Shown here one piece after another: positions 1 through 64,000 of a stretch of DNA of 64,000 bases. The notes under the pieces were generated by a model, which saw only the letters and a list, made by a program, of their open reading frames with translations, ran no database searches and had not been told where the DNA came from. The stretch lies in the IMG/VR virus record IMGVR_UViG_3300028840_001395, positions 1 through 64,000 of that record; one strand, written 5' to 3'. Position 1 is the first letter of the stretch. The number at the start of each line of letters is the position of its first letter. The position numbers and the translations under genes are program-made.

Positions 1-605
1 CCGACCTTCGTGGTCTGAGGCTCGGTGGCGGGGGCGGGTGGCGGAGCCGGGGTCTGGTACTCGACCTCGGTGGGGGGCTCCTCACTCACCGTCATCGTGG
101 CCTTCTCCGGCACCGGAGTGGAGGTGGCCTCTTCACCCGGAGCATAGGGCGCATCCTCGATGGGAGCGTCCACCGGGAGGGGGGGAGCGGTCTTGGTCGT
201 GGCCTGGGCCGGGTCGGGACGGGGCGGCGTGATGGCGGCAGCCTCTCGGGCCTCATCCTGGTGATTCTTGAACTTGTCCACCGAACCGACGATCTGCTCC
301 TCCTCGGAAGCCTCCTCCATCTGCATCGGCTCGCCCCGCTCGTTCCCCGCAGACTGGGCCGGACGCACCCGGACTCCGGCGGGCTGCGGGCGATACGTCG
401 AGGTCTGATCCTCGGCGGGCACGAGCCACCCAGCCCGGATACCTGCCTGCAACTGGGGAACCGTGTAGGTCTGGCCACCCCAGCGCATCACGGAGCCGTC
501 GAACTCCACGACGGTGCCCTCGGGGACATCCTGCTGAACCGCCCCCAGATGAACCTTGCTGGTGAAGCGGTAGGGCTTGAAAGTACCAGTCTCGAAATCC
601 GACAT
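1..605 (-). CDS. Hypothetical protein, Pro/Glu/Thr-rich C-terminal part, truncated at window edge
   Basis: ATG at 605 with GGAGGC upstream; frame MSDFETGTFKPYRFTSKVHLGAVQQD... stays open to base 1, so it is absent from the ORF track. Confidence 0.8.
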   Translation of the reverse strand, partial: MSDFETGTFKPYRFTSKVHLGAVQQDVPEGTVVEFDGSVMRWGGQTYTVPQLQAGIRAGWLVPAEDQTSTYRPQPAGVRVRPAQSAGNERGEPMQMEEASEEEQIVGSVDKFKNHQDEAREAAAITPPRPDPAQATTKTAPPLPVDAPIEDAPYAPGEEATSTPVPEKATMTVSEEPPTEVEYQTPAPPPAPATEPQTTKV

Positions 606-766
606 GACTCGCCTCCACGGTCAAATCCACTACATACTACCCCGGAAGTTCGGGGGGAGTTTCAGCTCAAGGTGGTTTAGTTTACCCCGACACCCGAAGG
701 TTGTCACGAATCCCAGCCTTAGATATCACGCAAAACCGGGCACGAAAGCCGGATGTCTCAATGATT

Positions 767-1150
767 TCAGGAACTTGCAAGAGGGGAGGTTCTCGGGATG
801 GTGTCGGGGATGCCCCGGTCAACCTCCAGGAGGTGCCATTTTTCCACCCCCAGGACTTCGATCAGGACGTTATGGGCAGCCATCGGGTCGCATTCTTCCC
901 CGTGAGTGAAGAAGTCACAGGCGACGTAGCCCTTCTCGGGCCAGGTGTGGATTGCGAAGTGAGACTCCTCGACCACGATGACCCCGGTGACGCCCTTGTG
1001 GTCGAACGTGTGAAAGACAGAATCGACGGCCTTGGCGTGAGCCACCCCGGCAGCCACGAGGAGGGCGTTCCGAAGCTGCTCTACATCACTGAGGAGGCTG
1101 GGATGGATACCCCAGTACTCTGCGAGGATGTGGGTGCTCTTGGTGTCCAC
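767..1150 (-). CDS. speD: Pyruvoyl-dependent S-adenosylmethionine decarboxylase family proenzyme (class 1b, SpeD/SpeH-like)
   Basis: HILAE, GVTGVIVVEE-SH self-cleavage site, IHTWPE.GY motifs; the usual FTCG reads FTHG. Confidence 0.88.
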   Translation of the reverse strand: MDTKSTHILAEYWGIHPSLLSDVEQLRNALLVAAGVAHAKAVDSVFHTFDHKGVTGVIVVEESHFAIHTWPEKGYVACDFFTHGEECDPMAAHNVLIEVLGVEKWHLLEVDRGIPDTIPRTSPLASS

Positions 1151-1186
1151 CTGCTCACCTCATACAAGACGGCAGGTATAGGAGAG

Positions 1187-1432
1187 CTAGCGGGCGTGGG
1201 CGACCCCTGCACTGGCCCACATCCGGGCCTCCTCGACCTTCTCGATGGCCAGCGTCAGTTCCCGGCTGGGGTTCGGACAGTGGATCATCAACTGGGTGGC
1301 GAACTCCATCGCCGCGTCCTGAATCGCCTTGTGATCTTCGACCTCCTCCTTGGAGGGGACCTTGTAGTACATCCGGTTCTTCAGGTCGGCATCGGTGATG
1401 GCTCTGTCACGAACGAACTTCCCGGCCATCAC
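1187..1432 (-). CDS. Small helical-hairpin protein resembling Acb2/Tad1-type nucleotide sponges
   Basis: 81 aa; CP.PSRELTLAIEKVEEARMWASAGVA resembles the RE.SLA.T.LEEA.MW hairpin of these phage proteins. Confidence 0.6.
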   Translation of the reverse strand: MMAGKFVRDRAITDADLKNRMYYKVPSKEEVEDHKAIQDAAMEFATQLMIHCPNPSRELTLAIEKVEEARMWASAGVAHAR

Positions 1433-2010
1433 ATCACCTCCCAGAGCTTCATCGGATTGTCGATGGTGTCATCCAGGCTCAGATCCTTGGGATACTTGCC
1501 GCTCCAGCGAGCGGCGAAGGGGTCAACCCCAATGCCGTCTGCGTCCATGTTGTCCGGGTGCAGCACACCACTCCCGACCAGCTTCAGATGCTCCACGTCC
1601 TCGGAAGTGAGGGTGAGAGTCGAGTAGGGATCACACTTCACCCCCCAAGTCCACTCCTCACCGTCATCGCTGTAGGGAACCGGCACGGGATCCTCGGTGG
1701 CGATGCAGACCTCGTTCTCGGTTCCCTGATCTGCGATGGTGCCGTCAGGCTCGACCACCCGGAAGATGTCACCCGTGCGAAGGGCGCTGAACCGTGTTCG
1801 ATGCCAGCAGACGACGCCCTCGGCGTCCATGTAGGCGATGTCGGCACCCCGGATCTTGAGGGACGACCCTGACCAGCCCGGATTCGGGGTGACCTTGATG
1901 TTGATCTTCTTGGGCGGCGACTCCTTGGCGTCCAGCTTGACCGGAAGGAGTCCGGCTCCGCCCAGCACCATCAGGCTGCCCAGAAATCCTCGACGGGTCA
2001 TGTCAGGCAT
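1429..2010 (-). CDS. Hypothetical protein with twin-arginine (Tat) signal peptide
   Basis: N-terminus MPDMTRRGFLGSLMVLGGAGLL..LDA; GGAGG RBS. Confidence 0.7.
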   Translation of the reverse strand: MPDMTRRGFLGSLMVLGGAGLLPVKLDAKESPPKKINIKVTPNPGWSGSSLKIRGADIAYMDAEGVVCWHRTRFSALRTGDIFRVVEPDGTIADQGTENEVCIATEDPVPVPYSDDGEEWTWGVKCDPYSTLTLTSEDVEHLKLVGSGVLHPDNMDADGIGVDPFAARWSGKYPKDLSLDDTIDNPMKLWEVM

Positions 2011-2034
2011 CGGTCACCTCCTCCCTGATTATAC

Positions 2035-2775
2035 CTACCCGAAAACGATGCGGGCCATGATCATCTGCCAGCCCCGATTGCTACTCCGATAGACGTGGAA
2101 CACCTCGTCGGGAAAGCTCTTGAGACCACATAGCTTTCCCAACGCCTCCCTGAAAGATTCCCGGCATTGCTGGATGGTTCTGCCATGCGAGGACCGGAAA
2201 ACCATGTTCAGGACCAGGAGGAATCGGCCCGTCTTGACCACCTGATCCTGGGCGAAGTGGACGAATGGGGCGCACCGCTGCAAGAGATGATGGTCACCCG
2301 TGGAGTAGTAGGAGTCCGCGATCAGGACACCAGTTCGTTCCAGCTCGGGCGTGAACAGGTAGTCCTCCAGCATCCCATAGAGCCACTGGGCTGTCCCCTC
2401 CTTGGTCTCCTTGGAGAAGAAGTCGGCGTTGTCACGGAGGATACCCTTCTTGACCGGATCGCGGACATGGACGTAGGTAGGGTCCGAATTCGCGGGGAAA
2501 GCAATGGTCAGCGGCTCCGTCCAACTGTCCTTGATCTGATTCTGGGGGACGACCACCAACACACCGTCGATCTCGCCCGACCGAATGAGGTCTTCAGCCA
2601 CCGTCCGGCAGATGATCGACTTCCCAGAGCCCATCTGGCTGCACAGGATGGCGTCTTTCTGATCGGGGTCCGACAGGTCAGCCCGCAGAAACTCTACCGC
2701 GTCTTCCTGGTATCCCCGAAGTGTGATGGAGGCCCCGAAGAGAAGATCTTCCAGCATCTCGAAGGCGTCGCGCAT
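2035..2775 (-). CDS. Truncated/degenerate SF2 helicase N-terminal domain
   Basis: Q motif LRGYQEDAV, Walker A QMGSGKS, motif Ia VVVP; Walker B-like position reads LIADS; no helicase C domain. Confidence 0.6.
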   Translation of the reverse strand: MRDAFEMLEDLLFGASITLRGYQEDAVEFLRADLSDPDQKDAILCSQMGSGKSIICRTVAEDLIRSGEIDGVLVVVPQNQIKDSWTEPLTIAFPANSDPTYVHVRDPVKKGILRDNADFFSKETKEGTAQWLYGMLEDYLFTPELERTGVLIADSYYSTGDHHLLQRCAPFVHFAQDQVVKTGRFLLVLNMVFRSSHGRTIQQCRESFREALGKLCGLKSFPDEVFHVYRSSNRGWQMIMARIVFG

Positions 2776-2820
2776 GATGACCCCGCAGAATTCCTCTGCG
2801 AGATACTACCCTTTCCCTGA

Positions 2821-2859
2821 GAAAAGAAACCGCCCCCCGGCCCGCGAGCCGGGGGGCGG
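2821..2859 (-). terminator. Rho-independent terminator after major capsid gene
   Basis: Perfect 12-bp stem ccgccccccggc/gccggggggcgg (2830-2841/2848-2859) followed on the minus strand by TTTCTTTTC. Confidence 0.88.
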
Positions 2860-2890
2860 CGAAAGCACTAGAAGCTCAGGTGCCGGTCAG

Positions 2891-3766
2891 CTACCGGGTG
2901 ATCGTGAGCCGGGTCAGACCACGGGGGTTGTAGGCCCCGATGCCCAGGTTCTCGAACACGCTGAAGCCGATGGTCCGCGCCTTCGGGTCGTCGGCGGAGA
3001 GCACGGTCAGCTCGGTGCGGACCGGAATCCGACCGAACATCTCGGGCTCGCAGCAGACGTAAACCGTCCCGACCGGAACCAGGCGGCTCGTCACGATCTG
3101 GGCTCCCCAGAGGGTCGCCATCAGGCCGGTCTTGAGCAGGGTCGCCTGGGTCTCGATGTCGAGGATGTCACGCCCGAACTTGCGGAGGTCGGCGTAGTCC
3201 CTCGCGTTCATGTACACGCGCGCGACCCGGAGGTCGTGGCGCTCGATGAGCGCGAAGGCGTCGGCCAGCACGGCACCGGACAGGGGAGCCACGACCGGGA
3301 TGTCGGGGTTCATCTGCGCCGGGAGGCTGTCGAAGCCCGCCGTGGCGATGCTGTCGAGGATGGCGAAGACGCGCTCGTCCTCGGCGGCCTGGATCTGGGC
3401 GCGAGCCAGATCCTGCGCCCGCTCGATGAGGTCGAAGCGACGCTCCTTGATCTGCGTCAGCGGGATCTCGGGGTTGCTGGCGACCTCGAACAGGGGGAAG
3501 ATCACGCGCCGGGGCTTGGTCACGGCGAGGATGTTCTCGCCCTCCTCGCCCACGATGTACGCGGTCACGTCCGGGTCCTTGTCGTAGATCGGCAGGGCAC
3601 CGTCCGGGAGCTGCTCCACCAGGAACGTCTTGCGTCCCACGGCGGCGTAGTCCCGACGAGTGCGGAGGGGCTGCGTCATCGACGCGGCGAGCTTCGCCCG
3701 ACCCTGCGGGGTCTTGACGTACTCACCGATGATGCGCTGCTTGACTGCGTTGCTCACGTTTGCCAT
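2891..3766 (-). CDS. Major capsid protein (HK97 fold)
   Basis: 291 aa, strongly biased codons; GRAKLAASM.QPLR..RDY..VGRK.FLV..LP.GALPIYDKD and terminal E.LGIG..NPRG typical of large-myophage MCPs; located after protease and scaffold, followed by terminator. Confidence 0.85.
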   Translation of the reverse strand: MANVSNAVKQRIIGEYVKTPQGRAKLAASMTQPLRTRRDYAAVGRKTFLVEQLPDGALPIYDKDPDVTAYIVGEEGENILAVTKPRRVIFPLFEVASNPEIPLTQIKERRFDLIERAQDLARAQIQAAEDERVFAILDSIATAGFDSLPAQMNPDIPVVAPLSGAVLADAFALIERHDLRVARVYMNARDYADLRKFGRDILDIETQATLLKTGLMATLWGAQIVTSRLVPVGTVYVCCEPEMFGRIPVRTELTVLSADDPKARTIGFSVFENLGIGAYNPRGLTRLTITR

Positions 3767-3781
3767 CGGTTACTCCCTCCC

Positions 3782-4474
3782 TCAGATGCGCTGGTCGTAG
3801 ACCAGTTCGGTCTGGACCGCATCCGGCGGCATCTTGAGGATGCCGATGACGGTGGACTGGTTGTCCGCCCCAGCCACGAAGGACTGCGCCGCGACGGCCT
3901 GCGAGTCGGTCGAGCTGATGGCGGGGCCTGCGATGACCTGCTCGGCGGGCATCAGGAAGCCGTTCCGGGACGAGATGAGCCGCATCCCCGTGGTGTACAC
4001 GAGCGCGGTTCCCGCGACCGGAGCGCCGCCGACGCCGTTGCCGATCATGGCCGTCTCGTAGAGCGCGTTGCCGTAGGTGCCCTGGGAGGACATGTACGGC
4101 CCCTTGCCCGACGCAACGCTCGGAAGGTTCTCGTAGGCGTGGCCATTGGCATCGTTGATGAAGCATCCGAGGACATCATACCCGATGGCCTGCGTCAGGT
4201 CCGCCGCGATGGCGGTCTGCACGGCATTCGAGCCCGGTCCTCCGATGAAGTTGCTCCCCGCGTCGGGCCGCGTGAACGCCACCGAGCCGGAGAGGACACC
4301 CGTCAGAGAGGTGTCAACCCGAGTCGAGACGTTGGTGGCGACCGCCGGGGGGTTGGTCTGGGTGAACGCATCGTCCGTCAGGACACCCACGGTGTTCCGC
4401 ACGCCAGCGTGCAGAAGCCGGAGCATCGAGGAACTCTCCGTCCAACCACCCGAAGCCTGTCCAAGCAGTGGCAT
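3782..4474 (-). CDS. Putative capsid decoration/cement protein
   Basis: Gly/Ala/Thr-rich 230 aa immediately upstream of MCP; C-terminal VIGILKMPP strand pattern. Confidence 0.6.
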   Translation of the reverse strand: MPLLGQASGGWTESSSMLRLLHAGVRNTVGVLTDDAFTQTNPPAVATNVSTRVDTSLTGVLSGSVAFTRPDAGSNFIGGPGSNAVQTAIAADLTQAIGYDVLGCFINDANGHAYENLPSVASGKGPYMSSQGTYGNALYETAMIGNGVGGAPVAGTALVYTTGMRLISSRNGFLMPAEQVIAGPAISSTDSQAVAAQSFVAGADNQSTVIGILKMPPDAVQTELVYDQRI

Positions 4475-4621
4475 GTTTCCTCCTCGCCGTCTGCTCCCTG
4501 TTTACAGGGCCTGGTGGTGGGGCCGTTTCTTACGACCCCGGTTTTCCAACCCACGGCGGTTTCGCGGAACCTCCGTGGAACTGCGTGGGACTCTCATCCC
4601 TTCTACATCTATGCCCATTTA

Positions 4622-4637
4622 ATAGAGCGACTATTGA
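4622..4637 (-). promoter_or_regulatory. Putative late promoter TCAAT-N7-CTAT
   Basis: One of 8-9 similar motifs upstream of structural genes; overlaps a 10-bp inverted repeat. Confidence 0.65.
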
Positions 4638-4655
4638 GAAAAGTCGCTCTACCGA

Positions 4656-4690
4656 GGGGTCAGGGCCGAGAAAGTTGTGGCCCTGACCCC
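4656..4690. repeat. 12-bp inverted repeat (hairpin) after scaffold gene
   Basis: ggggtcagggcc (4656-4667) / ggccctgacccc (4679-4690); no U-tract. Confidence 0.75.
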
Positions 4691-4703
4691 CGGAGAGAAC
4701 CTG

Positions 4704-6335
4704 CTACTCGGCGGAGCCCTTGACGCCGAAGACGCTGCTCACGTCCGGCTCGGAGTCCCAGAGCTGCGACAGCTCGTTGACCTCGTTGCCCCCGGCGGGG
4801 GCGGGCTGGACGTGCCCGACCTTGGCGACGCCCTTGGACGCCTTCTTGGGCTGCGGGCGCTGGGTGGCCTTCTTCTTGCCGCCCTCCTTCTCGTCCTTGT
4901 CCTTGGCCTCTTCCTCGTCCTCTTCCTGGATGGTCTCGGCGGCCTCTTCCTCGGCCTCCTCCTCATCCTCCTTCTTCTCTTCCTCGTCCTCGGACTTCTT
5001 GGACGCGACGCGCTCGATGTCGCCGCCGAAGATGTCCATCAGGAGCGAGTCGTCCTCGGTGATGACCGAGTCCTCGGTGGCCAGGCCCATCGGGTCGCCC
5101 TGCATCGAGAACATGTCGGCCTCGACGCTGGACTCCTTGTCGGAGTCCTCATCGGCCTCCTCGTCCTGGTCGTCGTCGCCGTTGTCGTCGCCGTTGTCGT
5201 CGTCCTCGTCATCCTCGGACTTCTTCTTGGCGGCCTCCTTGTCGGAGCTGTCGTCGTCCTCGTCATCCTCGGACTTCTTGGCGGACATGATCTCCATGCC
5301 CTCCTCGATCATCTCCTCCATGCCCTCGACGCCATCGTCCTCGTCCATCATCTCGGCCAGCATGGCGGCCTCGTCCGGATCGAGGTCGGTGTAGAGGTCA
5401 TCGACCATCACGTCCTGGGCGTAGAAGGAAGCGACCACCTCATCGCGGGCGATGATGCCGTCACCGTCGGTGTCGAGGCTGGCGAACACGGCCTTGCTTC
5501 CGCGCCACTCGTCCTGGCTGACGAAGCCATCGTTGTCCGTGTCGAACTGGTCGAACATCACGGCGATGGGGTTGTCCGGGCTGGCGGTGTGCTCGTCCTT
5601 CGCGGTCGCGGCACCCTCGGCACGCTCCTGCTCCTCGGTCTGGGGCTTGGGAGCGAGGGTGTCACCCTTGGGGTCGTTCTGGTCGGCGTTCTTGAGACCC
5701 TTCACCTCGGCGGTGAGGGCTTCGAGCTTCGCCATCACGGACTCGGCGGAGTACTTGGGGCCGCAGGCCATCTCGACGTCCTCCTCGACCTCGACCTCCT
5801 CGTCGTCCTCGGCCAGAAGCGCATCGACCATCTCGTCCTCGACCATGACCTCATCGTCCAGCATCAGGTCATCCTGGGCGAGGAAGCCGCCACCGAGGCG
5901 CTCCAGGGTCTTGTTGAGCTGCTCGTCGGGCATGTCCATGTAGTCGAGGGCCTGGTCCTCGACCATCTCGGTCGAAGCCTCCTTGCCCAGCGTGTGGCGG
6001 GCGAGGCGGATGCACTTGTCGGCCTTCTTGACGACCTGGGCGCGGAGGCTCTTGGCCGACTTCGGCAGGCGCGGCTGACGCTTGTGCGCCGGGTGATCCT
6101 GATCCTCGACATCGTAGCCAGGGTCTGCCGGAGGGTTGCCGTCCGGATAGGGCGGCGGATGGACATCCTCGGCCCACGAGGACGTGTCACCGTTCTCGTA
6201 CTGGCTGGCCTCGGGGTCCTCCTGGGTGTGCGCCGGGTGGCCCTGATCCTCTGTCCCGTAGCCAGGGGTTGCGGGCGGAGCAGACGCCTTGCGATCTGTC
6301 GCCTGCCGCCTCGTCATGCGGTTACGCTTGCTCAT
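4704..6335 (-). CDS. Acidic scaffold-like head protein with EF-hand pair
   Basis: Between protease and capsid genes; very D/E-rich; DTDNDGFVSQDE and DTDGDGIIARDE canonical EF loops. Confidence 0.65.
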   Translation of the reverse strand: MSKRNRMTRRQATDRKASAPPATPGYGTEDQGHPAHTQEDPEASQYENGDTSSWAEDVHPPPYPDGNPPADPGYDVEDQDHPAHKRQPRLPKSAKSLRAQVVKKADKCIRLARHTLGKEASTEMVEDQALDYMDMPDEQLNKTLERLGGGFLAQDDLMLDDEVMVEDEMVDALLAEDDEEVEVEEDVEMACGPKYSAESVMAKLEALTAEVKGLKNADQNDPKGDTLAPKPQTEEQERAEGAATAKDEHTASPDNPIAVMFDQFDTDNDGFVSQDEWRGSKAVFASLDTDGDGIIARDEVVASFYAQDVMVDDLYTDLDPDEAAMLAEMMDEDDGVEGMEEMIEEGMEIMSAKKSEDDEDDDSSDKEAAKKKSEDDEDDDNGDDNGDDDQDEEADEDSDKESSVEADMFSMQGDPMGLATEDSVITEDDSLLMDIFGGDIERVASKKSEDEEEKKEDEEEAEEEAAETIQEEDEEEAKDKDEKEGGKKKATQRPQPKKASKGVAKVGHVQPAPAGGNEVNELSQLWDSEPDVSSVFGVKGSAE

Positions 6336-7950
6336 GGTCTCCTCCTTGAGCTTCCCTTGACCCTCCCGAGGCCCTTCCCCTGGAGAGCAACTTGCTTAGA
6401 CGAAGAATAGTCTTGGATTCAGAAAGCGACGGCTCACGACCCATCGCGGTCGCACAGGCGCTCCTGAAATCCTCGACGGTGCGGTACTTGGTGTGGCGGC
6501 CAACTTCGAGGGCCACCCTGTAGATCGGAACGGGCACCTGGATGCCCGCACGAGCGTTGAACGAAGCCACGGCCTCCAGAAGCTCCACATCAGACCTCGC
6601 GGTCTTGGCCAGAGCATCCAGGCCAGCCAGGTAAGCCCGGCGGATTCTGGTGTTGGCCTCCTTGACCACGTTGTCATTGGGGGCCATCGAGGAATCTTCC
6701 AGGGCTTCGTCCACCGTGTCCTGGCGGAGCTTGTCCTTGATACGGGTCTTCACCCGGTCGAGAACGAACTGCTCCAGCTCCTGCTCGACATCTTCGAGCG
6801 GGGCCTTCGGTTCCTCCGCCTCGTCACCACCCTCATCTTCACCACCCTCGTCCTCGTCCATCCAGCCCGAGAGGAAGCCGTTGGCCTGGATCGGGTCGGT
6901 GATGGTGAACTTCTGACGGGCGGGGGTCTCGAACGTGGTTGAGATGATATCGGCACCCTTGGATGCCTGGCTGGCAAGCTGGGCGTCGCTCTGGGCCACT
7001 CGATCAGGAATGACAGCATCCGAGAATCGAGTGGGGACGACGCCTTCGGCCAGGTTGGCAGCCTTGAGCTGAGCGTCCGGCGACCACTCGGGCGGCGGAC
7101 TGGCCAGAACCTTGGCTGCCCGGCTGGTGATCTCCGGCGTCGGCTCCAAGATGTTTCGCATGACCGCGCCCGTGAAGGCCGGGACACCGACCCAGGAACC
7201 CTCCACGAACATCACGCCGCCCGTGGGGTCGAGATCCTGGTGCCCACACAGCTCCGCGATGAGGTGGCGTCCGCCCTGCTCATCGAAGAAGGTGTTGCCC
7301 TTCATATACTTGATATGAGGGCACATCTCGGTTTCGTCGGCTGCCCAGTGACCACACTTGGTGCAGATGGTGCCATCGACGGTGCAGCCCATTGACAGGG
7401 TGCCCATCTTGCCGTTCTCGATGGCCTTGATCAGCTCGGTGTGCTTGCGGTCGGTGGCGATGAGGATATCCACGTAGATCGAGTCCCCGATGTCGCGTGC
7501 GACGGCATCGATGATGCGACCCTTGGACAGCTCCTCGACCTGGACGTGCTCCACGAAGTTGTGGGCACCCACGAACGTCGGGTACGCCTTGGCCAGAACA
7601 TCACGGTTCCAGGCGTCCTTGTTGTTGTTGATGTACTTCTGGGTGCCCGGCGTGATGCGGAAATCCGGGTAGCGCAGATCCACCTTGAACCCATCCACGA
7701 CCTGGGAGCCCCTCTTGGTTCCCGGCGGAGTCACCGAGTCCACGGAGGCGATGATGGTGGCGTGGGTCAGGAGGAAGTCCTTGGGGCTGAAGGGCTTGGA
7801 GAAGAACTCGGAAGCCCGCTCGATGAGGTTGTCCTTCAACCCCTCTGCGGCGATCTTGGTGCCCTTCCCGGCGACCCGGATGTTCGCCCACTGGGTCTTG
7901 CTCACCGAAGGGTGAACCAGATGGGCGTCAGCGGTCTTGGGCATCGCCAT
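6322..7950 (-). CDS. Prohead maturation protease (HK97/assemblin-like) with Zn-binding insert
   Basis: NFVEH, GRIIDA, LSMGC, CTKCG..CPH, FVEGSWVGVPAF motifs; ATG at 7950 overlaps upstream stop. Confidence 0.8.
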   Translation of the reverse strand: MAMPKTADAHLVHPSVSKTQWANIRVAGKGTKIAAEGLKDNLIERASEFFSKPFSPKDFLLTHATIIASVDSVTPPGTKRGSQVVDGFKVDLRYPDFRITPGTQKYINNNKDAWNRDVLAKAYPTFVGAHNFVEHVQVEELSKGRIIDAVARDIGDSIYVDILIATDRKHTELIKAIENGKMGTLSMGCTVDGTICTKCGHWAADETEMCPHIKYMKGNTFFDEQGGRHLIAELCGHQDLDPTGGVMFVEGSWVGVPAFTGAVMRNILEPTPEITSRAAKVLASPPPEWSPDAQLKAANLAEGVVPTRFSDAVIPDRVAQSDAQLASQASKGADIISTTFETPARQKFTITDPIQANGFLSGWMDEDEGGEDEGGDEAEEPKAPLEDVEQELEQFVLDRVKTRIKDKLRQDTVDEALEDSSMAPNDNVVKEANTRIRRAYLAGLDALAKTARSDVELLEAVASFNARAGIQVPVPIYRVALEVGRHTKYRTVEDFRSACATAMGREPSLSESKTILRLSKLLSRGRASGGSREAQGGDHEQA

Positions 7951-8549
7951 CAGAGCGCCTCCAGCAGATCGGGGTCGGGCTGGAACTCCACGTAGGACGG
8001 ATCTCCCAGAATGTCCTCCCGCTTGATGAGGAACAGGCAGTTCCCGCATCCCAGCAGGGGGACACTCTGTCCGCTGCGCCGCTTGTAGATGGCCTTCCTC
8101 AGTGCCTCCTGCTTGCACTTGGGGCACAGGTAGCTGCCGGAGTCCAACTCCCCCTGCGTCGCCTTGTACTGCCGGTCGGCAGAAGCCCAGTAGATGGCCT
8201 TCTTGACGAAGGCTCGGGCCACCCGCTCACGGGTGTTGTGGTCAGACGAAGTGTGGGGGAGCTTGTCGGGGCCACCAGGGACATCCACCGTACCTGCTCC
8301 ACCGGGGATGTTGTCGTCCCCGACCTCGGGGGGCTGGTAGTCCTTGGACTCATACCGCTGGAGATCCTCGACAGCCATACGGGCGGAACCTGTGGAGAAC
8401 TCCACATCCACCATGCCGATTGCAGGCCAGACGGCCTGCACTCTCCCGCTCTGGGCCGCGTGCTCCAGGATGGGATACACGATGTCCCCGACCTGGAACT
8501 CCTTGGCCCGGCGCTGGTAATCGACGTATGCCTGCTTGGTCTTCGGCAC
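7950..8549 (-). CDS. Hypothetical virion protein, SH3-like N-terminus plus C4 zinc ribbon
   Basis: FQVGDIV..GRVQAVW; CPKC...CGNC; carries RERVARAFVKKA motif. Confidence 0.7.
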   Translation of the reverse strand: MPKTKQAYVDYQRRAKEFQVGDIVYPILEHAAQSGRVQAVWPAIGMVDVEFSTGSARMAVEDLQRYESKDYQPPEVGDDNIPGGAGTVDVPGGPDKLPHTSSDHNTRERVARAFVKKAIYWASADRQYKATQGELDSGSYLCPKCKQEALRKAIYKRRSGQSVPLLGCGNCLFLIKREDILGDPSYVEFQPDPDLLEAL

Positions 8550-8567
8550 GAGTATCTCCGAAGGCTG

Positions 8568-9269
8568 CTACGCGGTCAGGACGTAGCCGTGGGAGGCCTT
8601 CTTCTCCTTGGCCTCCTCTTCCTTCTCTTCCTGCATGGACTTGGCGGCCTCCTCCTCGGAGTCGTCGGCGGCCTTCTTCTTGCCGCCTTCCTTCTCGTCG
8701 CCGTCGTCCTTGTCCTTGGCCTCTTCCTTCTTCTTCTCGATGTTCTTCAGGAACTCGGGAGGAAGATCCTTCTTGGCCTGGCGAACGACGGTCGCGGCGA
8801 GGTTGAGCGCCTTCTCGACCTGGGCTGCGGCCTCCTTGGGGAGGTCACCCTCACCGATGGCGGCAGCGAGGCCACCGAGGGCAGCCTGGACGCCGGGGCG
8901 CGGGGCCTGGGGATCGGTCGTGATGCGGTCGGGGCCGATCTCGCCGCCCTGCTGCTTCTCGCGCAGCTCGCGGTTCTCCTGCTGCGAGAACTCGCCCTTC
9001 ATGTAGGCCTCATCCGGCTCGTCCTCCAAGGGACCGGCCTTCTCACGCCCGATGTCGTCGGGGTCGAAGCCCTGCTCCTTGACGACATCATCGCCGGTCA
9101 GTGCGACCTTCTCCAGATGATCGGAGAGCATGTCACACCGCAGCGAGAAATCGTGAGCGATCCGCTTCTCGACCCCGAGGGTCTGGAAGTCCACCTCGAA
9201 CAGGTTGGCGAGCCGATCCAGGTCCGCTGTCACGGCCTGTGCGCCCTTCTTGGTCAGCTTCTGGGTCAT
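8568..9269 (-). CDS. Hypothetical head-associated protein with charged C-terminal tail
   Basis: AGGAGG RBS before ATG 9269 (MTQKLTKK); late motif upstream; tail shared with the scaffold-like protein. Confidence 0.75.
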   Translation of the reverse strand: MTQKLTKKGAQAVTADLDRLANLFEVDFQTLGVEKRIAHDFSLRCDMLSDHLEKVALTGDDVVKEQGFDPDDIGREKAGPLEDEPDEAYMKGEFSQQENRELREKQQGGEIGPDRITTDPQAPRPGVQAALGGLAAAIGEGDLPKEAAAQVEKALNLAATVVRQAKKDLPPEFLKNIEKKKEEAKDKDDGDEKEGGKKKAADDSEEEAAKSMQEEKEEEAKEKKASHGYVLTA

Positions 9270-12200
9270 CGTCTGGTTCCTCCTCCGAGTTCCATCCGTG
9301 GAAGCTCTGCTTGGGCACACACTTGCCCTTCGCTTATAAGGTTCCACGTATAGAAAGAAGATTGAAAAACTTTGGGCGAAGATGCGAAACTTTGAGCCTC
9401 TTTGCCCTGCGACTTGTACTTCTTGTCGAGATTCCCGATGTCCTGTTCCTCGACCGTATCTCGAATTTGTGCCCCCGTCAGAGAGTCCGGAGCAGGTTCA
9501 CCTATGATCTCACGGGCAATATCCTGGGCAATCTCGACCTGCTGGACACGAGCCTTGTTCGAGACTTCGTTGCACTTATTGATCTTTTCCGGGTCACCCT
9601 CGGCATCTGCCAGGCACTTCATCAGCTCCTTCTGGATCTGGGCGAACCGCTTATCGTTCCGCAGCGCCCCCTGGGCCGACTTGACCTTTTCGTCAACCTC
9701 ATCCTGGTCGTCGGTGCCATTCTCCCCCTTCCGGGCCGTCTCGGTCAGGAAAGCGTGGATCGTGGTCATCCCGTCCAAGTGGAGGTCTTTCAGCATATCG
9801 GTCAGAACCTTGGCGGACTGCTTGTCCTCGTCCTCATCCGAGGAAGCCTTCTCCTTGATCACCTTGATCATGTCCTTGTAGGGGCCGTTTTCACCCCCTA
9901 CCAAGGAGTACAGCTCATCGTCGGACACCTCTGACATCACCCCCTGTACAAGTTCCCGGCCAGCCGGGCTGTGGAACTCATCCGTGGACATCCCGACGAG
10001 CTTCATCGCCTCGCCCTTCTTGTGAAGGGCCTTGACCAGGGCCTTCATCTCATCGGCGGGTTCCTCCCGGAGGGGGGATATCTTCTCGTCGTTGACCAGG
10101 GCGGCCATCGCCAGGCCATTGGCGATGTTCTGTAGCTCCGCGAACTTGTTCTCATCATCCGTATCTTCGAGCAGCTTCTCCATCTGGGCGATGGCAGCCC
10201 CTCGAAGTTCGGGGGTCATCTTGGAGTACTCCTGGAACGCCTGCTCGGTACGCTGGCGGAGAGCATCCGCGTCCTTGGGCTGGTCGTTGACCTTGGTGCC
10301 TCCAACCAGGGTGGGGTTGGAAACAACCTTCCTGGCCAGCGTCTTGGCAGCGAGGGCCTTGGCGCTGTCCCGGAGGTTCATCCCCTGGCCGAAAGTGTCC
10401 TTCTTCAGCGCCTTGGTGGCCTCTGCGATGGTCTTGTCGGAGAGAGCGTCCCCAGAGAACACGCCCGTCTTGAGCTTCTCAAGCTCATCGGCGTAGGCCA
10501 TGAGGATGGCCCGCTTGTCCTCGTCGCTCTCGACACCCTTGAGTTCCGCCGCGAAGTTGGTATCCCCGACCTGGCGGGCCACGTTGTCGATCTTGTCGAT
10601 GTCCGCCTGGAGCTTCTTCTTCTCGGCCTCGGCCTTCCGCTGCTCAGCCTCTTCCTCAAGGCGCTGCGCCTTCTGGGCGAGGGTTTCTTCCTCAACCTCG
10701 GTCTTCTCATCGGGTGTCAGAGGCTCTCCCTTGGCCTTCTCGGCATCAGAGAGAGCCTTGGACTTCTCAGCCAGGCTGAGACTGACTTCCTCATCCCCCT
10801 TGCCCTTTTCGGCATTCCTCTCATCTGCATCGTCAGGATCGAGCTTGCCCGCAGCCATCGCAGCGGCATTCGCCTCATTCTTGGCGTGGCTATACTCGCC
10901 ATCGGGGAGTCGGAGCCCCCACTCGCCGTTCTCCTTCTGCCAGTAGTCGCCGGGCTTCTTATCCTTGCTGTCCTCGGGAACCTTCCCGGCCAGCCGGTCG
11001 AGCCAGCGCATGGCAACCCGCTTGTAGTTGAGGGAGAGATCCTCGTCTGTGTCCGCCGTGCCGCCCTCGGTGTCCTCATCCCCCATGTCCACCCGCTTCT
11101 TCTTCAGATCCTTGCGGGGTGGCTTGAACTTCGGAGCGGGCTTGACGAGATCCTCGACAGCCTCATCTTCCTTCTCGGCGTGGGTCTTGGTGGCGCGGCG
11201 CGTCATGTAGGTGTGGCCCGGACCCTTGCCCGTCTCCACGAAGCCTCGCTGCTTGAGCATCCTCACGGCATGGGGATTCACGGCATCGAGGCAGAACTTG
11301 ATGTCTGGGAACGGATCGGTCAGGTCATCGTAGTTGCTGATGGCGATGTCCATCAGCTTGCTGCCCAACGCCTTGCGCTGCCAGGCGGGGTCCACCACGA
11401 TGTCGAACTCGTAGCACTCCCGGTCACCAGAATCCGACGAGTCGAACAGAGCTGCCACAAGCTGTCCGTCAACCTCGTATCCGGCTACCCAGTCCTGGTG
11501 AGACAGGACACGGATGCCTACCCGCTGTGCGAGATCCCACGGGTCGGAGCCACGAGGGATGCGCCAGACGAGCTTCGGGGATCCTGCGGTGAGGATGTCC
11601 TCGAACTCCTGGCGGTAGCGGTCGATGATCTCGATGACCTCTGCGAAGCCACCCCCTGCAGCCTGCTTGTCCAGCTTGGTCTTGACCTGGCCCGTCGCCA
11701 GGAAGGTGTCTTCGAGGCCCGGAACGAGATACTGGCTCTTGAGGGTCGAAGGCTCGTGGCCGACCTCCTTGGCGGTCTCTTCCAGAGCCTTCTTGAACTC
11801 CTCCTTGAACTTCTTCTCGCGTTCCTTCTTGTCGTCCGGGGCTGGGTTGCCCTTGTTCCGGATGGCCTTGAGCTTGTTCTGCATCACCCGGTTGGCGTGC
11901 AGCCCCCGGATGTCCTTGGCCGTGATATCCATCGGCTTGAGGTAGTCGTTGACCGTGGTGGAATCGACCTTCACGTCGTCCACCTCGAACACCGGATCGG
12001 TGCCGGACTTGTCCTTGACGGCCTCCCGCAAGACCCGGACGATATCCGGGTCACGGGTCTCCTTCTTCTGGCTCACCCCGGACTTGCCGACGTACTTGAT
12101 CGTGGCCTTGTCCTTACCCACCGTGACGTGCTTGGCCTGCCAGCCGGTGACACCGAAGTGACCTTCCTTGGCCGAGTCGGGGTTGCCCACGCGCTCGTAG

Positions 12201-15200
12201 GTGTCATTGATGAGACCCACAGCCAACGCCGTGAGACGGGTCTTGAGGTCGTCAGAGGACAGATCCTTCTTGACCTTCTTCTGGAGGTCACCGAGCTTCC
12301 CACGGAGCTTCTCGACCCGCTTGGCCTTCTCCCGGTTCCGATGCTGAACCTGGCCTTCCGAATACTCGTAGACTGTGGTGGTGCCCTTGCCGTCCGCCTT
12401 GGGCACTTCCTTCTTCTTCTGGTACTTGGCGGCTACTCGCTCCGCCGGAGTCGCGTTCGGGTGAAGCTCCCGCCACCGCTCGTAGGGAGTCACATTGTCG
12501 CAGTCCGTGGACTCCTCACCGTAGGGGGACTCGATCTCGATGTCCCCGACGCACTCATCGGTCGTCTCCAGAACCTCGGCCCAGACGTACTCGGGCTCGC
12601 CGGTCATCGGCCCGAACACGGCACGCTCACCTTCCTCGAAGGCTTCGCCGTCAGCGGCCATGCGGGAGGCGAAGCGGTCAGCCACGTTCTCGACCAGCGG
12701 GGCGTCGCTGATGAGGAGAGGCACCGAATCCTCGGGGATGACCCAAGAGCCGATCTCCTTGCCATCCTCATCATCGAGTTTCAACTCGGTGTACTTGACG
12801 TTAGCTGCAGCCCGCTTCTTGCGAGGTCTCTTACGGGGTTTCTTGCGGGGCTTCGGCTTGGGCTTGTCCTCGTCGCCTCCGCTTCCCCAGATGCGCTCGA
12901 AGTCCTCCAGATGCTCTTCGGGCAGCTTCTTCATCACGGCCAGCGCAGAGGCATCGCAGAAGTGCTCCTGGGGATGGGTCGATGAGTAGGGCGTCGGGTA
13001 GTTCTTGTTCGCCCGTGCTGACCGGAGCAGCACCTTGCGGATCTCATGAATGGGGATGGGGAGCACCCTGTCCTGGTTCGGAACCTGGAACCAGTAGTTT
13101 TGGTCGTCCATCTTCTCCACGAAGAACGGCCCCTTGATGCGGCGCATCCTGATGGGAAGCTCATCACCCACACCCGGCATCTCGATCTCGGGGGTCTTCT
13201 GACCCACCCGGATGTGGTGCATCTCCCACTCACGCTGGGCCTTCTTGTCCCCGAACTTCTGCCACCACCGATGCGACAATTCGTGGATGATGTTGTGAAC
13301 CACATCCATGTTGAACCGGGCGAAAGGCCGGATATACATGTCGTCCCGCTTGCCGTTGTACCAGGCCATTGTCTTGGCTTGCTGTAGCTGCGGGACGATG
13401 AACACGTCGCCGTAGAGGGTCTTCTTCAGAGTCGCCGGAACCTTGGCTGCCCGGATGAGCTTCGCGGCCTTGTTGATCGTCTTCTTGACGTTCTCCAGCT
13501 TCTTGCCCGTCAACCCCATCGTGTTGTGAACCATGAACGGGCCGAGCTTGAACTTCTCCTCCGTCCCCTCCACCTTGTCGCGCCAGTGCTGGGTCGCGTT
13601 GAGGAAGTCGATGTGCCGCTGGGTCTTCTCCATCCACGGCCCGAACTTGATCGGCATCCGGCGGGCGGACATGAAGTGCCGGGCCGCCAATTCCAGACCC
13701 TTGTGCTTCTTCGCTGGGACGTGCTTCAGGTCGAGCACGCCTTGGGCCACATTCCGGCCATGAACGACGAGCCAACCCCAGGGATTCTTGAGTTGCCTCT
13801 TGATATGGCGATTCTGGAGGGCCTCGGGAGGCACCTGGCGAAGAACGTCTTTCAGGGCCTTCCAGAGTCCCATCAACTCCTGATAGGAATTGGCCAGGTC
13901 TGCGGGGGTTGTGAGCGTCGCCTGCTTCTGGTATCGGAGGGCTACCCGCTCGGCAGATGCCTGCTTCTCCTCGGGCCACGGCTCGGGAGCCGGGCGGATC
14001 TTGAACAGCTTGAGTTCCTTGTTCTGCTTCCGGCCCTTGGGGTAGGGCTCGACCGTGACCACCACATCGCCTTTCGAGTCGGTCTTGAAGCCCTTGATCT
14101 TGCCCTTCTTGTTCTTGTACTTGCCGTAGAGAACCGAGTCTCCGATGTTCAGCTTGAATGTGGCTGCGATCTTCCCACCCTGCACCTCCGAGGGCACCTG
14201 GTAGTAGACGATATCGTCCTCATCGCGCACGTTCAGCCGGTGCGGGGTCTTCTTGAGCATCGAGACCCCCTTCTCGAAGGGAATCATCTTGGCGTTCTTC
14301 AGCACCACATCCCTGTTCCAGACCACCTCCTCGGGATACCCATACTTGGGCACCGTGGGAGTCTGGAACGTGATGGCAACGAGCTTCTCGCCCATCTCGG
14401 GCTTGATGTGCGTGGTCTGCACTCTGGGAACGAAGTGCCCCCAGCGGGACGACACGGCGGTCACGTTGTCCGTCCCGAACTTCTTGTATGGGGGCCTCAT
14501 CTTGAGCTTGCCGTCAGCCAGAATCAGGCGTGCCCGGCGGTTGGTCGTGAAGTGGACGAACGCATCGTCCTTCACGTCCATCAGGTAGTGGGTGTGCTGG
14601 TCTTGAATCGGCGTTCCCAGCCACACCATCCACTCGGGATGAGCCTCGGGAGCCCCTCGGAGGGCCATCTTCGTTCGCCCCCACTCACTGGCATCATCGA
14701 ACATCACAATGAACTCAGGCTGACCGCGAAGTGCCCCCGTGCGCCCCCCGCCCAGCGCCTGACGCACCTTCTTCTCCAGACGACGTGGATTGGCAGCCAG
14801 CACAGGGTCAATCAGGAGAGCCTGGCGGGCGGCCTCGGTGATCTTCTGGAACTCCTTGCCCGTCAGTCCGAACTCCGAAGCGAGTGCCCTCATGTCCATG
14901 ACCTTGCCCGGCTGGGCCAGGACAGCAACGAAGGCATCGGACTCATCGGCGCTCATCTGGACGGTGATCTCGCGGACACGCTGCCGCTGCCGGGCATCGA
15001 GGAACCCCAAACGCTTCCCGGTGGGCATACCCAAGTCCATCAGGTCGAACAAGGTCGCCAGGTCAGCCTTCTTCTCGGCCCAGTTGCCCAGTGCCGAGGC
15101 GAAGCCCTTGTCCTTGCGGGCGATGTCCTTGACCACATCGAGGAGACCCAGGCGCTTCATCTCCAGCAGGGCCTTCTTGCCCACTCCGCCCTCATAGAAC

Positions 15201-16693
15201 GTGTCGATGATCATGTTCGACAGGTGGGACGGCGGGACGTTCTGGAGCTTCTGCCTGTTCCGCTTGATGGAGGCTTCCACGTCCGGGGCGATCTTCAGGC
15301 CATACTTGAGCAAGAACTTGATGGCCCTCACCATCCGGCTCGGGTCGTCCGCGAACACCTTGTCAGGGTTCTGGGGGCACCGGGCAACGCCCTCCTGCAA
15401 GTCCCGCAGGCCACACCCCGTCAGGTCGATGATCTCGGCCTTGTCCGGCCCCTTGGCCAGGTCGAGCAGCCTCCACATCAGCGTGTTGAACGTGAACTCC
15501 CGACGAATCACGTCCTCCTCGATGGTCGAGGGCTCGACCATGTGGGGCTTGTAGCCCTTCCCGGCCTGACCGCCGTAGCTCTCCTTGCGGGCGTTGGCGA
15601 TCTCGATGACCTCACCGTCGAGGTTGGCCCCTCCGACCTCCCAGTCGCCCTTGATGGTCAGGATGGCCACGCCGTAGTTGTTCGTGGTCAGATTGGTCGG
15701 GACAGGAATCGCCCTCTGGAGCTTCTTGGCGAACCACTCCGAATCACGACCAGCCGCGATGGAGTCAATCACCACGTCGATGTCCTTGATAGGCTGGTTG
15801 ATCACGAAGTTGCGGACGGCTCCACCCACGACGTAGGTGTCCTTGGCGACCCCGAGCTTCCGGGCCACGTCCGAGAGGAACTTCATCAGCGCCCGGCTGG
15901 CCTGGTCGGTCATCTCGGACAGGTGTGTCGAAGCCACTCGATTGGCAGTGGCACTGCCAAAAGGAATGGTCTGGAGCTTCGGGAGCCCCCAGACCTCGAT
16001 GTTATCGAACTCCCAGTCGCCTTGGGGCACATCGCCCTTGTAGACCGCCGTGAGGCCGTCCAGGTAGGCCAGAGTGACGTGGGGGCGGTAGATGAGCGGG
16101 AACTTGTCGTCCACCCGAAGGCCTGCGTCAATGAGCTTGTCGCGGAGCTTCCAGCGAATCCCGGCCATGTCGTGACTGTAGCGGATGCCCATCAGGGCGA
16201 CCCTGCGGCCCTTGTCGGGATGGACGAAGTATTCGGGGCCTTGGAGATGGGCTCGAACGGGCTCCCGGATCTCCGCGAAAGCCTCCCGCGAAGCGTTGAG
16301 GAACGCTTCTTCCTGGTCTGCCGGGACGTTCCCGACGTAGAGGAATGTGGCGTGGGGCTTGGACTTGTCCTCGTCGCCCAGCGGGGGGAACTGGCCTGCA
16401 AGCTCCTTCGGGACAGGGATGAAGAATCCGACCCCGGTGCGGTCGCCGGTCTTCTTGCCGTCCTGGGAGTCGGCCTTCTTCTTCGGCTTTGCCGGATCCT
16501 CGCCGTACTTCTTGCCGACCTGGCCGCCCTCGACCTCGCGGTGCTTGACGATATCGCCCTCGTGCTCCTTGCTCCAGGACTTCCAGTGCTTGTCGCAGAA
16601 CCAGGCCCGGCCCCGGCCCTCGGCCCAGACACACTCATGGGTCGGGGGCTTGCTGCATTCCATGCACTTCGACATGGAATGGCGGCCAGCCAT
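9266..16693 (-). CDS. Giant polyvalent virion-associated protein: Zn finger, 2H phosphoesterase, CCA/poly(A) nucleotidyltransferase, ART-like, SH3-like, zincin, topoisomerase IB, GNAT, helical tail
   Basis: PHATF/PHVTL (2H); GGAVRN..KDID, RREFTFN, DDPSR (class II NTase); HFTT...I..G.L; HELSH..QEHF; YERVGN, GKSG, KDIRG, GH...QY (TopIB); VVDPAWQRKALGSKL (GNAT). Start chosen at ATG 16693 with GGAG. Confidence 0.85.
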   Translation of the reverse strand: MAGRHSMSKCMECSKPPTHECVWAEGRGRAWFCDKHWKSWSKEHEGDIVKHREVEGGQVGKKYGEDPAKPKKKADSQDGKKTGDRTGVGFFIPVPKELAGQFPPLGDEDKSKPHATFLYVGNVPADQEEAFLNASREAFAEIREPVRAHLQGPEYFVHPDKGRRVALMGIRYSHDMAGIRWKLRDKLIDAGLRVDDKFPLIYRPHVTLAYLDGLTAVYKGDVPQGDWEFDNIEVWGLPKLQTIPFGSATANRVASTHLSEMTDQASRALMKFLSDVARKLGVAKDTYVVGGAVRNFVINQPIKDIDVVIDSIAAGRDSEWFAKKLQRAIPVPTNLTTNNYGVAILTIKGDWEVGGANLDGEVIEIANARKESYGGQAGKGYKPHMVEPSTIEEDVIRREFTFNTLMWRLLDLAKGPDKAEIIDLTGCGLRDLQEGVARCPQNPDKVFADDPSRMVRAIKFLLKYGLKIAPDVEASIKRNRQKLQNVPPSHLSNMIIDTFYEGGVGKKALLEMKRLGLLDVVKDIARKDKGFASALGNWAEKKADLATLFDLMDLGMPTGKRLGFLDARQRQRVREITVQMSADESDAFVAVLAQPGKVMDMRALASEFGLTGKEFQKITEAARQALLIDPVLAANPRRLEKKVRQALGGGRTGALRGQPEFIVMFDDASEWGRTKMALRGAPEAHPEWMVWLGTPIQDQHTHYLMDVKDDAFVHFTTNRRARLILADGKLKMRPPYKKFGTDNVTAVSSRWGHFVPRVQTTHIKPEMGEKLVAITFQTPTVPKYGYPEEVVWNRDVVLKNAKMIPFEKGVSMLKKTPHRLNVRDEDDIVYYQVPSEVQGGKIAATFKLNIGDSVLYGKYKNKKGKIKGFKTDSKGDVVVTVEPYPKGRKQNKELKLFKIRPAPEPWPEEKQASAERVALRYQKQATLTTPADLANSYQELMGLWKALKDVLRQVPPEALQNRHIKRQLKNPWGWLVVHGRNVAQGVLDLKHVPAKKHKGLELAARHFMSARRMPIKFGPWMEKTQRHIDFLNATQHWRDKVEGTEEKFKLGPFMVHNTMGLTGKKLENVKKTINKAAKLIRAAKVPATLKKTLYGDVFIVPQLQQAKTMAWYNGKRDDMYIRPFARFNMDVVHNIIHELSHRWWQKFGDKKAQREWEMHHIRVGQKTPEIEMPGVGDELPIRMRRIKGPFFVEKMDDQNYWFQVPNQDRVLPIPIHEIRKVLLRSARANKNYPTPYSSTHPQEHFCDASALAVMKKLPEEHLEDFERIWGSGGDEDKPKPKPRKKPRKRPRKKRAAANVKYTELKLDDEDGKEIGSWVIPEDSVPLLISDAPLVENVADRFASRMAADGEAFEEGERAVFGPMTGEPEYVWAEVLETTDECVGDIEIESPYGEESTDCDNVTPYERWRELHPNATPAERVAAKYQKKKEVPKADGKGTTTVYEYSEGQVQHRNREKAKRVEKLRGKLGDLQKKVKKDLSSDDLKTRLTALAVGLINDTYERVGNPDSAKEGHFGVTGWQAKHVTVGKDKATIKYVGKSGVSQKKETRDPDIVRVLREAVKDKSGTDPVFEVDDVKVDSTTVNDYLKPMDITAKDIRGLHANRVMQNKLKAIRNKGNPAPDDKKEREKKFKEEFKKALEETAKEVGHEPSTLKSQYLVPGLEDTFLATGQVKTKLDKQAAGGGFAEVIEIIDRYRQEFEDILTAGSPKLVWRIPRGSDPWDLAQRVGIRVLSHQDWVAGYEVDGQLVAALFDSSDSGDRECYEFDIVVDPAWQRKALGSKLMDIAISNYDDLTDPFPDIKFCLDAVNPHAVRMLKQRGFVETGKGPGHTYMTRRATKTHAEKEDEAVEDLVKPAPKFKPPRKDLKKKRVDMGDEDTEGGTADTDEDLSLNYKRVAMRWLDRLAGKVPEDSKDKKPGDYWQKENGEWGLRLPDGEYSHAKNEANAAAMAAGKLDPDDADERNAEKGKGDEEVSLSLAEKSKALSDAEKAKGEPLTPDEKTEVEEETLAQKAQRLEEEAEQRKAEAEKKKLQADIDKIDNVARQVGDTNFAAELKGVESDEDKRAILMAYADELEKLKTGVFSGDALSDKTIAEATKALKKDTFGQGMNLRDSAKALAAKTLARKVVSNPTLVGGTKVNDQPKDADALRQRTEQAFQEYSKMTPELRGAAIAQMEKLLEDTDDENKFAELQNIANGLAMAALVNDEKISPLREEPADEMKALVKALHKKGEAMKLVGMSTDEFHSPAGRELVQGVMSEVSDDELYSLVGGENGPYKDMIKVIKEKASSDEDEDKQSAKVLTDMLKDLHLDGMTTIHAFLTETARKGENGTDDQDEVDEKVKSAQGALRNDKRFAQIQKELMKCLADAEGDPEKINKCNEVSNKARVQQVEIAQDIAREIIGEPAPDSLTGAQIRDTVEEQDIGNLDKKYKSQGKEAQSFASSPKVFQSSFYTWNLISEGQVCAQAELPRMELGGGTRR
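9350..9365 (-). promoter_or_regulatory. Putative late promoter TCAAT-N7-CTAT
   Basis: Minus strand tcaatcttctttctat, ~80 bp upstream of the 9269 start, inside the 3' end of the giant ORF. Confidence 0.6.
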
Positions 16694-16694
16694 C

Positions 16695-17666
16695 CTAGCT
16701 CCAGGAAACGACTTCAAGGGGCATCCCTTCCCAGACTCGACCCTCATAGAGCCTCATCAGCTTGTCCAGGAACCACTCGTGGGATGCCGGATCCCACGGG
16801 GCATTCCCATCCGCACCGGGCCAATCCGGATTCTGGACAGCGAACTGACCCTCCCGTGCCCCGCCTCGCCCCAGCGTTCGGGGGAGCATGTAGATGCTGT
16901 ACCCCTCGTCCTGGGCGATATCCTTCAGATATCGGTATAGATACGGAGCTTCCGGGCTGTCCCTGAAAGCTCCCTCGATGACGATAGGGACTCCGGGAGG
17001 CACGTCATCCTGCACGTTGATGGTGATGGAACCCTCTGGAACACGGGCCTTGATATACTTGGAGGCCACACGCCTCGATGTCCGCATCTGGAGGATCTTC
17101 CCCGCGTCCTCCTGGGCAAAGTGCCACATGGACTGGACGGTGGAGGCAAACGCCGAGTATAGCTCCTCGGCTGACCTCTCCTGCCCATGACAGGTGACAT
17201 CCGGGTCGTCACAGTGCCGGGCGTTCCGGTAGTCCAGATACATCTGGGCCAGCTCGTCCCGCTTCGCTTTCGGAAGGGCCATGAGGGACTTCATCGGGAC
17301 GCCCAGGATCTTGACCGCCTCATCCACCCACTCGTTCTTGGGCCAGCACACGGGGTTCTTGTCCTCGACACACCTGAAAACGAACTCGAAGACCGCCCGA
17401 AGCTCCTCGGGTTGAGCGGGCCGACCCCAGACGTAGCGGTAGGACTGATCGATGTCCGCCAGGACATCTCCCATCATGTCGGCAGGGCCATCCCCGTTGT
17501 ATAGCTCGGTGCCGTCGTATCTGCCGGGCGGCTCGACATGAGCACCAGGTTCGCCCGGCTGGATAGTCCACCAGCCCGCTGTCCGCTCCAAGTGCGCGAG
17601 AACCTTACGCATCTGGCTTCGGGCTGCGACTTTCTGGGACAGGATCTGGCGCACGCGGGCCTCCAT
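16695..17666 (-). CDS. Hypothetical virion protein (modular)
   Basis: Late motif upstream; QKVAAR and RRVASKYIKA motifs. Confidence 0.7.
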   Translation of the reverse strand: MEARVRQILSQKVAARSQMRKVLAHLERTAGWWTIQPGEPGAHVEPPGRYDGTELYNGDGPADMMGDVLADIDQSYRYVWGRPAQPEELRAVFEFVFRCVEDKNPVCWPKNEWVDEAVKILGVPMKSLMALPKAKRDELAQMYLDYRNARHCDDPDVTCHGQERSAEELYSAFASTVQSMWHFAQEDAGKILQMRTSRRVASKYIKARVPEGSITINVQDDVPPGVPIVIEGAFRDSPEAPYLYRYLKDIAQDEGYSIYMLPRTLGRGGAREGQFAVQNPDWPGADGNAPWDPASHEWFLDKLMRLYEGRVWEGMPLEVVSWS

Positions 17667-17697
17667 ACGGAGCTAACCTTCTGTATGGAGGGAGAAT

Positions 17698-17713
17698 ATA
17701 GGACTAGAAACGA
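17698..17713 (-). promoter_or_regulatory. Putative late promoter variant (TCGTT-N7-CTAT)
   Basis: Same spacing as the other copies; overlaps portal stop codon. Confidence 0.45.
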
Positions 17714-19401
17714 CCGCCCTCTTCCTCCGGCTTCTCGTACTTGAGCCCGAGGTTCTCGGCAATCTTCTCCGCAGCGTCCGAATTCTCGGCCAGAGCGTCG
17801 CCCGTCCGGCTGTAGATGCCACGGAGAGCCTCGTTGAACGTCGCGTCCTTGAGGGTGAACAGGTCGCGCTTGAGCTTCTCGTCCACCGTGTCCGGGTCGA
17901 GGTTGAGCAGGTCGAGGATGGTGTCGATGTCCAGCGACCCCTTCTGGTAGAGGTTGAACAGGGCATCGAACGTATCGCTGTTGTCCCGCAGAGCCAGGCG
18001 AGTGAACGAGAGCCGGGGGACGATGACTTCCAGATTCCCGTCCTCGTCCTCCTCCACGAAGCCCATTCGGCGGCACATCGGCTTGAAGAAGCCGTCCTCC
18101 ACCAGGTCTTGGAACAGCTCCCGCATGAGCATGTAGCGGGTGTTGATGACTTCCAGGTGAATCCGGTCGCCCGAGTAGGACGACTCGCCCGACAGAAGGC
18201 TCTCGGTCACGCCCAGGCCCGCATACATCTGCCGGTCGGTGAAGTCCCAGACCCACGACCAGTCGGGAAGCCGCTGGTCTGCTCCCATCTCTTCCCAGTT
18301 GACCTGGAAGTTGGTGATGATGGAGTAATCCGGGTCTTGCAGAGCGAGATCGACCTGCTCCCGAAGCTCCTCGGTCTGTTCCTCGTTCATGTCCTCGGCG
18401 TAGACGAGCCGGTAGGGCGTCATGTGCCGGGAAGCGATGGACGTGAGGCTCTGACGCACCTTGTCACGGAATACCAGCGTCCTCATGCACCGCTGGAGGA
18501 TGCTCTGACCCCGATCCTCGTAGTCCGCCCGCTTCCGCTGGAGGCAGTAGAGGTAGGAGCCCGCGTCAGGGTCCATGTTCAGCGGGATGTTCTCCCCCGC
18601 CTTGATGGACGCCACAACGCCCTCGGGCATCGAGTTGACGATACGGATGGCCTGAGCATCACCCTGCTCGGCCTTCTCGATGATGTTCTTCGTCTTGCTG
18701 TCGGGGATGAGTTCGACCAGCTTCTCATCGGTGAACGGGAAGCTCTCCATGTGGATCTGCTCGGGAGGGAGCACACGGATGGCCGTCCAGCCCTTGTAGT
18801 TCTTCTTCAGCCAGGCAACCTCGCGCTCATCGGCATCCTCGTAGACCTGCCACTTCTCGACGGTCTCGCCCTCGGCGGTGATCTCTCGGATGCACTCCTC
18901 ACGGATCTCGCGGGGCATCTCCGGCGACGTGTCCTCGCAGAAGATGTTGGCCTCGCCCAGCAGGTTGTAGTCGTGGCTGATGCTGATGAGCCGGTGCAGC
19001 AACTTGATGTTCTTCGCCCACCGCTCACAGAACCGCAGGGCCTTCTTCCCTAGCTCCTTGTCCTTGCACTTGGGCGGGGCCAGCCGGAGCTTCGACAGCG
19101 GCAACTCAGTGTGAAGATCGACCGCCTGACCGACGAAGGGCTCGTACTTGTAGAAGAATCGGTAGAAGTTCCGCTGCTCATCGATGCTCTGGGGAAGCTC
19201 AAGGAAGTCCGTGGACAGCTCGGGCGAATACCAGTTGCCGCCCATTCCCAAGACGGTCTGGCCACCGGCACCCCAGACCGAAGCGTTCTTCATCTTCATG
19301 GCGGAGGTGACAATCTTGCTGGGCTTGCCAACCGTGACGTTGCCCCTGACGGGCTTCATCTCTGCCACCTTGATGGTGTGCTCTGGGTCGTTCTTCGTCA
19401 T
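17704..19401 (-). CDS. Portal protein
   Basis: 565 aa downstream of TerL; RFFY..EPFV.QAVD.HTELPLS, RGQSILQR, GLGV...LLSGE.SYS patterns typical of large-phage portals. Confidence 0.8.
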   Translation of the reverse strand: MTKNDPEHTIKVAEMKPVRGNVTVGKPSKIVTSAMKMKNASVWGAGGQTVLGMGGNWYSPELSTDFLELPQSIDEQRNFYRFFYKYEPFVGQAVDLHTELPLSKLRLAPPKCKDKELGKKALRFCERWAKNIKLLHRLISISHDYNLLGEANIFCEDTSPEMPREIREECIREITAEGETVEKWQVYEDADEREVAWLKKNYKGWTAIRVLPPEQIHMESFPFTDEKLVELIPDSKTKNIIEKAEQGDAQAIRIVNSMPEGVVASIKAGENIPLNMDPDAGSYLYCLQRKRADYEDRGQSILQRCMRTLVFRDKVRQSLTSIASRHMTPYRLVYAEDMNEEQTEELREQVDLALQDPDYSIITNFQVNWEEMGADQRLPDWSWVWDFTDRQMYAGLGVTESLLSGESSYSGDRIHLEVINTRYMLMRELFQDLVEDGFFKPMCRRMGFVEEDEDGNLEVIVPRLSFTRLALRDNSDTFDALFNLYQKGSLDIDTILDLLNLDPDTVDEKLKRDLFTLKDATFNEALRGIYSRTGDALAENSDAAEKIAENLGLKYEKPEEEGGRF

Positions 19402-19736
19402 TCGCTACCCTGCACTGTCTGGGCTGCCTGCTCGTCCCTCGCTTCCCGCTCGGCCCGTGCGATCTCGGCAAGCTGCTCCTCGGAGAGCATATCCCGCTCG
19501 TCATGGTCGATTCTGGGGGTCAGGTAGCCGATGTTACTGACGAGCGACAGGGCTCTCTGAATGGTGTCCTGGGCGAGCTTGGCCCGACGAGCTTCCGTGC
19601 CTCGCCTCCGATTGGTGTTGATGACCTTCCCGCAAGAGTGGGCGGCCTTCCCCAGACACCTCTTGGCTTCTGCCAGGTGCGTCTGAAGTTCCCGGTCAGC
19701 TTCGCTGGCTGCCAGTCTGGCCCGAAGCCTAGTCAC
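19398..19736 (-). CDS. Hypothetical protein
   Basis: GTGA overlap start at 19736; coupled to portal. Confidence 0.6.
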   Translation of the reverse strand: MTRLRARLAASEADRELQTHLAEAKRCLGKAAHSCGKVINTNRRRGTEARRAKLAQDTIQRALSLVSNIGYLTPRIDHDERDMLSEEQLAEIARAEREARDEQAAQTVQGSE

Positions 19737-19990
19737 TTCGGCCCCCACTTGTGCTTCTTGGTCATCTGGCCCTTCTCGTAGGCGGCCTTGAGCACCTTCT
19801 TGAGCTTCCGGATATCGGTGGGGGAGCCCTTGAAAACCCGCTCCCACGACCCTCCGGCTCGCACAAACACGTCGGAGATCAAGCTGAACTCCTCCGGCAC
19901 GTATTCTACCTTACCCTCCAAGGTCGAAACTGTCAGCTTCTTGATGAACCGATGGTCGGCCCGAACAGGGCTACGGGGGTCAATGTCCAT
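19733..19990 (-). CDS. Hypothetical protein
   Basis: Translationally coupled to TerL. Confidence 0.65.
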   Translation of the reverse strand: MDIDPRSPVRADHRFIKKLTVSTLEGKVEYVPEEFSLISDVFVRAGGSWERVFKGSPTDIRKLKKVLKAAYEKGQMTKKHKWGPK

Positions 19991-21864
19991 CAGCGCCTCC
20001 CCCGAATCCGACCATGTGCGATGGGGGACCTCTGCCGATCTGGACTCGTGCCCAGCTTACGGGCGTTCAGCCGGGCCTTTCTCATGGCCGACTGCATCTG
20101 CTTCTGTCCTCGGATAGCCCCGGAGCGACCTCCCGTGTGGACACCCGTGATGTAGCGAGTGTTGCCGAGATTCTTGCTGGCGAGCCAAACCATACGGACG
20201 ATTGCGTCCGAACGGTCATCATGCTTTCCATCCACGTTGGGCGCAGCCACGGTGGTCACGTACTTGGAGTGATACTGGGCCTGCAGCTCCAGCATCTCCT
20301 GGATATAGTCGCAATGTTGCTTCCCGGCATCCTGTGGGATGGGCCAGTCATACAAGACCAGCCGCTTGTCCCACATCATGTCCTTGAAGTTGCGGAAGAT
20401 CTCGCTGGTCAGGTTCTTCGTGAAGTGCTCAGACCGAAGCTGCTTGAGGCCCTTCTTTGCCAGTGCCTGCTCGAACGCGATGCCGGACCACTGATCGAAC
20501 AACCCCTCGGTCATGTAGAAGCGCCGGGAGTAGTTGAACACCCACTGGGCGACCTCATCGAAGTCCAGCCGGTCCACGTTCTCGTAGTCGCCCTCCCCGG
20601 CCTTGATCTGCTCCACCAGGTCGAGGACAATCTTGGCCTCCCCGTCAATCATCTCGATGTGGCCGATGGCGATGGCCGATGCGTCACCCACCAGGCCCAG
20701 GTCGATGCCGACGAAGTGGGGTCGCTTGGCCGGAGCCTGGGTCATCGGACGGTGGCTCGGGTCCACACACTCGATGAGGTCTGACTCTCGCTCGATCCAG
20801 CCCTTCGTCCGGTCGGAGAACTCGCCCCCGAACTCGGTGAAGAACACCACCGGGTCTTTGACGTACTTGCTCTCAAAGTAGCTGCGGGGGATGGTCGGGT
20901 TGACCTCCCAAGACGGTGCTTGGATTGCCAGCATGTCCTGTGAAGCCCGGCCCCCGGCCATCGCCATCTGGTAGAGCTTGTAGAACTGCCCCTGACGGCC
21001 CAGCGGGGACGAGATGGAGAGGATACGACCCTCGACGCCTCCGATGGGGACGGTCGAGTCGTTGGGGTCTTTCTGGGAGAAGGTCGCGGTCGAGGGCGTA
21101 ATGGCGTCGTACACCGCCTGGGCCGACGACTGCTGGGTGCCGTCCGTGAAGTGGGCAAGCTCATCCAAGATGATGATCATGTTGCCCGGACCACGAAGTC
21201 CCTTGGCGATGCAAGAGCGGAAGCTCACCCGAAGAGAAGCCCGTGCTCCAGGGTTGTCGCAGTAGCGACCCGAGTGGTCGATGTCCGCCGGGGTCTGGAA
21301 CCGGGCGTAGGTCTGGGTGTTGTTCGCCGTGTAGGGGGAGAAGAAACCGCACTCGCTGAAGTAGGCCGACACGTCCCGATACAGGATGCCCGCCTGATCC
21401 TTGTCGGTAGCAACGGAGATGATGCCGATCTCCTTGCCAGGCGGGATTCCGTAGTAGCCCTGTGGGTCACCCTTCAGAAGGAGCTTGTAGGTCTCATAGG
21501 CACCCACGGCAGCGGCCAGGTAGGTCTTGCCGGAACGGCGACCGATGACAAGGACAAGCTCGGGACGGTCGTGATCGACCTCCTTGATGTTGCTCCGGCC
21601 CTCGTTGAACAGGTACTCCAGATACTCGCGCTCGGTGAAGTGCCAGTAGCCCGAAAGCTGCCAGTCCTTCGCCACCTTGAACCGCTTCCTGTCATCCAGT
21701 TCGATGCCGTAGTGGGCCTTGAGGATCACGCGCTGGACGGGGAACAGGTGGAGATTGACACCCCACCGAGACTCGCAGAACTCGATGATATTGGCGATCT
21801 GGGAAGTCGCACCCTTGACCGTCTGGCCGACGTTCAGGGCGATGTCAGAAAGCCCGCTCCCCAT
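19990..21864 (-). CDS. terL: Terminase large subunit
   Basis: Walker A GRRSGKT, Walker B IIILDELAHF, ISSP coupling motif, RNase H-like GIDLG and HDDRSDA. Confidence 0.92.
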   Translation of the reverse strand: MGSGLSDIALNVGQTVKGATSQIANIIEFCESRWGVNLHLFPVQRVILKAHYGIELDDRKRFKVAKDWQLSGYWHFTEREYLEYLFNEGRSNIKEVDHDRPELVLVIGRRSGKTYLAAAVGAYETYKLLLKGDPQGYYGIPPGKEIGIISVATDKDQAGILYRDVSAYFSECGFFSPYTANNTQTYARFQTPADIDHSGRYCDNPGARASLRVSFRSCIAKGLRGPGNMIIILDELAHFTDGTQQSSAQAVYDAITPSTATFSQKDPNDSTVPIGGVEGRILSISSPLGRQGQFYKLYQMAMAGGRASQDMLAIQAPSWEVNPTIPRSYFESKYVKDPVVFFTEFGGEFSDRTKGWIERESDLIECVDPSHRPMTQAPAKRPHFVGIDLGLVGDASAIAIGHIEMIDGEAKIVLDLVEQIKAGEGDYENVDRLDFDEVAQWVFNYSRRFYMTEGLFDQWSGIAFEQALAKKGLKQLRSEHFTKNLTSEIFRNFKDMMWDKRLVLYDWPIPQDAGKQHCDYIQEMLELQAQYHSKYVTTVAAPNVDGKHDDRSDAIVRMVWLASKNLGNTRYITGVHTGGRSGAIRGQKQMQSAMRKARLNARKLGTSPDRQRSPIAHGRIRGRR

Positions 21865-21871
21865 GAGGCAC

Positions 21872-22552
21872 CTACACGATGCTCTTCATGCGCCGCTTGG
21901 CTTCGGCCTCCCAGCCCTCATCGTTGAGGCTGCTGGCGAGCTTGGCGAACACGGTCTCGACCATCTCACCCGCCAGTCCGGAGTCCTCCAGGGCTCCTCG
22001 GAACGTGTTCATGATGAACTCGAACAGCACCTTGAAGGCCGGGGATTCCATGTCCACGCCTCGGGCCGAGATCTGCTCCTTGCGCTTGAGCCAGGTATCA
22101 CCAATGGCCTTGAGGGCGGCGATGCGCCGGTTGGAGATGAGGCTGGTCTCCTGGCCCTGACGCTCAGCTTCCTGACGCTCAAAGCCGATGCTGGCAGCTT
22201 CCTCGCCCAACGCGAGAAGGATCTGCTGCAGCACGTCGGGGGACTCGGGGTTATCACGGGCGACTTCGAGGATGGAATCGGTGTCGATGATCTCGTTCTT
22301 GCGCCGGATCTTCTCCGCCACCTCGGGCGTGGCGGGGTCGAGGGTCACGTCCTTCTTCCGACCAGGCTTGGTCAGCATGACGATGGGAGTGCCGTCCTTC
22401 TTGGTCTGGATCTCGTCCTTGTCGGCCAGGTCTGCGATCTCCTTGTACTTGATCTGGCCCATCTCGGTCTTGACCTGGACACGGGTAGCCCCGTCCGGCA
22501 CCTTGGCCAAGAGCTTGTCTCTCCTCCGCTTGTCTACCGTGCGTTTCGGCAC
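21872..22552 (-). CDS. Hypothetical protein, possible terminase small subunit
   Basis: Directly upstream of terL; helical; assignment is positional only. Confidence 0.5.
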   Translation of the reverse strand: MPKRTVDKRRRDKLLAKVPDGATRVQVKTEMGQIKYKEIADLADKDEIQTKKDGTPIVMLTKPGRKKDVTLDPATPEVAEKIRRKNEIIDTDSILEVARDNPESPDVLQQILLALGEEAASIGFERQEAERQGQETSLISNRRIAALKAIGDTWLKRKEQISARGVDMESPAFKVLFEFIMNTFRGALEDSGLAGEMVETVFAKLASSLNDEGWEAEAKRRMKSIV

Positions 22553-22562
22553 GACTTCCTCC

Positions 22563-23108
22563 CTACGTCAGCACTGGCGGCTCGATGTTCGGGCTCCCCG
22601 TGAACATCTCACCCGTGGGCGGGATGAATGGCGTGAAGTTGACCACCGTACCGTAGTGCTCAGCCCTGAAGTCAATCTCGTCCGCCGACCCGGAATAGTA
22701 GCCTACCACGACGTTGATACCGGCTGCCAAAGCGTCGAAGCCGGGCAGTCGGTCAATCGCCGCCGCAATCGCCAGGGCCGTCGCTGCAGCCCCCCCGCCG
22801 GGGATGAAGTCGATGTTGCTGATGAGCCGGTAGTTCCCAAGAACGAGAATTGCCCGACCCGTCGTGAAGTTGTTGTCCGCGACAGTGAACTGACCCACTG
22901 CGGGATAGGGGGTGAAAGGAGCCACCGGGTTGGTGTTGATCAGACCGTTCTGGATCTGGGCGTAGCCATCCTTGTGGATGGGGCCGTAGAGCACCGCCGT
23001 CCTGGTGTGGGCAGGCTGAAGCGGTGGGGAACGGTCAGGCTCGGTGTGGTGTGGGTAGGTCCCGACCAGAACCCGGAACGGCGTCGGTGCATGGACTCGT
23101 CTGTGCAT
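22563..23108 (-). CDS. Hypothetical structural protein
   Basis: GGAG RBS, beta-rich Gly/Ala composition, in late operon. Confidence 0.65.
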   Translation of the reverse strand: MHRRVHAPTPFRVLVGTYPHHTEPDRSPPLQPAHTRTAVLYGPIHKDGYAQIQNGLINTNPVAPFTPYPAVGQFTVADNNFTTGRAILVLGNYRLISNIDFIPGGGAAATALAIAAAIDRLPGFDALAAGINVVVGYYSGSADEIDFRAEHYGTVVNFTPFIPPTGEMFTGSPNIEPPVLT

Positions 23109-23117
23109 GACCTACTC

Positions 23118-25667
23118 CTACAGCTCGGTGCCCCCGAACAGGATGTCGCTCAGCACCTCCGCAGAGGCATCTTCTTCCAACTCCACTTCGCCGTCGAGCT
23201 GACTCTGGAGAGCGAATTCGCTCGGGTCGAACAGAGATGCCGTGACCTCATGGTCTGGGGCCTCGGACAGCTTGATGGAACGCTCCTGATACGCCTTCAC
23301 GTCCGCCACGGGCGGGGCGTCCACCAGCTTCTTGTTGTACTTCGCGCAGTAGCCGTCCGCGTTCTTCTGGGTACAGGAAGCGCAACGGTCCATCGCCATG
23401 ACGAACTTGAGACCGTTCGCCCGGTGCTTCAACGCACCCTTCTTGCACCCCTTCACCCCAGACGGGGAGGCATACGCCTCGGCGTCCACGTAGAGGAACC
23501 CGGCCAGACCCTCGTGAATCTCGCGGGCCTCCTTGATGACGGGAGCGGCAGCTTTGAGCAACGGCCCAGAGAACCGGGCCTTGAGCATCTGGTCAAGCTC
23601 CACGCCAGCGGTGCCTTCGCTCATCAGGCGACGCGACCAGTTCAGGAGACCCTGGATCTCGGCCACCTTCTGTCCGGACTTCTTCGCCAGAGCGGCGATG
23701 CGGTCAGTCCGGTCGTCCAAGACCTTCGGAGCAGGACGGCTCTGACCGGCTGCCTCGAAGTGCTGACCCTCGTAGTCACCCTTCTGGGCAAGCTGCCGGT
23801 CGTGCATGAGCTGTTCGGCAGCCGCATACATCTGCTCCGGAGTCTCACACGCCTTGCGGATCTTCTCGGCCTCGATCTTCTGGATCTTGCCCGCCTTGAC
23901 GAGCTTGTTCAGATGCCCCAGCGCCGCATCCCGAAGCTCCTTGGCCCGGTTATCCACGATGTTGCCTCGGGCGTTGCGGTCGAGGTTGCCCTCTGGCTTC
24001 GCCACGGCACCGGCACCGTCGTATTCGCCAGCCTCCTCGGTGGCGAGCTTCTCCTGGCGGCGCTGCTCCCCGATCTTCACCGCTGCTCCGGCCAGGCGCA
24101 TCAGTTCTGCCGGAGGCTTGTTGATCGCCAGAATTCGACCCACCTCTTCGCTGGTGAGCAGACCGGCGTTGATGGCCCGATTGAGGTACTTCTGGAGCTT
24201 GCCTGCCTCGCGCTTGGTGACCTCGGCCTCCCGCTCATCGAGCGAAGCCCCTGCCGATTCACGCTCCGCCTGGGCCTGGGCGACACCCTCACCCGTCCCG
24301 GCGTAGGATGCCTGCTTGTTCTGCCGGGCCTGCATGAGCCGGGCAGCCGCCTTGAGCATCACCGCAGGAGTGCCCCCAGACTGACGGATCTCCTGGGCCT
24401 CCGCCTGTGTGAGCAGATCCTCCTTGACCCACTTGGCCAGCTTGACCAAAGCAGCCTTGCGCCGCTTGTCAATGGCCTTGTCCTCGGAGCCCTGAACGGT
24501 CGTCGGAGGTGTCGCTGCCTGCCCCAGAGCCTCGGTGGCCTCCTTCTCGGTAGCCACGACGGGCTTGACGACCGGCTTCGGAGTCGGGTCGTGCTGCTTC
24601 TCTTCGGGGCCACGGAGGAAGGCTTCCCGCAGGATGGTCTTGGGGTCACCCTCACTGGCGACCTTGTAGCCAGCCAGACCCAGCCACTCACGGTAGTAGC
24701 TCAGAGCACTGTCCCACGGAACCTCGGAGACAGCGGCCATCCCCAGCTTCTTGCCCACCGTATCATCGTCGGTGATGACGTAGTGGGCTGTCCGTGCGAT
24801 CTTCTTCAGCTCCTTCGACCACTTGCCGTTCTTGAGCCCAGGGAAGGCATTGGCCCGGACGAATACCTTGCCCGCCAGACCATGCTCCCGTTCGATGATC
24901 TCCACCGCCTTGACAGTGCGACGGGCATCGTGACCAAGCTGCCTGACCAGGCCCCGCTTGATGTCCAGCATGTCAGCACCGTAGTGCGACTGACGCATGG
25001 CCCACAGAATCGCGTCCTTGACCTCTTCGGCGGTCTTGGACGCAGGCTGCGGGAGACCAGACTCCGGCCCCTCCTTGATGGACTCGTTGTACTGGGCGAC
25101 TTCGCGGTCAGTGACGTTCGGGATGATGTTGATGCCGTCCGTGCGACGGTCAACGCCCCACGCATCCTCAAGCTCGGGCGAACTGTCCAGCGGAGGCCGG
25201 TCGGGGAGAAGCTCCTTCGGGAGCCGGTCGGGATCTTGCTTCTGGGTCGGGTCGAGCCACTGAAGGTCGGCCAGAGAAGCCGCCTGCTTCTCCTGGGGGG
25301 TCATGGGGAGGGCACCCTCATCTTCGGAGAGCATCGAACCCAGGAGCGTCCCATCATGGTCGGTCGGCGTGGGCATCGCTCCATCCTCGAACACGCCGTC
25401 GAGGTAGAGGCCCTCTCCACCTTCGGAGGAGGACTCCATGAAGAAGCTGTCGTCGTCCTCGCTGCCCCCTTCCACGATGCCGTCAGGCAGCCCCGCGAGG
25501 CCCTTGGCCTCGGGCAGTCGAGCGCCCTGCTCGACCCCCTCGTTGGGCGGGGTGTAGAAGTCGTAGCCGTCGAGTCCGAAGTTCGAGCCATCGGTGAAGG
25601 TGAACTCGTCGGCAGGGAGCCCGGACTCGCCCAGGTGGTCAGTCCAATCGCTATTCTTCTTGGTCAC
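23118..25667 (-). CDS. Large hypothetical virion protein with three helical repeats and Cys-rich C-terminus
   Basis: GTGA overlap start; repeats L..(L/W)VK.(G/D)L(L/I)...EA..IR....P..M..AA each ending in Y.G; C-terminal C..C...C. Confidence 0.75.
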   Translation of the reverse strand: MTKKNSDWTDHLGESGLPADEFTFTDGSNFGLDGYDFYTPPNEGVEQGARLPEAKGLAGLPDGIVEGGSEDDDSFFMESSSEGGEGLYLDGVFEDGAMPTPTDHDGTLLGSMLSEDEGALPMTPQEKQAASLADLQWLDPTQKQDPDRLPKELLPDRPPLDSSPELEDAWGVDRRTDGINIIPNVTDREVAQYNESIKEGPESGLPQPASKTAEEVKDAILWAMRQSHYGADMLDIKRGLVRQLGHDARRTVKAVEIIEREHGLAGKVFVRANAFPGLKNGKWSKELKKIARTAHYVITDDDTVGKKLGMAAVSEVPWDSALSYYREWLGLAGYKVASEGDPKTILREAFLRGPEEKQHDPTPKPVVKPVVATEKEATEALGQAATPPTTVQGSEDKAIDKRRKAALVKLAKWVKEDLLTQAEAQEIRQSGGTPAVMLKAAARLMQARQNKQASYAGTGEGVAQAQAERESAGASLDEREAEVTKREAGKLQKYLNRAINAGLLTSEEVGRILAINKPPAELMRLAGAAVKIGEQRRQEKLATEEAGEYDGAGAVAKPEGNLDRNARGNIVDNRAKELRDAALGHLNKLVKAGKIQKIEAEKIRKACETPEQMYAAAEQLMHDRQLAQKGDYEGQHFEAAGQSRPAPKVLDDRTDRIAALAKKSGQKVAEIQGLLNWSRRLMSEGTAGVELDQMLKARFSGPLLKAAAPVIKEAREIHEGLAGFLYVDAEAYASPSGVKGCKKGALKHRANGLKFVMAMDRCASCTQKNADGYCAKYNKKLVDAPPVADVKAYQERSIKLSEAPDHEVTASLFDPSEFALQSQLDGEVELEEDASAEVLSDILFGGTEL

Positions 25668-26296
25668 GATGCGCTCCTCTGGAGATACCGATGTGCCACC
25701 CGTCTTGCTAGAATACCCCGGACGCCAGAAGCCATCTTGCTCCGAGCCACCTTGCCTGGAGCCTCGTCCATCTCCGCTTCTTCTTCCTCGGCCCATTCCT
25801 CGGGATTCTCCCGAATCTCGTCCACATCCTCCATGATCTCAACGACTTCCTCGCGCTCACGAGGGCTCTGCTCCTCGACAGCGGGGTTCCAGTGCGGGGC
25901 GTTGATCTCGTCGTAGAGGGTGTCGGTGAAGGCGGACAATGCCTCGGAAACATTCATCATCTGGCGGCGCATGTCCGAGATCTTCTGAATGTATCCCTTG
26001 CCGCCGAGACTTCCATCGGGGCTGACACGGGCGGACTTGATCTTGGTGAACTGGGTATAGGCCGACTGGGCGTGTCCCAGTGCCGAGAGAGCAGCGCGAA
26101 GAGTCTTCGCAAGAGGCTTGAGGTTTTTGGGCTGGAACTCGAAATCCCCAACGATTTCGCGCTCCGTTGGGCCAGGAGAGCCCCAGCCCCACTCGTTCTT
26201 GTCCCCACCACGATCCTTGATGAAGCGGACTTCACCAGCCGTTTTGACGCGCCGCGCCGTGTGTCGGGCTGCTACTTTCTGCGCTGGGGTGGCCAT
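25664..26296 (-). CDS. Hypothetical virion protein
   Basis: GGAGG RBS; N-terminal QKVAARH..RVKTA and C-terminal RRVAHRY motifs. Confidence 0.75.
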   Translation of the reverse strand: MATPAQKVAARHTARRVKTAGEVRFIKDRGGDKNEWGWGSPGPTEREIVGDFEFQPKNLKPLAKTLRAALSALGHAQSAYTQFTKIKSARVSPDGSLGGKGYIQKISDMRRQMMNVSEALSAFTDTLYDEINAPHWNPAVEEQSPREREEVVEIMEDVDEIRENPEEWAEEEEAEMDEAPGKVARSKMASGVRGILARRVAHRYLQRSAS

Positions 26297-26331
26297 TCGT
26301 GCCTCCACACTTCTCCTACAGACTCCGACCT

Positions 26332-26347
26332 ATAGAGTGAATATCAG
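26332..26347 (-). promoter_or_regulatory. Putative late promoter (CTGAT-N7-CTAT)
   Basis: Intergenic copy of the motif. Confidence 0.55.
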
Positions 26348-26351
26348 AAAC

Positions 26352-27206
26352 CTACCCGAGCACCGGAATGACCTCATCTGGCTGATCTACTCCCATTTTC
26401 TGCCAGTGGACAACGATATTGCCTCGTGCCCAGGTGACGAACTTCTTCACCGCCAGGTAGATGATCCTGCCGATAAAGGTGACTGGGAGGGCTCCATAAC
26501 CCAGCCCCGCCATTGCAGCCAGGAGCCCGATACCGGACTCGGGGAGGGTGGAGAGTAGCTCCCCGAAACCCATCCCTCCGGTGAATCCCTGGATGAGCCC
26601 TTCCATGTCCCAGGACAGCTCGGCCACGTTGAACCAGATCCAGATGAAGATGGCTGCCACGATGGGCCGTCGCATGGTCTTCAGGACGCGAGACTTCTCC
26701 ACGAAGTCGTCCAGGGGCTTGACGAAGCTCTTGGCTCCGGCGAGCGCCTTGGCCACCCACGGCGCGTTGCCGGTGATGCGATTCATGAGGTCGGTGAGGC
26801 CCGGCATCTTGTTCTTCGGCACGAAGTAGAGCGAGAGTGGGAACGTCTCGGCCATCTTACGGAAGACCTTGATGATGGCCTGCTTGCCCTTCTTCGCCCA
26901 CTCCTTGATCTTCTTCGGGATGTCCGCCAGACCCTTGATGCCGAGGAACTGCTTGATGCGCTCCCACACCTTCGGCACCTTCTTGAACAGCTCGACCAGC
27001 TTCTTCAGCTTGCGGACGAGGCCCCCGAAGGCCACGCGATTCTGGTGGGTCGGCAGGTAGAAGGCTTCCCCGAAGGCTTCCAGCACCTCGGGGGTCAGGT
27101 CATGGAGGGCGGCTGTCCGGCGCTTGAATGTCTTGGAGGCGCAGACCTCGCGGACAGCGAGACGCACCTGGTAGCGGTCAGCGATCTGCTGGGCGAGAGC
27201 GGCCAT
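26352..27206 (-). CDS. Hypothetical protein with C-terminal hydrophobic (membrane) segments
   Basis: IVAAIFIWIWFNVA and GIGLLAAMAGLGYGALPVTFIG; N-terminal QIADRY motif. Confidence 0.7.
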   Translation of the reverse strand: MAALAQQIADRYQVRLAVREVCASKTFKRRTAALHDLTPEVLEAFGEAFYLPTHQNRVAFGGLVRKLKKLVELFKKVPKVWERIKQFLGIKGLADIPKKIKEWAKKGKQAIIKVFRKMAETFPLSLYFVPKNKMPGLTDLMNRITGNAPWVAKALAGAKSFVKPLDDFVEKSRVLKTMRRPIVAAIFIWIWFNVAELSWDMEGLIQGFTGGMGFGELLSTLPESGIGLLAAMAGLGYGALPVTFIGRIIYLAVKKFVTWARGNIVVHWQKMGVDQPDEVIPVLG

Positions 27207-27207
27207 C

Positions 27208-27555
27208 CTACCGGGTCGAGTCCGACGCTTCCCTGACTGTCGGCCCCCACTGGGCGGACAGGTCAGAGGCGAACATCATGCTCGGGAGCTTCATGCCCAG
27301 GCTGTTGGCAGCCTTGAAGATGTTGTTCCGCAGGAGAGCCACATCCCAGTTGGCTCCTCTGGAGGAGATGTCCTGTAGCCGAGACAGGGCCTCCTGTGCG
27401 CCACGGGACATATCAAGCTCATCTGTGATCCTGTCCCACACGTCCCGCATGAGGTCAGCCGACTGGGCATCCTCCTTACGGAGACGGCTATGGAGTTTCA
27501 CGAACCCCCTGTAGTCCACAAGGCTCCGAAGAATATCGGTCCCGCTCATAGACAT
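27208..27555 (-). CDS. Hypothetical protein
   Basis: ORF in operon with AGGAG RBS. Confidence 0.65.
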   Translation of the reverse strand: MSMSGTDILRSLVDYRGFVKLHSRLRKEDAQSADLMRDVWDRITDELDMSRGAQEALSRLQDISSRGANWDVALLRNNIFKAANSLGMKLPSMMFASDLSAQWGPTVREASDSTR

Positions 27556-27565
27556 CTCTGACTCC

Positions 27566-28129
27566 TCAGACCTTCAGGGGCTTGCCCGTGTCATCGAACA
27601 GCCGCTCGATGATGAACTGTTCACCGTCCTGCTTGAACGCCCACAGGTCTTGCGTGCTCTTGTGAACCAGTTCGTCCTCGCGCCCCGCCGACTGGAAGAA
27701 GCCCGAGAGATCCCCGAGGTCAGAGACGACCATCCTGACGTTCGCGGCCTGCTTCTTCGATGCCTTGGCCAGACGGAGATGCTCCGCCAGGATGGGCCGG
27801 AACTTGCCGTCATCCCACTGGACGAACACCCGCTCATCGAGCGAGGTGGAGTGTCCGGCTCCGGTCTTGACGGTGACGACCGTTCCCTCCATCCCATCGT
27901 CGGGGATGTCGCTGTAGGACAGCACCGACCCCAGGTTGGCGATGAAACGCACCCGAACTCCGGCATCCACCGGGAGCCGGAGGGCGTTGGCGGCTCTGGA
28001 CTTGTCGGTCAGATCCCGCATCGAGCGGGACGATGAGCCGTCCTCCTCATTGGCCTGAAGGTGCTGATCGAGTGCCGACTCGACCGAGAATACACCGCTC
28101 ATCCCGTCCCAGAAATCCTGATCACCCAT
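27566..28129 (-). CDS. Hypothetical protein with SH3-like domain
   Basis: GVRVRF...EGTVV...VFVQWDDG. Confidence 0.65.
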   Translation of the reverse strand: MGDQDFWDGMSGVFSVESALDQHLQANEEDGSSSRSMRDLTDKSRAANALRLPVDAGVRVRFIANLGSVLSYSDIPDDGMEGTVVTVKTGAGHSTSLDERVFVQWDDGKFRPILAEHLRLAKASKKQAANVRMVVSDLGDLSGFFQSAGREDELVHKSTQDLWAFKQDGEQFIIERLFDDTGKPLKV

Positions 28130-28141
28130 CTTGCGCTCCCG

Positions 28142-29398
28142 TTAGTTCGTCGCTCCGCCCATGACGCGGTGGACAGTCCACTCCACACCCAGCGTCTGGG
28201 GAGCCGTGAACACGATGTTGAAGCCAGTCGTGCTCTTGCCCGTGATGGCCCAGGAAGTCGTCGGCCCCGCGTCAGCCTCGATGCTCACCGTGTAGTTGGC
28301 GTCTGGCTGCGGGGTGACGAAAGCCACCGACTTCGACAGGTCTGCCGCAAAGGCCACGGTGCCCCGCTGAACCGGCTCCTCCAGAGAGGCTGTCCCGCCC
28401 GAGGTCACGGTGCCCTTCTTCGATCCCGCGATGGACACGGCAATCGAATTGAGCATGTTGATGTTGCCGACCTCGGAACCCCGGATGACCACCGACCGAT
28501 CTCCCGCTAGGCGAAGGTCCGGTCCTCCCGAGCAGCCCACGATGGAGAGCTTGCCCTGGGTGTTCAGCGTTGAGTTCACGGGCGGTGACAGGCTGCCACG
28601 TCCCAGGTTCGGGCAACCGACAAGCTGGTAGTCCGAAGTCGTGATGGAGGGCACATCCCCGCCGTTGTAGTCCAGTTGGAGGTTCGGCACACTGTCCACG
28701 GTGGACAGTACGAAGCTGGCGCACATCTCGGCCATGACCAGAGAAGTGGCGCTGCTCTCGGCCATGCTGCCGCCCTGGATGAGCACGTTGTTGACCGACG
28801 TGGCCCGCACCGGGCGTCCCGCACCCGAGTTGATGATGTCACAACCCCGGAAGGCGATGACATTCTCGCCCACCTCGGAACCCGCGCCACCATCGATCCT
28901 GACGGCAGCGTAGGCGTCATGGGCGTTGGTGATGCGGAAGCCGGAGAGGGTGACGTACTTGGGGATGGTGCCCAGCGCCGCCTGGATGACCAGCGTATGA
29001 TAGGCCCCAGGGCCGTTCGGATTGTCCTCGGCCAGTGACGCCAGCGTGGCCCCGAAGCCGATGAGATGAACGCCGTCACGGACCAGGTTGAGGGTCTCCT
29101 TGTAGCGACCCGGCCCGACCAGGACGAAGTAGGGGTTCAGGACGCTCGACGTGGCCGGGATGGCGTCCAGAGCGGACTGGACGGTCGAGTACTCGGCTCC
29201 GGCACCGCTCTGGCCGACCACGAGGAGGTTGCCGATGGAGCGGAGGCCAGCAAGCTGGGCCACGGTGATGCCCCCGGTGACCACGGCGTCCACGAACTCG
29301 ATGGAACCGTCCGCAGCGGCCCGGATGAGCCGGTCTCCGCCCGCAGTTGCGCCCGGCTCGATCTCGATCTGGTCAACCAGAAGTGGGTCTTGTGCCAT
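28142..29398 (-). CDS. Putative fibre/spike protein: pectin-lyase-like beta-helix plus C-terminal beta-sandwich
   Basis: VVGQSG..EYSTVQSALDA...VLVGPGRYKE beta-helix cap; C-terminal V.F.TP..DANY.V...KSTTGF module. Confidence 0.6.
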   Translation of the reverse strand: MAQDPLLVDQIEIEPGATAGGDRLIRAAADGSIEFVDAVVTGGITVAQLAGLRSIGNLLVVGQSGAGAEYSTVQSALDAIPATSSVLNPYFVLVGPGRYKETLNLVRDGVHLIGFGATLASLAEDNPNGPGAYHTLVIQAALGTIPKYVTLSGFRITNAHDAYAAVRIDGGAGSEVGENVIAFRGCDIINSGAGRPVRATSVNNVLIQGGSMAESSATSLVMAEMCASFVLSTVDSVPNLQLDYNGGDVPSITTSDYQLVGCPNLGRGSLSPPVNSTLNTQGKLSIVGCSGGPDLRLAGDRSVVIRGSEVGNINMLNSIAVSIAGSKKGTVTSGGTASLEEPVQRGTVAFAADLSKSVAFVTPQPDANYTVSIEADAGPTTSWAITGKSTTGFNIVFTAPQTLGVEWTVHRVMGGATN

Positions 29399-29407
29399 CG
29401 ACTACCT

Positions 29408-29620
29408 CTACATCACCTTCTTGACGGCCTCTTCGAGCTTGAACAGAGCCTTGCTCACCGCAACGCTCTCCCGATGAATGGCCCGAGGGTCGGAGACACG
29501 CCGCTTGATCTGGGCGAGCAGATCCGACATGCCATAGGTCATATCGAGAACGGTGTCCCCAGGGTAGGAGAACGTCCCCGCCTCCTTGATCGTCGGCCCC
29601 CACTGCTCTTTCAAGCCCAT
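29408..29620 (-). CDS. Hypothetical protein
   Basis: GGAGG RBS; fills operon gap. Confidence 0.55.
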   Translation of the reverse strand: MGLKEQWGPTIKEAGTFSYPGDTVLDMTYGMSDLLAQIKRRVSDPRAIHRESVAVSKALFKLEEAVKKVM

Positions 29621-29629
29621 CTTGCCCTC

Positions 29630-30310
29630 CTACACGAACACGTCGAACCCGACTTCGGCGGTGGCCCCTGTCTCCAGGGTATATCCAAGCTCCACCGTGA
29701 AGCCGGTCTTGGTCTTGTTGATGACACGAGCCAGGTAGAAGTCATCCGCTGTCAGAATCACCCGGTAGTCATCCGTGGTGAACGGCGTCGAGAACGTCAC
29801 CGCCTTCTGGCCCATGTCGAAGTCCTGGAACGTCAGGAAGCCGCTTGTGGTGCTCGCCTGCTGGGTGGCTACCAGGACGACGTACTCGACGTTCTTCGGC
29901 TCTGTGGGCGAGCCATACATGCAGGGGGCCACGATCTTGAAGCTCGTGAGGGTCTTGTCCTCGGTCTTGAGCACCACGTTGTCGGGCACCGAGTAGGCCA
30001 CCCGGTAGTTGGTGTTGTTCAAGACCCCCGCCGGGATGCTGACCGTCTGTTCAGTCTGTCCAGTGAAGACCACGATGCCGTTGGCCACGGCGGTCTCGGC
30101 CACCTGTTGCTGGACGATGTACTTGGCTCGCTCGATGTCGTTGAGGACGTACTCGGGGATGCTGGTGGCGCAGTCCACGGCTCCGTAGGCGGCTCGGATG
30201 TTCCGCACCGATACGAGCCCCTGGGCGTCCACCACGATGTCGAAGTAGTACGCCGTTCCGCCCGATGACGACTCGTAGGTGAAGACTGACTGTTGCCTGA
30301 TGAGCGTCAT
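29630..30310 (-). CDS. Putative fibre-associated protein with two beta-sandwich modules
   Basis: Two G...F....V.....NYRV....KT.T(S/G)F repeats related to the 28142 gene C-terminus. Confidence 0.6.
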   Translation of the reverse strand: MTLIRQQSVFTYESSSGGTAYYFDIVVDAQGLVSVRNIRAAYGAVDCATSIPEYVLNDIERAKYIVQQQVAETAVANGIVVFTGQTEQTVSIPAGVLNNTNYRVAYSVPDNVVLKTEDKTLTSFKIVAPCMYGSPTEPKNVEYVVLVATQQASTTSGFLTFQDFDMGQKAVTFSTPFTTDDYRVILTADDFYLARVINKTKTGFTVELGYTLETGATAEVGFDVFV

Positions 30311-30312
30311 CG

Positions 30313-31044
30313 TCAGACTGCCTTCACCGCCGCCTTGAGCGCCTTGTCCAGCTTGCCCTTGAGATCACGCAGATCCTTGAACACGAAGGTCGTCTCGAAG
30401 GGTGTGACCATCTGATTGGGCAGGTAACGACCATCTGGATCGATGGCCGAGAACACGTACATGTTGTTCATGCCACGCTTCTTCACCCACGGACTCGTGC
30501 TGTCCGGGTCATAGAAGAAAGCCCCGATGCGGACCCCAAAGCCCTCATCGACATAGAGTTCCCGCATGGCCTCATCGAACTCCTCGGCCAGAGAGTAGTC
30601 GATCTCCTCAAGGTCGTGATAGCTGATGTCATTGGGCGCGAGACCCAGTTCCGGGTGCCTCTTCGCAAACCACTTCGCGGTCTCATCGTGGATCTTGTCG
30701 TCGGCACCTGACCGCATGGACTCAGCCTTGGAGTTGCTGAAGCCATACCCCGTGCTGATAGTGTATTCTAGTGGAACCCAGCACTCAGCACCCCAACCCC
30801 CATCAGAGCCAGAACCGAACTTGGAGTTCCGCTGACCCTTGACGACAGGGAGCAAGGTCGCGTCAGACTCCCAACGGGAGCAGAGATCGTCAGCGGCATC
30901 TTCCACAGCCCGGCGGACGATCTTGTCCATCTCGGGGTCATCGAGGGCCTGGCGGGCAGCGAACTTCCGCAGCAGCGGCACCAGATGCCGTCGAAGTTCG
31001 GGCTTCTCATGGGCCAGCTTGACCAGTTCTCCACGAAGACCCAT
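30313..31044 (-). CDS. Hypothetical virion protein with amphipathic leader
   Basis: Leader LRGELVKLAHEKPELRRHLVPLLRKFAA precedes an unrelated body. Confidence 0.7.
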   Translation of the reverse strand: MGLRGELVKLAHEKPELRRHLVPLLRKFAARQALDDPEMDKIVRRAVEDAADDLCSRWESDATLLPVVKGQRNSKFGSGSDGGWGAECWVPLEYTISTGYGFSNSKAESMRSGADDKIHDETAKWFAKRHPELGLAPNDISYHDLEEIDYSLAEEFDEAMRELYVDEGFGVRIGAFFYDPDSTSPWVKKRGMNNMYVFSAIDPDGRYLPNQMVTPFETTFVFKDLRDLKGKLDKALKAAVKAV

Positions 31045-31355
31045 CACCAGACTCCCGTTGTCTCGAAGCCCCGCTTCTCGAACCAGGCTGCCAGCTTCAC
31101 CAGCGCCTCCCGATTCCGAGACCAGACCTCGACAGAATCGAAGGTATCCTTGACCCCCAGGTCAGGGATTGAGTCCACCTCGGCCATCGCCACCTTGCCG
31201 TCGCGGAACGAGCGCAGCAGGTTGGGGAGATTCTTGATCTCTCGGATGCCGTAGAGGACTTGGAAGCGATACTCGGGCGTGGAGAACTTCCCGACCCAGC
31301 GCCGGGCCACCCGCTTCGCCATCACGACCCGCTTCTTGGACTCTTGTTCTGCCAT
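31044..31355 (-). CDS. Hypothetical protein
   Basis: First gene after late motif; KRVARRW motif. Confidence 0.7.
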   Translation of the reverse strand: MAEQESKKRVVMAKRVARRWVGKFSTPEYRFQVLYGIREIKNLPNLLRSFRDGKVAMAEVDSIPDLGVKDTFDSVEVWSRNREALVKLAAWFEKRGFETTGVW

Positions 31356-31387
31356 AGCCCTCTCCAAAGCTCTACTCCTATGTACGC

Positions 31388-31403
31388 ATAGGGCGATTAT
31401 CGA
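31388..31403 (-). promoter_or_regulatory. Putative late promoter TCGAT-N7-CTAT
   Basis: tcgataatcgccctat at the head of the structural region. Confidence 0.65.
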
Positions 31404-31415
31404 CTGAGGAGGGGT

Positions 31416-32021
31416 CTACGCGATGCGGTGAGCCACGACGTTGCAGCCGGAGGGACGCTGGACTTCACGGAGGATGTTGAGGTTGCTGGCGACATACTGG
31501 AACAATTCCACGTATTTGCCGAACTTGACGTTGGCCCCCATGCGCTTCAGGGACCGGAGGAAGCGGTGTCGGACAAGCCCTTGGCTGACTCCAAGCTGCT
31601 TGGCTACCTCGGACTGGCAGGTCGTCTGCCACATCAGGAGCATGATCTGGACATCCAAGGGGTCGGAGAGGAAACCCGTCAGGTCTTTCTCCATCTTCTT
31701 CTTCGGGATATCGGGGAGGTTGAGGAGGAAGCGGATTCTGTCAGCGGCCCGCATCAGGCGATAACAGACCGTGGGCTGACTCACCCCGAAGATCAGGGCG
31801 ATGTCTGTCTGCCGGAGCCGTTTGAAGTAGTAGAGGTCTACGAAGTCGGCCTCTCGGTCGGGTAGCAGGTTGAGGATATCCTGAATCTGCTCGATCTGCT
31901 TGAGGTCATCTTCGGAGGGTTCGGTGAAGATGGAGTCCATATACGCCATCGAATCCTCGTTGGCGAACCGGGATTCCATCTCCGTAGGGTCGATTGTGTG
32001 ATGACCTGACCATGAAGTCAT
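31416..32021 (-). CDS. Sigma-70 region-4-like protein with two tandem HTHs (candidate late transcription factor)
   Basis: LPDREADFVDLYYF...QTDIALIFGVSQPTVCYRL and QSEVAKQLGVSQGLVRHRF. Confidence 0.75.
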   Translation of the reverse strand: MTSWSGHHTIDPTEMESRFANEDSMAYMDSIFTEPSEDDLKQIEQIQDILNLLPDREADFVDLYYFKRLRQTDIALIFGVSQPTVCYRLMRAADRIRFLLNLPDIPKKKMEKDLTGFLSDPLDVQIMLLMWQTTCQSEVAKQLGVSQGLVRHRFLRSLKRMGANVKFGKYVELFQYVASNLNILREVQRPSGCNVVAHRIA

Positions 32022-32077
32022 TTCTCACGCCTCCTGGAGAAGGACCAGTTACAGCGCGAGAAGCTCAGGGTGCCCCC

Positions 32078-32105
32078 ATTATACCGTTCGACGGTGATTT
32101 GTCAC
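32078..32105 (-). promoter_or_regulatory. Host sigma70-type promoter with palindromic spacer
   Basis: GTGACA-N16-TATAAT; ACCGT-TCG-ACGGT palindrome at 32083-32095. Confidence 0.65.
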
Positions 32106-32644
32106 CCCTCATTCTCGATTGCCTCAAGAAATACGAGAGGGATGGTGGCAATGACCCGTAGGGAGCGGAGCTTGATCTTCACGAAAGCGTCCTCTCCATC
32201 CTTCCCCAGCACGACACCTTCGAGCATCCGGTAGGTGCCCTCGATGACTCGAACCTCGTCGTGGATCTCGATATCGGAGCTGACCAGCTCCTTGAATTGC
32301 TGTTTTAGCTCATCGATTTTCTTGTTCGGGATGGTGCTCAGGACGCGAATGGAGTGAGGGCCGGAGTTGGAGGACATGACCTGGTTGATATAGGGCTTCC
32401 GTTCCAGGTCGAAGTAGGCCGTCTCTGGAAGCCCTGTGGCCAGAAAGACGTATCCCTCCATCAACTGGACGGTGAACTTGCGCTTGCCCTTGCTGTAGGT
32501 GACGGCGGGGATGAAGATGGGGAAGTCTGGGCCGATATTGAGGTCTGATCGGAGGGTATCTTCTAGAACGCCATCCTCGACCTTCGTTTCTCCCATCCGG
32601 GAGAGTTCAACGGCTATCCAAGTGGTTTCGTCCCGGCGGTCCAA
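32102..32644 (-). CDS. nusG: NusG/RfaH-family transcription elongation factor
   Basis: NGN: W.AV, IFIP...LMEGYVFL; KOW: DEVRVIEGTY..LEGVV; probable TTG start at 32644. Confidence 0.8.
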   Translation of the reverse strand: MDRRDETTWIAVELSRMGETKVEDGVLEDTLRSDLNIGPDFPIFIPAVTYSKGKRKFTVQLMEGYVFLATGLPETAYFDLERKPYINQVMSSNSGPHSIRVLSTIPNKKIDELKQQFKELVSSDIEIHDEVRVIEGTYRMLEGVVLGKDGEDAFVKIKLRSLRVIATIPLVFLEAIENEG

Positions 32645-34025
32645 TCGAATCCCCGTCCAATTCTGCCACTCGTAGCGCAAGAAGCGTGCAAAACTGGTCG
32701 GGGCCGAATACGTCCTGGGAAACTTTCTGCCCTTGATCCCCCTGATGAGCAGAACTTCCAGGCTTCGCCACCGCCCTTGGGTCTACTTCGACCTCTCCTT
32801 TGAGCATTGGAGGGGCCGAACCCCTAGATAGTTTACCAGAGTCAGGTGAAAGTTTTGCAGAAGTTTTCTCATCCTCGGAGGATGCCTTGTCGCCCGCCGA
32901 TTTCTCGGGGGGAGTTCCAGTCTGGACGACAACCATCTCGGGCTGACTTCCAACGACGGAACCTCCAACATGGTGAAGATGGCCCAGGTCACAGACCAAC
33001 ATGGCCTCGGTCGGGCGTCCGGGGCGGCTCGACAGCCGGGCGGCGAACCCCAGCAGATTGGCCTGGTGCTGATCATAGATGCTCTGGAGTCGGTCGGCGT
33101 CCCAGTAGGCGTCGGGGGTGGTGGCCTTGATGCCGACCTCGTAGATGGTCACGGCGGTCTTGGCCAAAGCCGTGTAGCAGGTCAGCGGGGACGTGCGCTT
33201 CATCAGGTCGCGGGCCGACTTGATCACCACGGACAGATCTCGACCCAGATTCTCCAAGATGTCGAGGTAGACCTCGTTGTGGTCGAGGTGCAGGTAGGAG
33301 GTGACGTTCTCCTTGTTGATCACACCCAGCATCGAGACACCCTCGATAGCCTTGAGGGCATCTCGGATGTGGCATTCGGTGATCTCTGCGATGAGCTGAA
33401 GCATCCCGTCCTCGTACTTGATGCCCTCCTGGTCGCAGATGTAGGTCAGTCGCTTGGCGATATCTTCTGGCTCGACGGCCTGAATCACGAACGCGGGGGC
33501 GCAGCGAGACAGAATCGTAGTCCGCATCTTCTCGGGCTCGGTGGTGCAGAAGATACAGACCAGCTTCTTGTCGTCGGAGTCCGGGTTGTTCTCTTCCAGG
33601 GGCTTGAGCAGGGCATCCAAGGCATCCCTGCTCAACTGGTGGGACTCATCGAACAGGTAGATCTGCTTGCGCCCTGTGAACGTGTGATACTGGATCTCGT
33701 CCACGACCTGTCGGATGGCGTCCTTGCCCGAGTTCGTGGCGGCGTCAACCTCGATGAAGTCCACCGAGGTTCCCAGGCTCAGCAGCGACTTGCAGGACTC
33801 GCACTGATCGCAGGGGTCGCCCTCGTCGGTCGGGCTCTCACACAGCAGGGCTCGGGCCAGAATCCGGCCCAAGGTGGTCTTGCCAGAGCCGAAGGGGCCA
33901 GCGAAGAGGTAGGACTGTCGCCTGCCGGTGCCCTTGGCGATGAAGTTCCGCAGAACGCGAATGGTGGCGTCCTGGCCGAGCACGTCATCGAAGCGGGTGG
34001 GCCGGTACTTGGTATCGAGGCTCAT
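32607..34025 (-). CDS. dnaX: DNA polymerase III clamp loader subunit gamma/tau
   Basis: KYRP.RFDDVLGQ, GPFGSGKTT, C4 zinc, EVDAA, DESH.LS..A..ALLK.LEE, TILSRC. Confidence 0.93.
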   Translation of the reverse strand: MSLDTKYRPTRFDDVLGQDATIRVLRNFIAKGTGRRQSYLFAGPFGSGKTTLGRILARALLCESPTDEGDPCDQCESCKSLLSLGTSVDFIEVDAATNSGKDAIRQVVDEIQYHTFTGRKQIYLFDESHQLSRDALDALLKPLEENNPDSDDKKLVCIFCTTEPEKMRTTILSRCAPAFVIQAVEPEDIAKRLTYICDQEGIKYEDGMLQLIAEITECHIRDALKAIEGVSMLGVINKENVTSYLHLDHNEVYLDILENLGRDLSVVIKSARDLMKRTSPLTCYTALAKTAVTIYEVGIKATTPDAYWDADRLQSIYDQHQANLLGFAARLSSRPGRPTEAMLVCDLGHLHHVGGSVVGSQPEMVVVQTGTPPEKSAGDKASSEDEKTSAKLSPDSGKLSRGSAPPMLKGEVEVDPRAVAKPGSSAHQGDQGQKVSQDVFGPDQFCTLLALRVAELDGDSIGPPGRNHLDSR

Positions 34026-34078
34026 CGTGCCCCCTGGTGCTTTCTTCTACTACCCGAACAGGGGGCTAGATAGACCTC

Positions 34079-34531
34079 CTAGTCGTCCCCGAACAGCTCC
34101 TGGATGTGGTTCGGCTCGGGAGCCGCTCCGCTCGTCCGCCAGTAGCCGTGGCGCTCGACTTCCTCCTTGTAGAAGGACACGTCGGGGAGCCGGACGTAGA
34201 ACTTGAGGTCGCCGTCCTTCTCGTTCTCCTCGGCCCCACAGGCGCAGAGGTGGTGGTCGAGCAGGGCGACCTTCTGCTTGTCGGTCATCTCCTGCCACTC
34301 ATCCTGGGCCAGGGTGATGACGAACTTCCAGTCGGTCTCGCCCAGGATGCCCAGGAGCGGAGGTGCCTTGGCGGTCTTGCCCGCGATCACGGCGTCCCCG
34401 ACCTGGGTGGCCTTCTCCTTGAACACCACGGCGATCTCGTCCGCTACCGACGCCAGCCGGGGGTGGAACTTGGAGATCAGATCCTTGACGGTCTTGTGGA
34501 TGTCCTCGCCTGCCTTGAACTGTGCTCCCAT
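34079..34531 (-). CDS. Putative phage metallopeptidase-family protein (degenerate)
   Basis: W......K.ALLDHHLCAC...DV..Y.EEVERHG.W pattern; HExxH replaced by HHLCA. Confidence 0.6.
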   Translation of the reverse strand: MGAQFKAGEDIHKTVKDLISKFHPRLASVADEIAVVFKEKATQVGDAVIAGKTAKAPPLLGILGETDWKFVITLAQDEWQEMTDKQKVALLDHHLCACGAEENEKDGDLKFYVRLPDVSFYKEEVERHGYWRTSGAAPEPNHIQELFGDD

Positions 34532-34541
34532 AACTCGCCTC

Positions 34542-35255
34542 CTACAGCAAGAAAGAAGACCGGAGGGCTGTCTCGCCCCCTCGGTCCCAAATCTCTCCGG
34601 GGTCTGAACCCCCCGAGTAAGTCACTTCACGACACTCTAACCCTACCCTCTTGAGCGAGGCCAGTGCCCCCCATCGGCGTTTTCCAGTCGAATCAGTGTA
34701 TCCGTGGACACCTTTCCGGCCCGCCTCGTCTCGGTCATAGACCATGTGTACCCACCCCTTGCAGAAGCGCCGGAGGAACTCGACGTGCCACCAGGACAGC
34801 TTCGCCCGAACCGAGGCCAATACGGCATCCCCTTCGGGCACAACCCACTGCATCGGGCTCAAGTCGAACAACCCCTCGGTGACCCACACGTCACCACCGG
34901 CCCAGATGAGGGGCATGGCCGTCCGAAGCCCCAGCCAGAAGGGGTTCCAGGCAGCCTCATCCAGCCTGTAGTCGGTGATCTTCTTGATCCCCGTGTGTCG
35001 GCCCTCGAAACCAATGACGCGGCCTCTGGGCGAGTACACGGGGCAGATGAGCCAGCCGTCCAGGGCATCCCCGTAGTCCCCGTATCGCTTCCGAAAGGTC
35101 TTGTCGGGGACGGGATTCGAGGTTGGCGTCCAGATGGTGATACCTTCGGACTCGATGAACTCGGGCCGGACACCCCGACCCAGGAGGTAGCCCTCGCCTT
35201 CTTCGGTCAGCTCGCATCCTGCGAGAGCGTCATCCAGCCAACTCACTGGCACCAT
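34542..35255 (-). CDS. DnaG-like primase catalytic (TOPRIM) domain lacking zinc-binding domain
   Basis: YL.GRG, P....G.VIGFEGR, VTEG.FD, YDRDEAG, DPGE. Confidence 0.85.
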   Translation of the reverse strand: MVPVSWLDDALAGCELTEEGEGYLLGRGVRPEFIESEGITIWTPTSNPVPDKTFRKRYGDYGDALDGWLICPVYSPRGRVIGFEGRHTGIKKITDYRLDEAAWNPFWLGLRTAMPLIWAGGDVWVTEGLFDLSPMQWVVPEGDAVLASVRAKLSWWHVEFLRRFCKGWVHMVYDRDEAGRKGVHGYTDSTGKRRWGALASLKRVGLECREVTYSGGSDPGEIWDRGGETALRSSFLL

Positions 35256-35829
35256 TCCAGGCCACGGCGATGCTCCGACTCGGGTTGTGAGCGACGGCAG
35301 CGACCTTCTTGGGGGTGATGTGGTTCAGAAGACCCACGAAGTCCCTGTCCTTGGGGACTACCACGGCACAGTCGTCGGGGATCCACGAGGACGGACGGAC
35401 AGGGAAGCCCAGGGTGTCCGGCTGGAGCCAGTCAGGCCGTTGATACGGGCCAAGCTCGTTATCTTCCTCCCGCACTCGGGGGGCCAGGATTTCCAGATCG
35501 CCCAGGTCGTAGTCTTCGAGGTGCATCGTCGCGGCGATCACGCCGCCCTTGGAAAAGGGCTGGACGTTCCCCCACTCGTCACGTAGGCCCCGGTGGACGA
35601 CCGAGAGAGTCATGGCCCAGAACAGGTCTCCGGGGGTCGTGATCTCCCGGATTGCGGCTTTCACGATGTCGCCAGGGTGGGGCTCCTCAATCCACATGAG
35701 CCCTTCCGATGAGGTGACCAGGTAGGGGACAGTCTCCGGCGATACGTGGAACTCCATGATAAGGGGGACGTTCCCCTTCTTGGCTGCCGCCTTGGAGTGA
35801 ACTCGGACGACTTGCAGAAGATTGCTCAC
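35230..35829 (-). CDS. Hypothetical protein
   Basis: Coupled ORF in replication operon. Confidence 0.65.
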   Translation of the reverse strand: MSNLLQVVRVHSKAAAKKGNVPLIMEFHVSPETVPYLVTSSEGLMWIEEPHPGDIVKAAIREITTPGDLFWAMTLSVVHRGLRDEWGNVQPFSKGGVIAATMHLEDYDLGDLEILAPRVREEDNELGPYQRPDWLQPDTLGFPVRPSSWIPDDCAVVVPKDRDFVGLLNHITPKKVAAVAHNPSRSIAVAWNGASELAG

Positions 35830-36266
35830 TGCCACAGCTCCTCATCAGGAATCTGATCGATGGCGTTGTCCACCTCGTTGCAGTCCTCGGTCACATCCGG
35901 GCTGTCGAGCACCCAGAGCAATGCCGCTATGTCAGGATACTCCGAAGCCACTGGCCCTCGGGCCTTCGAGTTGACAAGATCGTAGAAGGCCCCCTTGATA
36001 CGGGCCTTCTCTTGTCGGGCCTCCCAGAGAGGGCATTCACGGGCATTCTCCGGACACCCCTCTACCCGCATGTCGCAGATGGGACGCCCCTTGACATCAG
36101 GATGGTTGCAGAATCCGACCTGTCGGCTCGGGTCACCCCCCACGGGCACCATCTTGTTGAACTTGCAGGTGTGGGGCTGCTTGCGGAAGTTGTCCTTCAG
36201 GAGCTTCTTCAGGTGCCGGTAGCAGACCTGCTTGAACTTCTGCCGGATGGTGGACTCATCACGCAC
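35826..36266 (-). CDS. Hypothetical Cys-rich protein
   Basis: Several Cys residues; coupled ORF. Confidence 0.65.
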   Translation of the reverse strand: MRDESTIRQKFKQVCYRHLKKLLKDNFRKQPHTCKFNKMVPVGGDPSRQVGFCNHPDVKGRPICDMRVEGCPENARECPLWEARQEKARIKGAFYDLVNSKARGPVASEYPDIAALLWVLDSPDVTEDCNEVDNAIDQIPDEELWQ

Positions 36267-36870
36267 GCATCAACTCCTGCCAACTCCACTTACTCCCCAG
36301 AGCGTCCTGGATGTCAACCGGAAGCTGCTCCCAGCCGATGACCTTGTTGTCGTAGAGATAGACATGGGAAGGCACCTTCAGCAGTCGCTTGACGAACTTG
36401 ATACCCTTCTCGGTCGGCTTCCACAGCCCCGAATCCTTCTTGTCCTGGGATCGGGTCGCGGGAGCCGTGATGGCGAGCCCCCATTTGGTGATGTAGGAAT
36501 AGTCCCGCCCCTCACCCTCCGAACGGATGTCGGTGTACTTCACCCAGTCCTGGGTCTCCCCGAAGCGACGAACTAGCCGGATGAGGAAGCGAGCCATGTT
36601 GGCGTTGAGCTTCCGGCGATAGACCTTGATGTTCTGGCCACAGCACGGACACTCACCCCCATCACCTTCCAGGCACATCGTCACCTGACGAACGGCATCC
36701 TCGTGGGTCAGATCCGACCGAGGGGCGGGGAGGACACCATCCAGGTCACTGTGCGGGTACTCGCTCCGGGGAAAGAGCGCCCCTTCATCCTCATCTTCGT
36801 CGTCGTTGAGGCCCAGAAGGTCATCGATGTCCAGGGGCTCTCGGCCTGCGAAGGGGTCTCTGGTGCTCAT
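36259..36870 (-). CDS. Hypothetical phage protein (CPCCG motif, possible winged helix)
   Basis: ATGA overlap start at 36870; CPCCGQ..KVYRRKL, WGL, GLWKPT.KG. Confidence 0.7.
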   Translation of the reverse strand: MSTRDPFAGREPLDIDDLLGLNDDEDEDEGALFPRSEYPHSDLDGVLPAPRSDLTHEDAVRQVTMCLEGDGGECPCCGQNIKVYRRKLNANMARFLIRLVRRFGETQDWVKYTDIRSEGEGRDYSYITKWGLAITAPATRSQDKKDSGLWKPTEKGIKFVKRLLKVPSHVYLYDNKVIGWEQLPVDIQDALGSKWSWQELMRA

Positions 36871-37502
36871 CGGACAGCCTCGAACCGAGCGGCACCGTTC
36901 TTCTTGACGATGCGGTATGCCTGGTCGGCAGCCTCGACCAGCGCCGGGTTGTGGGTCACCAGCAGGATGTCCAGCCCCAGCCGCTCGCACAGGACGGACA
37001 TGAAACGGCCCATGTTGGCGACGTAGTTGCCGTCGAAAGCCGGAAGAGACTCATCCAGCAGCAGGACAGGTCGGAGTCCACGACGGAGGATGATGATGAC
37101 CCGGAGCAGGATGGACTGAACAGTCGCCACAGCCCCGCCAAAGGCGTCGTTGCTCATGCCTTCGACTTCGGCCCCGCCGGGATGTGTCTGTGAGGTCACC
37201 AGATCCACCGTGACCTTGCCCCGCTGGACATCCACGTTGGCCTTGACCCGAAGATCCTGGTCATCGAACACGGTCTGTAGCCCCTCGGTCTGGAGCTTCT
37301 CGACTGCCTCAACCCCGACCGTGACCTCCTGGTCGATGAGTTGCCGGAGCAGCCCGGCCACGAGGTCGAGCAGTGCCTCTTCGTTCTCCAGGGTGCGGAT
37401 GTCACTCTCGACGGTATTCAGCCGCGAGGCGACTCCATCTCGGAGACCGATGGCCCGGTCGAGCTTCGACCGCAGCTCGGTCGCTGTAGGGAGGGAAGGC
37501 AT
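36867..37502 (-). CDS. SbcC/Rad50-like ABC ATPase, C-terminal half
   Basis: Short coiled coil, signature-like AFGG, Walker B/D-loop LLLDESLPAFD, H-loop LVTH; no Walker A. Confidence 0.8.
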   Translation of the reverse strand: MPSLPTATELRSKLDRAIGLRDGVASRLNTVESDIRTLENEEALLDLVAGLLRQLIDQEVTVGVEAVEKLQTEGLQTVFDDQDLRVKANVDVQRGKVTVDLVTSQTHPGGAEVEGMSNDAFGGAVATVQSILLRVIIILRRGLRPVLLLDESLPAFDGNYVANMGRFMSVLCERLGLDILLVTHNPALVEAADQAYRIVKKNGAARFEAVR

Positions 37503-37506
37503 CCCG

Positions 37507-38673
37507 TCACCGGAGCCACGCCGCAACGGTCAGGTACTCGTCGCCGCCCTTGCCTTCCTCGTCCGCGAACAGGACATCCACGAACCGCAGGTAGCCACCC
37601 TTCTTGCGACGGCTGACGCCGAACTTGATGGTGTCCGACTTCACGAAGTCGAGGATCTTGGTCAGGTTCGGGTAGGCCAGGGTGAAACCCTCATCCGGGA
37701 GAGGGTCAGCGTCGGGCTCGGAGCCCGACTCCACACAGGTCACCTTCTGCTCCGCCGTCCCACCCGTGGCGGTCTGCATCGAGAGGATGACAGGCCGCTC
37801 CGTGTCGTCCGGGTCGCCGGGTCGGGTGAAGCGGAGGCGGTCATCCTCTCGCTGGGCACCCGACTCCAGGAAGGGGATGGCGTTCCGAAGCTCCTCGGTG
37901 TCGAGCACCCACCAGTGCGGATCCTTGTCCGGAGGGCGGTTGAAGACCGGGAAGTTGGCATCGAACCGGCTCTCCTCGAACACGGCCCCGTCCGACCGGC
38001 GGAGGAACAGGCACTTGTCGTGCTCCAGCACTTCCACGTCGTCCTTGATCGTGGCCAGGAAGCTCAGGATGGCCCCCGCATCCTTGGAGTGGACGCGCAT
38101 CGAGGAGTCCTTGAGAGCCGCCACCGACACCAGGGTCGCCGTCCGCTTGTTCGTGCTGGCGAGCACCCCCTCCTTGACCTCGCAGACGCACAGCTCCGGC
38201 TGACGGCTCTCGTCCGCCGACGCGAAGTTGCGGGAGTAGTCGATGGCCCGGTGCAGCCGCTCGGCGGGCATCAGGGCGATGATCTTGGCATCCCCCAGCG
38301 CCTTGTCCCAGAACGGGAACTTGCTCGGGTCGAGCGACTGGAACTTCTGCGTGCCCTTGCCAGGGCAGACCGCCTCGACCACGGCCCCGTCGAACTCGAA
38401 GGTCAGGGCAGCGTCCGGCAGCTTGCTGAGCCACTTCTTGAGCCGCCAGCCCTCGATGGTGAAGGCGTCGAAGTCCGACTCATCCACTGTCGCTGTCACC
38501 GGGCACAGGGCCGAGATGCGGGTCGAGTAGGTCATCACCTGGATCTTCTCGCGGTCGGCGGGATCACGCCGGAACAGGAAGTGAACCGACAGATCGCTGC
38601 CCGTCCCTGCCAGGCATGAGGCCACCACGTCCAGCGCGTTCTCCAAATCCTGCTTCGCCACCTGAATCTTCAT
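37507..38673 (-). CDS. dnaN: DNA polymerase III beta sliding clamp
   Basis: 388 aa; MK..V.K.DL..AL, NFASADESR.PEL, ASTN, ANFP patterns of the beta clamp. Confidence 0.8.
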   Translation of the reverse strand: MKIQVAKQDLENALDVVASCLAGTGSDLSVHFLFRRDPADREKIQVMTYSTRISALCPVTATVDESDFDAFTIEGWRLKKWLSKLPDAALTFEFDGAVVEAVCPGKGTQKFQSLDPSKFPFWDKALGDAKIIALMPAERLHRAIDYSRNFASADESRQPELCVCEVKEGVLASTNKRTATLVSVAALKDSSMRVHSKDAGAILSFLATIKDDVEVLEHDKCLFLRRSDGAVFEESRFDANFPVFNRPPDKDPHWWVLDTEELRNAIPFLESGAQREDDRLRFTRPGDPDDTERPVILSMQTATGGTAEQKVTCVESGSEPDADPLPDEGFTLAYPNLTKILDFVKSDTIKFGVSRRKKGGYLRFVDVLFADEEGKGGDEYLTVAAWLR

Positions 38674-38942
38674 GCTTCCTCCAGAAACGGGCGCACCTCA
38701 CCCTCAGCGGTCTCGATGCGCTGCGTCAAATCCTTCACTTCCTGGTCGAACCTATCTTCGAGCTTCTCGATGGCCCCGTCGAGCTTCTCGGGGGCCACCT
38801 TGCGCTTCTTGCATTCGGCCTCGATGCTCTCCACGTCCTCGCGGGCAGCCGTCAGACGCCCCTTGACGTTGCTCACGCTTTCCTTGGCGTCATCCCGGCG
38901 TCCCAGCAGGGCATCGAGCATCGCACGCTTCTCATCGGCCAT
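38670..38942 (-). CDS. Small coiled-coil protein
   Basis: Heptad pattern across 90 aa; GGAGG RBS. Confidence 0.7.
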   Translation of the reverse strand: MADEKRAMLDALLGRRDDAKESVSNVKGRLTAAREDVESIEAECKKRKVAPEKLDGAIEKLEDRFDQEVKDLTQRIETAEGEVRPFLEEA

Positions 38943-38962
38943 TTCAACCTCCGCAGCTAGTC

Positions 38963-38995
38963 CTACTACCCCTTGTCTCCGGAAGTTGACCCCCC
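38963..38995 (-). promoter_or_regulatory. Putative middle promoter GGGGGTCAA-N16-GTAGTAG
   Basis: Same bipartite motif and spacing as copies at 50708, 52040, 54946. Confidence 0.6.
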
Positions 38996-39973
38996 ATCGA
39001 AACTGAGAAGCTGGAATCCCTCCACACCGTCGAGCATCTCATCGGTGTTCCGGGGCTTGCGGCGATTCTTGGACTTCTGGGCCTGGCGGTCGGGGCAGAC
39101 GCTCTCGTAGTCACAGAACCGGCAGGTCTTCCAGTGGGGCTTGGCGTCGAACTTCTCCTTGTCCATCGCCTTGCGGACATCCACGGCCCGCTGGGCGAGC
39201 CCCTTGACATCCTCCTTGGAACACTCGACCCACTCGATCCCCTCCTCCTTGACCTCGTTGCCCTCGTCGTCCAGCACGGGCTTTCCATCTACATCGAGGA
39301 CCGTCGCGCCGTAGGGGTAACGGTAGTAGCAGAAGCCCAGACGGTCAGGCATCTGCTTGTAGCACAGGTAGAAACAGAGGGCGTACCAGCGCAACTGGTC
39401 GGGGTCGGTGTAGGTCATCAACCCACCCTTGCCGTCCTTGTAACGCCGGGAGTTCTTGCCGTCGATGATGGTGACCCCGGTGTCCTCGCGCTTGACGATG
39501 AGGTCAGCACGACCACCGATGGGCGTGTACTTGTTGGCGTAGGCCACCATGTCCTGCTCGGCCTTCGAGTAGGGGCCGATGAGCCGATGGGCCTTCATGG
39601 TCTTCATGTAGCCCAACACCCCGGCCTTGATGACCTCCAGCATCTCTTCCCTGGGAGGGGCCTGTCGCCAGTCGATGTAGTTCCGGGCCGCTTCGAGCTT
39701 GAAGTTCTGCTCGCACATCTCCAGCAGCCGCTCGATGAGCTGATCCTTGGACAGGAGCTTCCACAGCTCGTCGTTGTAGAACCGCTCGATGACCCACTGG
39801 ATGACGACGCCCATCAGGGCGTGATGCCAGGACTTCTGGAAGGGCTTGGGCTTCTTCCTGCCCGGCCCACCACCGACATCGATGGCTCCCCACCCCTTCG
39901 ACCAGAGGAAATTCTGCGGGCAATCTTCATACTTGGCGAGGCTTGACCAGTAGAGCGTGAATTCCCGTGCCAT
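38966..39973 (-). CDS. PD-(D/E)XK nuclease, AddB/Cas4-like Fe-S type
   Basis: S.L..Y..CP, GRADL...IIDGK, QL..Y, C..C.Y...C. Confidence 0.85.
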   Translation of the reverse strand: MAREFTLYWSSLAKYEDCPQNFLWSKGWGAIDVGGGPGRKKPKPFQKSWHHALMGVVIQWVIERFYNDELWKLLSKDQLIERLLEMCEQNFKLEAARNYIDWRQAPPREEMLEVIKAGVLGYMKTMKAHRLIGPYSKAEQDMVAYANKYTPIGGRADLIVKREDTGVTIIDGKNSRRYKDGKGGLMTYTDPDQLRWYALCFYLCYKQMPDRLGFCYYRYPYGATVLDVDGKPVLDDEGNEVKEEGIEWVECSKEDVKGLAQRAVDVRKAMDKEKFDAKPHWKTCRFCDYESVCPDRQAQKSKNRRKPRNTDEMLDGVEGFQLLSFDGGSTSGDKG

Positions 39974-40026
39974 ACCACTCCTACCCTTTCTCCGAGGTAT
40001 CTTATCCTACCCCGAAGCGGGCGGAG

Positions 40027-41184
40027 TCAAACAGGATTTTCCACGGCCCAGATGAGGTTCTGACACAGCTCGTCCAGCTTGGCGAAGTCAGGTGTCCGGG
40101 GAAGAGAGGACTTCCGCCACACCTCGATGAGATCCTTGTCCTGCTCCTCGGCCCAGGAGTCGAGGTAGTCGAAGGCCCACTCGCCGTTGAGCACGCCCCT
40201 CAGCTTGGGCGCGTCGTGTACCCTCTTGACGATGACGTCACCCGTGGTGCCTATCTCCCGGCACATAGTCATGAGCCGGACAAGGTGCATCCCGTGCTTG
40301 GTGTCGTACCCGAACTTCTTCTCCAAGGCGGCACGGGCCGGGTTCCGGTGCTTCTTCCAGTTCTGGTAGTGCTCCCAGTCCAGCACGGCCTGCCGCCACT
40401 GCTTCTCCCTGGTGAGCATCTCCAGGAAGTTCTCCTCGTAGCCCAGGAGGCGTCCGGCGGCGGCGAACTGCTCGTCGTCCGCGATCTCCAACTCGGTCAG
40501 ACGACGGTACATCTGCTCCTTGACGTAGATCTTCTCGGCGTCGTCCATCTGGCCGAAGTCGATCTCCCAGGAGTCGATCTGCTTCTGGATGCGGCTCATC
40601 GCAGCGTTGAGCTGATCCTTGGAGATGGCCACCATGTCCGAGAGGCCGAACTCCGACCGCAGCGGCCTGTGGGTCGGCGGGTCAAGCAGCCAGCGGCGGT
40701 GCCGCTTGATGCGCTTGATCTGCGACATCGCATAGCCCCGGAAGCTGGCGCTGGCCTTCTTCGAGAGGAAGTCCTGCCGGGCGTTCCGAAGGATCTGGCC
40801 GACGTGGTTGCAAACCACGAGGTCATCGCCGTGGGCGAACAGCACATCGAGGATGTTCGGGTTGCAGGCTGCCGCCATCTGAACGAACTTGATCACGTTG
40901 AAGATGGTGCAATCGATGGGCTGCTTGACCTCCAGTTGGTCGAACTTGTGCAGGAAGCCCATCCGATACTGATGGGGCGGCACGCAGACGCCCTTGTAGT
41001 CGTAGTCCGAGTCGGGCCGATTCGTCCCGTAGGCCCGGCTGCCCGTGACCGCGACCAGAATCAGGCGGTCCTTCTCGCCCATCCACCTCATGTGGGAGCG
41101 GGACTTGTCGCTCAAGAGAGACGCAATGTTGAACAGGGTGTGGAGGTTGCCCTCGGCCTCCGGCCCCTTGACGATTCCATCCAT
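40027..41184 (-). CDS. RlaP-like (Pol-beta superfamily) nucleotidyltransferase
   Basis: GSRAYGTN.PDSD.D.KGV, NPNILD.LF, GYA..Q, GYDTKHGMHLVRL. Confidence 0.85.
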   Translation of the reverse strand: MDGIVKGPEAEGNLHTLFNIASLLSDKSRSHMRWMGEKDRLILVAVTGSRAYGTNRPDSDYDYKGVCVPPHQYRMGFLHKFDQLEVKQPIDCTIFNVIKFVQMAAACNPNILDVLFAHGDDLVVCNHVGQILRNARQDFLSKKASASFRGYAMSQIKRIKRHRRWLLDPPTHRPLRSEFGLSDMVAISKDQLNAAMSRIQKQIDSWEIDFGQMDDAEKIYVKEQMYRRLTELEIADDEQFAAAGRLLGYEENFLEMLTREKQWRQAVLDWEHYQNWKKHRNPARAALEKKFGYDTKHGMHLVRLMTMCREIGTTGDVIVKRVHDAPKLRGVLNGEWAFDYLDSWAEEQDKDLIEVWRKSSLPRTPDFAKLDELCQNLIWAVENPV

Positions 41185-41531
41185 CAGATCACCTCGTAAT
41201 CCTCCAGGGCCATCGGCCCTTCGAGCTTGAACGTGCCCTTCTGCTTCCCGTTGGGATCCCACCCCTGCGTCAGGGCGGAGAGAATGAGCTTCTTCGCGTC
41301 CTTGGGCGTCACCGCCGCCTTCAGATCCTCGTCGGGCATCTCCGGCCCACGGTCATGCACCATGAGCTTAGCCTGCAAGGTCGCCCCGTGATCCTTGATG
41401 TCCTCGTGGGCCAGGAACCAGACCACATCGGGAGCCGCTCCTGGAAGGGTCTTGTGGTGGTTCCCCAGCGCCCAGCGGAAAGCTCTGTCCTCGATCTCGA
41501 TGCGCCTCGACTTCTTTCTCGGTAGTGTCAT
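41184..41531 (-). CDS. Hypothetical protein
   Basis: SRRI.I....FRW; VTP.....LI..AL..GWDP. Confidence 0.7.
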   Translation of the reverse strand: MTLPRKKSRRIEIEDRAFRWALGNHHKTLPGAAPDVVWFLAHEDIKDHGATLQAKLMVHDRGPEMPDEDLKAAVTPKDAKKLILSALTQGWDPNGKQKGTFKLEGPMALEDYEVI

Positions 41532-41544
41532 GCGTCACCTCTTG

Positions 41545-41578
41545 CCTAGACTACTCTCTCGAAAGGTCTGATGAGCTA
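41545..41578 (-). promoter_or_regulatory. Island repeat/promoter copy 1
   Basis: cctagactactctctcgaaaggtctgatgagcta. Confidence 0.7.
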
Positions 41579-42127
41579 CTGTTTCCCCAGGTACTCCGGC
41601 GGAACATGATCGGTGAGCCAGACCCCATTGTCGCTCACGAAGAACTCGAAACCATCCCTGAACATCCGCCCAGCCTGAACCTTGAACATGATGGGGCGGC
41701 CCCCGCGTCGCAGACCCACCGTATGGGCGGTCTGTGGGTCCGGGGAGAGATGGACGTGGTGGCGCTCCATCTTCTTCAATCCCTCCCGCTCAATGGCCTC
41801 CCTCACCTTCGGGTAGCTCCCGTGGTAGAGATACTCGGGCGGCTCGGAGGGCTGGTATCCCAGGTTGACCTTGACGGAGTGGCCCTGGCTGGCCCGGATA
41901 CGCTTGCCATCCTCGGACATGGCGAACCGCTTCTTGTTGTTCTCGGCCACCGCTTGCAGGATGAGTTGCCGGGTCATCCAGTTCGGAGACTTCTCGACCA
42001 GCGTGTTGAAGTCCGTCCAGCCCTGGTCATCGAGGGTGATGCCGATCTTCTCGGGCTTGTGTCGGAGCACCAGGCTCATGAACTTGCTGGCCCTGACGAC
42101 CGGGTTCTGGCTTCTCTTGCCAGCCAT
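41576..42127 (-). CDS. kptA: RNA 2'-phosphotransferase (Tpt1/KptA)
   Basis: SKFMSLVLRH, KKRF, IRASQGHS, LYHGS, RHHVHLS, NGVWL. Confidence 0.95.
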   Translation of the reverse strand: MAGKRSQNPVVRASKFMSLVLRHKPEKIGITLDDQGWTDFNTLVEKSPNWMTRQLILQAVAENNKKRFAMSEDGKRIRASQGHSVKVNLGYQPSEPPEYLYHGSYPKVREAIEREGLKKMERHHVHLSPDPQTAHTVGLRRGGRPIMFKVQAGRMFRDGFEFFVSDNGVWLTDHVPPEYLGKQ

Positions 42128-42159
42128 CTTTCTATCTCCCGTGGGTGGCTGCCAGCACA

Positions 42160-42420
42160 TCAGGATTCGTGGAACTCGTGGCACTTCCCGCAGTACTTGT
42201 GGCGAACATCGTTGGGGTTGTAGGAAGTCATCCCGCACTTGAGGCACTTGATGGCCATATCCCCATGAGCACCCTCGACCGGGATGATCTTGTAGGTCTT
42301 GCGGGTCTTCTCCGCCGGGGGCTCGGCCTTGGGAGGAGGAGCCGCCCTCCGCGTCGGCAGCGGCGCTCTCCGGCCACTCCTGCTACGTCTGCCGCCTCTG
42401 CAACAACCCATCAGTGCCAC
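42160..42420 (-). CDS. Small zinc-ribbon protein
   Basis: IKCLKCG.TSYNPND....YCGKCH. Confidence 0.65.
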   Translation of the reverse strand: MALMGCCRGGRRSRSGRRAPLPTRRAAPPPKAEPPAEKTRKTYKIIPVEGAHGDMAIKCLKCGMTSYNPNDVRHKYCGKCHEFHES

Positions 42421-42755
42421 GTCACATTCTCGGGAATCTCATCGTCATCGTCACCGAAGATGCGATCCCAGCCGTCCCGATACGCCCTGGACGCTACGCG
42501 GGCAGGCCCCTTGTGACCTGTCCCCTCCTGGACCACCTCGACATCGTAGAGCGGACTGCCCTCACGCCTCTTGACGTTGATGATCTCCTTGCCGTCCATC
42601 TCTTCCTCGGTCATCGAGTCGGTGTTCTTGACCCTTCCGACCTCGATAGACCGCTGACCTTCCTCGTTCTGGCGAAGGCGCATGATCTGGGCTTCATCCT
42701 TGTCCTCACCGAGGATGATGGCCTGGTCGATCTTCTTGGCCTTCTTCTCGCTCAC
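42411..42755 (-). CDS. Hypothetical protein
   Basis: GGAGG RBS; AYRDGWDRIFG motif. Confidence 0.7.
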   Translation of the reverse strand: MSEKKAKKIDQAIILGEDKDEAQIMRLRQNEEGQRSIEVGRVKNTDSMTEEEMDGKEIINVKRREGSPLYDVEVVQEGTGHKGPARVASRAYRDGWDRIFGDDDDEIPENVTWH

Positions 42756-42786
42756 GACCTCGCCTCCGTGGAGGATTCTACCACAC

Positions 42787-43026
42787 CTATAGCCCCATGA
42801 CCTTGGATACGAACTTCTTCACGACCTCCACCACCTCGACAGCCGACCGATCTCCCCGGTCATAGGCATCGAAAGCCTCCCTGGAATAGGGGTCAGCCGC
42901 TCGGGCGTAGTCGAGGTAGTCCCGTTTCTTCTCCGCAGAGAGGTTCCCGCCCCAGGCTCGGACGAATGGCCCGAGATACCACTCACGGTGAGGACGGTCA
43001 CCTGGCCTGCACTCTCCCTCTGCCAT
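42787..43026 (-). CDS. Hypothetical protein
   Basis: ATG immediately after PNK stop. Confidence 0.5.
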   Translation of the reverse strand: MAEGECRPGDRPHREWYLGPFVRAWGGNLSAEKKRDYLDYARAADPYSREAFDAYDRGDRSAVEVVEVVKKFVSKVMGL

Positions 43027-43027
43027 G

Positions 43028-43999
43028 TCAGGCTCCGAAGAACTCGTGCGCCCAGGCGAACTGGAATCCACACCGCTCCGCGAAGGTCTTGTCCTTGGTC
43101 ATGTCGCCCACGAAAATGGTCTGGCTCGGGTCGAGCTTGTATTTCTCGATGAACCACACGCCCATGCCGGGGCACGGCTTCGGCCAGTACGACTGCGGGA
43201 CGCCGCCCCGCTCGGTCGAGTAGATGTAGTCGATGTCCACGCCCAGGAGCCGGTTGGTCTCATCGAACGCCTCGATGGCCCCCTGCTCGGGCACGTACTT
43301 CTTGTCACCCGGCTTCTTGGCGATGCCAGACTGGTTGCTGGCCCCACACAGGATGAAGCCCTCGCGCTGCTTGGCCTGGAGCAGATCCCGGCGACCATCC
43401 ATGATCTGCACCTCGACGGCGCAGGTCGGAGAGGGGTTGTCCGGGTTACTCGACGTGCGGAGGGTGCCGTCGTAGTCGAGGATGATGGCCCGGTTGGTGT
43501 AATCGTCTGGCAGGGTGATCTCGACCGGGACAGTCTCGATGGCCGTGAACCCCTCGGACTGCTCGGGCATCACCAGTCGCTTGAACCAGGCGAACTGGGC
43601 CACGGGCGGGAACATGTTGGGGTCATCCTTGTGAGCCTTGTAGTCCTCCTTGCGGAACAGCTTGCCGTAGCGCCGGATCTGACGCAGAGCGGCGAGGAAC
43701 TGGCACTGTTCCTTGGTGGCGTCCAGCCACACGAGCCGGACGGGGAGCCCCAGCTCCTGACCCACAGCCAGGAGCGTCTCTCGGGCCTCCACGGTGCCGT
43801 AGGTGTTGTCCAGGACGAACAACCGCTTGCCCTGTGCGTGCAGCTCGCGGACTCGCTGGTAGACCTGGCCTCCATCCTTGAGGGAGCCTCCCAGCTCGTC
43901 CCGGTTCACCCGGATGTAGCCCACCTTCTCGAAGCGTGCGGTCTCCCGTGTCTTGCCCGAAGCCATCGGGCCACCCACGGCCACAATTTCACCGCTCAT
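43028..43999 (-). CDS. Polynucleotide kinase / HAD phosphatase (PNKP-like)
   Basis: P-loop GPMASGKT, RVNRDELG, LDNT; HAD DYDGT, SNQSGI, KP.PGM, FVGD..D. Confidence 0.88.
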   Translation of the reverse strand: MSGEIVAVGGPMASGKTRETARFEKVGYIRVNRDELGGSLKDGGQVYQRVRELHAQGKRLFVLDNTYGTVEARETLLAVGQELGLPVRLVWLDATKEQCQFLAALRQIRRYGKLFRKEDYKAHKDDPNMFPPVAQFAWFKRLVMPEQSEGFTAIETVPVEITLPDDYTNRAIILDYDGTLRTSSNPDNPSPTCAVEVQIMDGRRDLLQAKQREGFILCGASNQSGIAKKPGDKKYVPEQGAIEAFDETNRLLGVDIDYIYSTERGGVPQSYWPKPCPGMGVWFIEKYKLDPSQTIFVGDMTKDKTFAERCGFQFAWAHEFFGA

Positions 44000-44012
44000 G
44001 CGATACCTCCTA

Positions 44013-44047
44013 CCTAGACTACTCTCTCGGAGAGCGAGATAAGCCTA
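44013..44047 (-). promoter_or_regulatory. Island repeat/promoter copy 2
   Basis: cctagactactctctcggagagcgagataagccta. Confidence 0.7.
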
Positions 44048-44821
44048 GTCCAGCAAGTCCATGATGTCGGTAGGTTCAAAATCATGGAGGGGTCTGTCCC
44101 CAGCAGCTTCCAGACGTTTCCGAGCCACATCGCAGTAGCCAGGCTCCTTCTCAATCAGGACATATCCCCGTCCCATCTGCTGGGCCACGACCCCCACAGT
44201 GCCGCTTCCGGCGAAGGGGTCGAGAACCACATCCTCGGGGTCTGTGTACACTTCAAGAACCCGCTGGACAAGAGACTCGGGGAAGGCTGCGGGGTGTTCC
44301 ACCGCCATGTGCTTCTCACCGACCGTGCTCCACACGGCCCGCTGGCTCAACTGGCGGTTCCTGATCTTCTGCTCCTTGGGCGCACCCTCGATCTTGCGGA
44401 AGGTGTAGAGGTGCTCGAACTCGGGGACAGGGCGAGGGGCAGAGATGGCGTGCTTGCCCCCGGTGATCTTGGAGAAGTCCTTGTGCCAGACCCGCTGGGC
44501 CTGGAGGACAAGTCCGTTGGCGAGGCCCTGCGACCAGTAGATCCAGCCCATCGGCATCTCGCACGGGGCCTCTGTCCCCAGAATCTCTCGGGCCGGGATG
44601 ATGTCTCCGAAGTTGAACACGGCGTAGCCACCACGCTTGAGGACGCGCCGACACTCCCTGAAGGTCTCGTTGAGCAGTTGCAGCAGGACGCCGATTCGGA
44701 TGTCCGGCTCGTAGTCCTTTCCAACCGCATAGGGCGGTGACGTGAACACGAGAGCCACTGATTCGGAGGGGATCTTGGGCAGCACGTCTTCACTACGACC
44801 ACAGATCAGAGTGTTCTTCAC
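44045..44821 (-). CDS. Orphan beta-class N4-cytosine/N6-adenine DNA methyltransferase
   Basis: N-terminal TSPPY, HPAAFP, C-terminal DPFAGSGT; GTG start 44821 with AGGAG. Confidence 0.9.
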   Translation of the reverse strand: MKNTLICGRSEDVLPKIPSESVALVFTSPPYAVGKDYEPDIRIGVLLQLLNETFRECRRVLKRGGYAVFNFGDIIPAREILGTEAPCEMPMGWIYWSQGLANGLVLQAQRVWHKDFSKITGGKHAISAPRPVPEFEHLYTFRKIEGAPKEQKIRNRQLSQRAVWSTVGEKHMAVEHPAAFPESLVQRVLEVYTDPEDVVLDPFAGSGTVGVVAQQMGRGYVLIEKEPGYCDVARKRLEAAGDRPLHDFEPTDIMDLLD

Positions 44822-45309
44822 GGGATCGGAACTCCTACGGACAAGAGCCAGGACAGGTCGAGAGTCCACTCATGGACGCTGCGCTCGTTCCAGATCCGGG
44901 CCGCATCGCGGACATGCTCCCGCGCCTGGCGCTCCGTCCAGCCGTTGACCTCCATCATGTGAGCGATGGCCTCGTCCGCGAACCCCTGGGTCTGGGTGAA
45001 CCCGAAGTGCTTGACCCCGTGGCAGGCCGGACAGAGCGCGATGAGCCGGACGAGTTTCTGGACGTGAGTCTTCTCATCGTAGTCCCAGATCTCGTGACAC
45101 TCGACTGGATGCTTCGGCCCCTTCCCACCACAGATCTCGCAGTGGTATCCGGCTGCCGCGTAGGTCATCTTGCGGAGCTTGTCCCAGTCCTTCCTCGGGA
45201 GGTCAGAGCGCAGGTTCTTCCCCCACGCCGTCGAGGGAACCAGTTCGACAGTCAGAGTCTCGGTCGGAGACGTGTCGTTGAGGTCGAACTCCTGAAAGCC
45301 GTCAGCCAT
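44818..45309 (-). CDS. HNH-like nuclease
   Basis: CEICG..ECHE.W...LCPACH.VKH. Confidence 0.8.
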   Translation of the reverse strand: MADGFQEFDLNDTSPTETLTVELVPSTAWGKNLRSDLPRKDWDKLRKMTYAAAGYHCEICGGKGPKHPVECHEIWDYDEKTHVQKLVRLIALCPACHGVKHFGFTQTQGFADEAIAHMMEVNGWTERQAREHVRDAARIWNERSVHEWTLDLSWLLSVGVPIP

Positions 45310-45823
45310 CTCCAAACCTCTCCCGAAGGCGCTTCCGGACGGCGGGGGGCACCATCCGATCCACCACCTCGCGCCAGCCGTTCGGGCCGATGAGTCCCTT
45401 GACCAGACTGGACGACACCTCGCAGTATTCACGGGGCGGAATGAGATACACGCTCTCGACTTCGGGGTCGATGTCCTCGTTGACGTGCCTCATCATCTTC
45501 TCGAAGGCCAGATCCTCGGCTGACCGGACACCCCGAACCAGATGCGTAGCCCCTACCTTGGATGCGTAGCGGACGAGGTAGTCGCCTCCGAATCCGGCAA
45601 CCTCGACCTTCTTGCCCTCGGGCCAGATGATGACCTTCTCCAGCAGCATGTCCACAGTCTCTTGGAGCATGTCCATGCGCTCCTCCAGACTGAACATCGG
45701 TGTCTTGTCCGGGTTGACCCCGACCGCGATCACCAGATCATCGAAGAGGGTGATCGCCTGTTGCATGACCCAGACGTGGCCCACGGTGGGAGGGTCGAAA
45801 CTGCCTGCGTAGATGGCTTTCAT
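45302..45823 (-). CDS. coaD: Pantetheine-phosphate adenylyltransferase
   Basis: AIYAGSFDPPTVGH, NPDK..MFSLEER, VRGVR...D..FE, VSSSLVK. Confidence 0.92.
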   Translation of the reverse strand: MKAIYAGSFDPPTVGHVWVMQQAITLFDDLVIAVGVNPDKTPMFSLEERMDMLQETVDMLLEKVIIWPEGKKVEVAGFGGDYLVRYASKVGATHLVRGVRSAEDLAFEKMMRHVNEDIDPEVESVYLIPPREYCEVSSSLVKGLIGPNGWREVVDRMVPPAVRKRLRERFGDG

Positions 45824-45834
45824 GAGACCTCCGC

Positions 45835-45869
45835 CCTAGACTACTCTGCCGAGATCGGGGATAAGCCTA
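45835..45869 (-). promoter_or_regulatory. Island repeat/promoter copy 3
   Basis: cctagactactctgccgagatcggggataagccta. Confidence 0.7.
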
Positions 45870-46886
45870 TGCCCCCGCCTTCTCCAGGTAGAGGATAGCC
45901 CGCTCTCGCACCTCGTCCTCGATCCCGTCCATCCCCTCAATGGTCTCCCGAAGTGACACGTCATCCTGTCGGGTGAGCACATCTCGGAGCCCCTCCACGA
46001 AGGTCTCGATGTTCATCTGTCGAGCCTCAGCCCGGACGCGACCCTCGATGTCGAATACCTCCTTGGCAGGCTGCACCCGCAAGGGCTTCTCCTCGATGCT
46101 GAAGACCTCCTTGCCTGGGCCGAAACGGAGGATCGCACAGGATGGCGTCCGTTTCAGGTCATCCTCGACCAGCGCCCCGCGAGCCAGGCTGCCGATGTTG
46201 ACCACCCACTTACCGTGGGCGATCTCGGTGACCCCCTGGTTCTTGTGCCAGTGTCCGAAGCACCACACGTCCGGGTCGAGGTTGGCCAGGTCAGAGTAAT
46301 TCAGCACATCCTCGGCCCCGAAGAATTCGCCCCCCTCCTCGCTGGCCAGACAGTGAGCCACCACGACCAGATGATCCTCGTCGCCCTTGGTGATAGCGTT
46401 GAAGCGGTTCACGTCATACTGGGTGCCGTGATAGGGAATGCCCACCACCCGGACGCGGAGCTTGGGCTTGGTCGTCCCGTCCACCTTCACCGCGTCCGGC
46501 CAGATCGTGAAACGGGCCTCGTGCTCATCGAACAAAGGCACGAACGTCCGGGTCTTGAACAGCACCCCCAGAGGGCTCTCTTCCAGGTATTCCAGGCTCC
46601 CGTACTTCACGTCATGGTTGCCCACGGTAGCATGGACTGTCACGCTCTGGTGGACTTCTGCGACCCGCTGGATGAGCTTGTGGCTGTTCCTGACCGGGCT
46701 CTTGATGTGAAAGAGGTCGCCGCCGTCGAGAATGGCCTCGGCATTCTCGTCCAGGGCGATCTCCACCGTCTGGGACAGCTTGTCCAGAATCGTAGCGGCC
46801 CAGTCGTCTGTCCGCGACTGGGGTGGTTGGTCAGCCAGGTGGGCATCGGAGCGCCAGATCAGGGTGATGGTGTCGTCAGTGCTCAT
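45867..46886 (-). CDS. sbcD: SbcD/Mre11-like metallophosphoesterase nuclease
   Basis: SDAH, GGDLFH, GNHD, AH, GHWH, NIGSL. Confidence 0.88.
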   Translation of the reverse strand: MSTDDTITLIWRSDAHLADQPPQSRTDDWAATILDKLSQTVEIALDENAEAILDGGDLFHIKSPVRNSHKLIQRVAEVHQSVTVHATVGNHDVKYGSLEYLEESPLGVLFKTRTFVPLFDEHEARFTIWPDAVKVDGTTKPKLRVRVVGIPYHGTQYDVNRFNAITKGDEDHLVVVAHCLASEEGGEFFGAEDVLNYSDLANLDPDVWCFGHWHKNQGVTEIAHGKWVVNIGSLARGALVEDDLKRTPSCAILRFGPGKEVFSIEEKPLRVQPAKEVFDIEGRVRAEARQMNIETFVEGLRDVLTRQDDVSLRETIEGMDGIEDEVRERAILYLEKAGA

Positions 46887-47964
46887 GGTCATCCCCCAGC
46901 ACCGAACCGCAGACCGGGCATTCCCCAAGCTCCTCCAGAAGCTCGGCCACAGCCTTCTCGGCACTATCCAGACTTGCCTGTTCCGCAACCAGCTTCTCTT
47001 CCAGGGTGGCAACCCTCTTGGTGGCCGCAGCGTGCCGGGCCTTGAGGTCTTGCAGCACACCCAGGGCGTCGAGGAACCGGGTTGCCGGGGTGAAGTCGAT
47101 GTCCACCTCGATGTTCTCGACCCCAGCGAGGGACTCGACCCGCTCCACCGCGTCTGTGTAGCGGGTCTGCAACTCCCGCAGGTCGTCGGATTCATCGAGG
47201 ATGGCCTGGAGAGAGTCGAAGTCCTGGTCACCCGGCACTTCGACATCCTCGATGCCTTCCAGGGCTTCCACCGCCGCTGTGGCGGAGTTCTTCCTGTCCC
47301 GCAGGTCAGAGAGCCCGAGAATGGCCTTTTCGACCACAGCGGCCTTCTGAAGCCCCTGCTCGATGCTCTGGACTTCACCCTCCAGGTCGTCCAGGCCGTC
47401 GAACCGCCCAAGCTCCTCTTGGAGCGTCTGCCTGTCAGACATCCGCACCTTGAGTGTCGAACCAGCCGAACGCCGGTCAGACTCGGACAGCTTGAGCGCC
47501 TGATTGAGCTGAGTCACCCGCTCCACGTCGGCCACAGCCTCGGCCAGCACACTTCCGGGCTGGTCGAGCAGGAAGATCTGGCCGGTGAACTGGGGGGCGA
47601 ACTGGGGCCAGATCTCCCGACCCCCGGCCTGGATGGGTCGGATGCCCAGGTCACGCACCTCGTCGGGAACATGCTGACCCGGATGGATGGGCGACCCATC
47701 GTTGATCACGTAGGTCGGCTTGGCCTTCTTCGCCTTGCCCTTCGACCATTCCAGCTTGCCGTCCGGGAACTGGACTTCGACGGTGGCCTTGGGCTTCTTG
47801 TGCCGGACGAACCCGGTGCCACGGGTGTTCTGGAAGGCTCCCCGAATGGCCCGCATCAGGGCGGACTTGCCCGAGTTGTTCGGGCCGGTGATGACTGTGA
47901 AGCCATTCACCTCGATGGACGCATCTGCGATGCTTTGGAAGTTCTGGACGCGGACCTTGAACAT
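46876..47964 (-). CDS. sbcC: SbcC/Rad50-like ATPase, N-terminal half ending at zinc hook
   Basis: VQNFQS, GPNNSGKS, Q-loop, coiled coil, terminal CPVCG. Confidence 0.85.
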   Translation of the reverse strand: MFKVRVQNFQSIADASIEVNGFTVITGPNNSGKSALMRAIRGAFQNTRGTGFVRHKKPKATVEVQFPDGKLEWSKGKAKKAKPTYVINDGSPIHPGQHVPDEVRDLGIRPIQAGGREIWPQFAPQFTGQIFLLDQPGSVLAEAVADVERVTQLNQALKLSESDRRSAGSTLKVRMSDRQTLQEELGRFDGLDDLEGEVQSIEQGLQKAAVVEKAILGLSDLRDRKNSATAAVEALEGIEDVEVPGDQDFDSLQAILDESDDLRELQTRYTDAVERVESLAGVENIEVDIDFTPATRFLDALGVLQDLKARHAAATKRVATLEEKLVAEQASLDSAEKAVAELLEELGECPVCGSVLGDDHEH

Positions 47965-47987
47965 CGGTCACCCGCCTTTCAGAGCTA

Positions 47988-49241
47988 CTACTCCTCGACG
48001 GTCTCTTCCGAGTCCCCCTTGGAGGACTGGTTGCCCGTGAGGATGGCGTCGATGTCCGCGAAGTCGTCCTCCTCCGGCTGCGGGATGTTCTCGACCTTCC
48101 CGGAGGACATCGCCACCATGACGGCCTTGTACAGCTCAGGCCACGCCCCCTCAACCTGGGCGATCTCCTCCTTGAACTTGGACATGCCCTGACCACGGAT
48201 CTCGGTGCCGTCCTTGCGCTCCCAGGTGAGCCACGCGCCGCCCTTCTTCACGACCCCGTGGGACGAGGCCGTCTCGATGACGGAGCGGATGTCGTCAATC
48301 CCCTCCCCGAACCGGATGTAGAGATCATCTTCGAGGCCCTGGCTGCCCGCGACCTTGCACTTGTCGATCTTGAGCCGAACCACCGCGCCAGAAGCGGCAT
48401 CGACCTTCTGGTGCTTGCGGGGATCGTAGGCCTTCTCCTTCAAGGACTTGACCCGCTTGAGCCGCAGACGCAGGGCGGAGTAGAACTTCCAGGCGTTGCC
48501 GCCCGCTGTGGTGGTCTTGTCCCCGTAGCCCGACATGTTGATCTTGTCCCGAAGCTGGCTGACACCGATCACGCAGGAGCCAGTCCGGGTGATCACGGTC
48601 TGAAGCTGCGGGAGGAACTGCGACCAGATCCGGGCGACGTTGCCCAATCCACCACCGCCACCGCCCGTGTCGCCCTTGTCGTCAAGCTCCTGGGACATCA
48701 CGGCCTCGGGAATACCGGCGCTCACCGAGTCCACGATGATGAGGGTGACCCCGGCCTTGGCCATCGCCCACAGAACCTTGATGCCCTTCTCCAGGCTGTC
48801 GGGCTGGACGAGCATGAACTTCTTGGGATCCTGCACCGGGACACCGATGGTCGTCGCGTAGGCCAGGTCGATGGCGTGCTCCCAGTCGATGAAGCACACG
48901 GTGCCGCCCTTGGCGATGGTCGTGGCGGAGGCGGTCAGGGCCAGGGTGGTCTTGCCTGCCGACTCCATGCCGTAGAGATTGACGATGCGACCACGGGGGA
49001 GGCCGGGACACGGCATCACACCGAAGCGATTGGTGCGACCCCCGATGAGGAAGTCGGCCACGATAGACCCCGTGGGGAGGTGAGGGATGGACTTCTTGAG
49101 CCGCCCCTCGTTGACCTCCACGAAGGAGTCATCCTTGAGCACACTCGACACGATCTTCTTGCCCGCCAGCAGCGGGTTCGGAGACCCCTGCTTCTCATCC
49201 TTGTCCTTCTTGGTGGACTTCTTCGCCTTCGCCTTCGCCAT
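47988..49241 (-). CDS. recA: RecA recombinase
   Basis: TGS...D, GLPRGRIV..YG.ESAGKTT, FID.EHA, IVDSV, QLR.KI, GG.A.KFY, GAW. Confidence 0.95.
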   Translation of the reverse strand: MAKAKAKKSTKKDKDEKQGSPNPLLAGKKIVSSVLKDDSFVEVNEGRLKKSIPHLPTGSIVADFLIGGRTNRFGVMPCPGLPRGRIVNLYGMESAGKTTLALTASATTIAKGGTVCFIDWEHAIDLAYATTIGVPVQDPKKFMLVQPDSLEKGIKVLWAMAKAGVTLIIVDSVSAGIPEAVMSQELDDKGDTGGGGGGLGNVARIWSQFLPQLQTVITRTGSCVIGVSQLRDKINMSGYGDKTTTAGGNAWKFYSALRLRLKRVKSLKEKAYDPRKHQKVDAASGAVVRLKIDKCKVAGSQGLEDDLYIRFGEGIDDIRSVIETASSHGVVKKGGAWLTWERKDGTEIRGQGMSKFKEEIAQVEGAWPELYKAVMVAMSSGKVENIPQPEEDDFADIDAILTGNQSSKGDSEETVEE

Positions 49242-49887
49242 CGTCTTCCTCCTGCGACCATAGGAAAAATCGTTCATCCTCCCGGTAGAGGATACCTTTC
49301 AAAGCTGTCTCGCCAGCCCGCTTGCCCCGAGAGTACTTGTGGATCTCGGTGAACTGCTTCTTCTCCAAGGGTGTCAGGTCACTGACCCCTATTACCCCAT
49401 CATGGAGCAACCAGAACCTAGCTGCCGACCTGGCGACCCAGTAGGCGTCTGCCTCGTTGTGGTTCCAGCGGCCCTTGCCGCCCGTGTCGGCCTTGGCAGC
49501 CTCCACCATGTCGGGCTTGTTCATCTTCCAGCCCTTCGGTCGCTCAAGGAACCGATGGGCGTGGGCCTTGATCTGGCCGGGCGAGAAGAACACCACGTCC
49601 ACCTTCTCCATCCGGAGAGCCTCACAGGTGAACAGGAAGAGACCATACATGCCCTCTGACCAGAGATCGTTGAACACGGGATACTCGACCCCGAGCTTCT
49701 TCACGTCGAGTGACTGGACGAGGGCTTGGACGTGAGATCGCATCTCGACGTAGCGGTCAACGAAGAGGGTCTTGGCCGAAGTCTGGAATCGACCGCGCTC
49801 AAGACAACGGCCAGGCCCTGCACCATCGGTATCGTGCAGAGCCCAGCCGAAGTTCGTCAATGAGGGGTCAAATCCGAGGACGCGCAT
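49195..49887 (-). CDS. RuvC-like Holliday junction resolvase
   Basis: VLGFDPSLTNFG, GVE, P..IK, NEADA. Confidence 0.8.
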   Translation of the reverse strand: MRVLGFDPSLTNFGWALHDTDGAGPGRCLERGRFQTSAKTLFVDRYVEMRSHVQALVQSLDVKKLGVEYPVFNDLWSEGMYGLFLFTCEALRMEKVDVVFFSPGQIKAHAHRFLERPKGWKMNKPDMVEAAKADTGGKGRWNHNEADAYWVARSAARFWLLHDGVIGVSDLTPLEKKQFTEIHKYSRGKRAGETALKGILYREDERFFLWSQEEDDGEGEGEEVHQEGQG

Positions 49888-49908
49888 CGGCCCCCTCCGG
49901 GCCGAAGG

Positions 49909-50646
49909 CTAGTCGAGAAGGTCGTCCACCAGGTCATCGATCTCGCCCGTGGTGGCCGTGGACGGGGCCGTCGCACCGCCGCCACCCGCCGTCGCTCCGG
50001 TGCCGCCCGCGAGCTTGTCCTTGACCTGCTCGATGGTCATCTCGCGGCCCACCTCGCCCTGGATGCTGCTGACGACCTGCTTGGCGGCGTCGATCATCTT
50101 GGTGACCAGCTCCTTGGCCTTGTCGCTCTCCATCAGCTTCCGCAGGAGGTTCTCCTTGCACGGGGAGAAGGTGAGCTTCTGGAACTTCGCCTCGGTGCAG
50201 GTGATCGTGATGTCGTGCATCCCGAAGTTGAACTCCTTGTGGATCTGCTGGAGCGACTTGTACTTGTCCGCCGAGAAGACCCAGGGCATCACCTCGGCCT
50301 CACCGCCCATGAGCCGGGACTTGTCCACGTCGCCCATCTTGTCGGTGGGCCACATGATGACCGCCGTGGCCACGCGGGTCTTGGGCGGGCTGCCCGCGAG
50401 CTTGGTGTACTCCGGCCCCTTGTTGACGACGTACCCGACGCCCTGGATGTAGTGGATGGGAGCACCGACGAACTTGGGAGCCACGGGGTTGTCCGCGTCA
50501 CCCATCTCGGGCTTGTCCGCGTCGAGGCCCTCCCACCAGACGAAGGACACCCGGTAGGTCTTGCCCTCCTCGAACTTGGCACGCTTGCCCTTGTTGCCGA
50601 TGTTCTCGTCGTTCTGACCGAAACTGAACTCCTGGAAACCGCTCAT
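49909..50646 (-). CDS. Putative single-stranded DNA-binding protein
   Basis: Beta-rich core (DITIT.....FQK), Gly/Ala linker and acidic tail IDDLVDDLLD; in recombination operon. Confidence 0.6.
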   Translation of the reverse strand: MSGFQEFSFGQNDENIGNKGKRAKFEEGKTYRVSFVWWEGLDADKPEMGDADNPVAPKFVGAPIHYIQGVGYVVNKGPEYTKLAGSPPKTRVATAVIMWPTDKMGDVDKSRLMGGEAEVMPWVFSADKYKSLQQIHKEFNFGMHDITITCTEAKFQKLTFSPCKENLLRKLMESDKAKELVTKMIDAAKQVVSSIQGEVGREMTIEQVKDKLAGGTGATAGGGGATAPSTATTGEIDDLVDDLLD

Positions 50647-50707
50647 GGCTCTCGCCTCCTTTTGGGACGGAACTAGGTCATCTTGGACAGGTTCCGTCAG
50701 TCTGTAT

Positions 50708-50740
50708 CTACTACACCCAGCCTCAGAAAATGAACCCCCC
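50708..50740 (-). promoter_or_regulatory. Putative middle promoter GGGGGGTTCA-N16-GTAGTAG
   Basis: Intergenic, conserved spacing. Confidence 0.65.
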
Positions 50741-50742
50741 AA

Positions 50743-51579
50743 TCAGTCCATTTTCTCGAATGAGGACAGTATTTCATCCACCGCCGACTCGTCCAGGTCA
50801 GGTTTGTCGCCTTCGGGAACGATGTCATCTTCGAGGAAACTGTCGATTTCCTCGGTGGTTGCGGTGGAAGGAAGCTCCTTGTCCAGGTCTGCGGACTCGG
50901 GCTCCTCGGGGGTCTCTTCTTCCTCGGCTTCCTCGGGCTGCTCCATCGGCTCGGGGTCTTCCCAATCTCCCGACTGCTGGGCCACATGGATCTCGCCGTC
51001 CACTCCTTGGAGGATGTCGTCCACGTCCTTCAACTCGGCAGCCGCACCCGTGGGCTTGATGTCCGGGGCGTCCGGGGCTCTCGACCCCCAGCGGTTCCCC
51101 AGCCCGATCTCTTCCTGGCAGAGCTTGAGCTGATCGCGGAGGCGTCCCTGGGTGTCCTTGAGGTCGGTGCGCTTGGCCTTGACCACTGTGAGGGCCGATT
51201 CCAGAGACATCTGCACCTGCTCCAGCCGGTTCGCCTCCTGCACCTCGTTCTTCAGCTTGCCGCTGGCAATGGCCTCGCGGTCGGACACACTACGCCCCGC
51301 CCTCGTCTCCGGGTCGCTGGCGAAGAGATCCTTCTTCGCCAGATCGAGTTCGGTGTTGGCCACGAGCAGGCGACGCCGGACAGCGTGAAGCCGCTGGGAC
51401 ACGTCGAGGAAGATACGCTCACAGCGGTCGAGCATCTTCCTGGCTTCGGCCACCTTGTTGTTGAGCCGCTTGGGGCCATAGACGAGAGGGTCGGAGTCCA
51501 ATTCGACGGACAGATCCCGAAGCTCCTCGTAGATGGCGTCCGCCTCGGCCTGCGAAAAGGTCAGGACTGGTGTGGTCAT
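50743..51579 (-). CDS. Coiled-coil protein with acidic tail (possible recombination mediator)
   Basis: Helical N-half, acidic C-half; function inferred from context only. Confidence 0.6.
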   Translation of the reverse strand: MTTPVLTFSQAEADAIYEELRDLSVELDSDPLVYGPKRLNNKVAEARKMLDRCERIFLDVSQRLHAVRRRLLVANTELDLAKKDLFASDPETRAGRSVSDREAIASGKLKNEVQEANRLEQVQMSLESALTVVKAKRTDLKDTQGRLRDQLKLCQEEIGLGNRWGSRAPDAPDIKPTGAAAELKDVDDILQGVDGEIHVAQQSGDWEDPEPMEQPEEAEEEETPEEPESADLDKELPSTATTEEIDSFLEDDIVPEGDKPDLDESAVDEILSSFEKMD

Positions 51580-52004
51580 CAGCTCTCCCCGTTACCGTTC
51601 CCGTTGCGGAGCACCTCGACCATGAGCTTGGTGTAGTTGCCCTTGATGGCCCGCCGGGCGTTGTCGAGCTGGTCGGAGGACAGGTTCGCACCCGCCGTCG
51701 CGTGCTCGTGCGCCGCCAGGTCAGCCTGCATCCCGACCACCAGAGCCGCGATGCGCCCCTCCTTGAGCGTCATGCCACCCTTCTGGGCCAGGGCCACATC
51801 ACCATCCTGGGCCGAGTTCAGGTCAGCCCCGCCGCCCGCGTCGTCCTGAATCGTGTCCCAGGCGGCGCTGAATCCGACGTAGTGATCGCCACCACGGCCC
51901 TTGACCGACCGGGTGCAGACGACCTTGGTGATGCGGACACCCTTCTTCACCTTGTCCAAGGTCTCCGTCAGGGCCTTCTTCTCATCGTCCGTCAGCTTGC
52001 TCAT
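51579..52004 (-). CDS. Hypothetical protein
   Basis: GGAGG RBS, biased codons. Confidence 0.7.
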   Translation of the reverse strand: MSKLTDDEKKALTETLDKVKKGVRITKVVCTRSVKGRGGDHYVGFSAAWDTIQDDAGGGADLNSAQDGDVALAQKGGMTLKEGRIAALVVGMQADLAAHEHATAGANLSSDQLDNARRAIKGNYTKLMVEVLRNGNGNGES

Positions 52005-52039
52005 CTTTCCAGCCTCCAATCAGGCGGTAGTTCACCACT

Positions 52040-52070
52040 TACTACCCCTCCCGATTGGAGATGACCCCCC
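52040..52070 (-). promoter_or_regulatory. Putative middle promoter GGGGGGTCA-N16-GTAGTA
   Basis: Intergenic, conserved spacing. Confidence 0.65.
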
Positions 52071-52075
52071 TATTT

Positions 52076-54418
52076 TTAGGCGGCATCGGGAACAATACGC
52101 TCCTTGAACAGCGTGTTTCTCTGGTCTTCCCGGTCGTTGGCGACGGCACGGGCCAGCGCAGAGTGAGTTCCGACCAGGATGACCTTCTGCTTGGCCCGAG
52201 TCACCGCCGTGTAGAGCAGGTTGCGCTGAAGCTGGTGGCTGAAGCTGTCCACGATGGGCATCACGATCACGTCGTATTCAAGCCCCTGCGCCTTGTGAAC
52301 CGTACAGGTGTAGGCCAACCTCACCAGCCGGGGCACATCCTTGAACGGAACCCGGACGAACAGCGGAGGATCACCGAAGATCTTCAGTTCAACCTCCTTG
52401 GCCTTCCGGTCAATTCGGGACACCTTGCCCACATCACCGTTGTACACGCCCAGCCGGTAGTTGTTCTTGACGACCATGATACGGTCATCCTCCCGCATCA
52501 TGTCCTGGCCGATACGGGCCTCGGCCAGCCCACTGCGCTGCGGGTTGAGCAACTCCCGAAGGGCCACGTTGAGGCTCGTCACACCCACCGTCCCCGCATG
52601 GCGAGGGGACAAGATCTGGAAATTCCTTCGCTTGTCGTAGAGCTTCTCGGCCAACTGCATGATGACCTGTTGAACCTTCTCTTCAGACCCCACCTGGACA
52701 AGCGAGAAGTCCGAGGGCGGCTGGCACTCGGGAACCTTGCCGTGGTAGATGTCGTGGGCCGCGAACACGATGTCGCTGGTGTCCTTCTGCCGGAAGATCT
52801 CGGTGAGGTTGACCACCGGGAAGTTGCCCGAGTTGATGAGATCCCGCAGCACGTTCCCCGGCCCGACCGAAGGAAGCTGGGCCGCATCCCCGACGATGAC
52901 CATCCGACACTGGGGCGAAGTGCAGGTCAACAGCCTGAAGATGAGATGCTGGTCGAGCATCGAAGCCTCATCGACCACCACGACCTGGGCCGGATGCGGG
53001 TTGTCCGGGTCATAGCCCCACAGACTATCGGCCTCGCCCCCCTTGAGGTCACGTTCCGAGTCACCCACAATGCCCGCGTAGGTGGACTCCCGCTTCTCAT
53101 CGCTCTTGCCCTTGGCCGAGAACGCCCGGTGGATGGTGTAGGCGTGGGCTCCCGTGAGCTTGGCCAGGTTCTTGGCTGCGATGCCCGTGGGGGCACAGAG
53201 AAGGAACGTGACCCCGGCCTCCTGAAGGATGTTCACCACGGCCCGCAAGCTGGTGGTCTTCCCCGTTCCAGGCAGGCCCGTCAAAACGCTGACGGGCTGC
53301 GTGAGAGCGTTCAAGACGCCCTCTTTCTGGGTGTCCGACAGCTTGAGGTGCTGGGCTTCACCCCACTCCTGAATGGCTGTCTCGACCACCTTGTCGAGCC
53401 GGGGACGCTTGAGCTTGGACTTCTTCTCGGTCTTGGGGCCAACCGACCCGAGCTGGCTGATATAGGGCTTCTTGTCGAGACCCCCACGCCGGAACCCCGC
53501 CGCCTTCTGCCGGTCGAGAAGAAGAGAAGCCGCCTCCTGCTCCATCTTCCAGTAGGAAGGCTCATAGATGGCGAGGGTGCCCTGCTTGGTGTCCCGGTCG
53601 AGGATGATATCCTCCGTCTTGTGCAACTCGGTCAGAGCCGTGGCGACATCCTTCTTGTCCACATCCGGAATGAGTGACTGAATCTCACCGAACATCTGTC
53701 CAGTAGTCATGTAGAGATGTCCGAAGTTCCGCTGGTTCTTGCACGAGTAGAGGACAGCCCCACGGATACGGTCGGGCACGTTCACGTCCAGCCCGAGCTT
53801 CATCGCCACCGCGTCGGCCTGGTGAAAGGAGATCCCGTCCACCCGTACCAGCGCCCACGGGTTGCTGCTCAAGACGTGTTCGGCATCATCCCCGAACACC
53901 GTCCAGACCTCGCGGACCTTTCCGGTCGGGAGGCCCAGGTCGTTGAGGAAGTCCAGGGTCTTGAAGTACGCCTGGACGGTCTCCCACCGCTGGACGATGT
54001 ACATGGCGGTGAAGGAGTTGACTCCGGGCACTTCTTCGAGCTTCGCCTTGTCGGCCAACACCTTGAGGAACTCGTCATCCCCGAAGTGACCCCGGATCTG
54101 AAGCAAGACCCGTGAGCCGACCCCGTGAGAGACCAGCACCTTCTCGGCGTTGTCAGGATCCCACCCTCCCTTGAACACCGGAGCCTTGGTGATGGCAAGC
54201 TGCTTGCCATACTTGGAGTGGTTCTTCCACTCGGCCTCGAACCCGAACCAGGTGCCGACCTTGATGACCAGACCCTGAACATGCCCCCGCACGGTAACCT
54301 GCTGCTTCTGGAACACCAAGGCTTCCGCCTCGTCCGAGTCGAGAAGCACCTTCAAGATGTAGAAGCCCTGTGCAGGCTCCTCAAAAAGGACAGCATTCAC
54401 TCGTCCAGAGAAGTACAT
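52076..54418 (-). CDS. recD2: RecD2-like SF1B helicase
   Basis: N-terminal OB/HhH, GLPGTGKTT, APTG.AA, TIHR, VDEASM, GD..QLPSVGPG, TVHKAQG.E, YTAVTRAK. Confidence 0.93.
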   Translation of the reverse strand: MYFSGRVNAVLFEEPAQGFYILKVLLDSDEAEALVFQKQQVTVRGHVQGLVIKVGTWFGFEAEWKNHSKYGKQLAITKAPVFKGGWDPDNAEKVLVSHGVGSRVLLQIRGHFGDDEFLKVLADKAKLEEVPGVNSFTAMYIVQRWETVQAYFKTLDFLNDLGLPTGKVREVWTVFGDDAEHVLSSNPWALVRVDGISFHQADAVAMKLGLDVNVPDRIRGAVLYSCKNQRNFGHLYMTTGQMFGEIQSLIPDVDKKDVATALTELHKTEDIILDRDTKQGTLAIYEPSYWKMEQEAASLLLDRQKAAGFRRGGLDKKPYISQLGSVGPKTEKKSKLKRPRLDKVVETAIQEWGEAQHLKLSDTQKEGVLNALTQPVSVLTGLPGTGKTTSLRAVVNILQEAGVTFLLCAPTGIAAKNLAKLTGAHAYTIHRAFSAKGKSDEKRESTYAGIVGDSERDLKGGEADSLWGYDPDNPHPAQVVVVDEASMLDQHLIFRLLTCTSPQCRMVIVGDAAQLPSVGPGNVLRDLINSGNFPVVNLTEIFRQKDTSDIVFAAHDIYHGKVPECQPPSDFSLVQVGSEEKVQQVIMQLAEKLYDKRRNFQILSPRHAGTVGVTSLNVALRELLNPQRSGLAEARIGQDMMREDDRIMVVKNNYRLGVYNGDVGKVSRIDRKAKEVELKIFGDPPLFVRVPFKDVPRLVRLAYTCTVHKAQGLEYDVIVMPIVDSFSHQLQRNLLYTAVTRAKQKVILVGTHSALARAVANDREDQRNTLFKERIVPDAA

Positions 54419-54930
54419 CAATCGCCCTTCATATCCCGCAGAAAGTCCCGCAATCCTGTGATCATCTCTCTCATCTGCGAGGCCCGGCCCCCCAGGGTTT
54501 CCAAGTCGTCGGTGTTGAGCATCCCCCGCAAAGCATCTCGGTCGAACTTCGTCACGGCAGCCAGTCGAGACCGATGCCCCAACAGCATCGCCAGGTCAAC
54601 ATTCTGACCCTCAACCTCCCATCCCTGATCCGTCTGCTTGAGGGTTCCCTCGGCAGAGAAGTTGAACAGGAACGCCTGATCTTCGTGATGACCCGCCGGA
54701 CACTTCCCGGCGGACTCCCACATGCAACAACCACCGCCCCAGCGAGTCTCATCAACGGGTTCGGTGGGATGATGGTGGATGGCCAGAATGACCTGCTCAT
54801 CGAGGAATGGGGCCAGAGCTTCCCGAACGGACACAGGCGTCGGATGCTGATCGGTCTGGACTAGGATCTCCGTATCACCCTCATGGGTGTAGAAGATACC
54901 CTCCAGCAACAGTGTCCGAAGCTCGCCCAT
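54418..54930 (-). CDS. Hypothetical protein
   Basis: GGAGGAG RBS; CC.W....CP.GH motif. Confidence 0.7.
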   Translation of the reverse strand: MGELRTLLLEGIFYTHEGDTEILVQTDQHPTPVSVREALAPFLDEQVILAIHHHPTEPVDETRWGGGCCMWESAGKCPAGHHEDQAFLFNFSAEGTLKQTDQGWEVEGQNVDLAMLLGHRSRLAAVTKFDRDALRGMLNTDDLETLGGRASQMREMITGLRDFLRDMKGD

Positions 54931-54945
54931 GCACTCCTCCGCCTA

Positions 54946-54978
54946 CTTCTACACCCCTACGCGAAGAATGAACCCCCC
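54946..54978 (-). promoter_or_regulatory. Putative middle promoter GGGGGGTTCA-N16-GTAGAAG
   Basis: Intergenic, conserved spacing. Confidence 0.65.
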
Positions 54979-55011
54979 TATAGTGGTTCAGACGGAGGAT
55001 TACCACTACAT

Positions 55012-57855
55012 CTAGGGGCGGCGAAGCTCGCACTTGTCCCCGGAGCAGAACTTGTCATCGACCTCGTGCTGGGAGCCGGTCATGTCGATGGGGGAGATGC
55101 GGGCAGCCATCTCCTTGTACTCGTCCTCGGAGATAGCCTGGTAGGGCGGGTGCTTGTATCCGTGGTCAGCATCTTCCAGGGGAAGCATCGAGACACCCTT
55201 GAGCCGATCCTCGAAGGATTCCAGGCACGACTGGATGTCCCGGACTTCCTCCTTGTTGAAGGTCACGGTCACGCTGACGGCATTGTTCGCCCAGTGGCGC
55301 TGCATGTCGGCGGCGTTGACGAACTGCTCCCAGATGGTCGCCTCGCACTTGCCCTTGACGAAGTGTTTCTCCGCCACCGGGAAGGCCACGACCGAGGTGT
55401 CATCCGCGTAGTCGTCCGGCTCGACCGTGTACCCGGCCTTCCGGGCAGCCTCGACCAGCGGGCTCGTGTTCGCCACCCGGATGTGCCGGACGTAGAACGG
55501 CGCGTGCGGGTAGTGGATGCCCGGCGTCGCCCCGCAGAGAAGAGACGTGGTGCCGGACGGCTTGACCGTGGTGGTCTTGATGGACAGCGGGACACCCAGC
55601 CAGTCCGAGTAGATGCGGTCGAGCCGGTGGATGTAGTCGTATCCCTTGTCACACCACTGGAGGAAGCCCCGACGCCCGAGCTTCACCATCGCCTGAATGA
55701 TACCGGACATCGAGCAACCGATTCTGCGGTTCCGGGTCATCACCGCGTTGGCCCGAGGAACGTGCGTCGGGACCAGCGTCACCGTCTTGGCGTAGAGGTA
55801 GGCCATCTTCAGGGTGCGCTCGTAGTCGTCGTAGTCGTCATGGTGGGCAGGGAAGGTCTCGACCAGGTTGCACAGTTCGTGGGACTCCAGAAGCTGCTCA
55901 CCGCAGGGGTTGGACCCCATCACGCGCCAGTCCTTGTTGTCCGGCACCCCATCCATCCGCGAGAAGGCCCGAGCGTTCTCCAGCCAAAGGACTCCAGGCT
56001 CGCCGTTGTCCGCGATGCGGGCGGCGACGGTGCTGTAGTCCATGCCCTGGTAGGCATAGACGCTGTTGTTGCTGGCCCAGCGGCGGTCTTCCAGAGCCTT
56101 CTGGTCGCTCTTGAGGTTGATGAACTCATCATCATCGGGCTCACCGAACATGATCTCCGCCGTCCGGCGAATACCTCCGGCGACCACGCCCTTCCCGATG
56201 TAGTTGAAGATGTCCACGATGATGGCCGAGGTGATGCGGTAGGGCTCGCCCGACCCGCTGAACTTCACCTTGGTCACGTCGATCTTTCCGGTGTCCTGAT
56301 GATAGGGCACATTGAACTTGACCTTGACGCCCTTCGGGAGCAACAGGCGGGTGAGGTTCTCCACCATGTCCTGCAAGGGCTTGGGGCCAGAGGCCGTCCC
56401 GCCGAAGGTCTTGAGCGGAACACCACGGCCACGGATCTGCGTGTAGTCGATGTTCAGCGGGTAGTGACCCTTGCCGACGAAGGTGTTGAGGATGACCCTG
56501 ATCAACTCGACCCAACCCTCACGGCTGTCCTCGACCACGTAGGGTTCCTCGGTCGTCCGGGGCATCTGGAGCTTGACCTTGCCAGCCCCCTTGGTGTCCG
56601 CCCCGGTGCCGACGCCGAGCATCGACATATCCATGAGGAAGCAGAAGGGGTCAGCGAAGTCCTCGGAGATGCCCTCGCTCGACACGAAAGCGCAGTTCTG
56701 AAGAGAGGCAGCGCCCCGCTCGTACACCACGTCCGTGCCCATCATCCAGAGGCCACGGCCAGGCGGGAGGAATTTGAAGGCCCACATGCGCTCGAACATG
56801 TCCTGGGCGGACTTCTGCGCTTTCTGCTCGTTCCAGGGCAATCCCATCTGACGGCAGTGGATCTTCTGGATGTTGTAGCATCCCTCCACGACCCGGCGAC
56901 AGGTCTCCCAGAACTCCTCCGTGCGGTCTTCACCCTCGACCTGCCGGGCGTAGGTGTTGTGGCTGGCAAACCCACCCGTAAAATGAGTCTGGATATCTGT
57001 GCTAAGAACAGCGATTTCCTTCTTTCCAGCGGGAAATACACGAACCACCCTAACAATATCATCAGGATCACAGCGGAATGCCCCACCACCCTTCGCTTGG
57101 AGATTCCTTTTGAACACCTCCAACAGACGCTGTGGCTGGAAGATCCCAAGTAGGCGGAACAAGGTTCGTCTTCGATGGGTTCTAAGGTTGTAGACCTGCT
57201 GACGACCCTCTACTTTCTTTCTCATCCCCTTGGTGTAAGGGATGCCCCACTCATCCAACAGGGATTCAACCTTCCGCAACATGGGATTGTCCACCTGAAT
57301 GAACTGAACGCTGTTCATTCGGTCGAAACACCCTTCCCCATCATACGCTGCTGAAAGGTATCCCCCAGAGAAGCTGGTATCAGTGTCCCATACTGGCCCG
57401 AAAGGACGAAGGAGATGAACAGCCCCTCCCTTATGAGTCCCCCCTAACTCTTGTGTCTCCTTCCAATAAAGGCGATTGTCAGTTTCGGACAATTTCACGA
57501 GCCAGGGGTGATCAGGGGTCGCATAAAGGACAGTCCCGTCCTCCAACTCCACCCCAAGAACTTCAGCATCTTCCGTCTCGTTGTGCATCACGATGCCGTG
57601 TCTCAGATGTCTGAGAGCCCGACCTTTGCGCTCAGGGTCAAATCCAATGATGCCCTGACCCACCTGAAGCTCTCCCGCAGGCCTCCATACAAGGTCATCA
57701 CAAAGGACGGGTGTGTCCACCGTGACACACCTCTTGTAGGTGAAGTAGCCCACCGGCCCCCACTCGGGCTGCTTGTCCTTGTACTGATCGAGGAAGTCGG
57801 TGGAGAGGGAGAATACGCGAACCTTGCGGTCTGCCGCAACCTGCTCAAAAATCAT
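55012..57855 (-). CDS. nrdJ: Class II (adenosylcobalamin) monomeric ribonucleotide reductase with intein
   Basis: PPGRGLW, NC.F, GG.RR.A, NPCGEQ, LCNL.E, TTVKPSGT, terminal CSGDKC. Confidence 0.93.
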   Translation of the reverse strand: MIFEQVAADRKVRVFSLSTDFLDQYKDKQPEWGPVGYFTYKRCVTVDTPVLCDDLVWRPAGELQVGQGIIGFDPERKGRALRHLRHGIVMHNETEDAEVLGVELEDGTVLYATPDHPWLVKLSETDNRLYWKETQELGGTHKGGAVHLLRPFGPVWDTDTSFSGGYLSAAYDGEGCFDRMNSVQFIQVDNPMLRKVESLLDEWGIPYTKGMRKKVEGRQQVYNLRTHRRRTLFRLLGIFQPQRLLEVFKRNLQAKGGGAFRCDPDDIVRVVRVFPAGKKEIAVLSTDIQTHFTGGFASHNTYARQVEGEDRTEEFWETCRRVVEGCYNIQKIHCRQMGLPWNEQKAQKSAQDMFERMWAFKFLPPGRGLWMMGTDVVYERGAASLQNCAFVSSEGISEDFADPFCFLMDMSMLGVGTGADTKGAGKVKLQMPRTTEEPYVVEDSREGWVELIRVILNTFVGKGHYPLNIDYTQIRGRGVPLKTFGGTASGPKPLQDMVENLTRLLLPKGVKVKFNVPYHQDTGKIDVTKVKFSGSGEPYRITSAIIVDIFNYIGKGVVAGGIRRTAEIMFGEPDDDEFINLKSDQKALEDRRWASNNSVYAYQGMDYSTVAARIADNGEPGVLWLENARAFSRMDGVPDNKDWRVMGSNPCGEQLLESHELCNLVETFPAHHDDYDDYERTLKMAYLYAKTVTLVPTHVPRANAVMTRNRRIGCSMSGIIQAMVKLGRRGFLQWCDKGYDYIHRLDRIYSDWLGVPLSIKTTTVKPSGTTSLLCGATPGIHYPHAPFYVRHIRVANTSPLVEAARKAGYTVEPDDYADDTSVVAFPVAEKHFVKGKCEATIWEQFVNAADMQRHWANNAVSVTVTFNKEEVRDIQSCLESFEDRLKGVSMLPLEDADHGYKHPPYQAISEDEYKEMAARISPIDMTGSQHEVDDKFCSGDKCELRRP
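56956..57729 (-). mobile_element. Intein with LAGLIDADG-type endonuclease (258 aa)
   Basis: Begins C-VTVDT after YKR; block B ATPDHPW; YLSAAYDGEG; ends SHN before Thr; visibly lower GC than flanks. Confidence 0.93.
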
Positions 57856-57978
57856 GTACTACTCGCTCCCGTTGAAAGAACACCCTGGTTCCCATCTGCG
57901 AAGATTTGGATTCCCCGTCCCCGCAGATGTACGTCCATAGAACAGATCCTATCAATGGACTATCGAACCAGGATCACC

Positions 57979-58965
57979 CTACCCGCAGATCGCAAGAAGG
58001 CGCGCGGTCAAACCTGTCCACGGTGCAACATGACCCGACAACACCGCCCGCTGAGATTCTCCAATGACCTTCAACAATCTGACGACTTCTTCTCTCTTCC
58101 AACCCCGCACCTGGGGCAACAATTTGTTCTTGTAAAACCAAGGGTTCTCTCGAAGCATGTCGGCTGCTTCGTCTGGACTCCTATCCCGGACTTCGATGGC
58201 CCCCAGCCAGCGCACCGCTGTCCGCCCCAGCCAGCCGCACACGGCCATTGTCGGGTCGCCCTTGTGCGTGTTCTTCACCCTGGTCAATGCCCTCGATACA
58301 CCCACAGCTTTCTTGGTTGAGAGTGCCTCGGTGATCGGGGACAGCGAAGCCTCCATCATGGGAGCCATCATGGGCTTGATCTGCGCCCCGGTCAGCTCAT
58401 CCACCCCATCGAGGTCGGCCAGCAAGCACATCTTCATCAGCTCGAACGAGAGCACCCCGAAGTCTGACCCACACCTGGTCACGAGGGCTCGGGCCAGACG
58501 CTCGGAGAGCTTCTTCTTGTATCGCTTGACCTCCGTGACACAGAACTCCACCGCCTGGGCTTCGGCTTCCCAGGGCTTACTCGCCGGGGCGGCGGGGTAG
58601 TTCCGATGGAGATTGGCCGGGAGCTTCTTGAGCCACTTGCCGAACTTGGTGTTGCCCTTGGGGTCATCCGCGTAGTCGAGCAAGAGGACGATGCCCTCAT
58701 CGCCGTCATCAAGATGCTCCTGAAGCAAGGTCAAGTCGGCCTTCTCGGGCTTGCTGACCACGACTAGAATCTGGGTCTCATCATCGAACAGCAATCCAGC
58801 CTGGGACAGCGCCGCCCGTAGGTCGGACTTACTCGACCCATCCACGTAGTCGATTCTCCAGCCCGCCTTCTTCTGAACCTTGATGGCCTCGGCCACAGCC
58901 CGTCGCTGCAGGAGTCCTTGCGACCCAGAGATAGCGGTGATGGTGACGGGCTTCTTCTCGGCCAT
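57979..58965 (-). CDS. holA: DNA polymerase III delta subunit-like
   Basis: 328 aa; GLLF..LVVV, A..LV.RCGSDF..L..ELMK..L...I...I pattern. Confidence 0.72.
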   Translation of the reverse strand: MAEKKPVTITAISGSQGLLQRRAVAEAIKVQKKAGWRIDYVDGSSKSDLRAALSQAGLLFDDETQILVVVSKPEKADLTLLQEHLDDGDEGIVLLLDYADDPKGNTKFGKWLKKLPANLHRNYPAAPASKPWEAEAQAVEFCVTEVKRYKKKLSERLARALVTRCGSDFGVLSFELMKMCLLADLDGVDELTGAQIKPMMAPMMEASLSPITEALSTKKAVGVSRALTRVKNTHKGDPTMAVCGWLGRTAVRWLGAIEVRDRSPDEAADMLRENPWFYKNKLLPQVRGWKREEVVRLLKVIGESQRAVLSGHVAPWTGLTARLLAICG

Positions 58966-59270
58966 CAGACGACCGACCGCAGCCCTTCCTTGAGCGCACG
59001 GACTCGGGCCGAAGGAGGCCGCTCGGGCACCGGGATACTCCAGTAGGAGTCGGGATACACGGGCCGGAGGATGGACTCCATGAAAGGAATCTCACTGAAT
59101 CCAGCAAAGGCCACCGATACCGGGATCTCATGGTGGGTGTCGTCGTCCAGATCCCAGAACCCGAACAGGGCCTCCTTGGGTGAGTCCGACCACCCAAGTT
59201 CGTGTCCGTTCTCCCGACGCAGCTCGAACTCGTCTATCCAGGCTCGCAGGCTGTCATACTTGATGCTCAT
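58965..59270 (-). CDS. Hypothetical protein
   Basis: Coupled between holB-like and holA-like genes. Confidence 0.55.
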   Translation of the reverse strand: MSIKYDSLRAWIDEFELRRENGHELGWSDSPKEALFGFWDLDDDTHHEIPVSVAFAGFSEIPFMESILRPVYPDSYWSIPVPERPPSARVRALKEGLRSVV

Positions 59271-59884
59271 CAGGTTCCCTCCACCAGAGCGGCAGCAATC
59301 TCTATCTGCGTCGGGTTCCGCCACCGAGTCACGGGACGAAGGCGCTCCCACAAGGCCAACTTTGCCGGATCATCGAGGTCAGCACTCAAGACGCCCGCGA
59401 TGGCGTTGAGCAACTCGACCTCCTTGCCCTTGACCCGGAAGAGAGCGGAACCGACTCGGTAGGTCTCGTTGAGGGTCACGGCCTCGACTAGCTCCCAGGC
59501 TGCCGTGACGACATCCTCATCTTCCTCGACATCTTCCAGGGTCGGAGCCCAGCGTTCCAGACAGCGAGAACGGATGGTCGGGGATACTCCGCCGAGATCG
59601 TTGGCCCACAGGATAGGGGTCACCACCTCGGGGTTGAACTCCTCGATGCGCTTGAGCAGCACGTCGCTGGCCTTGGGCCAAGCCAGATCCATCGGCCCGA
59701 CCACGAGGACACCGGCTTCCATGCCCACGGGAGGGGAGAGAAGAGAGGCTACGACCTCGCGGGCTTCGGCGGCTTTGAGCCCGTCGTCACCGAAGGGGGG
59801 AGCCACCAGACGCCCCAACGTAGGGGCTTCTGCGAGGGCAGCTTCTCTTGCTCCGGGGCCGTGGAACAGAATGCAGGATGCCAC
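59270..59884 (-). CDS. holB: Shortened DNA polymerase III delta-prime-like subunit
   Basis: ILFHGPG, A...LLK.IEE, V.PTIRSRC. Confidence 0.72.
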   Translation of the reverse strand: MASCILFHGPGAREAALAEAPTLGRLVAPPFGDDGLKAAEAREVVASLLSPPVGMEAGVLVVGPMDLAWPKASDVLLKRIEEFNPEVVTPILWANDLGGVSPTIRSRCLERWAPTLEDVEEDEDVVTAAWELVEAVTLNETYRVGSALFRVKGKEVELLNAIAGVLSADLDDPAKLALWERLRPVTRWRNPTQIEIAAALVEGT

Positions 59885-59931
59885 CAGGTCACCTCTCTAG
59901 ACCTTCTACCCCACGCGAGGGGTGAATGACT

Positions 59932-60135
59932 CTAGGTGGTGACGTGAAAAGGCTGTCCGCAGGTGAGGCACTTGTAGCGGATGGTACGACCCCCGGCTGC
60001 GGGGTTGAATGCTCCTCGGTGAGAGGGTGCGCCATGACCTCGCATGAACACGATCTCGGCCTGCTGACCCTCACAGTCGTTCTTCGCCCGACAGGCGACC
60101 CACACCTTGTCTCCGACCTTGGGCTTGTCCGCCAT
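59932..60135 (-). CDS. Small zinc-ribbon protein
   Basis: C....C...YKC..C. Confidence 0.65.
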   Translation of the reverse strand: MADKPKVGDKVWVACRAKNDCEGQQAEIVFMRGHGAPSHRGAFNPAAGGRTIRYKCLTCGQPFHVTT

Positions 60136-60656
60136 CAGTCCTCCACGATGGGGTAGTTCAAATCCCCGGCCTCGTCATCCACGATAGGGAAACCAGAGTC
60201 ACCGATAGACCCTACCCGGACAATGGGGTCTCCATCACCTTCCAGGTCAGAATCTTCGGTCACCATGCTCTCGGGGTCGGGAGGGATGAAGCCCAGCTCT
60301 TGAAGCCTGCGACGAAGGGTACCTGCCAGGTAGTCGATGTAGGTGTTGTAGTCCCCTCGACCGACCAGGTTCAGGTTGTTCTGGTTCCGGGTGCCATCCG
60401 AGTGGAATACCTGGTTGGCGGGATCTTTCAGCATGGGGACGACCCCGAACTGCCAGACATCCCACCTGACACTGAAGGGGAAGAAGGCAGTATCCCCTGA
60501 ACGGAGTACCTCTGGCCCTCCCCAGTTGACCACGACTTCCTCGGAGGGTCGAGAACGAAAGCTACCAGGGAAGTTGATCTGGGCTCTCCGCATGAGGATA
60601 TAGAAGCATCCCACAGCAATCTGGTAGATCTCACTATCCGACAGGGCAAGAGCCAT
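60135..60656 (-). CDS. Hypothetical protein
   Basis: GGAGG RBS; late-type motif upstream (60685-60700). Confidence 0.65.
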   Translation of the reverse strand: MALALSDSEIYQIAVGCFYILMRRAQINFPGSFRSRPSEEVVVNWGGPEVLRSGDTAFFPFSVRWDVWQFGVVPMLKDPANQVFHSDGTRNQNNLNLVGRGDYNTYIDYLAGTLRRRLQELGFIPPDPESMVTEDSDLEGDGDPIVRVGSIGDSGFPIVDDEAGDLNYPIVED

Positions 60657-60710
60657 CTTTTGGCCTCCCTATCTACTCTGCCCTATAGACAGACTCTCGG
60701 ACACTTCCTT

Positions 60711-60822
60711 CAAACCTTGAACCCCGTATCTCGAAACTTTCTATCCACTAGGGACAGATATATTGAAACTTTGCGATGAAAGTCTGTTCTTTTTAGAGAA
60801 TTGACGAAACTTTCGGAATTTT
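60711..60822. repeat. AT-rich tract with GAAACTTT direct repeats
   Basis: Exact copies at 60733, 60765, 60806; degenerate copies at 60711, 60815. Confidence 0.65.
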
Positions 60823-60829
60823 GATAGAC

Positions 60830-61400
60830 CCCGACCAAGGAAGCAAGGGCTTCCGGGGTGCTTCTTCCTGTCATCCGGTCTTTCTGCTCCGTGTAGGATT
60901 GGAAAGAGAAGATGAAGAGGAAGTAGCTTTGATGCTGCTTCTGTTTCTACGGTCGTCCTTCGGACTTCCTCTCTCCTCTCTCTTAGTAGAGGTCGGTCAG
61001 AGGTCGGAGGATAGGTTCTCCGAGGACAGGAGAGCTACTCAACCAGAAGGCGTCCTTCTTCCTTCTGGTGGCTCTCTCCCAGACCCTCTCACCCATGACA
61101 TTCTGGATGAGTAGGGTACGCCGCTTGGCTGCCTCCCTCTCTGAGGTCTTGAAGGACAAGATGCAAGAGAGGGTTGGTGGAAGGCTGACTTGTCAGAGAG
61201 CCAGGAACCGATTCAAGGGGCGCTCACATCTAGCTCAATGGCTTCCCCTCCGGTTACCCAGATACCAGTCATCGGAGAGATCCAGACCGACCTGGAAGCT
61301 CACCTAGCCCCCTGAACTGTATCCCGTAGTGGGAAATTGAGCCGAGGCGCTACTGGTACGCTTGCCTGTAAAGAACAAGAGAATCGGTTCTTCCGAATGA
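60830..61400. other. Structured non-coding region (candidate ncRNA, leader or origin)
   Basis: No convincing CDS; many hairpins, e.g. accagaagg/ccttctggt, gaagtagc/gctgcttc, ggaagc/gcttcc, tcggag/ctccga. Confidence 0.5.
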
Positions 61401-61402
61401 TC

Positions 61403-61431
61403 AAGATGCCAGAGCGTCACAGACCTGTCAA
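61403..61431 (-). promoter_or_regulatory. Sigma70-type promoter pointing into the non-coding region
   Basis: TTGACA-N17-CATCTT with TG at the extended -10 position. Confidence 0.55.
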
Positions 61432-61452
61432 GAACGTAGTGTGGAAAGCCTG

Positions 61453-63540
61453 TCAGGGGGCGGAGTTGGCCCACTCCTCGTAGGATGAAGGTTGGCCGAA
61501 CCAGCGGGTGATCTCCTGGTCGGTCTTGCCTTCCATCCAGCGGGTCGTGATCCGCTCGATCATCACGTCGGAGGCCCGACGCTTCCGCTTCTGCTTCTTG
61601 ATCACGTCGGCCCAGTCGGGCTTCTTCTGGAACCAGGGGATGCGGTTGGACTCGAACTTCTGCTGAATCTCACCCAGGATGGAACTGTTGCTCCACAGGG
61701 CATCGAAGAACAGCTTCCAGCCCTTGGGCCAGTACTTCTGGCTCAAGTCTGTCGGCTGAACGCCGACCACTTGGGCCACTTCCTTCTTGGCGGGGATGCG
61801 GCTCTGGTTGACCACGATGTCCAGCCAGGCGGACATCACATCTTCAGTCTTGCCCTTCCCCTGCCAGGAACGCCGCATCACGTCACGGATCTTCTTCCCG
61901 AGGGGATCCTTGCTCCAGAGGACGAGATCCATCAGGTAGGAGCCAGCCTCCCGCTTCTCAGCCTCGGTGTCCGCGATCTCCAGTTCCTCGCCCTCGACGC
62001 CCACGGGAACCTGCTGGTGATACTTCTGGATGGTCTTGGCCTCGTTGACCACCTTCCGGCCCAGGTAGGCCTTGAGCTTGCCCCCGGCGACGGACTTGGG
62101 GGTCTCCGCGCCCTTCTTGATCTTGTCGCCTAGATTCTTCCCGGCCTCGTAGGGGGGACGCTTGAGGCCGGACTCGGAACCATCGAAGCTGAGGCCCATC
62201 AGCGCGGAGTTGAGGATGTCGAAGGGCTCGATGGGCACGCTGTAGGTTCTGGCGGTCGCCTTGATCGCCATCTCCAGGATGCCATACATCCCCGAGTACT
62301 TCTTGTCGAACCACTCCGGCTGGACAGAGAAGCCGTTGTCCGCGAACCAGGCCCGTGCCTGGTCGAGTCCACGCTGGCCCTTGTCGAACCAGGTGCCCAC
62401 CTTGACTCCGGCAGCCCCTTCGAGCACCTGGGCGCGGAGCATCTTGTCGTAATCGTCCGCCATCGAGGCCAGAATCCAGCGTGCGGCGACTCGGAAACGG
62501 GCATCCTTGATGCTGGCTGCCCTGAGCAGCTTGAGCACGGTTCTCGCGGTCTTGATGTTCATTTCACACCTATCCGATCTTGATGCCTTACGTCGGCGGA
62601 ACTTCTTGGAAAAGAGTATCTCGGGGTCAGGCCTCTGTTGGAACCAGGGGAGCCCTTCCATCTCGTATCGCTTCTGGAGCTGTGCCTGGAGACTCTGATT
62701 GGCCCAAAGGGCGTCGAACACCCTTCGCCAAGCCCTTGGCCAGTACTTCTGGCTCAAGTCCTGTGGGAGGACTCCGGCTCGTTGAGCGACTTCCTTCTTC
62801 GGGGGGATACGCTTCTCGGTCTCCACGATGTCGAGCCAGGTGTTCATCACCTCTTCGGTGCGGCCCGTGCCCGCCCAGGTTTTCCTCATGAAGTCGCGGA
62901 TCTTCCTGCCCAGTGAATCTTGAGGTTGTCTGAAGATGATCTCCAAGAGGAAATCTCCGGCTTCCTCATCGCTGGCTGGCACAGGGGCGTCGTAGTCTTC
63001 AGGCAGGGATTCAAACTTCTTCTGTCGATTGGCCTCGGTGTATATCCCTCTTACCATGTAGCCCTGAAGGTCACGGTTGGCGGCCACGTTTGGACTCATC
63101 CTTCCAGAGAGGATAGCCTCAGCCTGATTCTTCCCGGCCTCGAAGACGGGACGCGACTTCTTCAGCTTCTCCGGGTCGATGATGCTCAGACCCATGAGGT
63201 AGTCGTGGATGACCTCGTAGGGGTCGAGCGACAAGTTGAGCCTCTTGAGTGCCCGCTGGATCTCCTTCATCACGATGTTGTAGACCACGGTGGAATCCAT
63301 GTCGAACCAGCGAGGGTCGAGTTCGTATCCTCGGTCGAGGAAGTACTTCTCGGCCTGCTGGAGACCCTTCTTTCCACGCTTCCACCAGGTATCGGGACGG
63401 ACTCCAGCGACCCCTTCAAGCATCTGCGTCCGCATGAAACGGTCGTATTCGGTGGACATCGAGGCCAGAATCACCCGAACACGGGGGTCTGATCTCCCGA
63501 GGAGCTTGATGATCGCTGCCGCTACACGAATATCCATCAT
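61453..63540 (-). CDS. Internally duplicated protein with two HTH-containing units
   Basis: Two ~330-aa homologous halves, each with IP.KKEVAQ..GV.P.DLSQKYWP; late motif upstream (63574-63589). Confidence 0.8.
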   Translation of the reverse strand: MMDIRVAAAIIKLLGRSDPRVRVILASMSTEYDRFMRTQMLEGVAGVRPDTWWKRGKKGLQQAEKYFLDRGYELDPRWFDMDSTVVYNIVMKEIQRALKRLNLSLDPYEVIHDYLMGLSIIDPEKLKKSRPVFEAGKNQAEAILSGRMSPNVAANRDLQGYMVRGIYTEANRQKKFESLPEDYDAPVPASDEEAGDFLLEIIFRQPQDSLGRKIRDFMRKTWAGTGRTEEVMNTWLDIVETEKRIPPKKEVAQRAGVLPQDLSQKYWPRAWRRVFDALWANQSLQAQLQKRYEMEGLPWFQQRPDPEILFSKKFRRRKASRSDRCEMNIKTARTVLKLLRAASIKDARFRVAARWILASMADDYDKMLRAQVLEGAAGVKVGTWFDKGQRGLDQARAWFADNGFSVQPEWFDKKYSGMYGILEMAIKATARTYSVPIEPFDILNSALMGLSFDGSESGLKRPPYEAGKNLGDKIKKGAETPKSVAGGKLKAYLGRKVVNEAKTIQKYHQQVPVGVEGEELEIADTEAEKREAGSYLMDLVLWSKDPLGKKIRDVMRRSWQGKGKTEDVMSAWLDIVVNQSRIPAKKEVAQVVGVQPTDLSQKYWPKGWKLFFDALWSNSSILGEIQQKFESNRIPWFQKKPDWADVIKKQKRKRRASDVMIERITTRWMEGKTDQEITRWFGQPSSYEEWANSAP

Positions 63541-63628
63541 CCACCCACACCAGGTTCCTGTCTTTACAGGGATATAGGCGGGCAACCGAAAAAGTTGTCG
63601 CCTCCCCCCGATTTCTTGGTGTCAGAGG

Positions 63629-63656
63629 TTGACTTGTCAGGGGGGTCTGGTATTGT
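63629..63656 (+). promoter_or_regulatory. Sigma70-type promoter for divergent gene
   Basis: TTGACT-N16-TATTGT with TG extension. Confidence 0.55.
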
Positions 63657-63761
63657 GGTCTGCAAGCTACGACCCGGACCCGCTGGTCATTAAGCTCAGT
63701 CCTGTCGTGGCCCGATACATAACCGTGGCTCAGGCCAATGGCCCCAGCCCAGGAGGAAGCG

Positions 63762-64000
63762 ATGCCCCAGTCCAGAGATCCCAGTCTCCCCCCTGTTCTG
63801 ACCATCTTCATCGAGCCGTTGCTCAAGGTGCTCGGTCGAAAGGTCAACTTCAAACCCGGCGTGTTCGTCAATCGCAAAGAGGTCATCCACGACGCCATCC
63901 GTGAAGCCGGTTTCGACCCCGACAATCTGGCCCAGTACGGCGACCCCGACAAGGGCTGGAAGTTCAGTGGGCAGAAGCCGATGGGGTTCCAGCGCCGTGT
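63762..64000 (+). CDS. Hypothetical protein (possible winged helix), truncated at window edge
   Basis: AGGAGG RBS; MPQSRDPSLPPVLTIFIEPLLKVLG... open to the end. Confidence 0.75.
   Translation, partial: MPQSRDPSLPPVLTIFIEPLLKVLGRKVNFKPGVFVNRKEVIHDAIREAGFDPDNLAQYGDPDKGWKFSGQKPMGFQRR

Follow-up and report, generated by a model that had tools for sequence, protein, structure and literature searches.

Short peptides that direct otherwise unrelated proteins into a viral or virus-like shell have been described in several systems. [quoted passage not shown] Phage polyvalent proteins are giant multi-enzyme polypeptides encoded beside the portal/terminase system, with rapidly shuffled domain content, and are predicted to be packaged and injected (PMC5512222). 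In encapsulins, a short N- or C-terminal peptide on a flexible linker docks diverse enzymes to the inside of an HK97-fold shell, and the cargo genes lie next to the shell gene. In giant phages such as phiKZ and SPN3US one short motif recurs in many head and ejection proteins and is tied to head maturation, the prohead proteases of these phages and of T4 cutting at AXE or (L/I)xE motifs with Glu at P1 and releasing N-terminal propeptides of 20-254 residues (PMC10052503). In herpesviruses, a short C-terminal tail tethers the scaffold protein to the capsid shell until an assemblin-fold protease cuts at Ala|Ser of the maturational (M) site.

Here a stretch of 64,000 nucleotides from the IMG/VR virus record IMGVR_UViG_3300028840_001395 (positions 1 to 64,000, hereafter the window) was compared with related loci of uncultured huge phages. 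The initial annotation had proposed that a peptide signal of the RVAxR[YWF] type is shared by late proteins and by domain junctions of a giant ORF, and that it is a portable tag docking cargo on the procapsid, with K/R-x-A sites cut by the protease encoded at 6322-7950. The observation is confirmed and is much stronger than that annotation could know, whereas its interpretation is only partly supported. Every copy it listed is present on the minus strand, at or within about 10 bases of the position given there (Table 1).

Table 1. Features of the head-gene neighbourhood and copies of the motif in the window. Coordinates of copies are those of the six-residue core, residue numbers are those of the Arg, and bit scores are from a matrix built only from related loci.
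Feature	Coordinates	Strand	Details
Major capsid protein (MCP)	2891..3766	-	291 aa, HK97-type, no delta domain; weak Pfam Phage_capsid hit; tblastn matches to annotated major head proteins of phage G and Tunturi_5; 88-92% identical across the clade; RVARVY inside the fold, one of the weakest instances; candidate receptor
Acidic scaffold-like protein	4704..6335	-	543 aa, 29% D+E, net charge -101, EF-hand-type loop; relatives of this family have no tag; candidate partner of the basic tag
RVASKK in the acidic protein	4995-5012	-	Weak copy
Prohead serine protease	6322..7950	-	542 aa from the true start (alignments to relatives); phrog_18299 at 2.8e-11; candidate partner of the tag
199-aa protein just upstream of the protease	7950..8549	-	Family free-standing or forming the C-terminal module of the giant ORF; in six relatives the protein ends just after the tag
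RVARAF, res 109 of the 199-aa protein	8208-8225	-	Internal; orthologous tag conserved in relatives (18-27 bits)
259-aa module	8568..9347	-	No tag of its own in the window; free-standing or fused into giant ORFs in relatives
Giant polyvalent ORF	9266..16747	-	2493 aa, between portal and protease; Pfam: 2H phosphoesterase (res 128-234), PolyA_pol/CCA-type nucleotidyltransferase (304-454), topoisomerase IB (1468-1671), GNAT (1753-1836), plus unassigned segments; homologues in relatives 900-3091 aa with shuffled modules
RVAMRW, giant res 1910	11003-11020	-	25.1 bits; C-terminal tag of the GNAT-containing module; LNYK-RVAxRW copy conserved in relatives; five break-points at +7
RVAAKY, giant res 1437	12422-12439	-	21.5 bits; N-terminal tag of the topoisomerase IB module; orthologous copy conserved across relatives; homology to solved Topo IB structures starts 10-20 residues later
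NVADRF, giant res 1354	12671-12688	-	11.4 bits, weak; forms a pair with the RVAAKY copy 83 residues downstream
RVALRY, giant res 934	13931-13948	-	26.0 bits, best hit in the window
RVASTH, giant res 270	15923-15940	-	12.8 bits; joint between the 2H and nucleotidyltransferase modules; eleven fusion/fission break-points 1 residue away
323-aa protein after the portal	16695..17666	-	Family fused to the N-terminus of the giant ORF in one relative
RVASKY, res 199 of the 323-aa protein	17055-17072	-	11.3 bits
KVAARS, res 12 of the 323-aa protein		-	7.1 bits, weak
Portal protein	17704..19401	-	phrog_16240 at 1.8e-28; 74 homologous loci; no tag
Terminase	19990-21864	-	
210-aa helical protein (25664 family)	25664..26296	-	Tag at both ends; 882 homologues
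RVAHRY of the 210-aa protein	25685-25702	-	18.6 bits; 6 residues from the C-terminus
KVAARH of the 210-aa protein	26261-26278	-	16.5 bits; near the N-terminus
284-aa protein	26352..27206	-	Function unknown
QIADRY, res 7 of the 284-aa protein	27171-27188	-	16.4 bits; N-terminal variant; an orthologue has RVADRY at res 14
Protein of about 100 aa	31044..31367	-	Function unknown; next to a sigma-factor gene
RVARRW of the ~100-aa protein	31296-31313	-	18.6 bits; conserved at the N-terminus in four orthologues
RVAARW and RITTRW in the orphan 61453 protein		-	Below 8 bits, poor flanks

The pattern RVAx[RK][YWFH] occurs 7 times in the window, against a mean of 0.12 in 2000 within-protein shuffles, none of which reached 7. 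In an unbiased scan of all 3-4-letter gapped patterns, RVAxxY, RxAxRW, RVA and RVAxR were the leading patterns that are not low-complexity or Cys patterns. A position-specific scoring matrix built only from 73 related huge-phage loci recovered the copies independently, giving 11 hits of at least 10 bits in the window against 0.45 in shuffles, and about 110 hits against 2 or fewer in shuffles in the relatives. Although the genome is GC-rich, so that Arg, Val and Ala codons are common, and the pattern was defined after looking at the sequence, chance, compositional bias or an in-frame translated DNA repeat is refuted as an explanation. The shuffles preserve composition, the motif recurs in relatives of 32-67% GC, placement is strictly positional, and codon usage points to selection at the peptide level, since all four bases occur at third codon positions and Arg is encoded by both CGN and AGR. 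The weakest instances are RVASKK, which no relative of that family has, the two copies in the 61453 protein, and RVARVY in the MCP.

All 11 matrix hits lie on the head-module side (4.7-31.4 kb) and none in the replication/repair half; 6 of 24 proteins in 2.8-31.4 kb are tagged, against 0 of 37 in 31.4-64 kb (Fisher p = 0.0024), so that the claim of absence from replication proteins holds. Tag density is 6.0 per 10,000 aa between portal and MCP against 1.8 upstream, and no full tag occurs in MCP, portal, terminase, protease or replication proteins. The claimed position at domain junctions holds for residues 270, 1437 and 1910 of the giant ORF, both on Pfam maps and on homology break-points; it is unproven for residues 934 and 1354, where the flanking segments have no assigned domains.

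Across the clade, 24 of 112 hits have 4-18 residues before the Arg (4.6 expected) and 15 of 112 have 3-9 residues after the aromatic residue (3.5 expected). The giant ORFs show 156 distinct fusion/fission joints, and 30% of fusion/fission break-points lie within 15 residues of a tag against 4% at random, with subject C-ends falling 1-7 residues after the Arg and subject N-ends 5-20 residues before it, although several well-supported module joints have no tag of 12 bits or more. Tags occur in 13 unrelated homology groups and move between N-terminus, C-terminus and internal joints among orthologues. Of 120 classified representatives of the 25664 family, 51 have tags at both ends, 26 at the C-end only, 25 at the N-end only and 18 have no detectable tag, while in a fused form the tag sits at the joint. 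The accompanying enzymes change between relatives and include 2H phosphoesterase, CCA-type nucleotidyltransferase, topoisomerase IB, GNAT, pyrophosphatase (InPase), PAP2 and C39 peptidase; the set is diverse but dominated by nucleic-acid and nucleotide enzymes, so that the “arbitrary enzymes” of the initial annotation is an over-reach.

The consensus, derived from about 107 unique sites, is [S/L]-A-x-R-V-A-[S/A]-R-[Y/F/W]-[L/M]-x-[R/K], a peptide of about 10-12 residues predicted to form a basic amphipathic helix on a flexible linker. Its helical hydrophobic moment is 1.47, against 0.07 for a strand. The AF2 model of the 25664 protein places both tags on separate short helices joined to the core by unstructured linkers, and the family alignment shows variable low-complexity linkers.

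The K/R-x-A cleavage site is not supported. It occurs in 30% of downstream flanks, 39% of upstream flanks and 16% of random segments, the flanks being simply Lys- and Ala-rich (K 1.9x, A 1.3x), and no position after the motif is conserved as K-x-A. [quoted passage not shown] The identity of the protease is supported by its position in the head module, by 42% identity to the annotated head maturation protease of Tunturi_5 and by BFVD matches to phage G gp19 (3e-10) and to entries named prohead serine protease, while a PDB search was uninformative. Alignment and an AF2 model of this protein indicate a disordered N-terminus with a conserved I-R-V-A-S/G, a beta-rich core with a Cys/His cluster, an acidic linker and a C-terminal helical bundle. 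The nearly invariant R-V/T-A-S of the N-terminus is a possible self-processing site, and within the motif Ala at +2 is nearly invariant (103 of 107) and +3 is Ser or Ala in 60 of 107, resembling the Ala|Ser sites of assemblin-type proteases; these features fit a protease site as well as a docking helix. Location at module joints and the precedent of giant-phage proteases cutting many head proteins at a short motif (PMC10052503) also speak for a cleavage site. Whether the protease cuts at or near the tag was not assayed. However, separately encoded modules keep a complete tag near their ends, where cutting would only remove a few unconserved residues, leaving selection for the whole motif at termini unexplained. 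Arg at +4, the aromatic residue at +5 and Leu at +6 are as conserved as the putative P-side residues, +3 also tolerates Arg, Asp, Gln and Leu, Glu is found at position -1 in only 8 of 107 clade sites (although in 5 of 12 window copies), and RVARVY lies inside the MCP fold. A pure cleavage site is considered unlikely.

Similarly unlikely is a short linear motif for some other partner, such as a phage or host hub protein, DNA, or an exit/ejection signal for passage through portal and tail, acting after or independently of head assembly. Terminal motifs on flexible linkers are typical of hub-binding peptides, the helix carries Arg at i, i+4 and i+8, which could contact nucleic acid or an acidic surface, the cargo is mostly nucleic-acid enzymes, and the 31044 gene lies next to a sigma factor rather than in the portal-to-MCP block. 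On the other hand, tags concentrate between portal and MCP and are absent from the replication, repair and transcription proteins that would most need a DNA or hub tether. The clade spans 32-67% GC and therefore very different hosts, so that a host partner would have to be universal, and the invariant Val-Ala and the aromatic residue argue for a specific protein pocket rather than plain DNA binding.

The most likely reading, to which we assign a probability of roughly 0.55, is that the motif is a portable docking tag, or address label, for proteins loaded into the procapsid and probably delivered to the host with the DNA. The portability of the motif, the changing set of enzymes it accompanies and its absence from MCP, portal, terminase and replication proteins form the pattern that a cargo-loading tag would give. 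In this view each cargo module carries its own tag at its N- or C-end, and when modules are fused into giant polyvalent proteins the tags end up at the joints; a site needed only to separate domains would not be kept on separately encoded modules. The receptor would be a conserved part of the prohead interior, with the very conserved MCP, the extremely acidic scaffold-like protein and the clade-specific C-terminal helical domain of the protease as candidates. The existence of the motif, its selection at peptide level, its conservation across the clade, its strict terminal or junction placement and its association with head-module cargo are established by the present analysis, whereas binding to the procapsid, the identity of the receptor and any coupling to proteolysis are inferences. 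No complexes were modelled, so that the receptor is a guess, and there is no direct evidence that any of these proteins is in a virion: no cultured relative carries the motif, and no virion proteomics exist. The outgroups phage G and Tunturi_5 lack both the tag and the C-terminal extension of the protease. The function of the 25664 protein, as of the other unannotated tagged genes, is not known.

Compared with the T4 CTS, a fair analogy, the tag is likewise a short conserved peptide on otherwise unrelated proteins, but it is found at the N-end, the C-end, both ends or internally, has a different consensus, lacks a conserved Glu-ending site and has no demonstrated cleavage; sufficiency for packaging a foreign protein was not measured, and the phage lineage, with an MCP related to that of phage G, is unrelated to T4. 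The giant ORF and its relatives fit the description of polyvalent proteins (PMC5512222) in combining several unrelated catalytic domains, in lying beside the packaging genes and in rapidly shuffling their domains. Neither the MuF nor the zincin-like MPTase domain stressed in that work appeared in Pfam scans of the giant ORF and nine relatives, although remote homology is not excluded, and that paper does not describe a conserved inter-module peptide, the word “linker” not occurring in its text. Encapsulin peptides share terminal placement, a flexible linker and diverse cargo, but they are Gly/Ser/Leu-rich and not basic, act in DNA-free compartments and show no sequence resemblance to the tag; the conserved HK97-type MCP is compatible with luminal binding but is not evidence for it, and binding to the MCP was not examined. 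In contrast to the AXE and (L/I)xE sites, the motif has no conserved Glu, lies within a few residues of either terminus, is a helix-like element, and has no copy in portal or MCP (beyond RVARVY) and only a partial R-V-A-S in the protease. The herpesvirus case involves a single scaffold protein rather than a portable tag on many cargo proteins; a combined model of docking followed by a cut inside the tag at R-V-A|S would work the same way, but cleavage here is only a conjecture.

It is possible, though unlikely on present evidence, that the tag is a readable “packaging code” of a whole clade of uncultured huge phages and works by multivalency. In this hypothesis the basic Arg/Tyr-bearing tags act as stickers, spaced along polyvalent proteins and placed at both ends of an abundant bivalent helical protein (the 25664 family), which co-assemble with the acidic scaffold-like protein into an internal cargo body in the prohead, and a cut by the prohead protease inside the tag then releases the cargo for ejection. 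If so, the ejected effector set of any member of the clade could be read from its sequence alone, and foreign proteins could be loaded by adding about 12 residues at either end.

The huge-phage contig IMGVR_UViG_3300028840_001395 comprises 435,804 bp, and the window, which is its first 64 kb and has 62% GC, carries its real genes, recognised by a GC1/GC2/GC3 pattern of about 0.6/0.4/0.8, exclusively on the minus strand. The locations of the head module, read in the direction of transcription, and of the other features discussed here are listed in the table. The giant ORF encodes four enzyme domains, namely a 2H phosphoesterase, a PolyA_pol/CCA-type nucleotidyltransferase, a type IB topoisomerase (Topo IB) and a GNAT acetyltransferase, which is the architecture of the phage “polyvalent proteins” of Iyer et al. 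(PMC5512222). Genes at 21.8-31.4 kb had no match in Pfam or PHROG searches, whereas those at 31.4-60 kb encode transcription, replication and repair functions: a sigma-70 region 4 protein, a NusG-like protein, clamp loader, PD-(D/E)XK nuclease, RlaP, Tpt1, polynucleotide kinase/phosphatase, DNA methylase, Mre11/Rad50-like proteins, RecA, RecD2 and a ribonucleotide reductase with an insertion that is probably an intein. RNA-end repair functions occur in two sets, one as a free-standing cluster and the other inside the tagged polyvalent protein, which suggests pre-packaged and later-expressed counter-measures to tRNA-cleaving host defences.

Locations of the features discussed, in window coordinates in the direction of transcription, followed by loci of relatives (L handles)
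Location	Strand	Feature
61453-63585	-	710-aa orphan protein
62476-62493	-	RVAARW in the orphan protein
61537-61554	-	RITTRW in the orphan protein
55012-57855	-	Ribonucleotide reductase (class II-type alpha domains) with a LAGLIDADG-type insertion at residues about 164-229, probably an intein
40027-43999	-	Free-standing cluster of RlaP nucleotidyltransferase, Tpt1/KptA 2'-phosphotransferase and polynucleotide kinase/phosphatase
31416-32680	-	Sigma-70 region-4 protein and NusG/KOW-like protein, side by side, directly after the tagged 31044 gene
19990-21864	-	Large terminase
17704-19401	-	Portal
16695-17666	-	323-aa protein
9266-16747	-	2493-aa giant ORF
9266-16747, residues 128-454	-	2H phosphoesterase plus CCA-type nucleotidyltransferase inside the giant ORF
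8568-9347 and 7950-8549	-	Two small proteins
6322-7950	-	Prohead serine protease (true start taken from alignments to relatives)
4704-6335	-	Extremely acidic, scaffold-like protein (29% D+E, net charge -101)
4704-6335, residues 257-300	-	EF-hand-type calcium-binding loop (Pfam EF-hand_1, 2.6e-9)
3782-4474	-	230-aa protein
2891-3766	-	291-aa HK97-type major capsid protein (MCP) without a delta domain
767-1150	-	S-adenosylmethionine decarboxylase gene (PF02675, 1.8e-32), just beyond the capsid gene
L004:11759-20173, residues 164-610	+	PolyA_pol nucleotidyltransferase domain of a giant polyvalent ORF, interrupted by an intein with a LAGLIDADG endonuclease (Intein_splicing and LAGLIDADG_3)
L007:4211-5119, L012:3901-5577, L040:3456-4403	+	Tagged papain-like Peptidase_C39-type proteins upstream of the portal
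L028:2022-2792 and L028:770-1882	-	Divergent tag variants of the low-GC subclade
L029:11760-12440, L052:11606-12280	+	Divergent tag variants of the low-GC subclade

The observation made in the initial annotation, a peptide signal of the RVAxR[YWF] type shared by late proteins and polyprotein domain junctions, is confirmed, and every instance it had picked out is present. The pattern RVAx[RK][YWFH] occurs 7 times in 20,923 aa, against a mean of 0.12 in 2000 within-protein shuffles, none of which reached 7. An unbiased scan of all 3-4-letter gapped patterns places RVAxxY, RxAxRW, RVA and RVAxR at the top, once acidic or basic low-complexity and Cys patterns are set aside. A search with the portal identified 73 further loci in IMG/VR at 50-73% identity, from genomes of 32-67% GC and contigs of up to 536 kb. 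In the ORF sets of these relatives the loose pattern [RK][VI]A.[RK][YWFH] occurs 97 times in 428,235 aa, where about 10 or fewer would be expected by extrapolation from the window shuffles. A 12-column PSSM, built and iterated on the relatives alone, finds about 110 sites of at least 14 bits, against 2 or fewer in shuffles, with the consensus [A/P/S/L]-[S/L/A]-[A/P/S]-x-R-V-A-[S/A]-R-[Y/F/W]-[L/A/M]-x, to which C-terminal copies often add a further Arg at +8. Applied to the window, which it had never seen, the same PSSM gives 11 hits of at least 10 bits against 0.45 in shuffles and recovers almost exactly the instances of the initial annotation. A DNA-level repeat is rejected by codon analysis, as third codon positions of the motif use all four bases and Arg is encoded by both CGN and AGR; selection is therefore on the peptide and not on a DNA element.

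The initial annotation had staked its proposal on the motif being commoner in late proteins than in controls, and this expectation held. All 11 window hits lie in 4.7-31.4 kb, where 6 of 24 proteins are tagged, against 0 of 37 in the replication half (Fisher p = 0.0024). In relatives, tag density is 6.0 per 10,000 aa downstream of the portal, against 1.8 upstream, and no full copy is found in the MCP, portal, terminase or protease, or in the 3782, 21872, 22563, 23118, 27566 and 28142 families (families are named after the coordinate of their window gene). The orphan 61453 protein carries a strict RVAARW and a RITTRW with poor flanks, and it is unclear whether these are real tags; as a pattern search retrieved no relatives of this protein from IMG/VR, conservation of the two copies was not assessed. 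The low-GC (32-33%) subclade has divergent variants near C-termini that score under 10 bits, “...LIADKFM” 14 residues from the end and “RVASRLA...”; the consensus may have drifted there.

The motif is also positioned with respect to protein ends and module boundaries. Of 112 sites in relatives, 24 have only 4-18 residues before the Arg (4.6 expected) and 15 have only 3-9 residues after the aromatic (3.5 expected), followed by a sharp gap before the next distances, which are 31 residues or more. Among giant ORFs, 30% of 574 fusion/fission break-points lie within 15 residues of a tag, against 4% for random positions, and the ends of free-standing homologues fall 1-7 residues after the Arg (a C-terminal tag) or 5-20 residues before it (an N-terminal tag). 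The Topo IB module has an N-terminal tag (“RVAAKY...”), which is not part of the Topo IB fold, as homology to solved Topo IB structures begins after it, whereas the GNAT-containing module has a C-terminal tag (“LNYK-RVAxRW”).

Portability is most evident in the 25664 family, in which a conserved helical core is flanked by variable low-complexity linkers. The large protein database holds 882 homologues, all unnamed; of 120 cluster representatives, 51 have the tag at both ends, 26 at the C-end only, 25 at the N-end only and 18 have none of at least 10 bits. The Arg is mostly at residue 6-9, mostly 5-7 residues follow the aromatic, and in a fused relative the tag sits exactly at the fusion joint. 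The identity of this family was sought without success, as neither Pfam nor PHROG gave a hit and the AF2 helical bundle has no significant PDB neighbour (best E about 0.9). The 7950, 8568 and 16695 families are free-standing in some phages and fused into the giant ORF in others, and in six relatives the 7950-type module ends immediately after its tag. The 31044 family keeps an N-terminal tag in four orthologues of 55-60% identity. Altogether, tagged proteins fall into 13 unrelated homology groups, and the cargo domains across the clade are 2H phosphoesterase, CCA-type nucleotidyltransferase (once with an intein, in the related locus L004, where the intein lies inside a presumably packaged effector), Topo IB, GNAT, inorganic pyrophosphatase, PAP2 phosphatase, C39-like cysteine peptidase, a tRNA-ligase CPD-like domain, DUF5661 and DUF5856. 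The tagged C39-type proteins of some relatives, which have no counterpart in the window, are either packaged cysteine peptidases aimed at the host or a second processing enzyme for the cargo.

An AF2 model of the 25664 family alignment (mean pLDDT 71) gives a confident helical-bundle core at residues 56-178, with both tags forming separate, lower-confidence helices (4-13 and 191-209) joined to the core by unstructured linkers. The consensus has a helical hydrophobic moment of 1.47, against 0.07 for a strand, with Val, Ala, Tyr and Leu on one face and Arg at 0, +4 and +8 on another. No intramolecular docking was seen in the AF2 models, where the tags and the protease N-terminus are low-confidence and undocked.

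Taken together, these results make a portable procapsid-docking tag the best explanation, with a probability of roughly 0.55. The occurrence of the motif, its selection at the peptide level and its placement are direct results of the comparison, whereas the docking role is a reading of this pattern and the candidate receptors are inferred only. The decisive argument for a docking tag over a mere domain separator is that separately encoded modules keep a complete motif a few residues from their end, at either end, where a site needed only to cut a polyprotein would have no reason to persist. The pattern matches cargo-loading peptides such as the T4 capsid targeting sequence, which is shared by otherwise diverse internal proteins and usable to load foreign proteins (PMC3012670), and encapsulin cargo peptides. 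One candidate receptor is the MCP, which is 88-92% identical across relatives of 32-67% GC whose portals are only 50-73% identical, an unusually strong constraint on a shell protein; co-variation was not pursued in depth, and the MCP is equally conserved in subclades with divergent tags and so gives no signal. Another is the acidic scaffold-like protein, whose charge complements the basic tag and whose EF-hand-type loop, with a second similar D-x-D-x-D-G loop visible in the sequence about 30 residues later, is unusual for a phage head-assembly protein. The third is the confident C-terminal helical bundle of the protease (residues about 434-527), a domain absent from the tag-less outgroups phage G and Tunturi_5, whose proteases are 309 and 288 aa. 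These cultured relatives have a related MCP and protease but no tag in their head modules, and so offer no proteomics on tagged proteins.

The interpretation offered in the initial annotation, a portable tag docking cargo on the procapsid with K/R-x-A sites cut by the protease, is partly supported. The K/R-x-A site is no more frequent after the tag (30%) than before it (39%), and both values exceed random segments (16%) only about as much as the Lys/Ala-rich flanks predict, so that the site was rejected as compositional. Linkers between paired tags share no second conserved motif. Glu at -1, which could have served as a T4/phiKZ-like P1, is seen in 5 of 12 window copies but in only 8 of 107 clade sites, and the T4 and phiKZ/SPN3US-type rule of Glu at P1 (PMC10052503) does not apply across the clade. 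A different link to the protease nevertheless remains possible, since Ala at +2 is nearly invariant, +3 is usually Ser or Ala, and the protease family has a nearly invariant R-V/T-A-S in its disordered N-terminus. It is conjecture, but a cut inside the tag (R-V-A|S) could release docked cargo at maturation, as happens at the Ala|Ser M-site of herpesvirus scaffolds. For the fold of the protease, a sequence profile and a Foldseek search of the PDB were both uninformative, and only the viral predicted-structure library gave matches. The protease alignment further revealed an invariant Cys/His cluster (C189, C196, C199, C210, H212) inserted in the protease domain, suggesting a zinc site, and a roughly 100-residue acidic disordered linker before the C-terminal helical bundle.

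Phages are known to package proteins for delivery with their DNA, but a defined, transferable address peptide is known essentially only for T4. The general concept of address peptides and packaged polyvalent effectors is known, whereas this peptide, its position-independence, its one-tag-per-module logic and its spread through a large uncultured clade are not: the motif is not described in the T4 head review (PMC3012670), the SPN3US maturation proteomics (PMC10052503), the polyvalent-protein paper (PMC5512222) or the jumbo-phage overview, and further literature searches found no description of such a packaging peptide in huge phages. In the docking view, this tag would be a second and different address peptide, one that is position-independent (N-end, C-end or internal), conserved across a large, globally distributed clade of uncultured 200-540 kb phages and attached to shuffled enzyme modules of giant polyvalent proteins. 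If the docking role holds, it offers a compact handle for loading proteins into HK97-type shells, and makes the long-standing question of how ejection proteins are recruited into proheads directly testable with a dozen-residue peptide. It would also give a sequence-only way to predict which proteins these phages inject, here RNA-end repair enzymes, a CCA-type nucleotidyltransferase, topoisomerase IB, an acetyltransferase, phosphatases and a cysteine peptidase, and would explain how polyvalent proteins can gain and lose modules freely, because each module brings its own tag.

Follow-up and report, generated by a model that had tools for sequence, protein, structure and literature searches.

A 2,475-residue multi-domain protein encoded in the head module of an environmental huge phage: a candidate virion-packaged polyvalent effector from a large modular family

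The window, that is, the whole stretch of 64,000 nucleotides that was analysed, carries a head gene module on its minus strand, in which a giant gene lies between the portal gene and the genes for a protease-like protein and the major capsid protein. The features of this neighbourhood are:

2891-3766, minus strand: major capsid protein gene (phrog_2522, 3.7e-50)
6322-7950, minus strand: prohead protease-like gene, 542 aa (phrog_18299 head maturation protease, 2.8e-11)
7950-8549, minus strand: 199-aa ORF with a beta-rich N-terminal part (SH3-like by eye), the junction motif ERVARAFVK and a C-terminal CxxC pair
8568-9269, minus strand: downstream 233-aa ORF, here called C-module, whose start overlaps the stop of the giant gene (ATGA) and which has its own RBS, GGAGGAGGA
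9266-16693, minus strand: giant gene, 2,475 aa plus a TGA stop at 9266-9268, 278 kDa (ORF list, translation and start context)
16695-17666, minus strand: upstream 323-aa ORF with its own junction motif, RRVASKYIK
17704-19401, minus strand: portal gene (phrog_16240, 1.8e-28), with 64% identity to the portal of LR745208.1, a published phage of 485 kb

The giant gene belongs to an uninterrupted minus-strand ORF running from 16747 to 9266 without internal stop, or 2,493 codons counted from the first ATG. ATG 16693 is the best start, because a GGAG lies 5-8 nt upstream and the TAG of the preceding 323-aa ORF is 1 nt away; a gene caller chose ATG 16675, giving 2,469 aa. The original prediction of a single ORF of about 2,475 aa at 9266-16693 is thus confirmed. 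The protein is called, identical, on 9 contigs of ~436-438 kb from separate JGI and ENA assemblies, and the giant-gene stretch is 100% identical on a 435.8-kb IMG/VR contig. As the same protein is found in separate assemblies, the hidden stop or misassembly that had been named as a possible flaw is unlikely. The source is an environmental huge phage of roughly 436 kb.

The gene had been placed between portal and protease, which is right for the region but not for its direct neighbours, since the 323-aa ORF intervenes on the portal side and the 233- and 199-aa ORFs on the protease side. Both the 323-aa and the 233-aa flanking ORFs correspond to modules that in other phages form part of the giant protein. 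For the former this concerns its N-terminal half (BLAST to the giant members P0134, P0003, P0002 and P0058, 3e-30 to 4e-18). The 199-aa gene and its mid-protein motif are kept in six related loci.

The giant protein is predicted to join a DNA topoisomerase, tRNA-end-repair-type enzymes, peptidase-like and protein/nucleic-acid-modifying domains in one chain, arranged as follows from the N-terminus:

16484-16672, minus strand: putative Zn-binding module, aa 8-70 (C-x2-4-C, C, C-x2-H pattern)
15944-16468, minus strand: putative 2H phosphoesterase (LigT/ThpR-like), aa 76-250 (motifs HATF and HVTL)
14744-15943, minus strand: predicted class II tRNA nucleotidyltransferase/poly(A) polymerase-type module, aa 251-650 (motifs GGAVRN...DID and RREFTFN)
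14189-14626, minus strand: candidate ART-like 'FVHFTT' ('HFT') domain, aa 690-835 (predicted structure and motifs)
13949-14161, minus strand: predicted SH3-like (Tudor/KOW/chromo-type) beta-barrel, aa 845-915 (AF2 model and Foldseek)
12839-13816, minus strand: helical and zincin-like metallopeptidase module, predicted, aa 960-1285 (HELSH at 13271-13285)
12467-12838, minus strand: charged linker region, aa 1286-1409, poorly conserved, in which an acidic stretch comes after the basic PRKRPRKKR
11654-12466, minus strand: predicted type IB topoisomerase (poxvirus/bacterial type), aa 1410-1680 (PF01028, 3.2e-24)
11204-11596, minus strand: predicted GNAT acetyltransferase, aa 1700-1830 (PF00583, 24.6 bits for a cut-off of 20.7)
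10994-11203, minus strand: T1 element, aa 1831-1900 (ATKTxAEKEDE...PKxKPPRxDLKKKR...DLSLNYKRVAxRW)
9374-10993, minus strand: acidic C-terminal tail, aa 1901-2440 (net charge -34, 55% helix formers)

This arrangement agrees with the order and positions first proposed. The topoisomerase IB and GNAT domains are firmly assigned by their profile matches, as had been anticipated. When the topoisomerase is aligned to 2f4q and 2h7f, R (ERVGN), K (VGKSG), R (KDIRG), H (VGHEP) and Y (KSQY) fall on catalytic positions, so that the pentad is intact. Similarly firm at the sequence level is a class II CCA/poly(A)-type nucleotidyltransferase, which matches PF01743 (1.5e-15), phrog_2244 (2.8e-26) and the PAP, A-adding and CCA-adding enzymes of the PDB (6e-15 to 4e-9). 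The module stays far under every NCBIfam equivalog cut-off, and therefore CCA-adding, A-adding and poly(A) activities are indistinguishable and a tRNA substrate is not established.

The two N-terminal modules, both named in the first reading, are recognised by their motifs. The Cys/His pattern of the putative Zn-binding module is kept in 5 relatives and is directly followed by a conserved IVKxRxVxxGxVGxKYGExP stretch; a Pfam search with this module gave no match. The 2H module, present in 33 relatives, falls just short of the PF13563 cut-off (E=6.6e-6, 26.7 bits for 27) and is also under that of TIGR02258, the RNA 2',3'-cyclic phosphodiesterase model (E=1.4e-4).

Structure prediction was informative for the middle of the chain, where no Pfam model matches the ART-like or zincin regions, in either the giant protein or its relatives. 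The SH3/Tudor-like barrel is firmly predicted, as proposed: its part of the AF2 model has a pLDDT >90, Foldseek aligns it with Tudor and chromo barrels (TM 0.64-0.77, prob 1.0) and with small phage barrels (TM up to 0.84), and about 70 relatives carry it. The same model (pLDDT 82.5) includes the zincin-like fold, with three strands ahead of the HExxH helix. HELGHRxWxK and a conserved EEHFCE helix ~95 aa downstream of HELSH are near-invariant across 10 relatives, and BFVD matches are to IrrE-like, M34 and SprT-like peptidases (prob 0.95-1.0, E 0.014-0.05). These data moderately support the zincin first read from the HExxH motif; the module, found in 20 of the 116 relatives, has no Pfam match and no stand-alone homologue. 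The ART-like domain is autonomous, with 12 stand-alone homologues of 133-248 aa and H, S, QTTH and EE as invariant residues. Its AF2 model (pLDDT 83.5, pTM 0.82) weakly supports the ART-like fold that had been suggested: the top of the Foldseek list, mostly DarT, Tpt1/KptA, TreTu, LT and tankyrase, consists almost entirely of ART-superfamily members, but no match is significant (best E 0.11), and neither Pfam nor PDB gives a sequence match. The linker that follows the zincin-like module has a net charge of -16 and is covered by few relatives.

The C-terminal part of the protein is made of conserved elements for which nothing known was matched. T1 occurs in about 85 relatives and forms, at 50-60% identity, the C-terminal end of small topoisomerase IB, GNAT, 2H and HAD proteins; the 508-aa post-portal protein of LR745208.1 also finishes with T1. 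The acidic tail, without Pfam or PDB match, is matched by 275 representative clusters (E<=1e-3), mostly with the match ending near the C-terminus of the protein where it is found. When T1 is counted in, the acidic region rich in helix-forming residues spans aa 1831-2440. In an alignment, the first 110 aa of the C-module are conserved, its middle part is acidic and it closes with a conserved GYxLxA; it matches neither PDB nor PHROGs. Its N-terminal part matches the near-C-terminal region of >45 family proteins, and this region follows the tail match wherever the two were mapped. In many relatives the C-module is part of the fused protein; here it is a gene of its own, translationally coupled.

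An amphipathic motif, [AS][AVS]xRVA[AS]R[YWF], is a new feature; it is located at domain junctions and at the termini of split genes. Its copies in the giant protein are:

15914-15955, minus strand: copy 1 (SATANRVASTHLSE), at the 2H/nucleotidyltransferase boundary
13922-13963, minus strand: copy 2 (QASAERVALRYQKQ), following the SH3 barrel and modelled by AF2 as a low-confidence helix
12650-12691, minus strand: copy 3, degenerate (ENVADRFASRMAAD)
12413-12454, minus strand: copy 4 (ATPAERVAAKYQKK), directly ahead of the topoisomerase IB
10994-11035, minus strand: copy 5 (SLNYKRVAMRWLDR), at the T1 end

The motif is 6.7-fold enriched over shuffles, and of 222 copies not one falls within a mapped enzymatic module (p about 1e-30). 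At split-gene loci it is found at the extreme N- or C-terminus of separate genes, 3-18 residues from the N-terminus in some and within ~10 residues of the C-terminus in others. The portal, protease and EF-hand head proteins of the family loci are devoid of it, save for isolated weak matches in single relatives. A motif-like stretch also occurs inside the capsid-protein fold.

The giant protein is one of a large family that seems not to have been described. Its giant relatives number at least 116, measure 1.4-4.2 kaa, lie on contigs of up to about 600 kb and contain these modules in differing orders and combinations. Together they match almost the whole length of the protein, and no single one spans over 41% of it. 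The statement that the domain combination was not recognised is therefore right for the exact architecture, which is nevertheless no isolated oddity but one permutation in a large modular family. All 9 relatives' loci examined lie in head modules, upstream of ~195-aa, protease and capsid genes, and the slot follows the portal gene in all 4 loci that reach upstream, as in the window. Its content ranges from 508 aa to >6,600 aa and is carried by a single gene, by a pair of giant genes or by many small genes. Topoisomerase IB (109/116 relatives) and T1 make up the core that recurs, often with the acidic tail and C-module; the minimal slot of LR745208.1 consists of an N-domain, topoisomerase IB and T1, the C-module coming next. 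Around this core, GNAT is present in about 17 relatives, and some relatives carry RNA_ligase (PF09414) and HAD_SAK_1, some ART-PolyVal (PF18760) and InPase (PF18823). The slot is hypervariable, with cassette shuffling accompanied by gene fission and fusion. The collections searched contain no cultured relative and no virion proteome: INPHARED gave per-domain matches and one uncultured huge phage, and genome-level matches were only to MAG contigs.

Several systems offer points of comparison. In vaccinia virus, the type IB topoisomerase travels in the virion core and helps early transcription. The phage domain is of the same enzyme family, with the same catalytic pentad, and suggests the same idea of a particle-borne enzyme for the incoming genome; unlike its poxvirus counterpart, it belongs to another virus realm and is one cassette of a 278-kDa chain that would be packaged. 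In MuF-fused polymorphic toxins of temperate phages and in encapsulin cargo-loading peptides, a conserved element marks exchangeable enzymatic cargo for an HK97-fold shell. RVAxRY could, hypothetically, be such a cargo-loading peptide, although unlike these toxins the giant protein has no detected MuF domain. The junction motif also differs from the short targeting sequence of T4 internal proteins, to which it has no known relation in sequence, in being repeated internally.

The closest parallel is with the polyvalent proteins of phages and conjugative elements, for which Iyer, Burroughs, Anand, de Souza and Aravind (2017; PMC5512222) predicted packaging and whose signature domains, ART-PolyVal and InPase, are Pfam families built on such proteins. 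As described there, unrelated enzymatic or effector domains share one chain, the gene lies beside portal/terminase head genes, and 2H, ART, GNAT and zincin-type peptidase domains are common to both. The original placing of the giant protein among polyvalent proteins next to head genes fits with the head-module loci of its relatives and with the ART-PolyVal and InPase domains of some of them. The likeness is incomplete. That paper names 'topoisomerase' only once and 'CCA-adding' nowhere; the NTases it describes, minimal Pol-beta domains, come from Firmicute mobile elements, and by its own account RNA ligases never accompanied its 2H domains, whereas here 2H is paired with a full class II tRNA-nucleotidyltransferase-type module, and RNA_ligase and HAD_SAK_1 occur in some relatives. 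Unlike the polyvalent proteins described there, the giant protein lacks a MuF domain, and T1, the tail, the C-module and the RVAxRY motif were found neither in the passages searched ('linker' gave no match) nor in follow-up papers. The N4 virion RNA polymerase, whose zincin-type domain is needed for encapsidation, and T4 Alt and internal proteins, the latter with a short terminal capsid-targeting sequence, are head-packed and injected with the DNA (summarised in passages of PMC5512222); none has a sequence relationship with the giant protein. Finally, phages repair tRNA with T4 Pnkp/Rnl or jumbo-phage CCA-adding enzymes (PMC7824862). The combination of 2H, CCA-type nucleotidyltransferase and, in relatives, HAD_SAK_1/RNA ligase recalls the RNA repair 'Swiss Army Knife' systems directed against tRNA-cutting defences, but those are free cytoplasmic products of early or metabolic genes and not cassettes of a head-module-encoded protein.

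All these results lead us to lean, by a little, towards a virion-packaged polyvalent effector or cargo of the ~436-kb phage. A reading compatible with packaging, and differing only in the role of the motif, is that of a true polyprotein whose RVAxRY junctions are cut by the prohead protease or the embedded zincin, freeing the enzymes in the head or after ejection. The restriction of the motif to positions between modules, its closeness to the N-terminus in some split genes, as in a cleaved T4-type targeting propeptide, and the autoprocessing by zincin-type peptidase domains of polyvalent proteins proposed in passages of Iyer et al. (PMC5512222) would agree with it. We nevertheless hold it to be rather doubtful: predictions make the motif an amphipathic helix, not an extended segment, cleavage within ~10 residues of a C-terminus would be pointless, few relatives carry the zincin, and the portal, protease and EF-hand head proteins lack the motif apart from the exceptions given above.

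It is unlikely that the protein is instead a head-internal DNA-handling or structural factor with the other enzymes as passengers. A topoisomerase anchored by the tail and C-module could relieve torsional stress as a 0.4-0.5 Mb genome is pumped in or ejected, or the protein could organise DNA as an inner-body component. The near-universal topoisomerase IB-T1 core, the minimal slot of LR745208.1, the very large contigs on which the family is found and the scaffold-like look of the long acidic helix-rich tail and of the C-module, whose middle is charged and whose C-terminal tip is conserved, would all suit such a role. However, the accessory cassettes hold enzymes typical of conflict and repair and are quickly exchanged, which points to host-directed roles, and the scaffold-like reading of the C-module finds no support in PDB or PHROGs. 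Nor is any tailed phage of large genome, T4 or phiKZ for instance, known to package a topoisomerase.

Equally hard to favour is a cytoplasmic, non-packaged late helper for tRNA repair, DNA relaxation and acetylation, with an incidental location in the head operon. It would explain why no known capsid-targeting or portal-binding domain is detected, and stand-alone CCA-type enzymes are common as cytoplasmic phage proteins; a stand-alone ART-like homologue even exists outside the slot, in a T4-like phage. Against it, the head-module position is kept across many fission/fusion states and distant relatives, and the conserved non-enzymatic T1, tail, C-module and tag-like repeated motif would have no obvious use there. 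That the ORF is an artefact of assembly, a chimera, or that decayed genes have merged by chance into one long frame in GC-rich DNA (62% in the window, with many long spurious ORFs on other frames) is very improbable, as the ORF is identical in independent assemblies, relatives match almost its whole length and its catalytic motifs are intact.

In the reading as a packaged polyvalent effector, the slot lies in a head-gene operon between the portal gene and those for prohead protease, scaffold and capsid, and its topoisomerase IB-T1 core has gained 2H and class II CCA/A-adding-type nucleotidyltransferase, ART-like, Tudor/SH3-like, zincin-like and GNAT cassettes, separated by the short amphipathic helix motif. 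The packaging, injection, substrates and processing that we infer would be as follows. Made late, alongside the head proteins, the giant protein could be taken up into the procapsid via its tail and the C-module, the repeated junction motif, or both. None of the known head-anchoring domains (MuF/gp7, portal fusion or other) is detected in it, and an acidic 540-aa tail is atypical among the known internal head proteins. The giant protein would then be ejected with the DNA into the next cell, where it might act before phage transcription, as first proposed, and where the topoisomerase may handle the incoming genome. 2H and the nucleotidyltransferase, as an RNA-end repair pair, could restore the 3' ends of tRNAs, or cyclic-phosphate ends, that host defence nucleases have cut; alternatively, they could degrade signalling nucleotides; the ART-like and GNAT domains may modify host targets, and the zincin may cut the chain into parts. 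As enzymes of early infection would be encoded in a late structural operon, travel in the virion would make sense, and the proteins of this family are probably carried inside the virus head.

The giant gene lies within a single minus-strand ORF running from 16747 to 9266, listed with 2,493 codons from its first ATG, and its translation contains one stop only, the terminal one. ATG 16693, the start chosen in the original prediction, is the most plausible one, as it follows the TAG of the preceding ORF by 1 nt and has GGAG 5-8 nt upstream. From this start, from which residues are numbered here, the product is a protein of 2,475 aa and 278 kDa. The same protein, called from ATG 16675 (P0001), is found identical on 9 contigs (~436-438 kb) belonging to separate assemblies of JGI and ENA, and the gene stretch is 100% identical on a 435.8-kb IMG/VR contig; no near-identical DNA was found among GenBank phages. 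Since the protein is identical in separate assemblies and alignments of relatives run along almost its whole length, the ORF is considered to be real: hidden stops and misassembly, raised as risks in advance, are unlikely, and it is extremely improbable that the ORF is an artefact. The source of the window is a huge phage. The genes of the head module in which the giant gene is embedded are tightly packed and all on the same strand:

19990-21864, minus strand, terminase large subunit
17704-19401, minus strand, portal
16695-17666, minus strand, 323-aa ORF
9266-16693, minus strand, giant gene
8568-9269, minus strand, 233-aa ORF
7950-8549, minus strand, 199-aa ORF
6322-7950, minus strand, prohead-protease-like protein of 542 aa
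4704-6335, minus strand, 543-aa protein with an EF-hand
3782-4474, minus strand, 230-aa ORF
2891-3766, minus strand, major capsid protein

The head-module location that had been claimed is thus borne out by the terminase, portal, protease and capsid genes around the giant gene. The gene is directly adjacent to neither portal nor protease, as the 323-, 233- and 199-aa ORFs intervene. The protease-like protein has no match in PDB or Pfam. The EF-hand Ca-binding loop of the 543-aa protein is canonical (E=2.6e-9), and the same match is found in the syntenic genes of two related loci (L020 and L021). Near the low-coordinate end of the window, ~1.5-2 kb past the capsid gene, an 81-aa ORF (1187-1432, minus strand) whose precomputed Pfam match is the Acb2/Tad1 hairpin family, nucleotide sponges that counter CBASS and Thoeris, adjoins a 127-aa, AdoMet decarboxylase-like ORF (767-1150, minus strand).

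The giant protein is composed of at least eight modules, four of which have profile support. Those recognized by profile or motif are:

N-terminal, Zn module, C-x2-4-C...C...C-x2-H
aa 76-250, 2H phosphoesterase (LigT/ThpR-like), HATF and HVTL motifs 91 residues apart
aa 251-650, class II nucleotidyltransferase, PF01743 1.5e-15 (58 bits against a cut-off of 23), phrog_2244 2.8e-26
aa 1410-1680, topoisomerase IB, PF01028 3e-24 (86 bits against a cut-off of 23.7)
aa 1700-1830, GNAT, PF00583 24.6 bits against a curated cut-off of 20.7

Topoisomerase IB and GNAT, both named in the original prediction, are above their cut-offs. The former also matches PDB entries 2f4q (1.6e-8) and 2h7f (1.3e-6), and its catalytic pentad is complete: Arg (ERVGN), Lys (VGKSG), Arg (KDIRG), His (VGHEP) and Tyr (KSQY) align to the catalytic positions of the Deinococcus and poxvirus enzymes. 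The predicted 2H phosphoesterase is upheld by its two H-x-T/S motifs; its PF13563 score is 0.3 bit under the cut-off (26.7 against 27.0, E=6.6e-6), relatives reach 9e-7, and the match to TIGR02258 (ThpR) is weak (21.8 against a cut-off of 65.7). The Zn finger is recovered at the motif level, its Cys/His pattern being kept in five relatives. By its sequence, the nucleotidyltransferase module certainly belongs to the class II nucleotidyltransferase/poly(A) polymerase family: it matches poly(A) polymerase, A-adding and CCA-adding enzymes in PDB, and the motifs GGAVRN...DID and RREFTFN are read in the translation. The family is therefore retained, but orthology to a defined CCA-adding, A-adding or PcnB enzyme is not supported, since every NCBIfam equivalog cut-off is missed (best 79 bits against 306 for PcnB and 74 against 439 for CCA) and CCA-adding, A-adding and poly(A) activities are not told apart.

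For the region between the nucleotidyltransferase and topoisomerase IB, a checked alignment of 28 sequences was used to model aa 683-1290 in AF2 (mean pLDDT 82.5), and the model displays three folded units. The middle one is modelled as the anticipated SH3-like barrel, matched in Foldseek by Tudor/chromo barrels (TM 0.64-0.77, prob 1.0) and by small phage barrels (TM up to 0.84). In the third unit, three strands lead up to the helix that bears HELSH; ten relatives keep HELGHRxWxK and an EEHFCE helix further downstream with almost no variation. BFVD matches include IrrE-like (prob 1.0, E 0.014), M34 (prob 0.99) and SprT-like (prob 0.95) proteins, with E values of 0.014-0.05; there is no peptidase among the PDB top 50 and no Pfam match, even with aligned relatives, and no stand-alone homologue of this module was found. 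The motif, the strand-helix arrangement and the downstream Glu helix of the predicted HExxH zincin are thus in place, whereas its fold match is limited to BFVD, and the model gives moderate support to a zincin.

As Foldseek on the three-domain model was swamped by the small barrel, the ART-like HFT domain was modelled separately, with good confidence (pTM 0.82). It is autonomous, with 12 stand-alone homologues, one of which (L027) lies near T4-like phage head genes, outside any slot such as the one described below; its H, S, QTTH and EE are invariant. The credible-probability Foldseek matches mostly belong to the ART superfamily (DarT, Tpt1/KptA, TreTu, heat-labile enterotoxin LT, tankyrase and CC0527), at TM 0.25-0.47 and with a best E of 0.11 (DarT), which is not significant. 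Invariant H32 (FVHFT strand), S66 (AVS strand) and E106-E107 (EEVxW strand) lie on consecutive strands of the model and, by analogy only, could correspond to the H/R...S/Y...E signature of ARTs. No Pfam match was obtained, aligned relatives included, and a PDB profile search with the alignment gave noise only. Of the ART-like domain initially put forward, an autonomous conserved domain stands, with ART-type structural neighbours below significance; the label 'ART-like', with protein, DNA or RNA 2'-phosphate as candidate substrates, is reasonable but unproven. Further on, aa 1831-2440, comprising the short conserved element T1 (aa 1831-1900) and the tail, have an acidic composition (net charge -34) with many helix-forming residues. 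The last ~25 residues of the whole giant protein (window 9266-9350) match in no relative.

A whole-length search retrieved 116 further proteins, 1.4-4.2 kaa long and encoded on contigs of up to ~600 kb. None of them covers more than 41% of the giant protein, and the order and position of modules vary widely among them, in line with the domain combination having been unfamiliar from the outset. The frequencies of modules are:

Modules in the 116 relatives, in counts biased to proteins sharing words with the query
Topoisomerase IB, 109/116
T1, about 85/116
SH3 barrel, about 70/116
Tail, 50-68/116
Nucleotidyltransferase, 60/116
2H, 33/116
Zincin, 20/116
GNAT, 17/116
ART-like, 12/116

Relatives also carry ART-PolyVal (PF18760), InPase (PF18823), NUDIX, RNA ligase, HAD_SAK_1, PAP2, LigT, AIG2/GGACT and carbonic anhydrase domains, as well as inteins. 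An exhaustive HMMER search with T1 and the tail yielded 275 representative clusters, in which the match mostly ends near the C-terminus; T1 by itself forms the C-terminal end of small topoisomerase IB, GNAT, 2H or HAD_SAK proteins. Against phages, tblastn with the entire protein, with its tail or with the C-module (the family of the 233-aa ORF) gave only per-domain matches and one uncultured huge phage; neither a cultured relative nor a virion proteome turned up in the collections searched.

Several observations were made on the phages themselves. This clade is rich in inteins and LAGLIDADG endonucleases: the ribonucleotide reductase of the window (55012-57855, minus strand) contains them, as do terminase, portal and protease genes of relatives (L021 18899-21706; L022 1462-4731 and 6714-9965), and they also lie within the nucleotidyltransferase module of several giant relatives, which is split there by ~450 aa. 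In the 197-kb Virus Rctr197k (L001, KX853510.1), from a DAMO/anammox enrichment, a 6.5-kb feature (6518-13045) annotated 'similar to hypothetical protein' and located right after a terminase-like gene aligns with the zincin module at 28% identity (3e-29); it probably represents a further large cargo gene of a head module, in a different phage lineage. The closest topoisomerase IB relatives in the species-genome collection (L028, L029 and L030) are on contigs of 22-205 kb, probably phage DNA, two binned in Actinomycetota MAGs (one named Lysinibacter) and one in an unclassified MAG. Together with the 62% GC of the window, these bins are a weak hint of an actinobacterial host.

All nine relatives' loci examined are head modules. 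The slot, that is the region between the portal gene and the protease and capsid genes, starts right after the portal in the four loci, out of four, that reach upstream. On its 3' side, a gene of ~195 aa, a protease-like gene and, where the locus reaches it, the capsid gene are found in the nine loci, and the order TerL, portal, slot, protease, MCP is the same in the window and in the loci extending that far. The content of the slot is highly variable. It holds one giant gene in L020 and L021; a giant gene followed by others, including a second very large topoisomerase IB protein, in L022 and in the P0036 locus (4,047 and 2,561 aa in the latter); two giant genes in tandem in L023, which ends short of the portal; and many genes in L024 and L026, neither of which reaches the portal. 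In LR745208.1, a published 485-kb phage whose portal is 64% identical to that of the window, it is reduced to a 508-aa protein (N-domain, topoisomerase IB and T1) and a C-module gene.

The 323-aa and 233-aa ORFs flanking the giant gene belong to the same unit. The N-terminal half of the former occurs fused within other giants, and the N-terminal part of the latter matches the near-C-terminal region of more than 45 family proteins, 3' of the tail match where both were mapped. A frameshift fusing the giant ORF to the 233-aa ORF was considered, their homologous regions having the order and spacing seen in fused relatives; it is disfavoured by the ATGA overlap of the 233-aa start with the giant gene stop, by its own strong ribosome-binding site (GGAGGAGGA) and by closer relatives that also keep the gene separate. 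The boundary is read as a natural gene split, and both ORFs were searched as separate pieces, with no translation past the stop. A scaffolding role of the C-module fits by composition and by its conserved C-terminal tip, but no match backs it: its alignment gave noise only against PDB profiles, and this family and the flanking small ORFs gave nothing useful against PHROGs. The 199-aa ORF has a beta-rich N-terminal segment, SH3-like by eye, followed by a junction motif and a C-terminal CxxC pair; a gene of this size with the motif mid-protein is kept in six related loci, just 5' of the protease gene.

This junction motif, with the logo [AS][AVS]xR[VLI]A[AS][RK][YWF][LQ] and an amphipathic helix pattern, was scored by a regular expression and a position-specific score matrix, a five-seed HMM being dropped as overfitted. 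Five copies are located at module boundaries of the giant protein: after the 2H, after the barrel, after the zincin (degenerate), before topoisomerase IB and at the T1 end. R[VILF][AV]xx[YWF] is observed 254 times in the family against 38 expected from shuffles, and none of the 222 copies of the stricter R[VIL]Axx[YWF] falls inside mapped enzymatic modules, which represent 27% of residues (p about 1e-30). In split-slot loci, the motif is at the extreme N- or C-terminus of separate genes, and it is mid-protein in every homologue of the 199-aa ORF. Our preferred reading is a tag, or a docking helix, that comes with each cassette. A processing site, in particular for the prohead protease, is the less likely alternative. 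A DNA-level recombination hotspot was considered and rejected, as the five copies in the giant protein differ in codons, which points to selection at the peptide level.

Elsewhere in the window, the motif occurs in the 323-aa ORF and another four or five ORFs without annotation, including four outside the head module:

25664-26308, minus strand, 214 aa, RRVAHRYLQ at the extreme C-terminus
26352-27206, minus strand, 284 aa, QQIADRYQ near the N-terminus
31044-31367, minus strand, 107 aa, KRVARRWVG
61453-63585, minus strand, 710 aa, FRVAARWIL

These four ORFs, which have no Pfam or PHROG match, may encode further tagged proteins, possibly cargo. At ~aa 180 of the capsid protein (2891-3766, minus strand), a conserved, motif-like LRVAR[VI][FY]MN is also found in L021, L024 and L025; this may be either coincidence or motif-capsid mimicry.

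For polyvalent proteins, packing in the head followed by injection has been predicted (Iyer et al., 2017; PMC5512222). The giant protein resembles them in joining unrelated enzymatic domains beside portal and terminase head genes. The polyvalent frame of the original prediction is therefore kept for its multi-domain chain and its head-gene neighbourhood. A MuF domain (PF04233) gave no match in the giant protein, its tail or the 323- and 233-aa ORFs even at E<=1. Among polyvalent signature domains, PF18760 and PF18823 are found in relatives, whereas the giant protein's own ART-like and zincin modules are without Pfam match. In the 2017 description, 2H domains never occur with RNA ligases, and nucleotidyltransferases are minimal and protein-modifying (Iyer et al., 2017); here, in contrast, 2H and nucleotidyltransferase are combined, and relatives add RNA ligase and HAD_SAK_1 to them, a content that suggests tRNA-end repair.

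As its domain content and conserved post-portal position fit this concept (Iyer et al., 2017), the giant protein is somewhat favoured to be a packaged polyvalent effector, which would be packed in the head and injected with the DNA. The way the cassettes behave points in the same direction, and so do T1, the tail and the C-module, which are conserved but not enzymatic. The rest of the probability, only slightly smaller, includes a head-internal factor, either DNA-handling or structural, and an enzyme that stays in the cytoplasm and is not packaged.

For the packaged effector, type IB topoisomerase would be the core passenger. The poxvirus type IB topoisomerase is packaged in the virion, and the present one recalls it; the packaging, injection, substrates and processing of the giant protein are what we infer. 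One bolder possibility, which we hold only tentatively and consider rather unlikely, is that the motif helix, T1, the tail and the C-module constitute a modular cargo-loading system of one huge-phage clade, not known before. Any tagged enzyme cassette, fused or unfused, could then enter the post-portal slot, be loaded into the HK97-type capsid and be injected, with topoisomerase IB as the constant passenger, in a way that would liken the motif system to encapsulin cargo-loading peptides or T4 targeting sequences.

In the literature that could be searched, the general polyvalent concept was found, but no description of this family, of DUF5661, of topoisomerase IB in huge phages or of the motif, nor of topoisomerase IB or a class II nucleotidyltransferase in polyvalent proteins. 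Likewise, no description was found there of polyvalent proteins in huge phages, or of packaged RNA repair or a packaged type IB topoisomerase in tailed phages.

The family evolves by shuffling cassettes at a single genomic site, from 0.5 to >6.6 kaa, punctuated by one short motif. The motif, T1 and C-module provide a testable handle on how very large phages choose their head cargo, and could supply a natural tag with which to load foreign proteins into capsids. If the giant protein is packaged, huge phages would bring a ready-made kit into the cell before any phage gene expression: a topoisomerase to handle the half-megabase genome as it enters, enzymes that counter anticodon- or acceptor-end nucleases by repairing tRNA ends, and others that act as modifiers.

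Follow-up and report, generated by a model that had tools for sequence, protein, structure and literature searches.

Type IB topoisomerases (TopIBs) of bacteria and poxviruses are enzymes of 310–350 aa that work without ATP or Mg2+. In poxviruses, TopIB is packaged together with the virion RNA polymerase. To our knowledge, TopIBs are scarce in bacteria and have hardly been studied in phages. The internal proteins and Alt of phage T4 are capsid-targeted enzymes that are made in advance and injected together with the phage DNA. The cultured jumbo phages phiRSL1, PaBG, Lu11, Motura, and NCTB encode a stand-alone "phage-specific" topoisomerase I, which has been grouped under replication and recombination (PMC7824862). 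Polyvalent proteins, which include P1 DarB and the MuF fusions, are giant multi-enzyme proteins with shuffled partner domains; when the gene lies beside portal and terminase genes, the protein is predicted to enter the capsid and to be injected (Iyer et al. 2017, PMC5512222). TopIB does not occur as a polyvalent domain in the text of that 2017 survey (PMC5512222), and no description of a type IB topoisomerase as a capsid-delivered phage protein was found in the searchable literature.

The window analyzed here (64,000 nucleotides) belongs to the 435,804-bp (~436 kb) genome of an uncultured phage. A single open reading frame (ORF) at 9266–16747, on the minus strand like all window features described below, encodes a polyvalent multi-enzyme protein of 2,493 aa, which we designate P0001. 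The database gene call starts at 16675, is 24 codons shorter (2,469 aa), and no longer overlaps the ORF upstream. P0001 is composed of about eight modules, and several of its catalytic domains (2H, CCA/PAP nucleotidyltransferase, TopIB, and GNAT) are unrelated to one another, with at least 4 further homology modules. The N-terminal part contains (i) a 2H phosphoesterase (LigT-like) module (15938–16480, aa 90–270), which matches Pfam 2_5_RNA_ligase2 with an E-value of 6.6e-6, slightly below the cut-off, as well as TIGR02258, and in which both HxT motifs (H132 and H223) are intact; (ii) a class II CCA-adding/poly(A) polymerase nucleotidyltransferase (14738–15940, aa 270–670), identified by PolyA_pol (1.5e-15), phrog_2244 (2.8e-26), NCBIfam, and PDB matches to poly(A) polymerase and CCA enzymes with E-values down to 3.9e-16; (iii) a small KOW-like module (13928–14200), which has a weak KOW match and the C-terminal tag RVALRY (residues 934–939); and (iv) an HExxH module (12878–13810, HELSH at residue 1160), a putative zincin-like peptidase that is common to 23 of 120 relatives and gave no match in Pfam or PDB sequence searches. 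The TopIB module is followed by a GNAT acetyltransferase domain (11228–11491, aa 1753–1840; Acetyltransf_1, E = 1.4e-6, 29 bits against a cut-off of 20.7) and by a short conserved module with homology-based boundaries and the tag RVAMRW (10991–11215, aa 1845–1919). The C-terminal all-α domain (9383–10510, aa 2080–2455) was modeled by AF2 with a pLDDT of 92.8, and its model has no structural relative in the PDB, BFVD, or ESM Atlas. This domain is found in 82 of the 120 relatives, and about two thirds of the large ones end with it.

The TopIB module spans residues 1430–1697 (11657–12460). The initial annotation had placed it at 11690–12420; the location was right, and the homology block proved slightly wider. 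Pfam assigns residues 1468–1671 to Topoisom_I (PF01028) with an E-value of 3.2e-24 and 86 bits against a cut-off of 23.7, and a six-frame search of the genome with this model gave 91.3 bits at 11735–12346. The results of phmmer searches against the PDB revealed matches spanning bacterial, archaeal, and poxvirus TopIBs, among them Deinococcus radiodurans TopIB (1.7e-8), 6z01 (1.2e-7), and variola TopIB (1.2e-6). The full set of Arg, Lys, Arg, His, and Tyr motifs proposed in the initial annotation is present in one minus-strand frame, ERVGN at residues 1518–1522, GKSG at 1554–1557, KDIRG at 1611–1615, VGHE at 1662–1665, and SQY at 1671–1673, together with the bracketing peptides ERVAAKY (residue 1436) and DKQAA (residue 1693); such a set in one frame is far above chance. 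In the phmmer alignments, the catalytic Arg1519 (12191–12193), catalytic Lys1555 (12083–12085), Lys1611 with catalytic Arg1614 (TAKDIR, 11906–11917), catalytic His1664 (11756–11758), and nucleophile Tyr1673 (11729–11731) align with D. radiodurans R137, K174, K236/R239, N280, and Y289, respectively, and His1664 also aligns with the GH histidine of variola TopIB. These residues are invariant in all of 36 sequences, one of which is a paralogue encoded by the same phage at 26% identity, except for Lys1611, which is kept in at least 90% of them.

The AF2 model of the TopIB module (pLDDT 89) has the fold of D. radiodurans (2f4q/3m4a), variola (2h7f), and vaccinia (1a41) TopIB, with Z-scores of 19.5–22.4. 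With VIA, the module was aligned with human 1a36 and with residues 55–308 of variola 2h7f at a Z-score of 22.4 and an rmsd of 3.9 over 238 residues. It opens with a β-hairpin that aligns with the one closing the poxvirus N-terminal domain; the rest is a complete catalytic domain, which is similar in size to that of the bacterial and poxvirus enzymes and has the catalytic residues in the same order (Arg-Lys-Arg-His/Asn-Tyr). The hairpin carries a conserved YEY motif that aligns with Y70/Y72 of the variola YxY hairpin. By contrast, the sequence identity to bacterial and poxvirus TopIBs is only 20–24%. The greater part of the N-terminal clamp domain also appears to be lacking: conservation sets in at the position that corresponds to residue 55 of variola TopIB, which leaves only the final hairpin of that domain, and the region upstream (residues 1300–1430) is common to only 4–5 of 120 relatives. 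Moreover, the bacterial and poxvirus enzymes are separate proteins, whereas the phage TopIB is one part of a 2,493-aa polypeptide.

Tyrosine recombinases have their catalytic fold and Arg-Lys-Arg-His-Tyr chemistry in common with TopIB, and the TopIB paralogue in the same genome has a sub-threshold match to Phage_integrase. Nevertheless, P0001 itself is assigned by Pfam to Topoisom_I, without a match to Phage_integrase, and TopIB structures align with the model at Z-scores of 18–22 over ~238 residues, as against 12.2 at most over ~170 residues for recombinases. The best 22 Foldseek matches were all TopIBs, recombinases followed with E-values of 5.8e-3 or worse and TMq values of 0.38 or less, and no protelomerase was among the 50 best structural matches listed. 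The better match to these families that would have spoken against the initial annotation was thus not seen, and the chance that the module is a tyrosine recombinase or protelomerase instead of a topoisomerase is negligible. Sequence and model together strongly support the identification of 11657–12460 as a type IB topoisomerase with a full catalytic set.

P0001 is encoded within the head module. On one strand, the genes for the large terminase (19990–21864; phrog_2, 3.5e-22) and the portal protein (17704–19401; phrog_16240, 1.8e-28, and a weak Portal_Mu match) are followed by the P0001 ORF, the prohead maturation protease (6322–8127; phrog_18299, 2.8e-11), and the major capsid protein (MCP; 2891–3766; phrog_2522, 3.7e-50), whose identity across relatives is 87–90%. 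In all of 10 related huge-phage loci, including L003–L006, L017, L018, L027, and L028, the TopIB-bearing protein (528 aa in L003) lies directly upstream of a conserved run of genes that ends with the protease and MCP. The portal gene precedes it wherever the upstream DNA was covered, though not directly in one locus. The combination of partner domains changes between loci, and the TopIB module and the short module at residues 1845–1919 were the only segments common to all 4 syntenic loci tested (L003–L006). Across this whole clade of uncultured phages of 300–570 kb, TopIB is thus a fixed module of the portal-to-protease slot within a hypervariable giant protein, and its partner enzymes are swapped freely.

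The same TopIB subfamily, at 55–74% identity, is borne by 208 large proteins with shuffled partners, which comprise tRNA/RNA-repair, NUDIX, ADP-ribosyltransferase, GNAT, and pyrophosphatase domains. Among 120 large relatives, ~50 carry PolyA_pol; other partners are 2H, RNA_ligase (PF09414), and HAD_SAK_1 domains. In being giant, multi-enzymatic, and linked to portal and terminase genes, P0001 resembles the polyvalent proteins; it and its relatives share with the published catalogue the 2H, GNAT, Pol-β-type nucleotidyltransferase, ART, and InPase domains (PMC5512222), and close relatives with the same TopIB carry PF18796 and the polyvalent-derived Pfam families ART-PolyVal (PF18760) and InPase (PF18823). 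P0001 differs from the catalogued proteins in that TopIB is a fixed module of its slot. Pfam recognised none of the polyvalent signature domains (MPTase, LPDs, ART-PolyVal, InPase, and MuF) in P0001 itself, nor did Pfam-type domain searches find any other known capsid-anchoring domain there.

The genome encodes a second TopIB protein at genome position 81025–84036. Stand-alone TopIBs of the same subfamily (52–65% identity) lie outside the head modules in both huge-phage contigs checked, near RNase HII and methyltransferase genes in one (L025) and adjoining methyltransferase-like and histidine-phosphatase genes in the other (L026). A tblastn search with the TopIB domain at an E-value of 1e-3 or better against 50,697 phage records returned one match, from an uncultured 485-kb phage, and no cultured relative. 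The enzymes of phiRSL1, PaBG, Lu11, Motura, and NCTB, which likewise are of the TopIB type and come from very large phages but stand alone where that of P0001 is fused, were not matched; therefore, the P0001 TopIB represents a distinct subfamily.

We consider it somewhat more probable than its negation (probability about 0.55) that the P0001 TopIB is built into the prohead, leaves with the DNA, and relaxes the incoming genome. From its gene slot among the portal, protease, scaffold, and capsid genes, P0001 would be assembled into the prohead, and it would exit the capsid together with the phage DNA; the gene context makes both packaging and injection plausible, and by hypothesis P0001 would then be comparable to the T4 internal proteins and Alt. 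The module is predicted to be catalytically competent, with Tyr1673 forming a 3'-phosphotyrosyl intermediate in a reaction independent of ATP and metal, an independence that suits an enzyme that must work when phage genes are first expressed, or earlier. The delivered TopIB would provide a ready-made, cofactor-free swivel for the incoming 436-kb genome and could relieve both positive and negative torsional stress as the DNA enters, is first transcribed, and replicates, with pre-made counter-defence enzymes arriving alongside. The activity, DNA substrate, and timing given here are inferred, as are packaging and injection.

The initial annotation had modeled this role on the poxvirus enzyme. Its proposal that TopIB is virion cargo remains plausible, given the slot conserved in 10 of 10 loci and the polyvalent architecture, whereas the poxvirus analogy is weakened by the stand-alone TopIBs outside head modules in two huge phages and by two negative results from the 436-kb genome. 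Type IA and type II topoisomerases were not detectable, so TopIB may be the general swivel of this phage. A counterpart of the poxvirus virion RNA polymerase was not detectable either: RNA_pol_Rpb2_6 and RNA_pol_Rpb1_2 gave no match, although very divergent polymerases could escape these models, and a search for a T7-type RNA polymerase had no positive control and was uninformative. With no phage RNA polymerase detected, the poxvirus pairing of virion polymerase and virion TopIB is not reproduced here.

The lack of any other detected topoisomerase family, the 2 TopIB domains in one genome, the stand-alone members among non-structural genes (L025 and L026), and the missing MuF or other known capsid-targeting domain in P0001 would fit a cytoplasmic multi-enzyme protein made during infection. 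Both TopIBs would then serve as general swivels for replication and transcription, and the position of the P0001 gene would reflect late co-expression or history. We regard this as rather unlikely, since the fused forms lie upstream of the protease-to-capsid genes in every one of the 10 loci, although all other parts of the protein are heavily reshuffled, and since the architecture and partner domains of P0001 fit the polyvalent class. An injected TopIB might also be directed at the host, relaxing or nicking its chromosome so that negative supercoiling is lost and host transcription and replication collapse. TopIB relaxes any duplex DNA without cofactors. The domains of polyvalent proteins are mostly weapons against host processes (PMC5512222). 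Nothing specific to P0001 supports such an effector, and the 55–74% identity and the solo, housekeeping-like copies fit a role on phage DNA at least equally, which makes it improbable.

A further alternative concerns the chemistry of RNA ends. Poxvirus and eukaryotic TopIBs can cut at ribonucleotides, leaving 2',3'-cyclic phosphates, and RNA-repair domains are the commonest partners of TopIB; P0001 could be an RNA-repair protein in which the TopIB site acts on RNA or ribonucleotide-containing strands, producing or resolving 2',3'-cyclic-phosphate and 5'-OH ends, in concert with the 2H, CCA-adding, HAD, and RNA-ligase modules. Such a function is highly improbable: conservation extends to the DNA-contacting YEY hairpin and to every residue of the DNA-type catalytic set, and domain association is weak evidence here because the domains of polyvalent proteins are functionally heterogeneous.

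If P0001 is packaged as cargo that acts on the incoming genome, these phages would supply their own cofactor-free DNA swivel, accompanied by enzymes for tRNA repair and protein modification, and would offer a counterpart among bacterial viruses to the enzyme set of the poxvirus core. The finding would also bear on how huge genomes cope with torsional stress while they are packaged, ejected, and first expressed. The TopIB domain is compact (~265 aa), highly conserved, and biochemically tractable.

In addition, a short peptide, RVAxR[Y/W], is strongly enriched and flanks TopIB and other enzymes. This amphipathic peptide is located at the very N-terminus of proteins, ~12 residues before the C-terminus, or where modules join. 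The recurrence of a short terminal peptide on several enzymes is shared with the T4 internal proteins and Alt, to which there is no sequence relationship. By analogy with T4 capsid-targeting sequences or with the encapsulation peptides of encapsulins and microcompartments, the peptide might be a cargo-loading signal that sends a set of enzymes, among them the two TopIB proteins of this genome and the stand-alone TopIBs of related huge phages, into the prohead, where TopIB would act as a swivel inside the capsid or at its exit; we consider this unlikely. Were it true, TopIB would dissipate twist as the 436 kb enters and leaves, and this would be part of the answer to how phages package very large genomes. 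The peptide may also help to trace further cargo proteins. The tag directly before the TopIB module, RVAAKY (12422–12439), also forms the extreme N-terminus of the stand-alone TopIBs of the subfamily.

The region that the initial annotation assigned to a type IB topoisomerase (TopIB) lies within a single unbroken ORF on the minus strand (9266–16747), which encodes a giant protein of 2,493 aa (2,469 aa in the public gene call, which starts 24 codons downstream), and all motifs quoted in that annotation occur in the frame of this ORF. The Pfam model Topoisom_I (PF01028) matched residues 1468–1671 (E = 3.2e-24; 86 bits, cut-off 23.7), and a PDB sequence search with the giant protein returned significant E-values for TopIBs only: Deinococcus radiodurans (1.7e-8), 6z01 (1.2e-7), variola (1.2e-6), Leishmania (6e-5), and vaccinia (4.5e-4). 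Residues R137, K174, K236/R239, N280, and Y289 of the D. radiodurans enzyme were aligned with R1519 (12191–12193), K1555 (12083–12085), K1611/R1614 (11906–11917), H1664 (11756–11758), and Y1673 (11729–11731) of the giant protein, all on the minus strand. In an alignment of 36 homologous domains, one of them a paralogue encoded by this genome (26% identity), five residues (R1519, K1555, R1614, H1664, and Y1673) never vary, and K1611 is kept in at least 90%; the full catalytic set claimed from the sequence is thus present.

An AlphaFold2 model of the TopIB domain, computed from the 36-domain alignment, had a mean pLDDT of 89 and a pTM of 0.81. The best 22 Foldseek matches of this model in the PDB were all TopIBs (E 1e-11 to 4e-6), and tyrosine recombinases appeared only from rank 23 (E ≥ 5.8e-3, TMq ≤ 0.38). 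In VIA-align, human Top1 and variola TopIB each gave a Z of 22.4 with an rmsd of 3.9 Å over 238 aligned residues, the bacterial TopIBs gave 19.5–21, and the top recombinase gave 12.2; no protelomerase was among the 50 best structural matches listed. The reading as a tyrosine recombinase or protelomerase, which the initial annotation had named as the competing assignment, is therefore rejected. By every feature testable here, the domain belongs to the TopIB family, and its intact, invariant catalytic set and predicted fold indicate that it is very probably an active enzyme. The conserved module is equivalent to variola residues 55–308; therefore, the last hairpin alone remains of the N-terminal clamp domain. 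The tyrosines of this hairpin (VYEYS) are aligned with variola Y70 and Y72, which contact DNA in the poxvirus enzyme. The domain falls in a distinct huge-phage TopIB subfamily with a truncated N-terminal domain. The TopIB recognition motif CCCTT is unremarkable in frequency in the genome (624 occurrences versus 535 expected).

Module boundaries in the giant protein were set where homology to 120 relatives begins and ends. The protein starts with a 2H phosphoesterase, in which both HxT motifs are present, followed by a class II CCA-adding/poly(A) polymerase nucleotidyltransferase (profile and PDB matches), a segment that has no assignment (residues 720–850), a small KOW-like module, an HExxH module, the TopIB, a GNAT acetyltransferase (Pfam), a short conserved segment (residues 1845–1919), an acidic linker, and a C-terminal all-α domain of approximately 375 aa (residues 2080–2455; 9383–10510, minus strand). 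The HExxH module is recognized by no library, with no match in the Pfam or PDB sequence searches, and its motif makes it a candidate peptidase. The C-terminal domain, whose model has a pLDDT of 92.8, ends about two-thirds of the TopIB polyvalent proteins. Neither the structure searches of the Foldseek PDB, BFVD, and ESM Atlas nor an atlas feature search gave a significant match, and VIA-align over 48,161 chains gave only generic helical matches (best Z 7.9). The modelled domain thus appears to be an orphan fold and is a candidate anchoring domain.

The giant ORF had no Megablast match among 50,697 phage records, and a similar TopIB domain was found in only 1 of 50,697 deposited phage genomes, an uncultured one of 485 kb; hence, there is no cultured relative. 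By contrast, metagenomic contigs of up to 530 kb contain 208 relatives with this TopIB (1,371–4,363 aa, 55–74% identity). PolyA_pol is present in approximately 50 of the 120 large relatives listed (of the 208), and the other domains found in relatives include DUF5661, ART-PolyVal, InPase, NUDIX, RNA ligase, HAD_SAK_1, 2H, GNAT, PAP2, superoxide dismutase, carbonic anhydrase, ChaC, ParB, and inteins. A domain tree with 240 members requires at least 13 changes from solo to fused or back, a number biased by the sampling of the best 120 of each class. Polyvalent proteins are defined by fusion, fission, and domain swapping beside packaging genes (Iyer et al. 2017, PMC5512222), and the giant protein is placed in this class because all three are frequent beside the packaging genes here.

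The text of that study names the 2H, GNAT, Pol-beta NTase, ART, and InPase domains, and the word topoisomerase occurs there in a reference title only; a later survey of jumbo phages by the same authors (PMC7824862) includes TopIB as a stand-alone protein only, in a few cultured phages. The present system is a variation on the polyvalent-protein theme with TopIB added, a domain missing from the published catalogue (PMC5512222). Literature searches of incomplete coverage turned up no account of a phage TopIB associated with the capsid, so that this absence is no proof.

The TopIB protein belongs to the head-morphogenesis module. On the minus strand, the large terminase (19990–21864), the portal (17704–19401), and a 323-aa ORF (16695–17666) precede the giant ORF, which is followed by two small conserved ORFs (8568–9347 and 7950–8549), the prohead protease (6322–8127), a very acidic EF-hand protein of scaffold-like appearance (4704–6335), a 230-aa ORF (3782–4474), and the major capsid protein (291 aa; 2891–3766). 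The acidic low-complexity protein between the protease and capsid genes has 543 aa and a canonical EF-hand (E = 2.6e-9). Its C-terminal motif, EEAKDKD..EKEGGKKKA, is also present in the 259-aa protein (8568–9347) encoded directly after the giant ORF, and a scaffold or internal-protein role is possible for both. The window is the initial 64 kb of the 435,804-bp record (GC 62%), for which no alternative genetic code had to be assumed. In the annotated "direct terminal repeat", positions 1–144 and 435661–435804 of the genome overlap exactly over 144 bp; such an overlap fits a circular or permuted assembly and marks no physical ends.

This gene order recurs in related huge-phage loci, of which 10 were examined (L004 and L005 being near-identical). 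In L003–L006, L017, and L018, tblastn with the head proteins of the window revealed the TopIB protein followed by two small ORFs, the protease, a scaffold-like protein, a 230-aa protein, and the capsid protein; the gene calls of L027 and L028 agree with this in order and size, with a Phage_capsid_4 match on a protein of 288–291 aa. The portal and terminase lie upstream of the TopIB protein in L003, L006, and L018 and, judged by gene size, in L027 and L028. No portal was present in the L004 and L005 sequence examined, and in L017 the upstream position is taken instead by other ORFs, among them another polyvalent gene. The only parts common to the slot in L003–L006 are the TopIB and the segment equivalent to residues 1845–1919, and the 528-aa slot protein of L003 consists of these two. 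Elsewhere the chain is divided into adjoining genes, as in L017, where the TopIB protein is adjoined by a GNAT/2H protein of 1,797 aa. TopIB is a constant module of a portal-adjacent slot in a clade of uncultured phages of 300–570 kb. The capsid protein is 87–90% identical in the six loci compared by tblastn, versus 40–65% for neighbouring genes, an unusually strong constraint relative to the other head genes.

Capsid packaging and injection with the DNA have been argued for polyvalent proteins (PMC5512222). The TopIB-bearing protein is probably virion cargo, as the initial annotation proposed, and would be built into the prohead and leave it together with the DNA (probability approximately 0.55–0.6); this estimate draws on the constant slot among the head genes, on the architecture, and on the partner domains. 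The slot corresponds to the place of MuF/gp7-type head proteins in other phages; no MuF domain was found anywhere in the genome, which speaks against cargo. Also against cargo are stand-alone proteins of the same TopIB subfamily (260–460 aa; 434 matches, 52–65% identity), as the two examined lie among small non-structural genes outside head modules. The solo–fused switches on the domain tree point the same way. The TopIB may instead be a purely cytoplasmic general swivel of the phage, because the genome has two TopIB domains, and neither type IA nor type II topoisomerases were detectable in it with Pfam models to which control genomes respond.

If the protein is assembled into the prohead and leaves with the phage DNA, the TopIB would relieve torsional stress on that DNA during entry, early transcription, and replication. 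The phage's own DNA is the most likely single substrate, an assignment that we hold tentatively, at somewhat under even odds. TopIB chemistry needs neither ATP nor a divalent metal, which suits it to such a role. The rivals for the target are an effector directed at the host chromosome and RNA-end chemistry inside an RNA-repair "Swiss army knife". The 2H and CCA-adding modules resemble ready-made tRNA repair that would counter host nucleases attacking the anticodon or the CCA end, and the GNAT may modify host proteins, by analogy with what has been discussed for polyvalent proteins (PMC5512222). In poxviruses, to which the initial annotation drew a likeness, a packaged polymerase is aided by a packaged TopIB. 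This pairing is not recovered here: no cellular-type RNA polymerase was detectable in this genome with Pfam models. A search of the genome for T7-type RNA polymerases was run without a positive control.

The ERVAAKY bracket noted beside the TopIB is one copy of a short tag, RVAx[R/K][Y/W/F], often in the form A-x-RVAARY-L. The six-frame translation of the genome contains 23 tags, all on the coding strand, and a rough gene set contains 16 versus 0.44 expected from shuffling (approximately 35-fold enrichment). Copies lie in the window at 11003–11020, 12422–12439, 13931–13948, 17055–17072, 25685–25702, 31296–31313, and 62476–62493 and in the genome at approximately 76467, 77258, 82536, 83967, 84014, 154232, 180421, 242764, 253291, 253902, 254172, 269229, and 431851. 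The codons vary synonymously, with four Val and five Arg codons used; therefore, the peptide rather than the DNA is under selection. Copies stand right at the N-terminus (M-A-x-RVAxRY), some 12 residues ahead of the stop codon, or where modules meet, and the giant protein has three copies (residues 934, 1437, and 1910). Other carriers include the second TopIB protein, a HAD_SAK_1 RNA-repair phosphatase, and a CPD-like 2H protein; 141 tags occur in the 120 large relatives (best 120 of 208), and most stand-alone TopIBs begin with one. Its spacing (R0/R4, V1/Y5) is compatible with an amphipathic helix. As a portable terminal helix common to unrelated enzymes, the tag may serve in targeting or docking, with capsid loading as one candidate function. 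In a genome gene call filtered by GC content at the third codon position, the bare tripeptide RVA, a possible protease site, occurs 68 times versus 46 expected, an excess explained by the full six-residue tags; the near-matches in head proteins are thus probably due to chance.

A profile search of the genome located the second TopIB protein (1,003 aa; genome positions 81025–84036, minus strand), which has two RVAARW tags and the R/K/R/H/Y residues, with Thr at the equivalent of K1611. It is fused to a different, C-terminal HExxH module (HESQH) that recurs in the polyvalent proteins of relatives. Its neighbours are a GroEL-like chaperonin, a HAD_SAK_1 phosphatase with the tag, an SNF2 helicase protein of 1,213 aa, and a DUF2958 protein of 1,415 aa. 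TopIB is the sole recognizable topoisomerase type of this 436-kb phage. Elsewhere in the window, at 55012–57855 and 52076–54421, a ribonucleotide reductase with RNR_Alpha, B12-dependent-RNR insertion, and barrel domains is split by a LAGLIDADG-type, intein-like insert and is adjoined by a RecD2-type helicase.
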